A stretch of 64,000 nt of DNA from Amoebophrya sp. A120 (lineage: Eukaryota > Protista > Dinoflagellata). Positions within the stretch are counted from its first letter, which is position 1; each line of letters begins with the position of its first letter. The notes below the pieces were generated by a model. That model worked only from the letters and a program-made list of their open reading frames with translations. It searched no databases and was not told the DNA's origin. The stretch spans positions 9,873,570 to 9,937,569 of the forward strand of contig CAJINV010000004.1 in NCBI GenBank assembly GCA_905178155.1. Direction: 5' to 3'. The position numbers and the translations under genes were made by a program. Shown in pieces: positions 1-64,000 of the stretch.

Positions 1-1137
1 TCGGATCGTGCCCCGGACCAAGTAGGCGAGGGCGAGGCCCTGCGCACCAATTCACAATGGAGGCCGAAAGGGAGGCCGCTGATTCATTGAAGAGGGCGCG
101 GCCAGAGCGGGCCCCTCCGTTCCGTATCGACGACACACTTGCCGCCGCCAAGGTGCGCGCCTCCATCCGCCGGCCGGTGGGCCTCGTGTCGTACGCCCTT
201 GCTTGGATTTTCTTCGTGTGGGGTTGGTGTGCCCCGCGGCTTGTTTGGTTGTCGTGCTCGCTATTTTGCGTGGGAGGAAGGGGGGGGCGAGGGTGTGCCC
301 TCTCGGGTATTTCCATCCCGCCCCCCCCTCAAAGTGCCCCGCATTCCTTGGTGACCAAGAAGCGCAGCTATGTTCTGTTGGTTCTTGGCCCCGCCCGTCT
401 TCATCGGCGCAAGATGTTGCCGCCCTTGCAAGGAAGTAAATATGCAGGCCCATGGGGGAATGTCTGTGGCTTCGCGCCTAGTATGCGAGCCATGTGGCGT
501 CAGAATCCATCGCACACCACAGCCAGTCCGCGGTCGGTGTTCTAGGTTGCCGATATCTACTAAATAGGGCTTGTCTGTCTATGCAAAGTACTCTGCGATA
601 GTAGTTTTGGTGTGTTGCTTGCGCCTCATATTTCGCAATGTCATTCGTGATACAATTGAGCGATCGGATATACCCACTAGCAGCTCCCCATGTACAACTT
701 TCTTCTATCTTTGTGAAAAGAAGGGTATTACGAGTCGACGATGGCACCACGTTTTTACTCACCTATGTTACATTTAAGTTTGTCCCTTGACCGAGTTCCT
801 GTTGTCTTCGGGTTCGGCATTGATTTCGGCATAGCAGTCCTTGTCATTTGGCCTAGACAACAAGGAGAAATCTTTAAGTCAATATTAGGAGGTAACGAAT
901 TTCTCGATTCGGTATCTGTATCTGTAAGCGCCAAACATCAACACGATGAGCGAACCGCCCTGGATTAGTCCATCCTCCTCTCCGTCGGTGCTGGTTTCTG
1001 GAGCATAGAAGCCACCGGAGCGCTCGCAACCGCATCTCCCGTCGAGGTCGAGTCGGAGTCAAGGCAAAGCGTTTTCTTCTCCTGATTCATCCACCCCAGG
1101 AGCCACGTAGCCTCTCCGAGAAACACCTCAGCCCGCC

Positions 1138-4100
1138 ATGGCCTGGTGCGTGTTCGCTCTCTTCGACCGTAATGCATGGAAGCTTGCCGTTGGTGGCACT
1201 TTCGCGCTCGACCTTCTTTTGCAGTTCATCTGTGCAATCTGGGCCGCACAGTCCAGTATCTGGGAATTCCACCATGGCGCCGTGGACTTACTGGTGCTCG
1301 CCGCGTTTCGCGCCGTGCTGTCCGCTGGCATCACGTATTTCATGTGTTGCCTTTTTCCATAAGAAAAAAGCCCTTCCTGTAAAGTACACTGCGATGACGT
1401 TTCTGCATGTAAGTCAGTACTTATGATGAAAAGGAGGTAATTGAATAGTACTCATTTCAAAACCGATCTTATCCAGGATCGTCTCCGTCTGGTGGTGGCG
1501 TCGTGGGATGCGCCGCGCCCGGAGCCACATCGAGCAAGCAACCACCTCTGACGAATCCTCGAGCAGCAGCTCCTCTGCGGATATCGCGGAAAACGTCGCA
1601 TCGGAACTCTTGATTTGCGCTGAGGTGCCAGGAGGAACCACTTCGACTTCCTCTCCAAAAAATACAACCTCGAGCAGTAGAATTAGCAGCTCAACTGCAC
1701 CCTCGTCCACCGCAGATGACTTTCTCCTCGAGAACCTCAACCGACCTGCGGTGGATGCTCTGGGCGAGAAGCGGGATTCGGACGGTGTTGAGAGGAAAAA
1801 GCTGTACGTCAACGACGTAAAGGCGGCGGAATTCGCGAAGCTGGTCCTGCTGTATTTCCTCTTCGTGTGCTGCTTCGCCATGTCGGTCTACACTGGGGTG
1901 AAAACGGTCGTGTTCGGAGATGACAGCAGCAACGGACGAGGAACAAGCTCTGCTTCCCCGGATGGTGAGGAGCCCTCGACTCTATTCCACCTGTTCGTGT
2001 CGAAAACCTTCTTCAGCGATGGCAACATCAACAGCAATCTTACGCAAGATCCTGGCTTCGACTTCATCTCGGACTCCGCCACCAGCACGCGGTGGCTTTC
2101 CTATTTTCTGGGTACGGGGGTTTTCCTCATCAATCTGGAATTTTTCCTTCTCCGGGACTTCATTGAGGATCTCACCAAGGAAGAAGGCGAAGTGGTGAAG
2201 CGGCTCCATCCACACCCGCTCTTCTTCACGCTCGATCTCCAGTGTCACTACTGCGACGTGTGCCACGAAAAGACGCAGAAGCCGTACTTTGAGGCGTACC
2301 GGTGCAGAACCTGCGACTTCGACCTCTGCCCACGTTGCTACCGGCGGAAAGACAATCCGAATTTCAAGGGGGTGGCGTTCCGCGATGATGAGGGCCAGGA
2401 GAAGGACTCGCTTACCACCATGGGATACTTTAAAAAATGCATCGAGATGTGCATGGAATTCTGGCCGACCATGCTGATGGCGACCGGGAGCCTGGTGGTT
2501 TGCCAGATTTTGACACTGATGGCGCCGAATTTGCAGGGGCAGATTTTCGACGCGATCATTGGAAAGGCGTCGAAGATGATAACCACTGGTGGCGCACCTG
2601 CTGCAGCTGTTGCTGCCCTTAGCACGAGTGGGACTGTAGCAGCGGATCATGGGGGACTTCTCGGGAACATGTTGGCGACTCCTACTAGTGCTCCGGATCA
2701 AATACTTCAACAGGAGCAAGTAGCAACCTCCGCATTCACTTCCTCAACAGTTGCAGCACCAGCGGCACAAGGAGCATTTCACGCAGCAACCGACCCGATT
2801 TCGCAAAAACTTTACGTGGACCTGTCCGCGTTGCAAGAGATGCTGGACCCCTACGCACTGTTCATCCAACCGGTGCTCGAATTCGTCAATCCCTGCGACC
2901 TATCGAATGCAAATATGTCTGAGTCTGGAAAGTTGGAACTTGTGATGCTAGCTTTGGATAATCTAAAAGAACCTGTATTGCATGACTAGCAAGTAGAGGA
3001 GTCCAGTTTGTGCTACGCGGGGAGGGGATTTGTCATGCGGAATAGGCATCGAGAAGCTCTCAGAAGATCTGTGATGCTGGGGAATACATCACAGACGTCA
3101 CGGGTCATGTAAAATCTGCATGACAAGTTGCAACCTTCCAGACCCAGACATATTTGCATTTGACACGACATCCCCGTGGTTCTGCAAGACGACCACCCGG
3201 CCATCCACCCGGACGTTGAGCGGTTCCGCACTGTCATGCGGTGGTACGTTGCGGTCAACGTTTTGTCCGGTTTCTTCAACGGCTTACGCTCCCTCGGCAT
3301 CGAACTCTCCATGCGCTCCCTTGCCGCGATCACCCGGCGGAAAGTGTTCCACAGCTTGATTCAAATCGACATTGCGCACTTCGACGCCATGCACACCGGG
3401 CAGCTGACCTCCCGGTTGACCAACGACGTCTCCGCGATGGTTTCGCCTTTGTCCACCATCATGAACGACTTAGTCTCGAACACCATCTTATGCATTGCAA
3501 AAGTATAATCGTACTAGTATAATTGCAATATTACAAATAATTTCCTTATCATGAGAAATGGAATTTGTATTTGTCATGCGGATTTGCCTGAGCAGAAAGA
3601 TTTGTAATGCAAGACTTGCATTCATTTTCATACGAATTATACGATACTCTTGCACTGCATAAATCTTGCTCGTCGGCGGGATCTTCATGGCCTTTTACAC
3701 CTCCTGGCGCTTGTCCATCCTCGGGATCTGCGTGGTCCCGCCGATCACGTTTATGTACCGCCGGTATAGTCGGTGGGCAAAGGGGATCAACCGGGGGATC
3801 TGGCAGGCCTACGGTGACTGCAACGCCGTCGCGAACGAGGCGATCAGCAACATCCGAACGGTTCGGGCGTTCGCGGCTGAGGACTACGAAATCCACAGAT
3901 TCGACCAGGGAGTCAACGTTGCTTTAAACTACGGCACGAAGAACAGCTACGTGGGCGCCAGTGTGCAGGCCTTCAGCAGCTACATGAACCTCTTCACCGC
4001 GATTCTCATCCTGTGGTACGGTGGGGTGAGCGTGATCAACTCGACGAACAACAGGCCGGACAGTGGTGGAGCCAATGGCGACATGCTGACGATTGGCGGG

Positions 4101-7100
4101 TTGATCACTTTTCAACTCTACTGGAACATGATGAACTCGGCGTTTCTAAATTTATCCAATGTCTTCAACCAACTGATCCGCGCTTCCTCCGCCGCAGAGC
4201 GGGTGTTTCAGATCTATCAAATGTGAAAATGTCTGGGTCTGGAAGAATGCCAGATTTGTCATGCAGGTTTTCCATGACTCATGAAGTCTGGTATGTAGGA
4301 CATAGCATGACAGATTCTGTGAGAGTTCTATCGTGCCTATCCTGCATGAGAAACTGCCGCTCGATTAGGTCAAATAAAGTGGGCAGCTTTTGGTAATCAT
4401 GCAACACAGATTTTTGCATGATTCAGATTTAGCATGACAAGCTGCTTTGTTCCAGACCCACACCTTTTTTCATTCCATAAGATCATCGACGCCACGAAAG
4501 ACAAAGCGAATCTGGTGAAGACGCCGGTACTATCGAAATGAAAAATCCCCCCACCCCACACTCAAACTAGAAATTTGCGATGCAGATTTGTGGTCACAAA
4601 TCAGCTTTGTCATGCTAAAAGGGTGGAAAAGATGCGGACTGTAGTGCTGGTTGGCGTGGGAAAGCCTTGCATCTTCAGCATGACAGGGGGCAGATGGAAG
4701 TGGGAAACAGCATGACAAATTGCCTGCAAACGAGGCCGCAGCTGCGTCTCTTGGCCTTCTAGCATTACAAGTCGATTTGTGTACTCAAATACAGCATCAC
4801 ACATTTCGTTTTCGATATGGGGAGGGGGGATTTTTCCTTTTGATAGGTACCTAGAGGAACCGCGGCGTTGAGTGTGACTGGTGGAGCAACTACTTTTGCG
4901 CAGCAAGGCCGCGGAGGTACTACCACCGGAGCTATTGGCGGTACAGGCGGTGGTTTGAACACGGGGAGCACTTGCGCAACTAGTACAGATCTACGGTCCG
5001 CTACCTCGACTTCCAGCTTTGATACTACAACCAGTGTACAACAGCAGGACAGTAACGGCAACTCTATTACGATCGTCCACGGCGAGCCTTTACTCTCCGC
5101 GGAGGACCGGGCTGAGATGGACAATATTAATTTGAACAACACACACAACGCGGCACAGTCCTCCCCCGCCGGAAAGTCCGACGTGTCCGCAGCGGAAGTG
5201 GCCGCAGCGCTTTCCTCGTCACCGAATTCAGGTGGTTTCGGTACCAGCGACTACGAGTTGCAAGACGTCGTGGCGCATGCTTTACCTGAAACCGATTCCA
5301 CCTCGACAACTGCGGTTGGCACATTGTCCCCCACCTCTACTTCATCTTCCCGGCAGGTATCTTCAAATGTTGTCGAAACCGCAAATAATTCTAGTAATCT
5401 CCTCCCCGTGACCACGATGCAGGGCGAGATAAAGTTAGAGAATGTGCACTTCAAGTACCAAACGCGGCCGGAGAACCCGGTATTGAACGGGTTAAACCTC
5501 ACCTTGAAACCGAACACGACGACCGCTCTGGTTGGGAAATCCGGTGGCGGGAAATCGACCGTCATTCACTTGCTGCTGAAATTCTACGATGTCACGGAGG
5601 GAAAGATCAAGATCGACGGGAAGGACTTGAACACTTTGAATCCCCAGGACGTCCGGAAATTTGTCGGCTTCGTCGCCCAGGACACGCAGCTGTTTGCAAC
5701 TTCGATTCTGGACAACCTGCTCTACGGCTTGGAAAACCGGGAAACCATCACGACGAAGGAAGTGATCGAAGCGTGTAAGTTAGCCAACGCGCACGACTTC
5801 ATCATGGACACAGAAGACAAGTACCAAACGCGGGTGGGCGAGAAGGGGGTGATGCTCTCCGGCGGGCAGAAGCAGCGGCTGGCGTTAGCGCGTATCAAAT
5901 GCAAATATGTCTGGGTCTGGAAGGTTGCAAGTCTGTCATGCTAAGTCTGGATAGCACAAAAATTTGTGTTGCATGATATACCAAAACGTGTCCACTTCTG
6001 AACAAGTTTAGCGGCAGTTTGTCATGCAGGATAGACATGATAGAGACTTCGCAGAACCTGTCATGCTAGGTCCTGCATTGCCGACCTCATGGGGCATGGA
6101 AAATATGCATGACAAGCTGGCATTCGTCCAGACCCAGGCATATTTGCATTTGATAGTGCGGTGCTTTTTGCGAAAGCCAAAATTGCTCTTCCTCGACGAG
6201 GCGACCTCCGCGCTGGTATCCTGTGCAAAAGTATCGTACTCGTATTGCAATCACGCATTACAAGAACAAATCTTTTTCTTAAGGTGAATTCGCATTACAA
6301 AGTTTATTTCTCATGCTGAGGAAACTTGTAATGCATTTATACGAGTACGATACTGTTGTAGTTCATAGCTGGATGCGGAAAACGAAGCGTTGGTGCAAGA
6401 GGGGATTGACAGATTGCTGGAGCAGTGCAACAGCTATCAACTGCAAAAATGTCTGGGTGCTCTGGAAGAGTTGGGACTTGTCATGCACATTTTGCATGGC
6501 CCGTGAGGTCTGTGATGCTGGTGCTAACATCACAGATTTCTTGAGAGCTTCTTGATGCTAATTACGCATGAGAAACGCCCTCTCCGCCTGCCAAGAACTG
6601 ACTCCTCTTGCTGCTCATGCAACACAGATATTTTTAGAATCCCCAGACAGCATTACAAGTCCCACTCTTCCAGACCCAGACACTTTTGCAATCCATAGCA
6701 ACACGGTGCTGTTGATTGCACACCGGTTGTCCACGGTGATGAACGCGGATCAGATCGCGGTGGTGAACGGGGGCAAGATTGTGGAGCTCGGGAACCTATG
6801 AAATGCAAAAGCATCGTACTAGTAGAACTCGCATGACAAATTTCCTCGGCATGAGAAATGAAATTTGTAATGGGGATTTGACTTGAGAAAGAAATTTGTA
6901 ATGCATGAATGTGATTAGTGCGAACGAGTACGATACTTTTGCAATGCATAGAAGCACGAAAAACTGTGCAAAAAAGGCGGAATTTACGCGAAGTTGGTGC
7001 AGCGCCAGATGAAGCGGGATGCGAACGTCATCGACGAACAGAAATTGTTGGACGGGGCTGGGAATAGTCCGGTGGGGTCGAGGACTACAACCAGGTCGAA

Positions 7101-7215
7101 GGAAGCGATTGTGGAGGTTGCGCCGAAGAAAGTTGTGGAGCCGAAGAAGGGTGGCCCGGCAAAAACGGAAATCGATGAACTCTTCGAGTCTGCGGAAATC
7201 GACGATGTTGCGTAA
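1138..7215 (+). CDS. ABCB-type (TAP/ABCB9/10-like) half ABC transporter with an N-terminal Cys/His zinc-finger (C1/DC1/ZZ-like) insert; 10 exons
   Basis: Exons 1138-1334,1477-2900,3171-3488,3667-4214,4485-4530,4851-5892,6161-6216,6373-6434,6703-6796,6956-7215 join in frame. Motifs: TGQLTSRLTND (TMD), Walker A GKSGGGKST, signature LSGGQKQR, Walker B LLFLDEATSALD, H-loop IAHRLS. One GT-AG intron (1335-1476) and 8 introners. Start codon uncertain. Confidence 0.92.
2901..3165. mobile_element. Introner family A (265 nt)
   Basis: TIR tatcgaatgcaaatatgtctgagtctggaa / ttccagacccagacatatttgcatttgaca; flanks cgacc/cgaca; element+5 nt restores the frame. Confidence 0.9.
3489..3661. mobile_element. Introner family B (173 nt)
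   Basis: TIR tatgcattgcaaaagtat / atactcttgcactgcata; flanks catct/aatct. Confidence 0.88.
4215..4479. mobile_element. Introner family A (265 nt), opposite orientation to 2901
   Basis: gtctgggtctggaa / ttccagaccca TIR; perfect direct repeat agatc. Confidence 0.92.
4531..4845. mobile_element. Introner family C (315 nt)
   Basis: TIR tatcgaaatgaaaaatccccccacccca / tggggaggggggatttttccttttgata; direct repeat ggtac. Confidence 0.92.
5893..6155. mobile_element. Introner family A (263 nt)
   Basis: Family A TIRs; flanks gcgcg/gtgcg; interrupts the ABC motif RLALAR|CFLRKP. Confidence 0.92.
6217..6367. mobile_element. Introner family B (151 nt)
   Basis: TIR tatcctgtgcaaaagtatcgtactcgtat; direct repeat gctgg; interrupts the D-loop SAL|D. 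Confidence 0.93.
6435..6697. mobile_element. Introner family A (263 nt)
   Basis: Family A TIRs; degenerate flanks acagc/gcaac; frame restored. Confidence 0.88.
6797..6950. mobile_element. Introner family B (154 nt)
   Basis: Family B TIRs; flanks gaacc/gaagc. Confidence 0.9.
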
Positions 7216-8432
7216 GGGGAGGTACAAAAACAAGCGGTCAGGATTTTTTAGTCGTGGGGCTCGCTTGCCAACAAACATAACTTCTACTGTTGCACTGACG
7301 CTGACCCAGACGCGGCGTATTTTTCTGATCATGTACCGCTCGCGCTCACGATATTCTTCGTTACCGTTACTACCATGCAAAAGACAACGCTTGCTTTCTG
7401 CGCTGTTTCTGGCCAGCTGTGGAAAAATTTACACCGGCTAAGGCTATCGGGAAAGAAGTTCGAAATGAACCGTCGACAACCATCTTCAGTTTTTATAAGC
7501 GTACTACCGCAGCTGGGTGAGCAACTACTTTAAAATTTTCCATAAATGTACCCACGCCTGTGCATGATGAGACCCGTTTTTATCTTGCTTTTGACTTTTT
7601 CTAGAAGTTGCTCAACCGCCAGCATTCCCCGGCGGAACAAATGCTGTCTTATCCTCGGGACTCACTCATAGTAATTCAAAAAGAAAGAAGATGGTTTCTA
7701 CAATGTCAATGTCAATGTACACCAGAGAGCACCACTTCATCTACTAAAGAAGGTGCACGAGAGAAAATCATCGCTAGACACTTCATCTGACGTCTCAATC
7801 TTTGTCGACACGAATAGGATTATAGGCTATGTGAAGGGAGCTGCTGCACTAAATGACGCCTTGTCCACCTCCGTCGATTCTACTTCTGATTCTGAGACTA
7901 CAGATGAGGTTAAAGTCTTCACTTCCTAAACACAAAAATCTTCCATGGCCTCCAATTATGATGAAGAACATGAAACATCAAATGTCAATAGTTGTGGCTG
8001 CTTCTAACCCAAGTAACGCACGGACATCATGGATGTGACTGTACTTAAAGGCTTTGTCGTGGTCGTTGTTGCAAACAACTCATCTAGGGCTTCTTACAAA
8101 AAACTACACCGCGACTTACGCGAAAAGATGAGGCTTGATGCTCATGCTTCCGCTCATCTCGAGCTGTATAGTGATAGTTGTGCTGTTGTTGATGCTGTTC
8201 CACTTCCGCCACATCCGGTGCATTGTACTTATCTAGCTGCAGAAGTAGTCAACGGGAACGGATTCGTCTTGCTGGACAAAAAAGTTCGTCTTGGACTATG
8301 AAAAATAAAGAAATCCCAGGCCAAAGATCACAACTCTGATTTTGATTGAAAGAGCTTTCATGTCGACGAGAACCGCTTTTGTAGCTTTTCTCCTTATTTG
8401 ATTCTGTCATCTCCTAGCGAAAAACGTAGAAC

Positions 8433-11400
8433 ATGATGAACACGACCTCTGGCACTTCATCTGTTGTCGCCAGCCATCCTGTTCCGCACCAGACGGCACA
8501 GCCGGCGCAGGCGGTTTCCTCGAGCACTGCTGCACCCCCGAAAAATATGGACGACTGGCGTGATCCATTCGCGGCCTCTGGCACGGCACGTGGACAGGTA
8601 CCCCTTGCAGGAGGTGCTGGCACAGGAGCGTTAGGGCATGTTTTGCAGCCGGAGAAACCGATAGTACAGAAGACGCATCCTGGCCAACAAGCACAACATT
8701 TTTTTGGCGGCGTCTCTACGACAGGTGGAAGATCATCAACTGCCCATAACCAAGCGCTGGGAGGCCCTGGTATGGCTAGTATGGCCCCAACGTCGTCGTC
8801 GACCGCAAGTGCATCAGCATCATCTTCGAGCAAAAATGCTGGTATGGTCGTTCTTCACCACCACCAAAATACCATTCCGGTCAGGAAACACCCAGATGAC
8901 CACGCAACAAGCATCAAACCAGCAGCGAAGCAGACCAAAAGGAAACCTCCCATGACTTTCGGCTTGAAGAAAAAGAAAAAGAAGACGCACTGGACGTCGA
9001 AACGAGTAAGGATCGAAGCTCACCGCGGACCTGTTTTGTGGGTGCAGGGAAATGTCACCAATTTTGCCGGTGAGTACGAAAAGGAGCGGGACGAATTGTA
9101 TCCCGGTGTTGATCAAAATGCCGGAAACATCGTTGGTGCTTTACCTCCTCCTCCTCCTCCTGCTGTTGTTCCGGCGGATTTCGAGAAGCGGGAGAAGCAG
9201 CATGAGGAGCGGTTTTTTTTCCGCTTGTTTTCGACGTCGAGCTCGGGCCTGAAGAAACATGAACTACATCCTCTCACTAACAGGGCGAGTGCCAGCAGAG
9301 AAGAGACTGCCGACGCTGCAGATGTTGTTGAAACACTGCCTGAAGATATTACTGCACCGGCGGGGGCGGAGGGCGAAAGAAATTTGGGCGAGCTTGGCAA
9401 ACAGCCGAGCGTTGTAGCTGGAAGCGGTGCTGCTGATCGTGCAGTGGGAGGACTAGAGCGCGATGCGGCAGATCATGTTGTCATGATGCAGTGCGACGAG
9501 GAGGTTGACGTTGAAGACGATGTCGAGCTCGACGCAACAAAAGCGGCTGCAAGTACTTCCGGTACAACACCAGCAAGAATCAGTGGCTTGCCTGCCCTGC
9601 CCTCGCCCTCCTCCTCAGAAGTGTCCCCTCAGGTACTATCAGACGCCGACACAAAGAACAAAAAAGATTCTACTGATGAACCCACGGTCTCAACGCGCTC
9701 GCCTTCAATTGAAAATGATGCTCATCTTCTAGAGGACTTCGCAGCACCAACAACCTCCGAAGGGGCCGTGTTATCGATGAAACGGTCTCAACATGAGCCG
9801 ACCTCCCACGCCCACCGGCACCGGAATAATAAGCAGGAGCAAACCAAACAGCAAACGAGAAACCAAGGGATTCCGGCTCATTTGCGGAACCAAAAAGTTC
9901 GCAAGCCGTATTTCGACGCGAATAAGATTCTTCGCAACGCGGTCGGCACGTGGGTCAGCACCGTTCCCAACGTTGTCTGCGAGGGGGCGGCCACGAACAA
10001 GGACAAACTCTGCTGGGTGAGTTACGATCAGCAGAGCGCAGCCCGGATATCAAATGTAAAAGCGTCTGGGCCTGGAAACGTTAACGTCATGCTGTTTTTG
10101 CATGACACAGAAGTGCTGGATGAACCTTTGCATGACACAGAAGTGCTGGATGAACCTTCTTTTTCTCACTTTTCTACCTTTCTTTTTCCTCCCTCGGTGC
10201 TAGTTGAAGGCGTTGCGCAGAACTATTTCTACTTGGGCACCCGCACAACTTCCGTCGCAGCCGTCCCAGTAGTTGCTGTGGATGTTCTTCGGTAGAAATC
10301 GCACTGCCCAATAAATTCCGCTAGAGTTTACCGGGTATGCGGCTACTGTTTGTCGAAATAATTTACATGGGGACGCCCTGCCCTTAGCCTTCCAACATGA
10401 CACAGAAGTGCTGGCATGGAAGCTCGAGCATCACAGTTTTCGAGAAGCTTCCGCAATGCTTAGCATCCGGCCACCTCGTACTTCGAAAAAACTTCAAAAA
10501 GACTTCAAAGATGAGTTCAGTGCGAGTTCAAAACGAACGCACACAAAATCCTATATTTCTCGCAAAGTCATTTGACCTGTTGCAAAATCGCAAAGAGCCA
10601 GCGTTTCTGTCGAAAGTCAGCTGGCTTTGCGTGGTTTGCAATAACTCAAATGACTTTGTGCGGAATTTGCATCAAAAAAAGTCAATTGACTTTATGCTAA
10701 TTTCAAAAAAAGTCAAATGTCTTTTCCTGAATTCGGCTCATTTCGCAAACAGACAGCAAAAATTTGAAGGATGTGCCCAATTTTTTTGCAGAAGTCAGTT
10801 GACTTTTCTGGCAAAAGCTCTCAGAAGTCAATTGGCTTCTCATAAAACGAAAATGAAGAGTCAATTGACTTTGCCTGGAAATCGTCAAAAGTCAATTGAC
10901 CTGCGCCCTTTTTTAGGTCAACTGACAATGGGCAAATTATTGAACTCGGATTAAACTCGTAATGAACTCGGTTTTGAACTCGTGCTCCGGTCTTTTTGAA
11001 AACTCTAAAAGTACGAGGTGGCCCCGTGCTAACAATGCCGAATCCGCATGACAAATTCATCCCCACTTTGGTGACAGAAAGTGGGCGCCTCTTGCGACCA
11101 ATGCATGAGAGATTTTTCTGTGTTCTGGAATGCGCATCACAAGTTTGTATTCTTCCAGGCCCATACATATTTGCAATTCATACCGGACACGGAGCTACTA
11201 CTGGTTCCCGGCGAACTCCGAGCAGGAGATGCTGGAATGCTTCGAACTCGCGATTTTGAATTCCTATCCTGTGCAAAAGTATCGTACTCGTATTGCAATC
11301 ATGCGTCACAAACTTTTTTGTTATAGGTAAATCCGCATTACAAATTTTATTGCTCATGCTGCGGAAATTTGTCATGCATTTATACGAGTACGATACTTTT

Positions 11401-13524
11401 GCAGTTCATAATTCCTACAAGGAGACGACCTTGCGTCAGTACGAAGACATGAACGAACGGCTGAAAAAGCCCCCGGCGTTCAGTAGAATGGATTATCCCA
11501 CAGAAAAAAGCTGGCAGGGCATATTTGTAATGCAAAAATAAGAATAAGTACACAGAAATGAAAAATCTATCATGGGCGGCCTCATAGCATGCTATTTAGG
11601 ATATGCAATAGTGCAAATTTTTTTGTCTATTTATTTTTGCATTACAAATATGACCTGCCAGTTTTTTTCTGTGTGATATGGATCAGGAGTTACTCGGAGG
11701 AGCGGGAGCGAGTACAAGAACTGGGGAGCCACGACCAAGTGCGGCAACAAAACAGACGAAGAGAAACAACACGACCTGCAGAGGAAGGGACCCTGCTCAT
11801 GCTGTGCGACAGATCAGTAGCAGTTCCTCTTTGTTCATCGGAGCACCATCGGCTTTTGGTTCATCTGGATTCTTCGTGGGACGTCTTCCGACACCGATGC
11901 AGCGAGGAAGAGCACTCGCGTCGAGTTCCTCATTTTCTAATAACGTGCTGCAGGAGCAGCCACAACCGATTTTTCACGACATACGGAGCAGCGGCCAGAG
12001 TATCATGTCAGCGCCCTCTTTATTTTCCGGTTCCTCAACCATCGATGATGAATGCTCTCAGACGAGCACCAACTCCGACTACAGGATGCTGGCCAACCAA
12101 CCGACTCCTGACCCTCAGCAGGAGAACATGAAAAAAACCCTCGCGGAGCGGCTGAGGCGGTTGCGCAAAAAGCAAAAACAGCTGCCAGCAACGCGGGGAT
12201 CGCAGCAATTTCAGTTCGAGGTCAAGCAGCTGCAGCGAGCGGCACTGCTCCGGCCGAGCGGGGGTTCTTCGGGTTGTACTACTAGGGATCTCGCCGGAAT
12301 GAAATCCCGGCAGCCGGAAGATGAGAGACAGGTGTTTGATAACTCCTTGTGTGGCGGGACTGCGAATGGAGGGATCATTCCAGGTCATAATTATCCGGGA
12401 ATGTTGCCGTACGCGCAGCAGCAAGCACTTGCTTTTTCGCAAGGTGGTTTCTACACGACCCCGGACGGTCGGATCATTTCCCCGGCCGAGGTGCAGCGAA
12501 TACAACAGATGGCGCGCGTCCAAGGCGGATTACTACAGCAGAGTGGCACAGGTGCCCAGCAATATTTCTTACCCGGCGGCGTACTAGGAGCTGCAACTTC
12601 GTCGACTACCTTCTCCAAGAACGCCAACAAAAAGCCGCTGACCGCGAAAGAAAAATCGTCCCAGATTTGGCACCGGAAAATGAAATTACGGCGGACCAAG
12701 ATCTACCAGTACCTGGCAGGCAAACCCGCGAGTCGCGAGGAAAAGCTGCAATTAGCGGACAACAAAAGTCAGAAGACCCGTCCGAAGCCGAAAAACTGCA
12801 CGAAGAAGCACCTACTGTACCACCCGCAACCCGCGTTGGATTTGATGCGGTATCAACTGCAAAAATGTCTGGGTCTGGAAGGATGCAACTTGTGATGCTG
12901 CATTTGGATGTCAAAAAAATCTGTATTGTATGAGCAGCAAAAGGATTCTAATTTTTCCTCCCGGAGAGGGCATTTGTCATGCGGAATAGGCATCAAGAAG
13001 ACCTCAGAAAATCTGTGATGCTAGGGCATGCATCACAGACTACATCATGGCTCATGCAAAACGTGCATGACAAGTCTCAGAATCTTCCAGACCCAGACAT
13101 ATTTGCAATGCATATGCGGAATCTCTGTGCAACAGCCAACCCGCTGGACGCGAGTTTGCTGGAACGCGCGGATGTCTGGGGGGAGCATGCGGACTGGGCG
13201 GCCGTAGAGGAGTGGGAACAGAGGCAGCAGGAGGTGGAGGAGAGCGGAGTATTGGACGACGGTCGTACTGTAGCTGTCAAGATGAACAACTACATGGCTC
13301 CTGCGAATAACGCTACGAACCATATAGAAGCTTTTGATGGGAAGCTGCAAATGCAAATCAGTCGCAACATGTTGGTGGAGCAACAGCGGTCCACCTCCTC
13401 CGTCGTCGCAACTTCCTCGCGGGTGGATCTTCGGCAGGAAAATGGGATGTCTCTCTGCTCGTCCCACTCCTCGTCGGAGGTCGGTGGGAGCGTCGGCTTT
13501 GAGAAAATGGACGTGGATTCGTAG
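8433..13524 (+). CDS. Large low-complexity protein, possibly with one AP2-like DNA-binding domain; 5 exons
   Basis: Exons 8433-10047,11188-11264,11416-11493,11684-12850,13120-13524 join in frame after removing 4 introners. Basic NLS-like tract KKKKKKTH. Reconstituted segment STVPNV...CWVSY...RTRSYYWF...ECFELAI. Confidence 0.75.
10048..11182. mobile_element. Introner family A expanded to 1135 nt by nested insertions
   Basis: Family A TIRs at both ends and perfect direct repeat ccgga; subtracting the inserts leaves 261 nt. Confidence 0.88.
10460..11032. mobile_element. Nested MITE-like DNA element with a 6-nt target duplication
   Basis: TIR ttagcatccggccacctcgtactt / aagtacgaggtggccccgtgctaa; caatgc on both sides; internal array of AAGTCAnnTGACTT palindromes. 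Confidence 0.85.
11265..11410. mobile_element. Introner family B (146 nt)
   Basis: Family B TIRs; direct repeat attcc. Confidence 0.93.
11494..11678. mobile_element. Introner family D (185 nt)
   Basis: Long TIR tatcccacagaaaaaagctggcagggcatatttgtaatgcaaaaataa; direct repeat tggat. Confidence 0.93.
12851..13114. mobile_element. Introner family A (264 nt)
   Basis: Family A TIRs; direct repeat tgcgg. Confidence 0.93.
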
Positions 13525-14377
13525 GACCCACGGGATGAAGAATCTACGTCAAGAGTAAACTGTTAAAGCCAAAGGACCGACGTATCAAGAAGCCGATATC
13601 AATGAAACGTGCAACAGCTGCTGCCATGGACCCCGTTCTGAATTTTAGAAGGAAACAAGCGTAAACAATGGAGGAAGTTGTCTTTGAACGGAACAATCAC
13701 ACTGGATGAATTCTCGCACGGCATAGTCGCGAAGCCAAATCGTTTTTCCACCTGGTGATCGTGATCGAACAATTGCGAGGAATTAAGTACATTCACAATC
13801 GGCTGCGCTCAAGTTGTTACGAAAGGTCTCGGTGTAGTGCAAATGCTGCGACTGTGTCGACAAAAATAAGAAAAGGACGATCGCGATCAGAATCACAAAG
13901 TGGATCACAGCATGCGGTAAACCAAAATTAGCTTTCAAATCTCGTTCACCTTTTTGGTGGCAGCTCGGTCTTCAGATCCGAGAAGTTCAAGTTCTCGAGA
14001 AATCGATTAAGTACTTACCCAAAAAGATCTGGTCGGAGGAAATTGCAGTACCTGTTCGTGCGGATGGAAATGTTTTTGGTTTCGGAAAGTCTGAATCTGT
14101 ATCTGGTGTATGATGTTGCGCCTCTTTTTCTTCATCAGGTCCGGTTTGTCCGATTGGTTCTTTAGAAAGCAAATTGATGAGTACCTTCCCCACCTTGTGC
14201 TCGTTGGAGTTTGTGTCTGTCTCTTTCAAGAAATAAATACACACCGACCACACCATCACTGGTCGTGACGAGCAGTCAAAGGAAAATTTATCACGATATC
14301 GACGATCGTTGTTCTAAGAAAGAGGCCTTGCCGCCGCGTGACCTGTGCCAGGTAGTTCCTCGTCATAGCTGAGAAAG

Positions 14378-16930
14378 ATGTCTGTAACAGCGCCAACTCT
14401 ACTTTTTACAACGTCGTCTGCGGGAGCCGCTACGGCTCCCATAGACATGGCCGGCCAAGATGTGGAAATGGCGACGCCTGAAGAGAATAAACAAGTCCCG
14501 GCAGGAAAAAATGAAATCTCCAACCCGAACGCCACAATCCCCCTTTTCATTTCTGAATTCCACGACGAGGCTCTTCGCGGACTACACTTTGCCATGCGCA
14601 AGAAACGACTCAAATGCGACAACCCCATCCTCCTGGTTCACTTCGACTCGCACCCGGATTTGGCCGTGTCGCAGGATTTGACCGCGGACCTGTGTCGGAC
14701 GCCGGAGCAGCGGGAGATGGTGCACCGGAGAGCTGCTGCAGTTGGAGGAGGTCCAGATGGGGTGAATGAGCAGGATGACGCGACACTACCAGAGGAACAG
14801 CAAACTGACGTCCGCGATCTTTACACGGCCCTCCGCACGATTGAGGGCGGGATCGCCAGCTGGATCCTGCCCGCGGTCTTTGCCGGCATGATCGACGAAA
14901 TCTGGTGGTTGAAGCAGCCGTTCTGCCGACAGATTCCGGAGGGGATCTACCAGGGAAGGGTGGGTGGTGCGACGAAAAGCAGTGCGTCGTCGTGTGTCGG
15001 TCCTGAGACTCGTGAAGAAGATCATGATGGGAAAAGAACGGACGAAAAGCAGCAAGAAGTACTGAAAGTGGATGGAGATTTTGCTGATTTGTGGTACTAC
15101 GAAGGGGACGAGAAAGTCCAGAGACCAAAAGTACCGAAACCTGATTCTGAACCGTCTGTAGGAGTCGTACACGACATCAAAGACGAGGACACCCTCTCCG
15201 TTGACGCGAAACATTGGACGCTCGCTGTTCTGGAACGCCCGCAGGCAATTGCGCTCGCGGACCAACTGCAGCCTGCAGCTGTTGGGAGTGCTGACAAGCA
15301 GCCGCCGGTTCTTGTCAATCCTGCAGGAGAAATCCTAGCGAACGAAAATGCCGCAGAGTTACCTTCCGCCCCGGCCAGAAAGGAGTGGGCCCTGGACATC
15401 GACCTCGATTATTTCACGACCCGGAATCCCTTTACCATGGGGTTATCGGATGAATTAGTCCAAACGCTGCAAGACGCGATCGATATCTGGGAGCACGCGT
15501 ACCCGGAGAAAGACTTTCCGTTTGACACCACCTGGGCAGACGAGCTGGAGAACGAGAATTGGGAAAAATGCATGGAAATTCTGTTCCCGTACTTAGTTGA
15601 GCTCGAAACACAGCCACCCTTTTGCGCCGTACTGCCCGGCCTTTTCTTGTTCACAGATGGAGACCCTGGCAATAGTTCACCAGAACGCTTGCCGCGAAGC
15701 GACCTGGTTCGCCACGCCACCGCAATGAAAAACGCTTTGTTAGACTGGAAACGGCTCCGCCCCAGCACCGCAGAAATGGCGGTTTTGCTCGAAGCTGGAC
15801 ACATGCTCACACTGCCGCAGAACGTGCCATGTGATCGGCCTGGAGATCAAGGCAAAAACGAAGGGGATTTTTTTCGTCCGAAGGTAAAGGAAATCGAGGA
15901 TCTTTTGCGGAGCATCATGCTCTCTGGTGCGACGAAAATGGACAACCAAGGTCAAGACCAGCAACGAGCGGCTGGAGTTCCGTCGAGTGAAAAGCATCTT
16001 CCTGGTCTTCCTATTCCCAACGCAGTAGAACCTGCACCGCAAGAACTACTCGAAGATCACCCCATAATTTCGTCACCTCCAAGACTTCCGACAATCTTTT
16101 CCAGCGACACACCAAAGGACTACCAGACCTACTCGCATATTCGCACCACTCCCGTCGGGTTTCCAACGAAGCCGCAGCGGTTGTTGGCTGAGGCGAGGAA
16201 GTTAGGAACGCCGTCAAACCTGCAGCCGTATCCCTCGGTGATAACGATCGCACGGATATCAAATGCAAATATGTCTGGGTCTGGAAGATTCTGAGACCAC
16301 TTGTCATGCTAGTTTGGCATGACTCTAAACTCTGTATTGCGTGCCCGCGAAAAGGTGGTCTTGTCTGTCATGCAAAAACGTGGTTTCTCATGCGGAGTAC
16401 GCAACTCAGAAGCACCAAAAAACTTGTCATGCTGGGGAGTGCACCACAGTGTGCTCACTATTGCTTTCCTTGCATCACAGGTTTCCAGACCCAAACATTT
16501 TTGCAGTTGATAACGGAGCTGCTCCGACAACTTCCTGCCGATGCGAATCTCGGCGCAGCTGGAAACCGCAGTGATTGAAATGTTGGAGCGAGTATGAAAT
16601 GCAAAAATGTCTGGGTCTGGAAACTTGTGATGCTAAAATGTGCATGATGAAAACACTTCCGAATGCAGTCCGGCATGACAACTTCCCAAAACGCTTTCTC
16701 ATAGGCAATCCGCATGAGAAACTGCGATTTTGCATGACAAAAGAGGCTGCGACTTTTGTTCGTTATGCAATACAGATTTTCTAGGTATGGAGAGCTAGCA
16801 TTACAAGTCCCAACCTTCCAGACCCAGACACTTTTGCAATCCATAACGAGTGTATGGTGACGGTGGGGATAGTGTTGTCCCCGGCGGGGGCAAGAAAATT
16901 GAGCGGATGTATGCGGACGAGCTGCAGTAG
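14378..16930 (+). CDS. UPF0489 / C5orf22-like protein (arginase/deacetylase-like fold); 3 exons
   Basis: Motifs LVHFDSHPDL, IASWILPAV, LDIDLDYF and ITIARSCSDNFLP (the last restored across an introner). Exons 14378-16256,16518-16592,16851-16930. Confidence 0.82.
16257..16512. mobile_element. Introner family A (256 nt)
   Basis: Family A TIRs; direct repeat acgga. Confidence 0.93.
16593..16845. mobile_element. Introner family A (253 nt)
   Basis: Family A TIRs; flanks gcgag/acgag. Confidence 0.9.
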
Positions 16931-17633
16931 AAGAATGTCAATGAATGTGCGTATGCTGCAACTGAATGTTGGAGGTTAAAGATGAAATAAAAGAAAAAGC
17001 GGAGATAATGAGAGACGTATCAATTTTGATCGTCGCCTTCTGTTGAGCTTGAGTCCGTCTTCATTTTCTGTTCAGAAATGCTTGAAGTTCGAGGAATCTT
17101 CCACAAGAATTTGCACTTCCTCCTGTTCCTCTGTTTACAGGTAAAAGTTCCCCTCAAAGTTGAATTGCAACAAGATGAAGATCAGCCCCGCTCCTGTTTC
17201 ACAGGTCAAAATGAAGAAAGTGCAACGCACGATCTAAATGGGATATGTGGTTGATCTTTGACGGAGGTCCTTTACGCCACGGAGAAAAAAGTGAGCTGTG
17301 ATCATGTCGAATTTCTTGATCCTTCATGCTGGTTTTTCATTTTCGTACTGAAACTGCTTTCATTTTTGCGAATTACGATTCACAGCACCACCAGGTCAGT
17401 TCAGGTTTTCTATGAGCATGAAGACTTTGCGATTTCGTTCTTGGCTTGTTAAGAAAAAGCCCCATTATGTTTATGCGACCTCGTTAAGGTTATTACCAGT
17501 CCTGTCCATGGATGTGCTGTAGTTGCAATAAATGCGAACTCGACGATAAAGGTACGAATTTGCAGTGAACATCACGCCTGAGAATTGTACGACAGAACAT
17601 CATTTCTAAAGCCAACACCTCCTCCTAGCCAAC

Positions 17634-20600
17634 ATGCCGGGCAAGAACACCGTCGACCGCAAGAAGAAGCGGGAGAACGTCCGCCATTTCCGGGTGGTGC
17701 AGAAACCCATTCTGGATGACAACGACGAGCAGAAGAATTACCTCGAGCCGTACCTCCCGATCAACGTGCGGAAAAACAAAAAACTAGACGAAGAAGAGGA
17801 GGAAAAACTTTTGTACAAGCCAATCAAAGGAGTCGATCTCGATGCGAAAAAGATTTTCGGTCTGGAGCAAGAGGACTGCTCCGAGGAGGAAAACGAGGAT
17901 GACGAACAACACCAGCCGAAAAACAAGCGGCTGAATCAGGTTTTCAACAGCAAAACCGAAGGCTACATCCGCGGCGCAGACTACGATTCCGATGAGGAAT
18001 TGCTAAATGAGGAAGTTGCGGAGGAGGAAACCTACTTTCCCAACGATGGGTACGACTACAACCAGCACTTGCGGGTCATGGACGAGCGGTTCGTGCAGAA
18101 GGCGGAGCAGCCGGTGACCACCCGCGCGGAGAAAATCGCGAGCAAGGTGAGTGCCAATTTGCCGGTGCAGTTGGTGCAGACCATGGAGGGCATGAAGGCG
18201 CCCATCGAAGAGGTGAAGCAGAAGTTGCAAAAGTCGGACAAGATCGACATTATGGAATTGCGAGACGCCGATACCGGCGAAACCGCGGGGACTGTCCAGG
18301 AACTGACAAAGCCCGTGACGTTTCGGGACGAATTCGATTCGAGGGTTGCCGCGGCGGAAGAGGTATAGAAGATACATGAGATACAACATCTGAAATCAGT
18401 TTTGATTTTTCGCTTTGTCCACTTTCACTTTCTCCTTTACCTTTTTGGAGCGCCAGCATAACCAAGACAATATTGAAGGTCCTCGTAATTGCCATGAGCA
18501 GAAATAATTATCGTGACGTTCTGTATCTGTTCCCAAACGACGTATCCTCAGCTTCCCGCCGACGTCCTAGAGGCTCTGGAGATGGACTACGAGGAAATTC
18601 TATCAAATGTAAAAATGTCTGGGTCTGGAAGAATGCAAGATTTGTCATGCATATTTTTCATCACCCATGATGCCTGTAATGCTTGGCCTAGCATCGCAGA
18701 CTTTTAGAGGGTTTCCTGATGCACCTTCCGCATGAGAAATGCCCTGTCCGTGTAGCAAAATCTGTGCCCCTCTTGCTGGTCATGCTATACAAAACTTTTT
18801 TAGAGTCCAAAAACAGCATGACAAGTTGCAATCTTCCAGACCCAGACATTTTTGCAGTTCATAAATTCCCGAAGAAGCCGAGGGAGACGCTTTCCAGGAG
18901 TGGGACGACTTTTTCCACGTGGCCGGCGGCGTGGAGGACAAGCTGACCCAGCTGTGGGGCCAGGAGGGCGCGGAATTCGCGAAAATGGAGCGCGTGCGTC
19001 GGGGGGTCGGGATTTTGAATCTGCGTGCGGGGGAAAGTTTGTTCGGAAATACTAACAAAACGAGTTGTGCTGACGGCGAGCAGTCCGACGAGGAGGAGTC
19101 GGATAATTCTGACGAAGACGACTCCGACTCCGACGGAACTTCCGATGAAGCCGACCAGGACGAAGATGCAGAAGAAGACCTCGACCCGGAACTTGCGAAG
19201 CTCTACGCCGACGTGGACAAGCTGGATGACCAGCGACTCACGGCGAAGGAAACGCTGACAGAATTCCGCTTGCGGCAGATGCTCGAGGAGGGCTACGACG
19301 ACACGAATCTCGGCGAATTGGACCCGGAGGAGGTGTATGCACTGCAAAAATGTCTGGGTCTGGAAGGTTGATGGAACTTATCATGCTAAATCTGAAGCAT
19401 ACAAACATCTGTGTTGCATGATTCCCAAACGCTGCCCAATTTTGATCAAGTTGAGAGGCAGTTTCTCATGCAGGACAGGCATGATAGGGATCTCACGGAA
19501 TCTCATGCTAGGTCCTCCATTACAGATCATATGGGTCATGGAAAGCCTGCATGACAAGTCTAGCATCTCACGGAATCTGTCATGCTAGGTCCTCCATTAC
19601 AGATCATATGGGTCATGGAAAACCTGCATGACAAGTCTAGCAAAGTTCCAGACCCAGACATACTTGCATTTGATAAGGTGAATGGGGAGAAGGAGATGGA
19701 GGAATTCGACGACATTTTGGATGAGTATTTGGAGGAAAATATCCTGAGTAAAAACGTACCCACACCATAGTCAAGATGGGGAATCGGCTAGACAAATCCA
19801 CAAGCTTTGGCTGTTTTGCATGACAAATTTGGATTCGTAGTGTGATCCTGTTTCGCTAGCTCAGAAGCATTACAGATCTAGCCTACCATACTGATTCTAG
19901 CATCACAAATTCCAAAACACGAATAGAAAATGCTTCTCATAGGGCTCCGCATGAGAAACTTTTTTGGCATGCAGAATTGCGTGACAACTCTGGGGTGGGT
20001 ACGTTTTTACATAGGATAGAAAAAGCGACCGTGAAGCGGTTCTGGCAGCAGGAGATGCTGACGCTAAACCCCGGGAAGAAAAACAACTCCGCCAACAACC
20101 AATTTAGGGCCATGGTGGCCGGCACGAGCGACGACTGCTGTATAAGAACTACTGGTGCTGGTGTTCACGATGTTCTTGATGAAATAGACCCAGCAGGAGC
20201 CGAAGTAGACCAGATGAACCTAGTTCCTGCTGTATTGTGAGGAAAAATGTCCCCACCCCATAGTCGAGATGGGAAGTCTGCAACACAAACCCGGAAGTTT
20301 TGGGAGTCACGCATGACAAGTTGCCCTCTGTATTGTAGTGCAGTTTCGCAAGGACATCCGCATCACAAAGCCAGCTTCTCATCCTATTTGCAGCATCACA
20401 AATTCCAAAACACGACTGGAAATGGCTCTCATGGGGATGCGCATTACAAGTCTTCCTGTCTTCGCATATCTGCATTACAACTCTGGGGTGGGGACGTTTT
20501 TACTCAGGATATGCTGCGCCGGGCGGGAAGTTTGACATTGACCAAAGCACCGGCCGTATCCTCTGCAAAAGTATCGTACTCGTACTAATTGCGTTTATGC

Positions 20601-21653
20601 ATTACAAATTTTTTCGTGAAGGCAAATCCGCATTACAAATCCAATTTGTAATCCTAAGTGACTTTGTAATGCAATTTATACTAGTACGATAGGATACTTT
20701 TGCAGTTCATAGGCCGACGGGTGATCATGAAGGAGCAGTTTTCGCTAGAAGACCCATTGGAGAAAGGCTTCCGAGATTCGAAGAAATCCAAGCGCATGAA
20801 AACGGTGGAGGGGAAGACCAGGCTCGGGCCAGGATTATTGGACTGTGTAGAGGACTATGAGGAAGCTGGGAGGGTAAGTAAAACTGATGTGGTCGTTGTT
20901 GAGCAGGAGGACAAAAACGCAGCATCTGCTTCGTCTGACACCGAAGAGGCTGATGTTCCTGCGACGGAACATAGGCCAGACGCGTTGACAGAGAACCAAG
21001 GCCAAGAACACGATCACCAGTGCTCCTTCTACGAGAAGCCGACAAAGGACATTATTCTCGCGCGGGTAGAGAAGATGGCGATGGAGGAAAAGGACGAGCC
21101 CGAGACGGAGGACGAAACAAACAAAAAAGTTCTCAAGCTTCTCGGGTACAAGGAAAAAACCGGTGTGGAATTCGATTGCGAAACGATTTTATCCACGCGG
21201 TCAAACCTCTCCAACCACCCGGGGAAAATTCTGGTTCAGTCGAGTAAGGCGAAAAAGAAACAGGCGAAAAAGAACGGGTTGCTGAGTGCAAGTGGGGCGG
21301 GTGGAGGTGGTGGTTCTCTTTTGGGCGACATTGCTGAGGAGGACGAGGAACAGACGACAGATGATGAGGAGGACGAGGACTCAGACGCGGATAGCAACGC
21401 AGGAGACAACTCGTCCGATGCAGAGGAGGACGAGGAATTGCAGATTGTGGAGATTCCCGACAGAAAGAAAGGCGAGACGAAGGAGGAGAAGAAAGCGAGA
21501 AAACAAGCCGTGAAGCAAGCGCGGAAATTGTGTCGACAAACGAAAAAGGAAAACACGGCTCTGTTTGCGCAGGAGGCGGCGAAACGGAAAAGAGAGAAAA
21601 AAACTGCGACAACCGGAGATGTGCGCCAGGGAGCGAGGGTCTTTGCGATTTAA
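17634..21653 (+). CDS. LTV1: LTV1 40S ribosome biogenesis factor; 7 exons
   Basis: Motifs HFRVVQK, DGYDYNQHLR, DCETILSTRSNLSNHPGKI and the basic C-terminus RKKGETKEEKKARKQAVK. Exons 17634-18362,18552-18600,18869-19335,19681-19739,20024-20232,20517-20556,20717-21653. One GT-AG intron (18363-18551) and 5 introners. Confidence 0.9.
18601..18863. mobile_element. Introner family A (263 nt)
   Basis: Family A TIRs; direct repeat aattc. Confidence 0.93.
19336..19675. mobile_element. Introner family A (340 nt) with an internal ~76-nt tandem duplication
   Basis: Family A TIRs; direct repeat aggtg; duplicated block 19490-19564 / 19565-19641. Confidence 0.93.
19740..20018. mobile_element. Introner family E (279 nt)
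   Basis: TIR tatcctgagtaaaaacgtacccacacca / tggggtgggtacgtttttacataggata; direct repeat gaaaa. Confidence 0.92.
20233..20511. mobile_element. Introner family E (279 nt)
   Basis: Homologous to 19740-20018; direct repeat tgctg. Confidence 0.92.
20557..20711. mobile_element. Introner family B (155 nt)
   Basis: Family B TIRs; direct repeat ggccg. Confidence 0.92.
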
Positions 21654-22394
21654 GAAGGCTCTTCTTCGGAGAAGTATGATTCGGGCGAATATAGTGCCTC
21701 TGCTCTTCTCCGAGTCCATCGTGAATACGCGCTTTCTTGTTGCTTGTCCGACAGTTATAATGCGAGCGGTTCATCTGACATTGACGCACTGAAAATGCAA
21801 GAGTATCTCTCAGTAGTACAGGAGCGCACATGTGCGCGTTTTTGTTGCAGCAGTTTGCAATGTACTGGCTAATTCTCTCGAAGGTGCGCGATTGTGTGAT
21901 GTTCAGTAGTGTGCTGTAACTGTAAGTAAGTACTATGTCTATGGCCAGTAGGCCTAGGCTGACAAAAATCAAAATGATTGTCCTGGTCGTCTCTCCGCCC
22001 AGTCTGTATCGTTCGTGCAGAGAGTAGCTGTAATACAGAGAGTTGCAACTACACATTCGATTTCGAGTTCTACAACCAGAGCAGTGCTGAGAGGTCTAGT
22101 CCGTCTTACTCGTGGTCTGGTCGTCATTCATCTTCTCTTTTCCTCTCCTTCGTCCAAAATGTCGTGTCGAACTCGAGTAAATCGAACTGTGCTTAAATTG
22201 TGTGTTGATCATCATCATTCGAGCAGGAAAACAGGAAAACAACTTCTATTGCAGTTTCTTTTTCGGAGACGATAAAGATTTGTTTCAGTACATTATTCGG
22301 AAGTGACAGTTGTTTCTACTCGTAGTTTCTCTTTCTTGTGTATGATTTTGTTTCGAATAATTCGAACCAGAGCAAGACCACATCTTCTACGAAG

Positions 22395-25300
22395 ATGGCC
22401 TTCCACAAAACCGCTCCCGGTTTCCTCGAGGTCCAGGAGGTGCCCACTTTCGACCGGAAAAACGTAAAAGTCCCGAAAACCTCCGTCGTGCGCTCGCATG
22501 AAGTCCAAAAGTGGATCCAGAAGCGCCGGGGTGCACTGGCCAAGCAGAAAGCCGGAGCAGGTTCCAGCTCGAGCTCCTCTTCTTCCAGCACTCCCTTCGG
22601 CAATAAACAAGCTTCCCCGGACAAGAAAAACCTCCAGGCCGGCGAGGAGGGCTTTCTCCGGTTGCTCTGGAAGACCATCGACTACGACGGAAATGAGTAC
22701 ATCGACGCGGACGAACTGGAGCTCATTGTCGGCGCGATGCGGTTGTGCTTCTACTCTGTTTTCTATTTCGGCGAAACGTCCGACCGCCAGCGGTACCGGA
22801 CGGTGCGCGCGCGGCAGCAGCTCCAGTCGCAGGGCGGAATTCTAGGGGGCGCGGGCAACGAGGCGAAGATGCTCGGTTTTTCCTCCAACGTGCCGCTGTT
22901 TCTCGGCAAGGACAAGGTTGGCACCATGAAGGACATGCTGGGGGCCACCCACGCGCAGCAGACCACCGGCGCGACCATGTTCGACGCGGCGAGCGTGTTG
23001 ATGCAGCAGGAGGGCAGCAAGCCGGCGGGCGGGCTGAAGAGCAGCGGGTTTGCGAAGTTCCGGAAAGCCGCGGCCGGGGGTGCTGGTAATGATGCGAACA
23101 ACAATGGCTCATCCCCGAACGGCAGGTCGTCCACCGTTTCCCTAGACGGGATGGGCACTTCTTTCTCCACCGCGATGAACGAAAAAGAATTGACGCCAAC
23201 CACCTTAGTACCCGAAAACGCCACGGCCATCAAGGAGCCGCTCGACCCGCTGCCGGACGACGCGGCGATGGAGAGTCTGCAGCGGAGGCTCGACACGATT
23301 GAGATCCGCTTGTCCGACAAGGAAATTGCGGCGAAAAACGCCCACGCGCGGAAGTTCCGGGGGGAGTTCGAGGGCATGCTGGACGACATCAACGACGGGG
23401 TGTCGTTTCTAGCGGACAAGGCCGATTTGGGCGAGGACTACCAGACTGAGTTGTCCAACCAACAAGTCCAACGCTACGAGGACAGCGGCGCGGGGTTGGT
23501 GGACGAGCTGCACCAGAAAATCACCTCGGAGGAGAGGATCGGGGAGATTTTGAAGGAGCTCTCCTTTCTACGAATTGCAAAAGTATCGTATTCGTATAAA
23601 TGCATTACAAATTTCCTCAGCATGAGAAATGAAATTTGTAATGCGGATTTGCTTTCAGAAAAAAATTTGTAATGCATTATGGCAATACGAGTACGATACT
23701 TTTGCACAGGATACTTTCGCGGGTACTGCAACGTGAATGACGACGCGCAGAAGCTGCAGGACCAATTTATAACCTGCTCTGGTGTTTTTACAATCTCAAA
23801 CGTTACGTATAGAGTTTGGAAATCTGTGATGCAAGATTGCATGATCTAGCCAAGTCTCATAGGATTGCGCATGACAAGTTCCGGAGCCCTAAACCCCATG
23901 ACAATCTGGCGAAATTTGTATTGCAAAAAGTGGAATGCTTTGCGAGTCTTTCATGCTCATCATGCAACACGACAAATTCCAGATTCTATTGTAACGTTTG
24001 GGATTGTAACGTTTGAGCAAGTCATACAATTCCCCGGGTTTTTCGACTCGTTCCTTAACAACGTGATCCTGCAGTACCGCGGCGAGTCGGAGCTGCAGGC
24101 GCCGCACAGCTCGGACGGCGGCACGCAGTTGCTGAAGTCGCACCGAGCCATTTTGGACGCGGTGGACGACATTCACTTGAAGCTGCAAAAAAAGTCCGGG
24201 GAGAAGCCGATCCTGTGGCCGGAGTTTGTGGACATCTTGCGGCCCTTGTGCCGCAAGGAGATTGACGAGGATTTGATGTACGCGGCGTTACCCTTGCACC
24301 TGCTCGTGCAGGACTGTCTCCGGAAAAAGGAGTTTGCGCGGTTGGGCACGGAATACAATTTTCGCACGCAGTATCCACAGTAAATTTCCCGTACATCACG
24401 TACAAATGCCGTTTCTGCATGGCAAAGCTTCCCTTCGATCCTGTTCAGCATGACAAGTTGTCTGCGCTAAGTTAGTGAAATTTGTGATGCATCATGTTGT
24501 ACATGTACGGGAAATTTGTATTGCATACGCAGCAATACGCGGAGGCGTACAAGATGAAGTTGAAACGTCCGGTCGATACCGATCTTCGGTCCCGCTCCCC
24601 GACGATGAAGACCGGGGAAAACCTCCCGTCGAAGTGGTTCGCCGGGAAGAAGGGTCAAAGAGTGTCGCAGCTGTCGCCACAGCGGAAATCGCCGGTAAAA
24701 GAGTGGGAGAATTACGTCGAGGAGGAGAGAATGGCGAAGTTGTTACGGAAAAAGAACAACCGAGAGAATGGTGAGGACGAAGACGAAACGATGATCTCCT
24801 CCCCGCCTTTGACCCCGGCGAGCTCGGTGAGACGGTCCCAGTCCCCCTCTTTAGTCACCACGACCACCGGCACCGCCGCGACCGGGTCGCAGGCGACGCG
24901 GAACAGCCAGCGAAACAAGCACGTCCTGCAGACCGCGAACGCCAGCTTGCAGCATCAGTTGTCGAGCCACGAGCCGAGCCTGCAGACCACGCTAACCGGG
25001 TCAAAAACGACGATCACGTCGGACGAGCAGGACCAGAAAAAGCAAGTGCCGGTGGTGGCCAAGCGGCCGTTCCAAACGATCGCGTTTTTGAAATTCGGGT
25101 CCCGGGTATCAAATCAGCCAATGGGGATCGGCGGCGGAAATCAACTTCTGGCGGCTGCTGTTGGTGGCGCAGGCGTGACTAAGAATGGAAGCCTGCCCGT
25201 CGGAGTCTACAATCGGTCGCAGTCGGATCTGGAAGAGGAATCTCAGCAGACCTACTGCCGCTGCTCCTTGCACGAGAAGGACGGCGACAGCTTTCCGCAC

Positions 25301-28300
25301 GGCCCCCCCGTCTTGGCGCGGGGCATGGGCGCGACGGTGTTCGGTCCGCCAAAAACCTCCTCCCTCGCAACCACCTACCACCTGACCGCGCCCCCCGCGG
25401 TCGGCGCGGAGGGGAAGGGGGAAGACCGGCCAGGAATGATCGCGCTCTGGAGCTTCCCCGGGTTTCTGGATTTGTACAAAACAAGAATGCGAAGCCGACA
25501 GGCGTCGTCCTTGTCGGAACGCGGCGTCGGGTCCTCACCGAGTAGAAGCAACTCGCTGCTCGCAAATCTGACCGGAGGTGGAGGCGGCAATACGCCCGGA
25601 GGATCTACTGCTTCGCCCTCGAAAAACAGTCCGGTGAAGCGAGGCAGCGCAGCGACAGTGCAGTCTTCGCCCTCTCCCAGCGCGAATAAGGGCCGAGGGG
25701 GAACAGCAGCTTCCCCAGCAAGTAGACCACCCACCGCTCCTGTGGTTGCCCTGAGCAGGCCAAAGAAGCCGAAAGTGCCCTTCAAGGTGCCACCGGAAAT
25801 GTCAGGGTCATCTTCCAATGCCAACAATGACAATGACAACAATAACGGCAAAAAATCTTCCTCGAAGGCTACGAAAAGTGCGAAAAAAGAGAAAAATCCG
25901 CCGTTTGTCGTGCAACACTGCATGAATGTGTACGGATTGTGCCTGCAGGCCGTGGAGATAGTCGGGAAAAGACGGTATCCAAGAAAAAAACGTTGTTAGT
26001 GTAAATTTGTGATGCTCAACAACATGCAAGATGATTGCGTCTGTCATGCTTAGCATGCGTCGCAGGGTCCATTAAAGGGCGCTTTCACGTACTATCTGCG
26101 CGTGACAGGTTTTTGCTGTCATGCCAGACAAATTTGTAAATGCTGTTCCTCCAAAAAAGTTACACCTACAATGTTTTTTTCTTGGATAGACGGAGAGATT
26201 TGGACACGAGAAACTGGAACGACATGTTTCAGTCGAAATCGGACGGCACGGTGTACGCGCTCCGGGGAGAAGGTACTGTAATAATAATATCGTGCGGACT
26301 GCTGCGTGGATGAACTACATCGCATTTCTTTGGTCTTATAGTTCGTTGCTTCATCATCTGCATGGTGACTCGTTTTTGCATGGTAGGTATTCCTGCAACT
26401 ACATGTACAGGCAGCGATAAGCAACAACTGTATGCAAAAATACATCGAAGTGAAGCTGAAGTCGAAACCTTGATCAACACAGGCCCAAGTTCGTCCCTGA
26501 TGCAGTTGAGTTCGGAGGACGGAGTTTTCCTCCCCTTGACCTACAACGAGCAAGTGTGTGGTCCCTGGAGCCGAGCGAAAAACCAGCTGGTAACCGACAT
26601 TTGCGGCGATCTGTTCGTGACCAAACGCATTCCCCAGCGCACCGCGACCGCAAAACCCTTGCAGGGGTTGTACAAGTGGGGGTTGTTCGTGAGCACGAGC
26701 CAAGCCAAAACGCAGGACAACACGTTCGAGGATTTGGGCCCGGTTTCGCTTGATTTCGACGAGCAGACGGGGGAAGCAATTGCGGTAGCGAACGGGATAT
26801 CCTGTGCAAAAGTATCGTACGCGTATTGCAATCATGCATTGCAAATCTTTCTTGTAAGGTAAATCAGCATTGCAAATTTTATCTCTCATGCTGAGGAAAT
26901 TTGTAATGCATTTTGATTTTCGTTTATACGAGTACGATACTTTTGCAATTCATACGGGAGCACGCCCGCGTTCGGCAACTTCGGACCCAAATTTCCGAAC
27001 GGGGAGCCGGAGCTTATGGCATTCTCAAACGTTACATTCTCAACTGTTACATGAATTTGTCATGCAAAAGTACCTTGAGCCGGCAGATGATCGAGCTGCT
27101 TCGCATGACAAATTTCGGAAGGGCTAGACAGCATCTAAATGTGCGCCAAACTTGTAATGCAAAAGGCGCAATCTTCCTCCTTTCACTTTTGCCAGTCTTG
27201 CATTACAAATTCATGTAACAGTTGAGAATGTAACATTTGAGAACTCCATAGAGCTGCTGCTGCAGTGGGATCCCCAGACGGAGAGGGTGCTGCCCATCGG
27301 CTATCAAAATGAAAAATCCCCCCACCCCATATCAAAACGGAAATTTGTGATGCTGATTTGGGGCCACAAATCAGCTTTGTATTGCAGAAAGGCATTGCGG
27401 CCAGATCCCCAGGCTAGGTAGAGGCGCATGTGTCTAGCTGTTCAGCATGGCAAACGCTTCCCCTTTAGGCCCAACAGCATGACAAATCGCTTCCATAATG
27501 GAACGGAAGCTTCTGCCCTTGTCTTCTTGCAAGACAGATGTGATTTGTGACCTCAAATCCGCAACACAAATTTTTCTAAACTTGCCTTTTCAATATGGGG
27601 AGGGGGGATTTTTCCTCTCAATATCGGCGGCTGGCGTGGCTATTTCGCCGTGGAGCACACGGCGAGCCAATTTCTGACCGTGATCAGCGTGAAGGACGTC
27701 AAGTCGGTGCAGCAGTACCGTGCGCAGGGCGACCCTATTAAGTTGAATCCCGTCATGAAACGCATCGCGCCCCTGCGCCAAATCCGGCAATTTTCCTGCG
27801 GACTGGAGTTCGCGGCCTGGCTGGAGGGGGAAAACACCGTGCGGCTGCTTGGCTGCAACGATTTCGGGCAGTGCGGCATCAATCCGGAGCTGGACCACGC
27901 GCACTACATGCACGAACCCCAGTTTCTACCCTTCACGGAGGAAAAGTATGAGTGCTGAGTTTTGTGCTTTATTGACAACCGCAGGACATGGCAGATCGTA
28001 CTCGTAGAAAAAACATGTTGAAAGATAGAGATAAACGAAGAAATGTTGCGCGTATTGATGATGCGATCGAGGACAACTACGTAAACCACACACAGCCCGC
28101 CACCCAGATCCATCGCCCAGCTGGAGGTCGGCGCCGAGTTCGGCATGATTCTCGCCGCCGGCAGCCACAGCGTGTTCACCTGGGGCCGCGGGGAGGTGGG
28201 CCAGCTGGGCAACGGCACCTTCAGCGCCAGTCACGTCGCCGTGGAGATCACGCGGAAGGTGTTGGACCGGCCTTCCTACGAGTCCCAGGTCGCGGACTAC

Positions 28301-28720
28301 CTGGCGTCCGCGGTCAACTCCGCGCAGGAAAGAAGCTTGCTGGCGGGGGGCGACAACGAGGACCAAAACAAGAACGATAATGGTACTAAACCTGCCGCCG
28401 CCTCCCCCTCCCCCTCCTCAGCGAACCTGCTGACCTCTTCCTACGCCGACTCCGCGGTTTCGATCCACGTGGGCGCGCATACGGTGCTGCTCCGCGCGCC
28501 CGAGGTGTGGGCCGTGTGGGGTCGCGTGTGCGAGTTCGACATGAGCATCCCGTTTTTGATGCCGGCGGTCGAGGTGGTCTCGGCCTTGCTGGACTTCAAG
28601 GGCTTCTACCGGGATTCTCCGTACGATTCCACCGTGGTAATACCGCCTGGGGCGTCCTGCACAGAGTTGCTGGTCAACGACCAAGGGATCGTGGTCAAGC
28701 GCACCTGTGTGCTGAAGTGA
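22395..28720 (+). CDS. Large protein with an N-terminal EF-hand and C-terminal RCC1-like repeats; 10 exons
   Basis: EF loop DYDGNEYIDADEL. RCC1-like motifs LGCNDFGQCG and VFTWGRGEVGQLGNG. Exons 22395-23568,23719-23767,24032-24371,24533-25975,26194-26272,26483-26797,26960-27014,27256-27301,27629-27945,28096-28720. Seven introners and 2 GT-AG introns (26273-26482 with uncertain acceptor; 27946-28095). Confidence 0.8.
23569..23713. mobile_element. Introner family B (145 nt), opposite orientation to 6217
   Basis: Ends in cttttgcacaggata, the reverse complement of the 6217 start; direct repeat ctttc. Confidence 0.92.
23768..24026. mobile_element. Introner family F (259 nt), related to family I
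   Basis: TIR tataacctgctc / gagcaagtcata; internal ctcaaacgttac; direct repeat caatt. Confidence 0.88.
24372..24527. mobile_element. Introner family G (156 nt)
   Basis: TIR tatccacagtaaatttcccgtaca / tgtacgggaaatttgtattgcata; direct repeat cgcag. Confidence 0.92.
25976..26188. mobile_element. Introner family H (213 nt)
   Basis: TIR tatccaagaaaaaaacgttgt / acaatgtttttttcttggata; direct repeat gacgg. Confidence 0.92.
26798..26954. mobile_element. Introner family B (157 nt)
   Basis: Family B TIRs; direct repeat cggga. Confidence 0.93.
27015..27250. mobile_element. Introner family I (236 nt)
   Basis: About 50-nt TIR tatggcattctcaaacgttacattctcaactgttacatgaatttgt; direct repeat gagct. Confidence 0.93.
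27302..27623. mobile_element. Introner family C (322 nt)
   Basis: Same TIRs as 4531-4845; direct repeat tcggc. Confidence 0.92.
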
Positions 28721-29301
28721 TATTAGTAATCGGCAGCAAGCGGACGGTAATATCGATGCTGGGTCCGGTCGGGCGACGGTCATCTTCTCCGGTCGTCCCT
28801 GCCTCCAGTGCACTGGTTGCAGCTCCTTCGTGTATCGTCCTCGGGTTTGTCTTTTGATCGCTAAGAGATCAAGAACTACTTAAAACTGAAATGAACAAAA
28901 GTAGCTTCTCTATGAAAAAATGAGGATGCCAGAGAGAGAGATAGAAGAAGATCTTTGTGTTGCTACAACAAAATGAACTAGACCACGAGGTCTTGTCTAA
29001 AATAAACGCCGCTTCGTCCGCTGGTGTTGAGCTTCAAACCAAGACGTAGCATAGAAGAGTTCCTTTTGCGATGGCAGCCTGCTGTGCAGTTCTCAGTGTC
29101 AGTAGATCTTCATGGTGCGCATAATGTGCATCAGCCTCTTATGCAAAATCGTCGCATGATGCGGAGGGCGAGGGAAGTGGTATCGGTCTCACCTGACCAC
29201 GTCTAACGAGAATCCATGATGAAACTGCCTGTGACAGGGGAGATTTACGTCGACGATAGAAAAACAAAAGTTTCTATCTACCTACGTACGACTAAATCAA
29301 G

Positions 29302-31142
29302 ATGTACCGTTCCGCGGCGTCTAAGTACGAAAACCGCGTGGTCTATCCAGGAAAAAACACCCACCCCCATCCAATTTGTCATGCAAAAAATGCATAAACT
29401 CCAGTGTTTGCGATGCAAAAAATGGATGGGGATGGGTGTTTTTTCCTGGATATGGTCGCGATGCACGAAGATTCCACCGCTGGTGAAGACCACCACAACA
29501 ACTACGATAACAACAGCATGAGAAATAGCACCTCAACACCCAGGCCCCCCTTCGATTTCGAGAAGGCCAACGCGGTGATTCGGGCTTTTCTGCAGCGGCA
29601 TCCGAAAATTCTCGGGCAGCCCGGGCCGGACCCGGACCACGAGAAGTGGAAAAAGCAAAAGCTGCACAAGGACCCAATGAATGACCTCCACAGAAAGCCC
29701 ATATCCACAGTAAATTTCCCGTACACGTACAAATGCGGTCTCTGCATGACAAAACTTGGCTTCGATCCTAGTTTAGCGATGACAAGTTATTTTACGCTCC
29801 TAATATGGTGAAATTTGTGATGCCTCTTGTACGTGTACGGGGAATTTGTATTGCATAGCCCACACACGTGCCCTACTACCCGCTAGTTAGTGCCAACACT
29901 GCCTACGAGGACGCTGGCACGTCGAACGGACTGATTATGCAGGTTATGAAAGTGAACAACTCCCCCTCCCCCTCATTTGTGTTGCATGAACAGCAAGACA
30001 ATCACCAGCACACGTGGAGCCAATGCATGACAAATTTGTGTGCCTAATATAGTACTGTTTGGCCTTCCGGAGTTTGTCATGCAAACAGTGCTACAAGGCA
30101 GCGACTGGATTTGGTTTTGCATGACAAATGAGGGGAGGGGGAGTTGTGCACTGTCATACAGGTGGAGATGCACGCACAAGTGGCGACGGTGCTTGCCGCC
30201 TTCGTCTTCGCCGCGCTGATTGCGGAGTCTCCCTCCCAGCTTTACGAGGGGTCCGCGACGCCGACGCTCAAGTGCGAACTGTTTCGCGTGTCCGAGCTGG
30301 CGATGAGCATCGTGGACCAGGTGCGGGTCTTTTTCATCGGTTGGATCCTCTGCTCCTTCATCGTCCTCTTGCTCTGCTTCCTCGGCCTGCAGGAGTACCT
30401 GACAACCCGCGCCGGGCGGAAATATTTCCGGGTTTGGTGCCCAACATTGAACAGCCAGTGTCTGTGGTATCCACCTGTGGTGCTGCAAAAGTATCGCAAT
30501 CGTACTTCGACTTCTTCCTTGCGTCCAATTCGATACAGCATCAACAGCATTACAAGTCGCACCCTTCTACGTGTAGCTGAAGCTGCAGCAGGACAAGCTG
30601 CATTCTTTGTCGTTCGCCAAGAAGAAGAGCATCAACATTGAAATGAAATATACGCAATTCAGTCCGCACGCTCGCAGTGCGTTGCAGTTTTTACTTTTGC
30701 CCCGACGCAGCTGCATATCTGGATGGTAAACACCATTCTCGTGTTTCTCCTCGTCGTCCCCTTGTATGTCGTCAAATACTTCGGGTTTTCGGTGATCTTT
30801 TTCCTCACCTGTGCGATATCCTTCTACTGGATCGCCACCCTGTTTAAGCACTTCGAGGCCTACACGGATCTGGCCAGCTTGTTGAACAACATCGAACTTG
30901 GCGTGGACTCGTCCGACCCGGAGAGTTCTTACCGCCCGGACGGCTGGTCGCACTCCGCGATGGCACGGCACGTTTTCACCAAGAGGTTTCAGGACCGGCG
31001 AAAGGCACAGCAACACGACGCGGCGTGGTGGGAAAAGCATGGATGGGACGACGACGTGTGCGATAAGGATAACATTGTGACGTTCTTTGACGCTAGAGAC
31101 GGACATGATCATGAACCAGGAGACATGGCGAGAGGGGAGTGA
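29302..31142 (+). CDS. Multi-pass membrane protein of unknown function; 5 exons
   Basis: Exons 29302-29343,29458-29701,29863-29944,30164-30467,30723-31142 join in frame after removing 4 introners. About 4 hydrophobic helices (VATVLAAFVFAALI; VFFIGWILCSFIVLLLCFLG; MVNTILVFLLVVPLYVV; FSVIFFLTCAISFYW). Confidence 0.78.
29344..29452. mobile_element. Introner family J (109 nt, the smallest)
   Basis: TIR tatccaggaaaaaacacccacccccatcca / tggatggggatgggtgttttttcctggata; direct repeat tggtc. Confidence 0.92.
29702..29857. mobile_element. Introner family G (156 nt)
   Basis: Homologous to 24372-24527; direct repeat gccca. Confidence 0.92.
29945..30158. mobile_element. Introner family K (214 nt)
   Basis: TIR tatgaaagtgaacaactccccctcccc / ggggagggggagttgtgcactgtcata; direct repeat caggt. 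Confidence 0.92.
30468..30717. mobile_element. Degenerate B-like introner (250 nt)
   Basis: tatccacctg..gcaaaagta / tacttttgc..cagctgcata; flanks tgtgg/tctgg; joins CLW|MVNT. Confidence 0.75.
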
Positions 31143-32766
31143 TAGATAGAACAGCTACACGACCGAGAAGCGGGTGGTAACGTACTAAAGCAATTCTGCA
31201 GCTGCGCCTCTGGCGAGGAACTCGTGTCTACATGCTTCCTTTTGCTTTCCCTTTCACGAGGACCAGGGTTGTTTTCTGGATGCGAGTGCGATCTGCAGCT
31301 CACGTCTAGCAGAAACGACATCAACATTCAAATTTACTAGACACAGAAAAAGAACATAAAAAGGAAGTTTCAAAAACAGTGAACGAATGTGCTACAGCTG
31401 CAAAGCGACTACTGCCACTGCTCCTAAACTTCTCCATTCCGATGTTCACTGTCCAAAAGCCTTTTGGTACACAAGACGCTGGCCGCCAAGAAGATACATA
31501 TTGCGGCCAGGGAAACTCGTAGCTTGTCCGTCTTGTTTGTACTTGTTGTCTTCGCGCCAAGACCGCGGCGCAGCAAAAGGTCCTTGAATCTCGTTCATAT
31601 TCTTCGTCATGACCACACAAAATCCAGATCCTTGAACAATGATCCATGCAAAAAAAAAAGATGATGTTGGAATATTGGATAGTCAAAATGCCACCCGACA
31701 AGATGATTTCGACCACCTCCTCCTGCTGCCCGTTGCTTTTTATCTCTCCGCTGCTGGTTCATCCTTACCCAAAGAAAGGAACCGTGGGAAACGACGCAGA
31801 GGATACCTTAGGCCCAAGCAAACGTGTTGGTTTCCCCTGCAGTATGGTTCAGTGGCAACACGAGAACTTCGAAGGTTTGAAGCAATTGTTGCACCAGCGG
31901 ACGCGACCCTGACCCAATAGTGGTCATGTTACCGCTGCAAGTACAACAAAAGTCACAGGCTCCTTCAGCTGGTGCTTCTGAAGATGAGCAAAATGAAAAT
32001 CAAACCCAACCTCCTTCACCGGGGGAAGAGGTGCGCGGACGTGGACGCGCGCGAACATCCAAGGGGTTTTCAAGGCGAAAATGCGAAACGATTTGTGGTC
32101 GCAAGACCGACAGCTGTACGCCTTCTCGCAGCACGCGCCGCGGGCGCACCAGATCTATTCTGGGCAAAAGTGTTCATCCTCTCGTTGGAAAGTGCGGTTG
32201 ATCTGCCGTGACTCACACCGTTTCTTCAGTAACAGCTTTATTGCATGAACATGGTCGAGTGCTACAGCATAAGTATATGCATTTTACATCTTACTTGAAG
32301 TTCAAGCTGTCGCCATCCTACTATCGCAAGATTGGGGGCTTTTGCAAGGCATAACTTCGAGATCCTCTTGTTCCGGTGTTGTACGTTCGGGAACGGTTTC
32401 TGGGTTATCCGGGCGCAAAGCATTCTCTATTTCCTTAGAATCAGGGTCAGGACCGAAATTGTGTTGCGACCACGGAAGTAGAAGCAAGATGATGAATAAT
32501 TGCAGTTCACATAATTTTGATTTTCGACTTCGTATCTCGCGTACAGTGTTCTCGTCACGAAGCATGTAAACTGAGGAGTTTTCATTCTGAAATGCCAGAC
32601 CCTGAAACTGAGGAACAAAAAACATTAATGAACTTCAAGTGCATATTATTGCAGCTCTTCATCGGGCAGCAGCACTTCTAGTGGCACCGCTGGCTTGTGG
32701 TCTTGGATTTCCAGAACCAGCAAGCCGCTTTTCGTGATCTTCTCGCAGGCAAGGCGGTGCGTTTTG

Positions 32767-35691
32767 ATGTTTCGGTCTGCCGAAGGCGCCGCTTTCCTTT
32801 CGGTGCTTCTAGTTGGTACCTTCGCGGCGTGGGCAGCGACGGCGTCTGGAGATGACCGAGAAGGTGTCGGCGTTCATCCGGGGTCGGGTCATCAATCGGA
32901 CGCAGCGCAGCCTGTCAGCACGGCGGCATCCACAGCTCACGGTGAAGAAACTGACGCTGACAGTCCGCACCAGCAGCCGGTTAGTGAACAAGTAATGGGT
33001 GGCTCCGCAAGAAAAGATCACGATACTGAACTTCAAGGCGAAAAACATCAGCATTCTCCGAGCTCGGCGTCCGCGACCGCAGCCGCGAACTGGAAAACAC
33101 CTCCGGAAACGTCATCTGTTGCTTCCACTACGGCTGTGCAGATAAAACGCGTAGCACGAGGTCAAGAGGATCAGCACCAAAGCCAGGCACAGGCTGTTGA
33201 CGATTCGCATGATGAACAACTTCTGCACGCTGGAGAATTCCAAGGACCAAGCGAAGCAAGAATTGCTTCGCTGGAAGTCGGGCGCCAAAGAGCAACAACA
33301 GCGGAAGACGAAGAAACGCAGCCCCAGCCGCTGCCGCCCAGCACAACCAGTATCGGCAATGTACGCCTCAATTTGATTGATCAATACCAAGCGAACAGCC
33401 AGATTGACGAATCTCAACTACCTAGTGGAACCGAGATGTTGAATCGTCCAGCAAGAATAACGGCGGACGGCGTGGAAGGTGGAGCTGCAAGTCGAACTCA
33501 GTCGCAGCGACGCGACACTAATAATGCGAAGACGTCGTCTGTTACGGCGACTGCCTCAGCTTCCCCGACGAATGAAGAAGATGAAGCGACTGCGAACTTA
33601 AGCAAAGACGAGCCCGCGTCCCCAGGCGTGAAGCGCACCGCACAGCAAGAAGACGTCAAAATGGTCAGCGCCGAAGCAAAGCAAGGAACGGGTCCTGAAG
33701 CTTTCCCAGGAAAGGGTGAGAATGAAGACCATCATGCTAACGTTGCTGAAGATCATGATGTTCCGATTTCTTCCGGTGACCGCCGTGCAGTAAGTACAAT
33801 ACCGCCTGAGAATAAAAGCCGGGCTCGTCAAAAATCCGCAAGAAGCGCGGAACTAAGTGATCCAGGAGCTGGAGGTGCGCCCGCAAATCAGGAGGCACGC
33901 AACACCTTCTCATTACAACCGAGCCGGCCACCGGCACCGAACACTCCGGACAGGCACAAGGGCCAAAAAAGTGCTGGGCAGCTGCAGTTGACGAGCAATC
34001 CCGGCGATGACTCCTTGTCGCTCTCGCTTGTGCAAGCAGATGCTAACACCGACACCAAGGACGATGTCGCGGCGCCTGTCACGATCCCACAATATGAGAA
34101 ATATATCCTGGATCAAGGATCATTAAGTGACTTCGAGATAGCTCGATCAGTCTCGCGCATCTTAGCTCCGAAATCCGATACCGACCGAAATGCGGTTTCT
34201 TCGAAGAACATCGCAACGCCGAAGGTGAAAATCGGCAACGAGGCGAAGGCCAAAGCAAGTGCTGCAAGGATGCAGTTGCGCAAGGGGCAGCTGGGGAGAT
34301 TCGTCGATGAGTGGGTTTTAGGACGGTATTGGTTTTTTGTGCATCTTGTTCTCTCGCGGGACACACAAGAAAAAATCTCGCGCTTGGGCCGGAATAACTT
34401 CGCAATGCCGCTGATGCCCACTACCTTTTTGCCGGATCGACCCATTCCTAGCAACTACGGCAACTATTTTCTTATCTCGATGAAAGAAATCAAGGATGAC
34501 GATGAGGACAAGCAAATCGCCTCAACCGCAACAACATCAGCGAAACCTCCTCTCTCGCAGTGGAACATAGACTTGGACAACCCCTGGGAGTGCATAATCA
34601 AGCATCTCTACGACGGACGCGTCATCTGGCCGCCGGTACTAGATTACGCGACCACCGATGATGAGTTAGACAATAGCGCCTACGGCGGAGGCGAATTGAC
34701 TTGGAAGCAAGGAACCGAACTCGCTGCGCTGCGACCTAAGCTGTGGACGTATAATCCGTCGCAGTTAGGTGAGTACGCAGAAAAGCCGTGGTCGTTCCAG
34801 CGCGATATCACCTCTCTCTTCGTAAAGAAATGGCAACAACTGCATGAGATGTTGCCGTTGACGAAGTGGGCCCTAAAGAATTCCGCAAGTGTAGATGCGG
34901 GTCGGAAACAAGAAGAACAACATCGGCAATTGCAAGCAAAATCCATGGAAAAGTGGACGGAAGATGACCAACTCGACCGACAAAAGCAGGAACTTGTTGT
35001 TGCTCTTCAGTGTCGAACGAAGCTCCGGCTTCAACTCGAGAAACAAATACTCCGCCGCTTGACAGGTTTATCTTCCGAACCGATCGAGCCGCTTGGGTTT
35101 CTCAAAGACGCATCAGACCAGAAAAAACTACATGACGCATTGGGCAGTTACGTAGAACATGTGGACGAAAAGCGTGTCCGTTCCCAGGTAAATGCACGAC
35201 TACACGAGACGTTGGACAACTTCATGAAGAAAAAAGGAATTTTCGTAGCGAAGGAGCCGGACTATACTAGCTCGTCGTTGTTCTGCTGCGGCGCGAGAAA
35301 AGAAAATTATGATTATACTTACCCTTTCATCTACCGCCTTCACGAACAAGAGTCCAGTGATGCAGCAGATGCCGCCGCAACTACTGATGGCGCCCATGCT
35401 TCAGGCGACGGCCAATCCGGTAATGCAGAGCCACTTGGTTTGAAAGAAAACCAAGAGCGCTTCAAGGAAGAGCTACGGAGGCGGAACGCCCTCTTGGACA
35501 AGCTCGCCACAGACGTGGGAAGTACCAGCACGAGCGAGAATGGTGGGCAAGTGCGTGGAGGAGGACAGGAGACGTCGCCACGGGACCAGCTTGAACTCAT
35601 CCAGGCGTTTTTGGTCAAGGTTACCGTTAAACGTACCGAAAGTCGACCCCCAAACCCGCCACAGGTACAGGCGCAAACGACATGGAAGTAA
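32767..35691 (+). CDS. Intronless hypothetical protein with a signal-peptide-like N-terminus
   Basis: Uninterrupted ORF of about 970 aa; MFRSAEGAAFLSVLLVGTFAAWAATA is hydrophobic. No family recognised. Confidence 0.72.
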   Translation: MFRSAEGAAFLSVLLVGTFAAWAATASGDDREGVGVHPGSGHQSDAAQPVSTAASTAHGEETDADSPHQQPVSEQVMGGSARKDHDTELQGEKHQHSPSSASATAAANWKTPPETSSVASTTAVQIKRVARGQEDQHQSQAQAVDDSHDEQLLHAGEFQGPSEARIASLEVGRQRATTAEDEETQPQPLPPSTTSIGNVRLNLIDQYQANSQIDESQLPSGTEMLNRPARITADGVEGGAASRTQSQRRDTNNAKTSSVTATASASPTNEEDEATANLSKDEPASPGVKRTAQQEDVKMVSAEAKQGTGPEAFPGKGENEDHHANVAEDHDVPISSGDRRAVSTIPPENKSRARQKSARSAELSDPGAGGAPANQEARNTFSLQPSRPPAPNTPDRHKGQKSAGQLQLTSNPGDDSLSLSLVQADANTDTKDDVAAPVTIPQYEKYILDQGSLSDFEIARSVSRILAPKSDTDRNAVSSKNIATPKVKIGNEAKAKASAARMQLRKGQLGRFVDEWVLGRYWFFVHLVLSRDTQEKISRLGRNNFAMPLMPTTFLPDRPIPSNYGNYFLISMKEIKDDDEDKQIASTATTSAKPPLSQWNIDLDNPWECIIKHLYDGRVIWPPVLDYATTDDELDNSAYGGGELTWKQGTELAALRPKLWTYNPSQLGEYAEKPWSFQRDITSLFVKKWQQLHEMLPLTKWALKNSASVDAGRKQEEQHRQLQAKSMEKWTEDDQLDRQKQELVVALQCRTKLRLQLEKQILRRLTGLSSEPIEPLGFLKDASDQKKLHDALGSYVEHVDEKRVRSQVNARLHETLDNFMKKKGIFVAKEPDYTSSSLFCCGARKENYDYTYPFIYRLHEQESSDAADAAATTDGAHASGDGQSGNAEPLGLKENQERFKEELRRRNALLDKLATDVGSTSTSENGGQVRGGGQETSPRDQLELIQAFLVKVTVKRTESRPPNPPQVQAQTTWK

Positions 35692-35876
35692 AAAAAACGC
35701 AACGATTTTTGAAAATGAAGTCGCTTCGCCGGATCTTCTTCTGCTTCTTTATTGCGTTCCGAGATATAGCATTAAAGCATTAGAGGCTGAACTTGGATTG
35801 CCATTGCGCACGCTATGTATGCAGTAAGTGCTCGGCCACTAGGCCATCCACGGACAGCGCCAAAAGTTTAACCTCC

Positions 35877-35906
35877 TTCCAGACCCAGATATATTGGCAT
35901 TTGATA
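35877..35906. mobile_element. Solo right-hand TIR of introner family A, intergenic
   Basis: ttccagacccagatatattggcatttgata with no recognisable partner TIR. Confidence 0.75.
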
Positions 35907-38900
35907 GAAACGCGAAAAAATGAAAATCCAAAATTCAAATTTTGAGAGAGGCATCGCATGAAAAATAATTGCTATCCTCCGGGCCCCGATGGATTCCGTT
36001 CCAACTTCCCTGCGGCGCTGACCTTCGTCGCGCCGGTGTCGTGCCGATTTTTTTTTTTCTTCGCGGAATTCGCATTGCGGCCTCTGCTGGAGAGCTCCGA
36101 AGGGTTGCAGAGTGCGCGTTTTCGCGGCTCTGGCCCCTATGTGGTGGCCGGGTGGCGTTCCTTCTCCTGCCCGCGTGACCTGCCGGCGAGAGGTTTCTAT
36201 GCTTCATCTTTTGACCTCAGACCGTGTGGCTCCGGCCTTCTCGGGATTTTCCGACATCGGCACCTGCATTGTTACTGCCCCACGGTGGGCGCCTGTTAGC
36301 GCCGAGGCCTTCACTGGCAGGGGGGTTGGTTGTCTCCTTGCTGTTTTTTCGTTTCGGTTTTCAAAATTCCTCGGGCGCTGTGGTTTTTTCAAAATCCAGC
36401 CGGCGGGCCCACTTGCTTCTCTTTTGGGAGCGGCCTGACCCTGCCGAGCCTTTCCGCCCCTGTTCGATCGTTTAGAGGTCGCAGAAGCAGGCACCGGGGG
36501 TGAGGCTCCAGCCCATTTACTGTAACCGCCAGAACGCTGGCCCAGGCTTCTCGGGGTTTTGCCTCGAAGGCAGACCCTTCGCCTTCTCATCCGCAATGCC
36601 CTATCTTTTCTTCCGGCCTTTCGACAAAAAAACCTATCGTCAAAAGGGTAGCGTGTGTATTTCTTTCAACCTTCAGAAGGTAGGCAGTGTCCTGAACACC
36701 AGGGCGCGCGCCTTTTGATGACGAGGCGAAACCGCAGAAGTTTAGCAGCCTCCCAGGCCGCAAAAAAAGCAGAATCAGCATGACCACGAAAAGCCTTCAG
36801 GTGGGTGAGGCTGAAACTGGCACCCCCCCCAGGTTTTTTGCGGCCCCTTTTCAATTTCCTGTCTGCCGGCGAGATAATCGCGCACCCGCGTTGTGCGCGC
36901 ACTTGCTTCCTCGGGCGCACTTTTGAGGCAGCACCAGGCAGCGCAACTTTCTTGCGCAAGGCCGAACGCCCTCACTCGGACAAAGCCAAACCCTCTGGGG
37001 CGGGCTCTTCTCCTCCCGAAGGCCCCGCAAGCTCCCTTGTTTTTTTTATGTTGCCGCGGCGCGATGTGTTTTCTCGACTGCGCGGCCCAAAAGGCGGGCC
37101 GCGCCCGCCCTGTCCAAAAAAAAAACCATAAGAAGAGCACGATAGCCCATTTGGAAAAGTGGTCCGCTGTGTGTGGCCTCTGGGCGGTGTGATGACCCAT
37201 CTATGTGGCCCCGCTCTGGGTTCTTGGGGAGGGCACCAGCCTGAAAGGAAAAGGGCCCCGCCGCAAATGGCAATGCAGACAGTCCCTGCCCCTCCGGCCG
37301 GGCGGAAGGCTAAGGCCGGCACCTTGGCAGCTTAGTTGGGTCAATTGTCGCTCCACCCCTGTCTATTTCATATTTTGCCCGAGCGGGCAGCGAGTCTGTG
37401 GGCGCTCTTGCTTTTCTTTATAGGAGCCTGCCAGCCCCCCCAAAATGCGAAAAAGAAAAACGCCGCGCCTCGGTCCGCGCGTCCTCGTTCTTGTGGGACA
37501 TCCGTCGGGGGGCGCAGCTTCGCAGCTGCGACGCCGGCGCGACCCCAGTCGATATTAGCTTTCCAGCGGGCGTCTCTGCCGGCAAGCCACGGGCGGGCGG
37601 AAGTCAGACAGGCGGCGGAGCAGATGGGCCGCGCCAGTCCGCGTAGGCTTTGTTTGGCACGATGTTGCGCCGCAGCGAGCGCATGACAGGCAAACAAGCG
37701 GCCGTAAAAATCCCAGCAACTGACACGCGACATCGCGAGTATTTTGACCTTTCACAGCCCTCGGATGGAAGAAGCGCCATACCTGCCCCGCGGGAACGCG
37801 CTCGTGGCGAGTAGTTCCGGTTTGCAGACTTGTGGCCATTTTTGCATTGAAGAAATGCATGCTGTTGAACAGCCTAAAGTCCTTTAGGGCTTCAGCCCTC
37901 CTCTTCTGCACGTGACTCACGGCGCGGGCCATTTTACGGACGCGGCGCGTTTAATTTGTCACGGACCTCGAGGGCACTTGCAGGCGACGAGGGCGCTCGC
38001 TCCTAGGCGGCGCGCTAGAAGTTGTGTGGCGATCTCTGTGATGGAGTTGGGCGCTTTTCCCAGCAGCCCAAGATCGCTTTCACAAAGTCCACAGCCGTCG
38101 CGCGTCTTCTGTCCTTTTGATGGAGAAAACAATCGCACCTGCCTGCATAATGGCACACGGGGCGAACAAATAAAAGACGCGCCCTAAGAACATTTGCCAT
38201 AGGGATCAGGCCGAAGAGGGATCTTTTCAAAACCTTTGCCCCTCTCATATGATGGAGCGGTGGGCTGATAGTATGCAGCGGTGGGCTGAAACTGTTCACC
38301 ATTTTCTGGAGTTTGAGTATATAAATTGGGACCTCAAAACACATGGAGAGAGGCCGAGAAAGACTACATGGACTTACCAACGGGGTCAAAATTCCGGCAT
38401 AGGGTTCATGTTAGACGAAACCTTCGGTGATCAAAGACAGAGGCCCGGGAGCTGGAGTTCGGGTACCGTGTGCAAAAGTGTGGTAGTAACTCCGCATAAT
38501 GTGCTCGACCTCAAGCGAACCGAGGGGCCACAGCAACTGCGGCATGCCATATTACTTCCAAAAGCCTTCCCCTTTTGTGATTGTGTTTCGTAGTGATTCG
38601 ACTCTACTAGAGCTAGACTGTGAGTTGCATAAAAGCGGAAGCGCCGCACTTTAATGCACGGGATACAAGGCTCTTTTGATCACCTTCTGGGCGACTCTTT
38701 GAAGACGGGAAACGAGGCGTCCGCAACTTTCCTTCTTACACCTGGAGAGCTAAATGGGCTCTTTGCGGTGATTCAGATGCAGGGGTTCTACGAGGGGGAC
38801 TTTTACCAAATGGTGTAGCAATTACATCTGCTTTCCGTGCTCTCCGTCCCGTCGAGGACTTGAAGACATCGGTCGTCCGCTCTCGGCCCTCTAAGGCAGC

Positions 38901-40619
38901 GTCTGGGGTTGTGCGGCTCTTTGAACGCGGCGCGACAAATCCAGACGCCCCCTGCGGCCCGACTTTTTATCGCCGGCGCGCCAATGCAAGAACACCCAGC
39001 CCTTTGGGATCTTTCTTTCCGTTCCTCCGGGAAAAAGAAGATATACGCGCCAGGCATCCATACAAAATAATAAATAGGCCAAGCAGGCTCGCTCGGTGTA
39101 GTATGTAATAAACACTCACCGACCCAATGGGTAGGTAGGAGTGTTTTAGAACTTTAGGAGGTGGCACTCCCCGGCCCTTGTGGCTCGCACTTCTGATAGT
39201 GGGACACCACAAAGGCCGACCAGCTCCGCACTTCAGGGTGCGCGTAAGGTCGGCTGCCAGTGCAGCTAGGCTTCTGCTCTTAGTTCTTTTACTTCCAACG
39301 GCGAACGCAGCACCAGGAGCCCAGGCCAGACGGAAGGCGCTGAAGCCCGGCAGAGACCCCTCTCCGACTCCACGGAGGTGCGAGCCGCCTTGCGAAAACC
39401 ACAAGCGGCGCCGCCTAGTTGCGGGGAAGATCTAGCAGTCGGACCATCGCCAGGAGGCAAGGTGCCAGCCTCGTGTAGAAGCCAGGCGCGAAAGGCTTTG
39501 CTTCTACCGCCTGGACTAGCAGACCGGACCCGCGGGGACCTAATGGAAAGCGTGCCGCCTTTGACTTCCGGGCGGGGCCGAATCCTCGAGCCTGTTGGGT
39601 GCATAAGAAAGCGAAATTTTTGGAGCTGATTTCTTTCCTCCCGGGCCGAGGAGCGCCGTTCCTTGCCGGGACGAACCTGCGCAGGGTCGCGCCGAAAGCC
39701 CCGCAGCGGTGCTGATGAACAAGCGCGGCACCTCCGCGGCACTGCCGCGCCCGATCCCCTCAGACAAGCCCGCTGGCTAGGCGGAAAAAAAAAACCCCCT
39801 GCGGGTGCGCGGGATCCGCACATCAGCGCTGCAAAGGCTGCAGAAGTAGGAGAAAGACTTAGGCGAAAGCAGCAAAGTAAAGGGGTAGAGAACTGGCCAA
39901 ACCTACAAGGGCGCAGCGGAGATGGGGCGGAGAGAAAGCAAAGGGCCAGTAGAAAGACATCAGACTGAGACGGGCGAGGCAAAATAAAAGGGCAGAGCCC
40001 TACAGCTGCAGGGGCGCATGCAAAAGAGAGCTGGCGGAGGATTTGATAAGCAGCAGCATCGCGGGGGCGTACGAATTTGCGAGGTAGCTCCAGGAGGGCA
40101 AAATGTACGAACTGCAGCGCAAGCGTATGAGCCGCCACACAGGGCGATACCAATGAGAACAACAGAGGCAGAGAATGCCGCAAAAAAGTGTCATCCAAAG
40201 CAGCGAGCGGGCAAGCAGGGGCCGCATGACCGTTGCGCAATCAAAACATACAGAGCAGCAGTGGGGGGCTCAGAACTCGCGCGGCGCGTCAGTTTTCGCT
40301 AGGGCCCATTTTCGTTCCGCTTCTTATCTTCAACTACCCCATGCGACAGGTTAAGCGTTCCCCTAATTCTCGCAGTTCGCTCCGGCTACAGCGACCTACC
40401 CAAGCTGCAGCTTTGATTTTGCGTTGCAATAAATATACATTCATAGACGCGTTGTAGTCACCTTCTTCATGTTTGCCAGCCCCGCCCCCGCCTTTCTTCG
40501 CCCAGAATGAGGCTTGCCGCGCTTCGAACCCCGCAGGCGGAGAGTGTATTGCAGACAATACCGTGGGAAAGGGCGAGGGCGAACTAACTCGCGCGGGGCG
40601 CGAATCCTATTTTTACAAC

Positions 40620-42275
40620 ATGATTAAGACGAGCAAGAGGGCCGATGCACATCCAGCAGGTGCAGCGCAAGGAAATAGAGCTGAACCTGCAAAAGCACCC
40701 GCGGATGCGGATACTAGCAGCGGCGCGACAAAGCAAGATGAGGCTCAGACACGACAGGCGAGGTGGTCGCAGGCTGTCGTACAGGAATGGGAAACCGCTC
40801 TGGCAAGCGAGCGTGCCGCACCTGCTGAACATGAAAGCGCTGGCGCTGGGGGAGCTGGAGGCAATGCCCGCAAGGCCAAGGACCACGACAACCAGGGCCA
40901 ACAACTGCAGCTCGACCAGTTAAAGGGCGGCGACGTAGTGCGTTGGAACTGCCAGACGCTCGTTTTGGTGCTTGGCGGTTTCTTTGGTGGAACGATGGGC
41001 GACTACTACACGACAATGAATGGCGTTTGGGGTTCGTACGTACTGGGCCTGCGGCCGCCCGAATATTTCGAAGCAGTTCCGGAAAAACCTAGCGTTGCGG
41101 AGAGATTGCCTAGCGTTGCTGAGAGATTGGCGGCAAGGTTCACCGGGTGGGGCGAGATGTTCTCCGCCGGGACTAGTGGCCCGGGCGAGGAGCCAGCACG
41201 CCCTGCCCGACCTGAGGCCACGGCCCCGGGACAAGGCATAGGCGCGGTCAGCTCCAACGACCCACACCCCTTCAAAGATGCAGGCGAGCTGCCTCCCGGC
41301 GGCACCGCCCTAGTGGAGCTTCGTCTACACACCCCGACACCAAGCAAGGACAATTCGGCGGTCGCCCGTAGCGTCGCCGCGCTGCCGCACTCACAACAAC
41401 TTCCGTCAGGGGCAGACGAACTGGGATCTGTGGAGCCGGGAGCGACACGCTCCGCAGATTACAGGTCGAATGATGCAAATCATGGCGGCGACCGCGGCGC
41501 AGCCAGAGCTCCGAAGCACTCGGATGAAGTAGAGGGCGCGGCTTTGGGTAAAGTAATGTCCCCTACCAAAGCGGAACTGGTGTCCGGGCACGCTTCAGGC
41601 CAAGCACTACAGAAAGCCTCGTCATCGGCCGAAAGAACGACGAGCAAAATGAGTGCAAGGACAGCGAGCACAGTTGGCGGCGAGACTGAGGATGCGGAGG
41701 TGCAGTTTGATGCGGTAGGCGGTTTGTCACCAGTGTCCCCGATCAAAGAAACTCAAACGGCTTCACTACCACCACAAACAAGTGCGCACCCCCGTACAAG
41801 TCATGCGGGATATCGTGGTAGCAGTAGCACCAGTTCCCCTTCCATGCGCGTTACTGACGTGCGACCAGAGCCCGGCGCCAGCGGCTTCACGGAGGTTGCT
41901 GCGATGCACGGTGACTTGGCTGGTGCAGAAGGTCAAACCCTGTTCGCGAATTTGTGGAGCTGCATCTTCAGCAGTCCTGCAACAAAGCGACACCAGCTCA
42001 GCAACCACGATACAACTTTTGTGGAGAAGGAGGTGGGCCGCTCCATGACGGTTTCCTCGGAAAAACCGACCAGCCACGTCTGGGACTGCATCTTGCGCAC
42101 CTGGTCGTCCAGCAACGCGGACCACGCAAGAGCTACGCGCCTCCTGTTCCACTTTTGCGGAAGTATCGCCCTGGTCCTCGTGCTATCGATCGTGTGGTGT
42201 TGCGGGGTTCGGGGGTCCGGATGGTGCAGCAAAAAGGTCCTGAAGGACCAGTTCCGGCCTATGGATTGCGAATAG
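40620..42275 (+). CDS. Hypothetical membrane-anchored protein
   Basis: Long ORF with hydrophobic segments LVLVLGGFFGG and SIALVLVLSIVWCC. It may continue into the 42551-43241 frame through an intron. Confidence 0.6.
   Translation: MIKTSKRADAHPAGAAQGNRAEPAKAPADADTSSGATKQDEAQTRQARWSQAVVQEWETALASERAAPAEHESAGAGGAGGNARKAKDHDNQGQQLQLDQLKGGDVVRWNCQTLVLVLGGFFGGTMGDYYTTMNGVWGSYVLGLRPPEYFEAVPEKPSVAERLPSVAERLAARFTGWGEMFSAGTSGPGEEPARPARPEATAPGQGIGAVSSNDPHPFKDAGELPPGGTALVELRLHTPTPSKDNSAVARSVAALPHSQQLPSGADELGSVEPGATRSADYRSNDANHGGDRGAARAPKHSDEVEGAALGKVMSPTKAELVSGHASGQALQKASSSAERTTSKMSARTASTVGGETEDAEVQFDAVGGLSPVSPIKETQTASLPPQTSAHPRTSHAGYRGSSSTSSPSMRVTDVRPEPGASGFTEVAAMHGDLAGAEGQTLFANLWSCIFSSPATKRHQLSNHDTTFVEKEVGRSMTVSSEKPTSHVWDCILRTWSSSNADHARATRLLFHFCGSIALVLVLSIVWCCGVRGSGWCSKKVLKDQFRPMDCE
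41088..41129 (+). repeat. 21-nt in-frame tandem duplication (PSVAERL x2)
   Basis: cctagcgttgcggagagattg followed by cctagcgttgctgagagattg. Confidence 0.85.
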
Positions 42276-42550
42276 AGTGTCGCGCACGTCGGTGTCGGAA
42301 AAAGTACGCTGCAAAATTCGAACTCGTTAAACTGAAAACAAAAATAGCTTAGCTAATTTGGTAAAGAGTTGTGGTTTTGCACATCACGGTAGGTCTACTC
42401 ATCATGTAGGAGCTCACGTAGGATCTCCATCCGTAAGAGGATTGCATTCAGTCGTGGTCATGCAAGGTTATTGCAGTTTGTATTCCACCACGTCGCGCAT
42501 GCTAAACGTGTCCCAACGATACAACGGATCCTCCCCTCGGTATTTCGCAG

Positions 42551-43241
42551 GCGCAACCTACGCGCGCACCCATCTGAACCTGCTGACGACGAGGATTTGG
42601 ACGGGCTGGAAACCGCAGACGAGCAGCGGGCGTTGCGGCAGGCGGGACGAGGTGGACATGGATCCTCCAAGCTTTTCATGGTGGGCAGCGCGGGCGGTGG
42701 TGACACGACTTACGATCGAGATGATGCAAGCCCTGTTCTTGCCGATAAAACGCGCAAGTGCAACAACTACGGCGCGACCGGTTTGTACGCAGCTACCACG
42801 GAGGACTCTCATTTGCAGCAGGCTGAGCCGGAAGACTGCGGCGGAGTAAGCGGTCGTGTTCGTAATAAGAACGGCCCGCGGGTGGAGACGGAGCACGACT
42901 GCCAGCGGTCGGCAAGTTACGAAAAAACCAGGAGCTCAAAACGCAATCCTCCAGCTCCATGTCGTTCTTCGCCAGCATCGGGGGGTGCATGGGATCCGGG
43001 GATGTTGAACAAGGCTGACACTAGCAAGCCATCCACTTCTTCCACTGCAACCGAACATGAGCAGAAACACGGCAACTACTCCGAGCAAGAGCGAGATGAA
43101 AGTGGCGTCGACAATGCGACGCTGATGAGCGACCTGTTTGTCCCCGAACTAAAAGTCGATGAGCTTGATGATGGCGATTATATCGTGCGTGAGAACAACT
43201 ACTCCAGCCTCGCTTTTGTTGCGCTTCCAGTTCCACGCTAG
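42551..43241 (+). CDS. Probable coding exon (3' exon of the preceding gene, or a small separate gene)
   Basis: Open frame of about 230 codons with coding-like composition, preceded by an acceptor-like tttcgcag at 42543-42550. The donor was not established. Confidence 0.4.
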
Positions 43242-44086
43242 AGAGTGGGAAGGCGAATGTAATTGCGAATACAACTTGATATCGCGGGTTCTATTATCCC
43301 TATCCGCGACAGGTTTTTTCATCTTCAACTGCAGCTTTTACATCGTAGTAGTGAAGGCCAAGAAGAAGGCCGTTCTTCTTGCATCTCTGTGTTGACTGCC
43401 GAGGATCATGTTGCATGAGAAATAGGAGCAAGTGCAAGGGGGAGTAGTTGTCACACAGGATGTTCGTGGACGTGGAGCAAGCGGGCTGCGATCCAGATGA
43501 CAAAGTGTAAATACACGCGTGTCCTCCGTGGAAGGTTTCTGCAGTTGGACATGCGTGAAAGTCCGCTACTCTGGCACCGGAAGTTTGGTACGTTATCTTT
43601 ATTCAACCAGAGGACGAGCTGTTTCTTAAGCAGCATGGGGAAAAAACGCGAGCTACCAATTGACCATACAAAAATTGCAGATGACGAGAATGCAATGAAG
43701 AGCACGTACGTGTTGAGTAATGTTGTGCAAGAAGTACGCTGTTGTTCTCTCATCAGCAATCTCTGCCCTCACAGTCCTCACCGTCACCACATGCGCATAC
43801 TCTTGTTTTCTTCTTGCAGCTTGAGTTTCTATTGCCCTTGTACCTTTCCGTTGAAGGAGACAAGAAGAAGTTAACGAAAGGGTGTCTGAAAATGGCACCT
43901 CTACGTATAACCATAATGCATTCAGCGCTGCGTAGTACTTTAACGAAGAGAGCAAGAGTGACGTGAAGTTGAGAAGTGAGAAAAAAATTTTTGAAGATAG
44001 CCCTAGCAAGCAGGGTGCTGTTATTAAGGATCACAATCTACAGCACTCTTTCTCTTTGTCTAAAGAGTCATTTTAAGAAACCAAAA

Positions 44087-45664
44087 ATGCTTGAAGACGA
44101 TTTTGACGACCTCTTGGGCGGCGCTGATGTGGCCGACCCGTCGCAGGCGGACAGAGCGCGCGCCGAAGAAGACGCGGAAATGTTGCGTAGGATGGCGGAC
44201 AAGCAGAAGCAGCAAAAACAGGAAAAAATGCTTGATCTGGAACTGCCCGCTCCGACCGTGATGTCAATCGCGATGGACGACGGGACGCCGGTCCACAGCG
44301 ACGACGAGCAGAAGCAGAGGAACAGAGAAAAAAACGGTAGGTCGCCGGCGTTGGATGGCGGGCTCGATTCTTGGTACAGCATGGACGACGCAAAAGCAAA
44401 TTCGGCGGCCGCGACAAGGATGCTGAACCACAGCACCAGTGACCCGCCTGTTCTTCCCGCCGGAGGACCACTCGACGGGAAAAATGTTGGGAACAACGTA
44501 AGCACCGGGTTACTGTCGTCCACTACTTCATCTACGTCTGCGACCCTTCCGCGCCCTCCGAATTCTTTGGCACCGGTCGGCAGCGGCGGACATGAAGAGC
44601 TCATTCCTTCCATCACATCGCAACCACCAAGTGTGGCGTCTGTCGAAGCTAGCCGCACCACCAGGATAACGAACCTGCTAAGTGGTGCCGGCAGCTCGGG
44701 TCCGACTTCGTATCCTACTTCAATAGCCGCAGGACCCATTGATGGGTCACGAACGAGAATTGGAGGTGCTGATCCGTTGCCAGGACAACCATCTGGTGCT
44801 GCAGCCAACAACGTGATTGTGGAGGAAGATGCTGACGTCGACCCGTTCGCGGAGATCATCCCGCTGGACAAGCTAAAATCCGGAGCCCTCGCGGCCAAGT
44901 CTTTCTTCGATTGGAGCTTTTCCGCCGTGAAAGAATCAGACGCCGTGAAAACCCTTTCGGCGCAGGCCGGGAAAGTGCAAGAGGACTGGATGAAGAGCGA
45001 GGTACTTACGTAAATTTTACGTGCAGTCATGGTTAACGATCCGTGTAGGGATAGTACCTTTTCATTTTCTGTCGCAGGTCGTTTCTCTAAGACCCTGTTT
45101 ATGGTCGCGCATAGATAACAATTCCCTCGTACTGAGGTGCGCACTGCATTACGTCGAGGACGACACTTTTCTTTCAGAAACAAATCTACCATCAACTAGG
45201 TCCGCGCCGGACTCGCCGAGACTGGCTCGGTGGTGCAAGAGGGACTCCACGAAATCAAGCAAGATTTTAAGTCCGTGGCGGAGGATATGTCCACGTCGAC
45301 CTCGGCGATTCAGGAACAGTTGCAACCAACCTGGGAGGCCAGTAAAACGGGGCTGAAGAAATTCGCCACCTCTGCTGCCACCGCCGCGATTTGGTTTCAG
45401 TCGATGGGACGGGGGATGGACGGAATGAGCAGTGACGAAGAGATGCACGCGGCGGGGCCACGACCAGGCGCTAGTGCTGCAACGGGTCATCTGCATAGGG
45501 CGAAAGATGGCGTGGCTGCAAACACCGGAACCTTTAGCGGCAGTAGTACGTCAAGCACGACGTCGTCCAGTGGGAGCGGAGAGCTGGGAGGGGAGCAAGG
45601 CACGGTTCTTCCAGGGGCTCAGAGTGCGCCTGTGCAAGACAGAGCCATGTTTGATCTGTTTTAA
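44087..45664 (+). CDS. Hypothetical protein; 2 exons
   Basis: Exons 44087-45001 and 45200-45664 join in frame across the GT-AG intron 45002-45199. Confidence 0.72.
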
Positions 45665-46533
45665 ATGCGTGTGGTGAAAGAAGCGGGCCCTTCCACTTCG
45701 CATGGCTAGTAGGTGGCGGTGATGAAGATCATTTTTTTAAAATTCAAAACTAGACGAAGCAGGTAATTTGTTGCAAACTAAATCTAACGCCGCGTTTTTC
45801 GACATAATCAACAATCATTGCCGATACACTTGATTTCGTTCTGTATCCGTGCTGCAGAATTTCAGAGTTCTGCTCTAAATTCAAATCGATCAGAACTGAA
45901 CAATGATTGAAATCGGACAGAATCACCTGCACCACCGTGATCCCTGGAAGTATCAAGATCTGTCTAGGAGAGCTCTGGAAAGTGCCAAATTCTAAATCTG
46001 AATTGACGTGAAGATGATCAAGGATCATCAGCAGGTGTTGCAAAAGAGTACTCTGTTTGGATGCGGAATTTCTATTTGTAAGAGAACAAAAAGAACCGAC
46101 TTCAACTTGATTGGCAGTTATGTAACTTCACGACGCCCTAAAACTCAATTCAAAATTGGAGGATCAAAATCCGCATTTCTATCCATGGTCCTGAACAGCC
46201 TTTTGAAACGCGATCCAAGTCTAAATTTAGATCCATAGAACGCAAAGTGGAGATGCCTGCTGCGTGGTCTACTATCGACTGATCTGGAAAAGATTTCTCT
46301 AGCGAATGACGATCTTGTTCGGAAAATCTAAATTCAATGATCCAAAGGCACCACTCCTGAAACCGCGATTTAGATCTAACTAAAGAGTAAATCTTGGAAA
46401 TCTTCTTGTTCCATTTCTCTAAATCTCTCCTCTCTCCAATTTTCTCCTCACAGGGACCAACGAAGAAGTAGGACATTAGTTCCTCTAAAACTCCCCGAAG
46501 TAAAACTTCTCAACAAAAACAAAACTCGACAAA

Positions 46534-47398
46534 ATGGGTCGCATGTACGGACGCGGAAAGGGTATCTCCAGCAGTGCCATGCCGTACCGCCGCCGCGCCC
46601 CAACGTGGCTGAAGATGAAGGATACCGAGGTGGAGGACCACATCTGCAAGTTGGCCAAGAAGGGTCTGACCCCCTCCCAGATCGGTGTCACCCTGCGTGA
46701 CTCCTTCGGGATCCCGCAGGTTAAGAGCGTCACCGGACAGAAGATCCTGCGCATCCTCAAGAAGCGCCAGTTGGCCCCGACGGTACTAAGCGTTTATTGA
46801 TAAAAAAGATTTATTTGCGTGTGATTTCTTTCTTCTTTTTTCCATTTGAGATTTCAGTAGATAGATTTCGTGGACTTTCTCTATTATCTCTCGTGACGGG
46901 GAAATTTTCAATTCATCGCGTTTTAGATTTCAGTCAGCGATAGTCTAATCTGCAAGTACCCCTCACCGCGCGGTCATGGACGACTTTGGTCGCGAAACGT
47001 GCTGCGTAACATGTGAATGAGCGAGAAAGAGGGTAGAGAGAGGCACAAGAAGAGGAGCGAATGTGGTATTAAAGCACGTCAGATGAAGACACACACAGCA
47101 CTCTCGTAACGTCACCAGCGTAATAGATATGAGTGTTAGCAGAAGTACACCAGCACGAATCTTCATCTTTCTGCTCGAATAACAACAGGTCCCGGAGGAT
47201 TTGCACCACCTGATTAAGAAGGCCATCTCCATCCGCAAGCACTTGGAGCGCGCCAACAAGGATAAGGATTCCAAGTTCCGCTTGATCCTCAACGAGTCCC
47301 GCATCCACCGCTTGGCCCGCTACTACCGTCGTGTCAAGGCCCTGCCGGCCGCCTGGAAGTACCGCGCTGAGACCGCCTCCGCTCTCCTCAACGCCTAA
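46534..47398 (+). CDS. RPS13: 40S ribosomal protein S13 (uS15); 2 exons
   Basis: [20 protein letters not shown]...[16 protein letters not shown]...[49 protein letters not shown] intron 46783-47188. Confidence 0.98.
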
Positions 47399-48717
47399 GT
47401 GGACGACCTTTTGGTCTCTCTGTTGATGGGAGGATCAGAATCGGATTTTCCAGAGGAGCGACTACCTCTCAGCTAGTAACGCTTTCGTGGATTTTTGCAA
47501 GAGAGACGTGAAGCTTATGCGGTGAATTTGATGATTCATCTTCCCTACATGTGGTCTTCACTTCTACGCACTGAAGAATCCAAATCGCAGAGCAGATGTT
47601 GAGAGACAGCAGAGGTGATAGATAGTCTTTATTCCTCATGCTGTGAAGTAGAACGCTACAACGAAAATCGAACACCAATTGTTGAAAGTTTTTACTTCGT
47701 TGGAGTTGAATAAGAAAGAGACACCGGGTGTCTGGCAGTGCGCGTGAAGGATCCCGCACAGCAGGGACGTTAAGGAGGAGAGTTTATTCAGACAGTGTTC
47801 TGCCATAGTCGAGCGTTTGTTGGTGGGATGAAGCGAACCCTGCTCGTGCCATGTGATATTGCAATGATGGGATCTTGCACTTTTTTCCCCGAGAGGTTTG
47901 TGACTTTCCCGTTCTTGGCAGAGGTTTCTCGTCGCGGCTCGAAGCCTCGGTGTTGTGAATGCTGCTTTGGCAAATTCTTTGACACACAGTGATCTGCTAG
48001 ATCTAATTCTTTAAATGGCCGCTTCGATGTATTTTTCCTGTTTTATCCACCCAATTCGCATTGTGGCACATAGTGCTAAGTTCTTGTCGTCGTGTGGTTC
48101 TTCAGAGGAATGAAGAAAATGCAGAAATAACGCGTTTTTTCCGTGTGAAAGTCGATTTGAAATTGCAGATGAGCGCTCGTCGAACAAACGCCCATTTTGA
48201 CTACGTCGCTCCATTACCATTCTTTGGTTCGAACGACGTCAGTGGTGTAGCAATTTGAACAAATGGAGCTGTTACTTTCTGATCGAAATATCCGCGTTGC
48301 CTATTGCGGCCGAAGAACTTCTCTGAGGACGATGGTTTGCCGTCGTCTGCAGACAGCGGCAAGGCCATCAATTGAGCTTTTCCACATTTCCAAATAGAAC
48401 AAGGCTCGTCAGGAATTAACATCTTGATCTTAAAGGAGTTCAGCACCTTTCAACAGTGTTGGGGGTATCAATCTTCAAAGTGTGTGTCCGTCTCCGTGTC
48501 AAAAACCTCCGCATGAAATGGAAATCCAGTACAAACCATAGCATTTTTGTGCAGAAGAAGGTGAGTGAGTAATTGCGAACGACAAGGAAACATACGTACC
48601 TAGTTCCCTGTAGGCTCAGCGCGAGTGGTTTTTCATCTGCATCTAACTCTGCGTAACATCCAGAATTAAGTGTGTAGTTTCATCTTCCTTTTCCTTTCGG
48701 TACCGTGACCGACAATC

Positions 48718-51700
48718 ATGCCCATCGTCCGGTGCCACCACCGAAGAACAGCAGTACAGAATCCGGGCGTCATGGTGGCCCGATCGGTGAGAGTGCCGTT
48801 TCTGTTAGCAGTCCTACTTTGGAGCTCGGCGCATTTAGATGTCGCGAGAAGCCGAGCCGTGGGGTGTCAGACAAGTGACTGCGAGACCGTGGCGCGGTCG
48901 CGGCCAATGGAGACAGAGTTTGAGCGAACAACTGAGAACCCAGTTGCCGGCATCGCGCTTTCAGCACCAGCAACACGTGTGCAGGGAATGCTTCCGATGC
49001 GGCGTGGCAGGAAGCAGCAGAAAAAATCGACGGCAGCCCGCGTCAGAGGCGCCCTACTCAGTGCCGGAGCAGCACTCGGAATTTTGCAAGGGCGACCACT
49101 CGTCCAGGCTGGCATTCATCAAAGGCCAGGCAGCACTACGCTTCAGCCAGGTCCTTGTCGCAGTTTTCTGTCTACGCCGACAGCGCCGATTCTTTCCGCA
49201 ACTAATCGCAAGAATAACGGCGGGGCACTAACATGGCTCAAAAGCGGAGCCTCGGTACAACGAAATTCGGTGCTAAAGCACTATGATCGCCGACATCGCA
49301 GTGCAGTTGTGGCGACACAGCCAAGAACGCAGCTGCGCGCCGGGAATGGGAATAAAAATGGAGCAGGCCACGACGACCTTTTCCGTCCGGGCAAAGACGG
49401 CAACTACGACCGCACACACTTTTGGCGGAGCAACTCGAAACTGAAAGGCCTGAAAAGGGTATTCCGCTACATGCTGACCCGGAAAGCGCAACACGACGCG
49501 CAGCTGTTGGCGGCGCAGTGGAAACTCGAGGAGGTCCGATGGAAACTAGAGCAACTGCGGCTGGATCATAAAACTGCCGATATGAAAAATGCGTCGACGA
49601 TGGGTGTTTCCTCTGACGCAGCTGACGATGCGCGAGATATGACAGTGAAAAACGCTTCGAGTCCGACCTCCGCGGGATCATTATCAACAGCAGGATCTTC
49701 CGCGTCCTCCGTAGTGTCACCCAATTCCAAGGATCCCTCTCTCGACGACGCGGCGCGCCGTCGCGGGAAGGACCGGCTTCCGCTGGCCGACCCAGAGTTC
49801 TTCGAAGATGTTCATGATTTGGAACAAGAGCGTGATGGCAACATAGACGATGGGTTTTTTCCTGGAAGTGATTCTGATTTGCCTGGTGCTTCAGGACCTC
49901 CGCGGAATTATTTCAACAAAAATTCATCGTCATCTTCGAGCGCGAGTGCTTCTCCAACACCTCCTGGAAGCGGCGAGGATGCTGGCGGCAAGGATGTTGA
50001 AGGTACTACTTCTAGAAGCACCTCCGATACTTCTAGGCGAATGGATAATGCTCCTTCTTCGGAAGATGATCAAGATTCCATCGCATCCCGAATCGACTGG
50101 CACACGACCGGCACGAGACGTGCTTCTGGTTTTTATTTTCAAAATCCTAAGAGTCATAAACCAGAAAGAGCAGCTCGTGAGGGGCGCGTGAGACGTCGAG
50201 CTGGGACAGATACTAAGCTGCCTGATCAAGATCATGATGATGTTCTTTCCAGTCCTGAAGAAAGAGGTCGTGCAGAAGATGATGCTGAGTCCTCCTCCGA
50301 TGACGGTGGAGGTGGTTGGCTGTTCGGCCGTGGCCACCGCAGCCGGAGCCATAAGAACGCCAAAAATGATCGGAAAAATAATGAAAATGCTGACCGGGCC
50401 AAGAGCAAGAATTACAACGAGATGAGACATCAAGACAGTCGAAGCAATGCCGAACGAACTGTAAACTTGAACCTCACTCCAGGAGAGCAGGAAGCGTTGA
50501 GTGGCGACGCGGGCGGCGATTCTGCCAGCGGCGCTGTGGGAAGTAAAGGTCGTGATCACGAGGACGATCTGCTGGGCCATTTTGCTCATTTCGGTACTAA
50601 CGCGTCTGGGTTTTTTGAAGATGATTTTTCTGGTAACTACGAAAAGACCGACAGAGGGGACGAAGAACTACGTCAAGAAGAGTCGCCCCTGTTGCCCAGT
50701 TTGTCAAAAGTCCTTCTCGACACCACCGCGGGGCGCGAGGCACTGGACGAGCTGTTTACCTACTGGATTGTGTGCCCACTCGACACGCACCGGGATCCGG
50801 AGCTGGAATTTTTGGTCAAGGAGATCGAGCTGCTGTTTCAGGAAGATTGGGCAAACTGCGTGGAAAAGCGGGTGTTGGTGTGGGCGCGGAGCCATGCGGA
50901 GAAAGAGCAAATGGAACTGCAGGAACATGTACCAATTTTTCTGGACTTATTTCTGGATTAAGTTCGCTACATGTAGTAGACAACACAAAGCGCAAAATGT
51001 GTTTCGTGAAGGAAGAGACGACTGGATGGTAGTGCTGGTCGCTGTTAGAGTTTTGCTTTCGGATTTTCCAACCTGAAGTTTTCTGTGTCCGATAAAGATG
51101 ATCATGATCTTCTCTCATAGCACTAGTCCAGGTGCTTCAACATTCTCATTCAAACTGGAAACAAGGAAGTGCAAATGCACATGTCAAAGTCAAAAATCGC
51201 GTCTATCACAGCGTGCTTACCTCGAGGCCTGTTGGGCATTGCCTGCGGTGAACCGAGACGAGATGTTGGGCAAGGCACGGGCTGCTACAGAAGCAGAAGC
51301 CAATGCAGAATTGGAGCAGGGTAAAAATAAAGCCAATACTAAAAAACTTCCACCAGCAAAGCCACCTGTTCTGCCCGAAGACATGAAAGGAGTGCTCGAT
51401 CGCATCGCAGCCACGTCGCGAATCACGCGGAAGGTAAACCGAGGAAATCGGCGGTCGGAGGGTTCTAGTAGTGGAAAGAACCCAAGGGCAGCTACCGGTG
51501 CGGATGCAGCACCAGGACCAGAACAGCGTTCTGGTAGGAGCCCCACTGCTGCAAATCGGACCTCGCCGGAACAAATAGCAGGGAACAAGATGTCGGAGCA
51601 CGATCAATCATGCGAGGACCAGAGTTCGTCCGCAGGTGCACAAGGTAACGATAGGAAGAAGTCCTCCTCTGAGGTCGAAGACGAGGAAGGGGACACATAA
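48718..51700 (+). CDS. Hypothetical protein with a signal-peptide-like N-terminus; 2 exons
   Basis: Exons 48718-50928 and 51212-51700 join in frame across the GT-AG intron 50929-51211. Hydrophobic stretch VPFLLAVLLWSSA. Confidence 0.68.
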
Positions 51701-53269
51701 AAAAGCTAACCACACCAAACACGCGAATTCAAAAAATAACAACCGTTTATAGATTTTCCATATGCATTTGCATCGTTTGCAGCTCGTGCGCATTTATTCG
51801 TGCCGCAAAGTGGGAGCCTCCGTTTTATTCAAGCAAAGGAAGCTCCTGTTGGCGTGGCGGCAAGATCGAAGATAACCTAGATTTGATAAGTATTAAGTAG
51901 CTTCACGGTGAGAGGTTTGATTGACTGCTCCATGACACTCATGAGAGACAAAACGATGGGTCCTATTCTTTATCTTTTTGTTTTTGAATTAAGATTGACT
52001 TTTTCGATATACGCCCTACCAGCACTGCCTGCCTTGCATTTTCCATTGCTCAGCTTGATACACGCCGTGTCCGTACTAGATATTGCCTGTGCAGCTCCTT
52101 AACAAAGAAATACACATGATGCGTGAAGAAGCAAACCTGAATAGGATTTTCTCTACTAATATAGCACGCCAACTACACGTTCCTGTAGCTGTACATAGTT
52201 GTACCAACCGCTCGGTCTCTACTAGAAGTAGCCACTAATATACCGATGATTCTAAATAATCCTGCTCCTGATCCATCGCGACCTAGAAGTAGCCAATTAT
52301 ATTCCAACGAGTCTAAATCCAATACCAATAGATTAAAAACTTGATTCTACGTCGCCAGTAATGAGCAAATATGTGTAGTTGCAGTTTCTCTATCGATATG
52401 CCAGTACCTACTAGCTTCATACCGCCGCGCGCGGCTGCTCGTGGCGAAGGCGACGGGAAACGAAAGTCGGAGTTGACGTTAGTCGTTTCTCGATACCGCG
52501 ACACCAAGTACTAGATGCACTCGACGACTAGAATGAAATGCTGCCCAACACTTGTTGCCTTTACCAGCATGAATTTGCTTACACTCTGGGGTGTAAACAG
52601 ATTGCATTATTACCAGAAAAAAAAAATAGTTGCGCTCGCGTTTGCTTGAAACGAAAAAACTCCACAAGTATCTCGTCTGCACGATTTTCATTTAGCACGC
52701 TGTACTCCTGCTCCTGGCGACGGGAGCGGCATCAGGAGCCCACGACATACGAAGTGGCAACTCCGCTGGTGTTGGTTCTTCCTTTTTCTTGGTGTTCGGC
52801 AAGCAAGCAGCAGCACCGTTGCTTTCAAACCGCATTCCAGTTATGTGGAACCGTGTATTTGCTCCATTTTCCTCATTTACGCTCACGAAAGATCGGGTCT
52901 TTGTGAAATAACGGATCAGTGCACCGCCACTCCCTCGAAAGGAGAACGACTCGCTCTCCTTTCGTCTTATACCTCAGTTCAAGTTCTTACCCTAAGAATG
53001 CACCATTGGATACAGAACCATTGAGAGCGTCGGCGTCACTTTATGAATCGGTGGTGTGTAGTGCCTTTCACTTTCTCGTGCATATGGTGCCGGCAACCTC
53101 AATGTGCTGCGAAAATCTTGGCAGACGGAGTTGTCTTGACAAAAAAGTATTTTAGAAAAACTGGAGGGTCTCTTGAGTTAACAGCGAACACGTATTACAT
53201 GTCTAAACTTTCTCGCAATCCGGGATTTTTTGTTGAGTAACAGTTGTGTCAAGAACAGAAAACGCGACC

Positions 53270-53614
53270 ATGCCGCGGAAGGGCGAGAAAATGACCGAGG
53301 AGCAGAAGAAGAAGCTCCAGGAGGGGCGAAAGGCCAAGAAGGACAAAAAAATGGAGACGAAGAAGAAGCGCGCAGAGGCGCTGGCCATCGCACGACAGAA
53401 GCAAAAGGAGGCCCGGGATGCGGCGAAGATCGCGGACGGGGGCGGTGGTATGGTCGACATGATGGGACGAGCAATTATGGAGAAAGACAAAAAAGCGAAG
53501 AAAAGTAAGAACAACAACCCTAAGATGAAAGTAGACACCGAGGAAGCTCTCCCGCCGCCCGATGCGATCGGGTTCTTCGGCCAGGGAGAGGTGCTGCGGG
53601 AGGGATGTACCTAA
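53270..53614 (+). CDS. Small Lys-rich basic protein with a NUMOD3-like N-terminal motif
   Basis: MPRKGEKMTEEQKKKLQEGRKAKKDKK...; codon usage resembles that of the other genes. The 3' end may be spliced (acceptor-like ttttcag near 53672). Confidence 0.6.
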   Translation: MPRKGEKMTEEQKKKLQEGRKAKKDKKMETKKKRAEALAIARQKQKEARDAAKIADGGGGMVDMMGRAIMEKDKKAKKSKNNNPKMKVDTEEALPPPDAIGFFGQGEVLREGCT

Positions 53615-54860
53615 TTTGATCTGTTTTGTTTCGTACACTAACTTCAACTTTACTATTGATTTGTATTTTCAGAACGACATTGTTCACGTTCTTTTTCTTG
53701 GTGAGATGTAACGGGTAGGCTGCAGAAAGAGACGACACGGCAACGGGATGAAAAGTGACAGAATGACGTAAAATTTTGCATGCAAAAATCATCAACACAG
53801 CACACACGCTGCCCGAGTCGGAGAAACTCCCGAACTTCTGAATCCTATCTCCGGAAAGGAATTCAATTTTCCGCCGCGCGACAAGTCGCACGGCAAAACC
53901 AAAAGCTGCGATGTGTGCTGGCGCTCACCAGCATCTGCAACGGGTCGAAGGAGGCAGTTTTCTTTCACCACGACAAATCCGCAGCAGAAGCACTGCACAA
54001 TGGCGATTTTCTAAGTAGTAATTTTAAGAGCAATAATTTCTGAAGTGAACCTTTTTGCGGCGTTTTTGGTTTCGAGAACAGAATCCCAGTTTGAATTACA
54101 ACCTCTGTGAATACAATGTATACTTAGCCAAGTAATAGACTAGGACTACCAGCGATCGTTATATTTTCATCTCACTATGGGCGGTGCTGCGAGAATCCGG
54201 TAGAACTACCCGAACTGGCCATCATCGTGCTTGCGTGTATCAAATAAACCAAACGCGGCGCGGCACGGTGTCCATGTGAGAAGCAAGGTTTGGAAGATGT
54301 TGTCTCGAAGGCGAAGTTTTTACGAAGGAGACAGAAATGTTTGACAGACTGTCGAGTGGTCGTTTGCCTGGATTGCTACTAACTTCGACCAGATTTAGAC
54401 TCATATTTATTTTTAGGATAATCAAGGAGATCTAGATTTATCATTGTCTCACTCGACAACGAGAAGTTTCACGCTTCGACCCAGAGGTGTACTCTTAATG
54501 CACTTCCGGATTATTTTCCCTGGTCGAGTACCGTGAGGGCTTTCTCCTGTTCAGTGCTCACCAGGTACTAGAGACACAACAATGCGGAGCCAGAATGACA
54601 TTGACATTTGAGCGAAATAACGAGGAGGCGCAAACCCACACGTTCTCTTAATGTGAGTGTAGCAGAGAACTGCTTGGTGACCAATTTTTGAAGAGCGGGT
54701 AGAAGAAGTTTTCTTCACATGAAAGCAAGCAATGCCGGTATCGGTAATGCTAATGTCTTTTCCGCGCCGCACTTTTCTCCTGTAGTAGCAACTCCTGAAA
54801 GTAATTCTCCAGTTTTTCTTCCCTTCGTGCGTGTTTCTCGTGTTGACGCACCCTTTCAGG

Positions 54861-57800
54861 ATGTTTGAGCAACCTCGCGGGCGGATTCGTGCAGCTGGCC
54901 GAAGTTGTCCTACTACTTCTAGTTTGCCAAGTGCAACTACGGTCAAAAGGACCACCACCACGACCAAGGGGATTATCACGGACCGTTGCGACATTTCCGA
55001 CCGGTCCACGCCGGAAAATTCCTCAGAGGAAGAAGATGGCGAGGATGATGGTACCCGAAGACCACCTGCTAGTACACCCTATCGCGGCCCTAGCAACTGC
55101 ACCAACATCGGCGGGGACACCACCCGCGGCAAGACCGACGAAGAGATTCTGGCCGCAAGAATCCAAATGCAGAAGGACAAGATGATCTTCAGGAACGTCG
55201 GCCCAACGACGACCTCCTCGAAGATGGAGGTGCTGGCTTCTTCACGTGCGGCTGCTGGTGCCACCAAGTTTTCATCTCGTCGGGGGAAAACTACGTGCGG
55301 CATTGATAGCGCGGCGGAAATATTGAAGAATCAGGGAGGACCAGCAACGATGCCATCATCTTCAGGCGGCATGATTTTCGGTTGCGCGTCTACAACATCT
55401 GGAGCTGCTGGTACTACATGCGTAACCTCTTCCTCCACTTCCATGGTCGTGACCTATTCGCAGATGGAGCAAAATCTTCAAAACCTTCGTCGCCAATACG
55501 ACGAGCGCGTGCAACGCTGTGTCGAGCTGCGCGAGGAGGCCGATGGCAATGCAAAGAAAGCGAAGAAATGCGAGGCGGTGGAGGCGGAGTTTCACCAGTT
55601 TTTGCTCAAGATTTGCTTGGGCAAGTGGAAGAACCGAATGACCCGGTACAAGCACGTATCTACTGTGCAAAAGTCTCGCACTCGTACTTCTAAATGCAGC
55701 TATGCATGTAGGAGTATGACAAATCTTTTTTCTAAGCTACATCGCCATGACAAATCGGATTTGATGTCTGGCTGAGAACATTTGACATGCAACCGCTGCT
55801 ACTAGTGCGATCGCGATGCTTTTGTAATTCATAGAACGCGGAAGAGATTCCGGTGGAGGAGTTGGAGCAGGCCCTTGCCTATGCGTTACAAATATGGTCC
55901 TTGGGTTTTGATTTGTGATGCAAGATCTGAAGGACAAAAAGATCCGCAATGCATGAATACCAATACGATTGGCCTTGGCCAGCTTTTTATTTTTTTTGTC
56001 GCGCTCGCGGCGGATCGATGCCAGTTTTATATTTTTTGTAATGTTAAGAACGAATTATGTCTACTGGAACAATCCAGGCTGTATCAGCAACATCAGTCTC
56101 CAGACCCAGACATTTTTGAAATGTATATCGCCGAGACGCATGAGAAACTGGAGAAGCTGGAAAAAGAAATGGAAGTGTCGGAGGAAGAGGTAGCGTGATT
56201 TTTTGTCCCGTGCGTCCAGCTATGGTGTATTCGCATCATGGCATAGAAGTTCAATTTCATTTATTTCCTTTAGCGTGATCGACTACAGGTAAAGGTAAAG
56301 ACACGACCATGAGACGATGTTGAATTTTCGGCATTTTGACAATTACTTATCCAGAATTCCTGTCTGCGCAAAGCCGTGGAAGTTTTACGGGAAGACCAGG
56401 ATCGGGTGCGGACCGCCGACGAGGCCTGCGAGCGCATCCAGCAAACGGCGCAGGAGCAGATCAAGCAGATCGAGGAGCAGTGCGAGGAAAGGGTGAAAAC
56501 GCTGGAACAGGAGCTGCAGGAGGAAAAAGATAAAAACCGGCAGTACAAGGAGGAATCCGAGGCCCGGATCCGGCTTCTCGAGACCGGCGCGCGCGAGTGC
56601 ATCGAGAACGCCTGGCACGACGCGAACAAGCACGCCGAGGGGGCGGCGGCGCAGGTGGCGTTGTTGGAGGAAAAAAGGCAGGAGACGGTGTCGGAACACG
56701 ACCAGCGAATGCAGAACATGCAGCAGGAAGTGCAGCGACAGGCGGAGGAGTTCTCCACGAGGCTGAGGGAGTTCGAGGAGCGGAATAAACAGGAGAAAGC
56801 TGATCTAGAAGTAAAACACCATGAAGAGATCGAACAGGTACAGAAAAAATTTGAAGAAAAAATGCAGGAAAAACATGCGGAACATCAAGCGAAATTGGAC
56901 CAACAAGAAGTCGTGCTCGTCACCGCGAAGGAAGAGTTTGAGCAGGAGCTGACATTGGTGAAAGAAGAGCACAAAGAGGAAGTGGAGAAGTTGGAAAACC
57001 GGGTGCGAAAAGAAATCGAAAACTTGACGGAACTGCACGAAAAGAAGCTGGCGGACCTGGAAGCGAGTCACACGGAAGTGGTACTGTTTGAGAAGGAGAA
57101 GTGGTCGCAGGAGCAGGAGGTGTTACGGGAAAAGCTCGACGAAGCCGAAGAGGAGCTGATTCAAGTGCAGCAAATGAAGCGAGAGGAAGTCAAAGTGCTG
57201 GAGAAGAAATTTGAAGAGGAAAAGGCGGCACTTTTGGAACAGCATGCGGATTTGCTCGAGGAAAAGACGCTGGAGAACGAAAAATCGCTGCACCACCTGC
57301 AGTATGAAGTTGCAAAAGTGGTGGCGTCGTGCTAGTAGTAAGCGCAATAGCAAATTATTTTACTAGCAGCTCAACATGACATTGACAGACCGAATTTGTG
57401 AAGCAGATTTAGCTTGAGACTTGTTCGTGTCTTGCATGATTGCGATTTAGAAGTACGGGCACGATACTTCTTTTGCACAGGATACGCAGCACAACGCTCT
57501 TCGGCAGTCCGAGGAGCTCGCGAGCCAGAAAAAGCTGCTGGAGGAACGGTTTTTAAAGGCGACGGAGGAACAACGAAAGCACGAGGAGGAGTTCCTAGCG
57601 AAACGAATCTTGGAGGCGCAGACGGAGTGCAATGAACGGGTGGCGAAGGCGAACCAGAGGATTTTTGACCTGGAGAAAAACTTGTGCGCGGAGGTGTGTG
57701 GTGATCTGGCCAAAACCCTGAAGTACATGATGGAGACAAATTTGGAGCTCTCCGGCGGCCCGCGACCGGAAATTGCGCGCGAAGACTTGCTGCCGGACGC

Positions 57801-60800
57801 GGTGTTTCAGTACTTGCGGTTGAGCAAACCGGGCGTCCGGATTCACGATAGGCTGCTGCTAGAAGTGAAAAACGCAACAAAGAAGATGTTTGGGGGCGAA
57901 GTACTAGCCGAAGGGGGCAACGACCAGGAGGAACATCAACATCTTGAAGGCAGAAATCAAACGGGAGACGAACACGAGCCGGGTCCGGTCGATATGAACG
58001 CAAAATTAGTAAAAAGCAAAGAATCTTTCCTCGCGGACAACGCCGGTGGGCGCGGGGATGGGAAGGCTCGCAGCCTGCAAAAGAACGAGCACGCTCTAGC
58101 AGAGCTGCAGGACGGCCAAGAAACCGCGACACGCACAGAAAAGGAAGGTTATGGACGTGAAGCTGTCGACCTTGCTGGGGCAGCAGCTGTGCCAGCACAA
58201 ACTCTGTCGCACCACGACGAAACGGACGACGAAGCCACTACTACGCCTATGCGGATTACGAAGCAGTATCTCCGGAAGCCGCGGACCGAGAGCTGCGGGG
58301 GAGGTGAAGAAGTTGAGGGACATGAAACAGATGATCCTCTTCTCTCCGTGGGAGGACGGGACGACGTGATGACCCTGGCGGAAGAAGCGGTGACAAAATT
58401 GTTTGCGAAGGTCATGATCCATGAAGATGTGCTCAGCTGTACCAACAAGAAAAGTAGTGCTGGACAAAAGGTGAACCAGAACGTCTTGGCGCAGGCCGAT
58501 CTTGCAAACACCAGCAATTGCAGCAACCATCACCCGGATAGCAGCCTGAGTGACATTGAGGCGGTGTACTCCCCTGCTTCTACGATACCGAATCATACGC
58601 CTGTGGAAGAGGTTGCAGATGGACATATTGCAGTTGGAGTTGGCGCAGGGGCTGGCGACGCCATTGCGGTAGACAGGCCCAATGAGAAAGAACCTAAAGC
58701 AGGAGAAGAACAGCACGCGTCGGAAAAGACCGATCTTCAGGCCGACGCTGTCAAACACGTCGTCGCGGAGGGGTCTGGTGGCGTTGTGCCTACTTCTCGT
58801 GCGAAAGCGAAGCACAAACAGGTTGGCGCATCAAATACTAGCGGAGCGGCCCCGACAGAAGCACAACCACCATCATCTGTTACCTCCACGATCCTGAGCT
58901 CCGTTTGGGGACTGAAAAGCGTGCTACTGGCTGCACCAGGAGGTGCAGGGGAAGGTAGAAAAGAAGCTGTGAAAGAAGGCAGCTGCAATCTTGAAGCTAC
59001 AACGTCGGTAGGAGGTGCTCCAAATGAACTTGCTTATTCGGCAACTGGTGATAAGAACGTCTCCGATTCTCAAGTTCAAGCACCTCCAGTCAGCGAGATG
59101 AGCGGATTAATATCGACAAAGTCGCCAGGTGACTCATCATCTGACGTCCAGATTCTTGCGAATGAGGAGCTACCAACAACCCAGAAATTCGTGGCCTTTG
59201 ATTTAACGAAATACGCTGTGGAAGAGGCGTTATTCGACGATCTTCATGGTACTAAAAATGGGGATGATCTTTCCTCGACGAGAAATAACCGCACCGATGA
59301 GATGAATTCGGCGACGCAAGCACGACAACACCATCAGGGAGGTAGAAGCACCAAACCCACCACCACCACCACCTCCGCCCTGGACACGCTCGCGAACTGG
59401 GCAGAACAGCAATTGGATGAGGAATCGGATCACGAGCAGGCTCTAGTACTCCATGGAGAACAAATGAACTCCGCGCGGAAGGATGGAAGGACGGCGCAAG
59501 CAGTATGGCGTTCTCAAACGTTACATTCTCAACTGTTACATGGATTGGTGGTGCAAGAATGGGAAAAGTGAAAAGGGGGAGGTTGCGCCTGTAGCATTAC
59601 AAATTCCGCACAGATTTAGGCGCTGTTGAGCCCGAGGAAAGTTTGTCATGCGAAGCAGCTTGATAGCGTGGATGATGATGGTGCTTTTGCATGACAAATT
59701 CATGTGACAGTTGAGAATGTAACGTTTGAGAGCCCCATAAGTAGAAGAAGCCGCTTGCGCTTTTTCCCTCACTTCCCCGGCAGAGACGGTATTTCTTGCT
59801 GAGCTCGGGACTGATGAAATGAACCGCGCATCAGCAGCTGTGGATGACGACTTCTACCTGTCATCCGTGAACGGCTCCACAAGGGCGCTGCGAGTGAACA
59901 AAAACGGTAAAAACGTCGACGAGAATTTGGCTCGTTTCGGGGGTGAAAACACGACAGCGACAAGTGCAACAATTTCATACGAAACTGCAACGCTCTCCAG
60001 CTCTTCCTACCGTACCGTTTTGAACACGGCCCTGGCCACGATGTTCACGCAGCCAAGCAAGCTCCTGCTGACCAGTTCGGAGACCAAGAAGACGGGGGCC
60101 ACGACGGCTTCCAATTCTTGTACCGCGGACGCGAGTTCTTGTGAGGAAAGCACCTTCTCAAATGGTGGGGCCACAGTCTCGTCAAGTCGAGGCATTCTCT
60201 CCCGCGTGGTGGCGTCTTCTCAGATTCCAGTCCTGGAGCTGCAACGTGAGAATGAAGGGGAAGAACCTGGCGAGAACCATTTTTACCCGCACAGTAGCTG
60301 CGATGAGGAGCAAGGTACGCATGCCGGCGATCAAACAGCAGATGAGCTGCAACTGACTCGCCCCAGCACTCGACTAGTACCCTCGGGCGAGGTAGACGAA
60401 AACTCGACTAGTGGACAACGACATGAGCAGCTGTCTGGAACCACTGCTGCGAGACTAAAGGCAGGGCACTCAGCCGCGCCACCAACATCGTCATCATGTC
60501 GCCTCGACTACATTGTTAAGATGTTGCACGATGGCGCAGCACCAGCTGGTTCTTTTGGGCGACGTTTGTTCGCCCCAGCACCGAGACCAGGGTCCAGGTC
60601 TACCGTATCTTCTCGAGGAGGACTACAGGACGAACAGCATTTTTACCCACCTACAGTCTCAACAGAACTGCTCGCCGCGGCGCAGAAAGCGTTCGAATCG
60701 GTCAGCCAGGAGTGGACCGAGCTGCAGAACGAGCTCCAAGCCGGCGCGGCCGTTTTACCGCATGGCTGGACGTTTTCGCACCTCTACGCAGCCAAAGGGA

Positions 60801-63458
60801 AGCGATGGTGGCGAGAGGACGGGGGTAACAGAGCGTGTGCAGCTGCAGCAAAGCTGAAAATAGAATCCAAGCCATCGAAGATAGTAACCAGTCGCAAGAA
60901 CTACAACAAGATATCATCTGCCTCACCTTCCGAGTTTTTTGCTGCTCTGACCCACGATACCTTCCTCCACCCTGTAATGATCGCAATTCTGTGCGGCCAC
61001 GCGGACTTGGTTTGTGCGTTCCTGTGGGATCACTGCGGCGCGGAGGAGGTGGAGATGGTGTCCAGACTCCGAGACAAACATGGGAACTCCGTCCTGCACT
61101 ACGGAGCTTTCGACCATGTGTTCTGCAGTACACAGGGTAACTGCCAGCTGCAGGAAAAGCAGCCGTTTTCCGCCTCCACATCTTTTTCTTTGCTCCAGAG
61201 CACGACATCAAACCATTCCGATGGTGCTCCCGGTACAACTACTAGTTTCTTGCTACGATTCCTCGAAAACATGTTTCCCGAACTGGTCGATATTCCAAAT
61301 CACGACGGCGTGAGGGTTTGTTCTTCTTCGACTCGAAAAACAAGAAGCGGCTCTTCGGCTTCAAAAAGCAGATCCCAGAAAGACAAAAGGTCGAATAGAT
61401 CCGCCCATGCCGAACAAATGGAAACTGAAGAAACATCAAGCGGCGCCAGCGCCACACAAGCGGCACTTAGAACCACCAGAATCCTTCAGCTTGGGACCGC
61501 CGCGTTTCAGAATGCGCTGCGGCGAGAGCAGCAAGGACAGGCTGAGGGTACTAGCGGCGAGAAAAACCAACAAGAACAGCAGCTGTCGAAAACAATTACA
61601 AGTAAAACCTCTTCCGCGATAGAGTCTCTTTCCCTTCTAACGGACCTTACCTCCACCGCAGCAGCGACCGCTTTTGACTACGTCACGAGCCGCTTGGAGG
61701 CCAGCATGGGGGACACGCCAGCGGAAAGCACTACAGCTCCGGCGATGAATTCTAGTACAGGCTCAGGTTCCTCTTTTGATGGTTCTGGTTCTGCAATTCA
61801 TCGGCCGACGAACGTCGTGCAACTGTCAAGCACATCAGCGGGCGAAAAGAGCATCTGCGAGGGCCCGGTCTTCAATACAACCATGGACCACACTTACCTG
61901 GATGCGCTCGCGGTGAAGCAAAATTCCGCTCTCCACGCCGTCCTGCAATTGAGCGTCGAGGAATCGGAAAACACGATTTTTTCATCTCGCGCCACGCTGC
62001 ACACCTTCTCAACAGCACTTGAGCGCCCAGCCGCACAAGAAGATCAACGGTTCGTCTGGGTCGTTCTCACCTGCGAGCGCCTGCTGATTTTGGTGAAGGA
62101 AAAGTTTGGAAGTACGAGTTGCACAGACCTGCAGACTTCCAGAAGTTCTTTTCCTCCTGAACATCAACTTCGCGAGGACGAAGAGAATTATCCGCATGAA
62201 TCACCAAGCCAATTCGAGTTACAGCACGCGCTCATCTACGCAGAGTTTTCGATCGGGCAAGATATCTGAAGAGAAATCACCCCCATATTCTTTCCAAAAA
62301 TTTGTTCTGATGCGCCTATGCGTAAAGGGCCGCAGCGGCAGCAGGCAACGTTTTGTTTTTCTTGCATATCACGTTTACTACAAATTGAGGGGGATGGAGA
62401 TGATTTCCTCTAGGATAAAGCAGTTGCAAAGTCTCTTCGTCTTCGAGGATGCCCCGTCTGCGGTTTTAGTGCGCGGGTACCCACGGACGAACAGGCGAAG
62501 AAATAGTACCAACAGCTCAGATATGAACTGCAAATGTATCGTAATCGTACTCAAATGTGTTTTACAACACAGATGACAGATGAAACAGATGACACAGATG
62601 ATACAGATGACCAACTTTGCGAATTTTGTTGAGGGGCTTTTTTTGGTCATCTGTGTTCACAGATGACGAGCATTCGAACAGCGACAACCGGAGCCCCAAA
62701 ATCAAAAACAAAACAAAAAAGAGAGCCGGCTCTGCATTGCCGCCGAGAAAGTGCGCGCGCTTTCACGGGGGGAGCAGATTGAGCAGCAGCACCGCCATAG
62801 GCCCCACCCTGTGGGCCGATGCGCCAGCATCCCCAATGGCAAAGGTACGAGCACGATGGTGCTGCGCAGGTACGCCGATAGCTAGGCGGTGCCGTGCGCT
62901 ACACCTGCACGCTTCGAAGAGATTCTGGCGAGGAATAGGGTAGACCGACGGCGTTCCGCCTCATTCCAAGTCCCTGGCTCCGCCCAAGAAATGGCGAATG
63001 AAGTGTGGGCCGTCATCTGTCATCTGTGCCTTTTTTTTTCCTTCCCGTCGAAATTTCGTCATCTGTGTCATCTGTTCATCTGTACCTTCGTCATCTGTGC
63101 CAGCCCCCCCTTATACAACAGCCTATATGCAATACAAATTAGCTCAGCACTACAAACTCAAAGCTGTAATGCTGATTTACCTTAACAACTAGATTTGTAA
63201 TGCCTAACTGCAATTAGTACGAGTGCGATACTTTTGCACTGCATTATACCAGATCAAGGGCTCCACCACACTGTCGACGGTGACCTGCTACTCGACCTCG
63301 AGAACTACTACGCTCCTTTTGCCGGCGTATCGCCGTCAGTGCGCGAAGACCAACCCACACCGGACATCGCAGTAAATCTGAGTGCACAAAATGGCTCGCG
63401 CAAGGGCCGCGCCGGGGGACCAGCAGATCCATATGGGCTCAGAGAAATTCATGTCTAG
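54861..63458 (+). CDS. Very large coiled-coil protein with ankyrin-like repeats and a possible C-terminal PH-like region; 8 exons
   Basis: Exons 54861-55656,55839-55879,56133-56189,56355-57302,57490-59503,59745-62262,62423-62521,63254-63458 join in frame. E/K/Q-rich coiled coil; ankyrin-like PVMIAILCGHADLV and RDKHGNSVLHY. Six introners and one GT-AG intron (56190-56354). Confidence 0.75.
55657..55833. mobile_element. B-like introner (177 nt)
   Basis: tatctactgtgcaaaagtctcgcactcgtact / agtgcgatcgcgatgcttttgtaattcata; flanks gcacg/gaacg. Confidence 0.82.
55880..56127. mobile_element. Degenerate family A introner (248 nt)
   Basis: Right TIR ccagacccagacatttttgaaatgtata, left TIR eroded; flanks ttgcc/tcgcc. 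Confidence 0.8.
57303..57484. mobile_element. B-like introner (182 nt)
   Basis: tatgaagttgcaaaag / cttttgcacaggata; flanks tgcag/cgcag. Confidence 0.82.
59504..59739. mobile_element. Introner family I (236 nt), opposite orientation to 27015
   Basis: Same TIRs and length as 27015-27250, with the interior reverse-complemented; flanks agcag/agtag. Confidence 0.92.
62263..62417. mobile_element. Degenerate introner family M (155 nt)
   Basis: tatctgaagagaaatcacccccat / atggagatgatttcctctaggata; flanks caaga/aagca are eroded, but element+5 nt still restores the frame. Confidence 0.7.
62522..63248. mobile_element. B-like introner expanded to 727 nt by a nested insertion
   Basis: tatgaactgcaaatgtatcgtaatcgtact / agtacgagtgcgatacttttgcactgcattata; flanks tcaga/ccaga. 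Confidence 0.82.
62570..63113. mobile_element. Nested foldback-like element with inverted CAGATGA arrays
   Basis: Tandem cagatga(c) on the left and (g)tcatctg on the right; tacaaca on both sides. Confidence 0.7.
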
Positions 63459-64000
63459 TACCATGTTCGAAAATTTAAATTTCGCAGTTTTCGAATAGCG
63501 CCAATGGCAAAACATTGCGCGCCTCCTTTGCTTGTGCAAGTTGCCCAGCCACGGAGCTGCTGCCAGAGTCGAACCGCTACAGTTCTGCAAGAAGTAGCGA
63601 CGGCAGCGCCGGCGCCGCGCTTTTTATTTCGCACGTTAAGCGCTTCGGCCCTCTGGGTTATGACCTCACTCCTGGCATCCTGCTCTGTTGTGGTCGTCGC
63701 CCGGGCACAGGCCTGCCGCCCACGTTGGGGCCTTTGCCCGAAGAAAAAACTGGAGCAGTTGCACTGGTCGCCGGCTTGTGTTTCTCGGTCTTAGGTGTTT
63801 CGGCTCAGTTTGGTGGCTCTGCGTGTTTTCGGTTTTCGGCGGTTTTGTCGGCCATCGGGGGCCGCGATTTGGGGGCAGGGCATAGGGGTTCTGGCCGCCG
63901 GGAGCGTCTGTAGTTCGCCCCTCTGAGTGGCAGAGCGACACCTCTACAGACGGCAAGCATTCACGATCGGCACTGGCACTATGAAGATTGTGGCTAAGAA

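Follow-up and report, generated by a model that had tools for sequence, protein, structure and literature searches.

Introners of Amoebophrya sp. A120 leave transcripts in either orientation, likely by a cut that follows transcript direction

Amoebophrya sp. A120 carries introners, transposon-like introns with terminal inverted repeats, and copies in either orientation are likely cut from pre-mRNA 1 nt before a 5′ UAU and 4 nt after a 3′ AUA. Amoebophrya removes non-canonical introns by the tens of thousands, and their published borders are unplaced because direct repeats let them slide. A fixed, transcript-polar register is a concrete splicing code, checkable in existing RNA-seq. If true, it would show where to seek lariats or circles, explain free spread through exons (a ruler of 1 + 4 nt equals the duplication length in either orientation), correct gene models such as that at 6217, and give an alveolate parallel to the rule of Euglena. 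Such a register is described here, together with both orientations, for a small set of copies. No statement on orientation or a fixed register in A120 occurs in the literature found, where PMC7789003 is represented by part of its content and its figures 3, 4 and S19-S25 may show it.

Element structure and host genes

The stretch analysed (the window, 64,000 nt of A120 DNA) contains 36 elements with terminal inverted repeats running from TAT to ATA, most of them surrounded by a 5-nt target-site duplication (TSD). The duplication consists of 5 variable nt outside the inverted repeat: its two copies agree at 162/175 positions for k=5, and at 17-33% for the remaining k values between 2 and 9. Agreement at k=5 is 0.90 across 299 elements, and at k=6 it is 0.24-0.25 in the window and this larger set. 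A sequence-only reading of this DNA had likened the elements to TA-bounded sequences of ciliates; the TA here belongs to the inverted repeat, and the duplication is not a TA. Each repeat begins TAT, followed by about 7 variable nt and a run of A. TAT is kept in 288/299 elements and ATA in 290/299, tallies from a profile search that favours those triplets, while interiors differ by 20-30%; inside the window the finding procedure inflates the same conservation. Mismatched TSDs (26 mismatches) carry no signal of mutation direction.

Annotated A120 proteins match two of the window's exons at 100% identity. The 151 further loci with matching DNA are also A120, not an independent strain, and hold no ortholog of the window exons. 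No transposase was found, and three longer elements in these loci lack an ORF above 86 aa. Rfam returned 0 matches, as did the family B motif in viral contigs.

The host genes had been placed on the + strand, in agreement with Pfam matches (ABC transporter, C1, UPF0489, RCC1), proteins P0001 and P0015, and five GT-AG introns. The 3′ part of an ABC transporter gene (1477-7215, +) contains eight introners, and its A25 ortholog is uninterrupted at conserved sites. The gene of P0015 (54861-63431 in the window, +) contains six, including those at 57303 and 59504. A 210-nt canonical intron (26273-26482, +) lies in a transcript that also loses the introners at 26798, 27015 and 27302; the others, also on +, lie at 1335-1476, 18363-18551, 27946-28095 and 56190-56354. 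All five canonical donors read GTA.

Copies in both orientations

Families A, B and I each occur in both orientations within the window, and alignment on both strands confirms the opposite copies that the sequence-only reading had named in all three. The two family I copies (27015-27250, +, with a perfect 5-nt TSD; 59504-59739, -, with a TSD mismatch at position 3) are 236 nt each. Their global identity is 82% in opposite and 69% in the same orientation, one element being 71% like its own reverse complement. The interiors discriminate further, with 76% versus 56% identity and local scores of 158 versus 43 (shuffle null 15.6±2.5, maximum 26), as expected of reverse-complementary interiors. A diverged copy at 23768-24026 (+) is oriented as 27015, weakly (score 44).

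Family A copies at 2901-3165, 5893-6155, 12851-13114, 16257-16512 and 19336-19675 (+; the last with a 77-nt internal duplication) run opposite to those at 4215-4479, 6435-6697, 16593-16845 and 18601-18863 (-). The latter group is joined by a 1135-nt copy with inserted internal sequence (10048-11182, -). Family B copies at 6217-6367, 11265-11410 and 26798-26954 (+) begin with the family motif, and those at 23569-23713 (-, 5′ end TAC) and 57303-57484 (-) end with its reverse complement. The 57303 copy is diverged and B-like; its orientation is read from the ends, all interior pairs scoring below 40. Further family B copies lie at 20557-20711 and, diverged, at 55657-55833 (+), and at 3489-3661, 6797-6950 and 62522-63248 (-), the last a 727-nt copy that contains a nested insert and is extended by 3 nt at its 3′ end. 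In the larger sample of matching DNA, orientation bias was not detected (A 32:24, B 7:10).

The remaining elements comprise family D (4531-4845, 27302-27623), family C (19740-20018 and, in the same orientation, 20233-20511), a same-orientation pair (24372-24527, 29702-29857), singletons (11494-11678, 25976-26188, 29945-30158), the shortest copy of 109 nt (29344-29452), two degenerate copies (30468-30717; 55880-56127 with a family A-like end), and a copy whose TSD matches at 2/5 positions (62263-62417).

Removal from transcripts by a constant length

All 11 elements in 1300-11800 are skipped in presumed-RNA contigs by exactly the element length plus 5 nt (L+5). By class they are A+ (2), A- (3), B+ (2), B- (2) and other (2), so copies of A+, A-, B+ and B- are all skipped by the same length, in line with the proposal that either orientation is tolerated. 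In family A, 2895 is joined to 3166 (element 2901, 3/4 runs), 5889 to 6158 (element 5893, in the ABC signature region, 4/4), 4209 to 4480 (3/4) and 6433 to 6702 (3/4), and the joint at 10048 skips 1140 nt (3/4). In family B, 156 nt are skipped at 6217, in the Walker B region (4/4), and 151 nt at 11265 (3/4), while 3484 is joined to 3663 (2/4) and 6795 to 6955 (4/4). The family D copy at 4531 and the singleton at 11494 are skipped by 320 and 190 nt (each 3/4). Eight elements are lost together in one 5181-nt contig (X3 record 1).

Beyond these 11, one more direct junction and 12 removals by exact summed length bring RNA support to 24/36. In X3 record 9, 12844 is joined to 13114, at the 12851 copy. 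Summed length accounts for 27015 (X3 record 12), 19336, 19740, 20557, 23569, 23768, 25976, 26798 and 27302, and 18601 follows from length arithmetic with a 189-nt canonical intron. The RNA tables show no junction at 16593 or at 16257, where removal restores the ORF. This evidence consists of assembled, unstranded contigs from one sample of one study, labelled RNA by our guess, and such contigs are blind to splicing efficiency and minor isoforms. The named reverse copies at 57303 and 59504 have annotation support only (P0015 fits L+5 at both), from the same annotation that the contigs contradict at 6217.

Reading frames point the same way. Removal of L+5 leaves at least 40 open codons downstream in 31/36 elements, compared with 4/36 unspliced and 7-13/36 for out-of-frame lengths. 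For 12 of 20 poor-TSD elements the frame test is mixed, with L+5 best in L022, L027, L040 and L058 (on +) and not in L055. At 6217 an in-frame GT-AG option (L+2) exists and is the one annotated. It is unused in 4/4 runs, and its extra residue is absent from 11 homologs; the annotation there appears wrong. A separate count of homologs with Arg before GGEIF (119/119) was discarded as circular, the search words having come from that stretch.

A register that does not flip with the element

The register p is the count of left-TSD bases kept, and mutated TSDs make the cut position readable. A mismatch at position 5 of 2901 (A+, 3′ end ACA) allows p = 0-4, one at position 2 of 5893 (A+) allows 2-5, mismatches at positions 1 and 4 of 6435 (A-) allow 4-5, and one at position 4 of 6797 (B-) also allows 4-5; the TSD of 3489 is mismatched at position 1. 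Over the 11 sites the allowed registers intersect at p=4. Annotation concurs at 59504 (3-5), 62263 (4-5, fitting L+5) and L051:3513 (A-, 1-4), and at 55657, with a mismatch at position 2, P0015 fits p = 2-5. If one register applies, these data suggest a single cut, N/TAT…ATA-NNNN/ (slashes mark the cuts), 1 nt before and 4 nt after the element ends. For the family I copies the predicted introns are accordingly 27014-27254 and 59503-59743. The upper bound p≤4 comes from one RNA site (2901) and one annotation, and the register could vary between 4 and 5 from site to site.

When an element lies the other way round, no mirrored register is seen. If the cut were element-polar and so mirrored, p would have to be 0-1 in A+ copies, which is excluded by 5893 (2-5); A+, A- and B- sites all allow p=4. 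Junction register by orientation is one of the comparisons that the sequence-only reading had called for.

Splice signals, hairpins and candidate mechanisms

The GT/GC donor and AG acceptor of U2 introns are not features of these introners. Only 4/35 elements can be slid to GT/GC-AG, +1 G is not preferred (33/108), 3′ AG is not enriched (12/108, 13.3 expected), and no branch consensus was found in introners. As a possible branch site, the internal motif GCAT(G/T)ACAA was dismissed, being present in both orientations at varying distances. From the tolerance of both orientations it had been argued that removal cannot rely on strand-specific signals. This holds for a polypyrimidine tract and AG acceptor, which are unneeded; sequence-specific signals may still act, since inverted repeats give 5′ TAT and 3′ ATA either way.

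The proposed mechanism is as follows. A cut-and-paste transposase would make the 5-bp duplication on insertion. Because the ends are inverted repeats, an element lying either way would then give the transcript a 5′ UAU and a 3′ AUA, and long sub-terminal stems may bring these ends together. The cut would be set by a distance counted from the end motif, 5′-3′ along the transcript, and neither GU-AG nor the identity of the duplication would matter. As 1 + 4 equals the duplication length, the mRNA would be restored exactly. The catalyst would be, by a modest preference, a remodelled spliceosome, with a nuclease-ligase pair as the weaker though serious candidate. Canonical GTA donors agree with the introner N-TA at +2/+3, which is counted for the spliceosome. 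U1 is undetected in A25 and A120 and nearly all spliceosomal proteins are present, according to the available text of PMC7789003, whereas U1 was found in strain Kv, which has canonical introns (PMC12005148).

The same RNA ruler might instead serve a stem-end endonuclease and RNA ligase, as proposed for Euglena, releasing a linear or full-circle intron, a reading we regard as tentative. It draws on the missing +1 G, 3′ AG and branch consensus, the canonical choice ignored at 6217, an acceptor 4 nt behind a long predicted stem, and a layout of spacer and motif like the tested Euglena signature (available text of PMC12501133). Against it stand the donor agreement at +2/+3 and the nearly complete spliceosomal proteins without detected U1 (PMC7789003, in part), which suggest one remodelled machine, and no candidate enzyme was seen. 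The preferred reading, too, has against it that neither lariat nor branch point nor enzyme was observed. It is possible, if rather doubtful, that A120 has a second, non-spliceosomal code, N/UAU…AUA-N4/, which measures from transposon ends and arose independently of that of Euglena. In that case, all copies with such ends and a 5-bp duplication, of lengths up to at least 1.1 kb and in any orientation, would vanish tracelessly from mRNA.

Guidance by hairpin alone, without any sequence-specific signal at the ends, is unlikely. Long hairpins are indeed predicted, as the sequence-only reading had supposed, the two family I copies each having a z of about -10 and most elements folding far below shuffles. 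The terminal triplets, however, have a pairing probability below 0.2 in 10/34 folded elements, five of them with RNA support (11265, 12851, 18601, 23569, 26798), and no terminal stem is predicted at 30468, 55880 and 57303. G-U shows no enrichment relative to A-C (18:17 in the window; 78:65, p=0.32, in the larger sample), and TAT and ATA are kept, in the profile-based tallies above, where interiors diverge. A role of the predicted stem in removal is putative.

Programmed DNA excision, resembling that of ciliate internal eliminated sequences (IESs) and yielding element-free templates, had also been suggested and is very improbable here. In its favour are the MITE-like origin, the TA at each end, and removal that is exact for both orientations. 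Yet no TA is retained, a 5-nt variable duplication being resolved instead, and the register is not mirrored on element flip. Moreover, 7/8 of the listed X1 pieces, which are DNA-like contigs at depth 41-45, enter elements by 23-30 nt at both ends, the eighth begins inside an element, and an exact L+5 skip is not seen among the X1 joints listed; excision may still occur rarely. Hairpins with direct repeats are a classic substrate for template switching by reverse transcriptase, and all the RNA evidence is probably cDNA-derived, but junctions made in this way are scarcely credible where 6435 and 6797 share only 1 nt across the junction, eight elements are missing together from one contig, and retention of the elements disrupts conserved ABC motifs, which the A25 ortholog has intact.

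Comparison with known systems

The preferred reading, removal from pre-mRNA at a register set by the transcript, can be placed beside several systems. Ciliate TA-IESs are precisely removed from coding sequence, have a transposon origin and TA ends, are cut at the DNA level and leave one TA. A120 leaves no TA, its DNA keeps the element, and its duplication is not TA.

A120 introners themselves are published, with a terminal inverted repeat starting TAT-N7-AAA, direct repeats of 3-5 nt, a hairpin model and a comparison with MITEs (PMC7789003, available text). The window elements share the organism, the repeat type, families, direct repeats and removal with non-canonical ends, and are these introners. 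The available text of that study leaves orientation unstated and the border position unknown or variable, whereas both orientations and one register are described here. Among transposons, IS3EU/GingerRoot elements have TA…TA termini as in A120, with a TSD usually of 6 bp instead of 5 (PMC10045372, in part).

Either-orientation introners are known in Polarella glacialis and, as cited in the same text, in Aureococcus (bioRxiv 10.1101/2020.10.14.339549, available portion). Like those of A120, they are elements with terminal inverted repeats and TSDs, form introns on both strands and lose one TSD copy. They differ in using GT/GC/GA-AG sites that the element or TSD supplies, while A120 needs no terminal dinucleotide, and in being orientation-biased, a bias not detected in A120.

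The closest parallel in form is the nonconventional intron of Euglena, with its genetically tested signature N3-CDG…CH′G-N5-6/R (PMC12501133, available text). Both systems have complementary end motifs at a distance from the cut, shorter on the 5′ than on the 3′ side, and both have direct repeats at their flanks and a proposed MITE origin. The euglenid motif (CDG/CH′G with spacers of 3 and 5-6 nt) is not found in A120, where a stem between the ends is predicted in most copies and missing in some. A120 has instead TAT/ATA ends, spacers of 1 and 4 nt and an alveolate lineage, and its rule is inferred where that of Euglena has been tested.

Element anatomy and host organism

The window contains 36 elements of 109-1135 nt, inserted in coding sequence. 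Among the first 35, a TAT start and an ATA end are each found in 34, a conservation inflated by an initial search seeded on TA…TA. With their flanking duplication taken as 5 nt long, its two copies agree at 162 of 175 positions, whereas lengths of 2-4 and 6-9 give 17-33%; the 36th, 62263, matches at 2/5 only. The sequence-only reading likened removal to that of TA-bounded ciliate IESs; in fact the TA sits in the inverted repeat and the duplication is 5 nt. A sub-terminal motif, GCAT(G/T)ACAA, is common to unrelated families in both orientations, and is possibly a transposase-binding site. Solitary decayed ends lie outside recognised coding sequence (35850-35906 and 38464-38480), suggesting that element ends are preserved only within genes. 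A possible extra element (32156-32353) has good ends and a poor duplication, and exact duplications of 8 and 7 nt, instead of 5, flank elements at L055:3329-3608 and L133:301-555 (JACKZZ01 loci).

Two window exons match annotated Amoebophrya sp. A120 proteins at 100% identity. The A120 genome paper describes introner elements whose inverted repeats start with TAT, whose direct repeats are 3-5 nt long and whose ends are non-canonical, and terms their border positions variable or unknown (PMC7789003). The window elements belong to these published introners; the new part is removal that is blind to orientation and has a probably fixed register. No statement on insertion orientation or cut register in A120 was found in the literature searched, and figures outside that search may hold one.

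Insertion in both orientations

All host genes lie on the + strand, and the same introner does occur both ways, as first read from the sequence. Aligned in opposite orientation, the interiors of the family I copies at 27015 and 59504 (30 nt cut off both ends) reach a score of 158, against 43 when aligned in the same orientation and a null of 15.6±2.5; over the whole length, identity is 82% versus 69%. Forward and reverse copies number 5:5 in family A, 5:5 in family B (57303 being counted from its ends only) and 2:1 in family I. A pattern scan of JACKZZ01 contigs, with selection by the family A end, gave 151 further loci; the single exon compared matches an A120 protein without differences, so these loci probably add further copies from one and the same organism. 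Their 299 elements reduce to 279 with at least 3/5 duplication matches, 108 with callable host strand and 87 assigned to a family, with orientation counts of 32:24 (A), 7:10 (B), 4:3 (C) and 2:5 (D), all p>0.3. On the window, its training set, the strand caller was right for 28 elements, wrong for 1 and silent for 6.

Removal from transcripts

When the element plus one duplication (L+5) is deleted, the frame stays open for 40 or more codons downstream in 31/36 cases, as it does with L+2, which keeps the same frame; out-of-frame lengths give 7-13/36 and unspliced sequence 4/36. In four sets of presumed-RNA contigs, all from one sample, a skip of exactly L+5 is seen at 11/11 elements in 1300-11800. 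One GT-AG intron is skipped as well, and a 5181-nt contig is free of all eight elements present in the ABC transporter gene. A direct junction is seen at 12851, and exact summed lengths, which take in canonical introns of 189, 210 and 150 nt, back removal of 12 further elements, including 27015, 26798, 23569 and 18601. RNA support thus totals 24/36 elements, from contigs that carry neither strand, efficiency nor minor isoforms; for 59504 and 57303 removal is supported by annotation only.

Although the family A copy at 10048-11182 (1135 nt) is internally duplicated and carries a repetitive AT-rich insert, it is removed exactly; a 240-nt part of its interior shares 98.75% identity with a second long copy (L038:4072-4311). 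In the region 6955-8103, the ABC gene shows a long 3' UTR, its RNA contigs continuing for ~890 nt beyond the stop codon (7215). A single RNA contig covers seemingly separate ORFs at 22336-29031; a canonical 210-nt intron (26273-26482) unites them in a single gene that has both EF-hand-like and RCC1-like parts.

Excision at the DNA level, raised earlier as one option by analogy with IESs, is not supported: in X1, a DNA-like run with even depth over genes and gaps, 7 of the 8 listed pieces (depth 41-45) have 23-30 nt of an element at each of their two ends, and the remaining piece begins within an element. This shows that elements are kept in the DNA of most molecules; excision may still occur rarely, and the window sequence itself may derive from X1.

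Splice signals and hairpins

Only 4/35 elements can be slid to GT/GC-AG; among the 108 elements, +1 is G in 33 and the 3' end is AG in 12 (13.3 expected). Long stems are predicted at the termini of both family I copies, with z of -10.4 and -10.5. The terminal triplets have a pairing probability <0.2 in 10/34 folded elements, five of them with RNA support, and the terminal stem is absent from the folds of 30468, 55880 and 57303. G-U is not preferred over A-C, either in 31 elements (18:17; four with shifted ends left out) or in the 151 loci (78:65). Of the earlier claim that removal uses no strand-specific signal, the loss of both orientations stands, but the reasoning has a gap: inverted repeats show the same end motif in either orientation, so a sequence-specific end signal is possible and favoured.

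Cut register

With p as the number of left-duplication bases retained, the RNA joints of A+ copies are compatible with 0-4 (2901) and 2-5 (5893). For reverse copies the range is 4-5 at both 6435 (A-) and 6797 (B-), and it is 1-6 for the B- copy at 3489. The sole value common to all 11 RNA-joint ranges is p=4, giving an intron N-TAT…ATA-NNNN; the upper bound comes from one RNA site, and p could vary from 4 to 5 between sites. A cut following the element's own polarity was rejected: A- at 4-5 would need A+ at 0-1, which 5893 rules out. Annotated proteins agree at 59504 (3-5), 55657 (2-5), 62263 (4-5) and L051:3513 (A-, 1-4). Annotation is the weaker evidence, because at 6217 it picks an in-frame GT-AG pair, one residue more, whereas 4/4 runs show the L+5 skip; the extra residue is absent from 11 homologs. 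This Leu, in the Walker B region of P0001 (6217-6367), comes from a GT-AG call without RNA contig support and is likely an annotation error or minor isoform.

Nested within the family B copy at 62522-63248 is an insert with inverted repeats (short ones of the ACAGATGA type), and the 3' end of this copy is extended by 3 nt. Its annotated end falls 4 nt beyond 63245, where the inverted repeat stops, yet AT-AC is also formed there; the copy is a natural test of the reference point for a ruler count. In L001-L151, T is rare at the proposed +1, the fifth position of the duplication (9/108 versus 13-20 at the other positions), a weak and uncorrected signal. In the nine-element locus L051, 13 nt alone (1980-1992) separate two introners of a UDP-GlcNAc dehydratase-like gene (P0016); the intervening exon would be 8 nt if the proposed register holds.

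Proposed mechanism and comparison with known systems

Beyond the observed anatomy, both orientations, L+5 loss and allowed registers, the elements presumably derive from a transposase system; a possible mobiliser is a TIR family of A120 with homology to LTR elements (described in PMC12130899). UAU and AUA would be recognised on the transcript, with the stem assisting, and cuts would fall 1 nt upstream of UAU and 4 nt downstream of AUA; as these two distances add up to the duplication length (1+4), the mRNA would be restored. For the catalyst we tentatively lean to a remodelled spliceosome, because canonical donors in the window (5/5) start GTA, agreeing with element +2/+3, and because U1 snRNA is undetected in A25 and A120 (PMC7789003) but present in Kv, a strain with canonical introns (PMC12005148). 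The main rival is a nuclease-ligase, favoured by the ignored GT-AG option and the parallel with Euglena.

Polarella introners, and those of Aureococcus as cited in the same source, also insert in either orientation, but they show orientation bias and use GT/GC/GA-AG sites (bioRxiv 10.1101/2020.10.14.339549). A spacer-motif code that has been tested in Euglena introns is akin in layout to that of the window elements, with other letters and lengths (PMC12501133). IS3EU shares the TA…TA termini, whereas its duplication is usually 6 bp rather than the 5 found here (PMC10045372).
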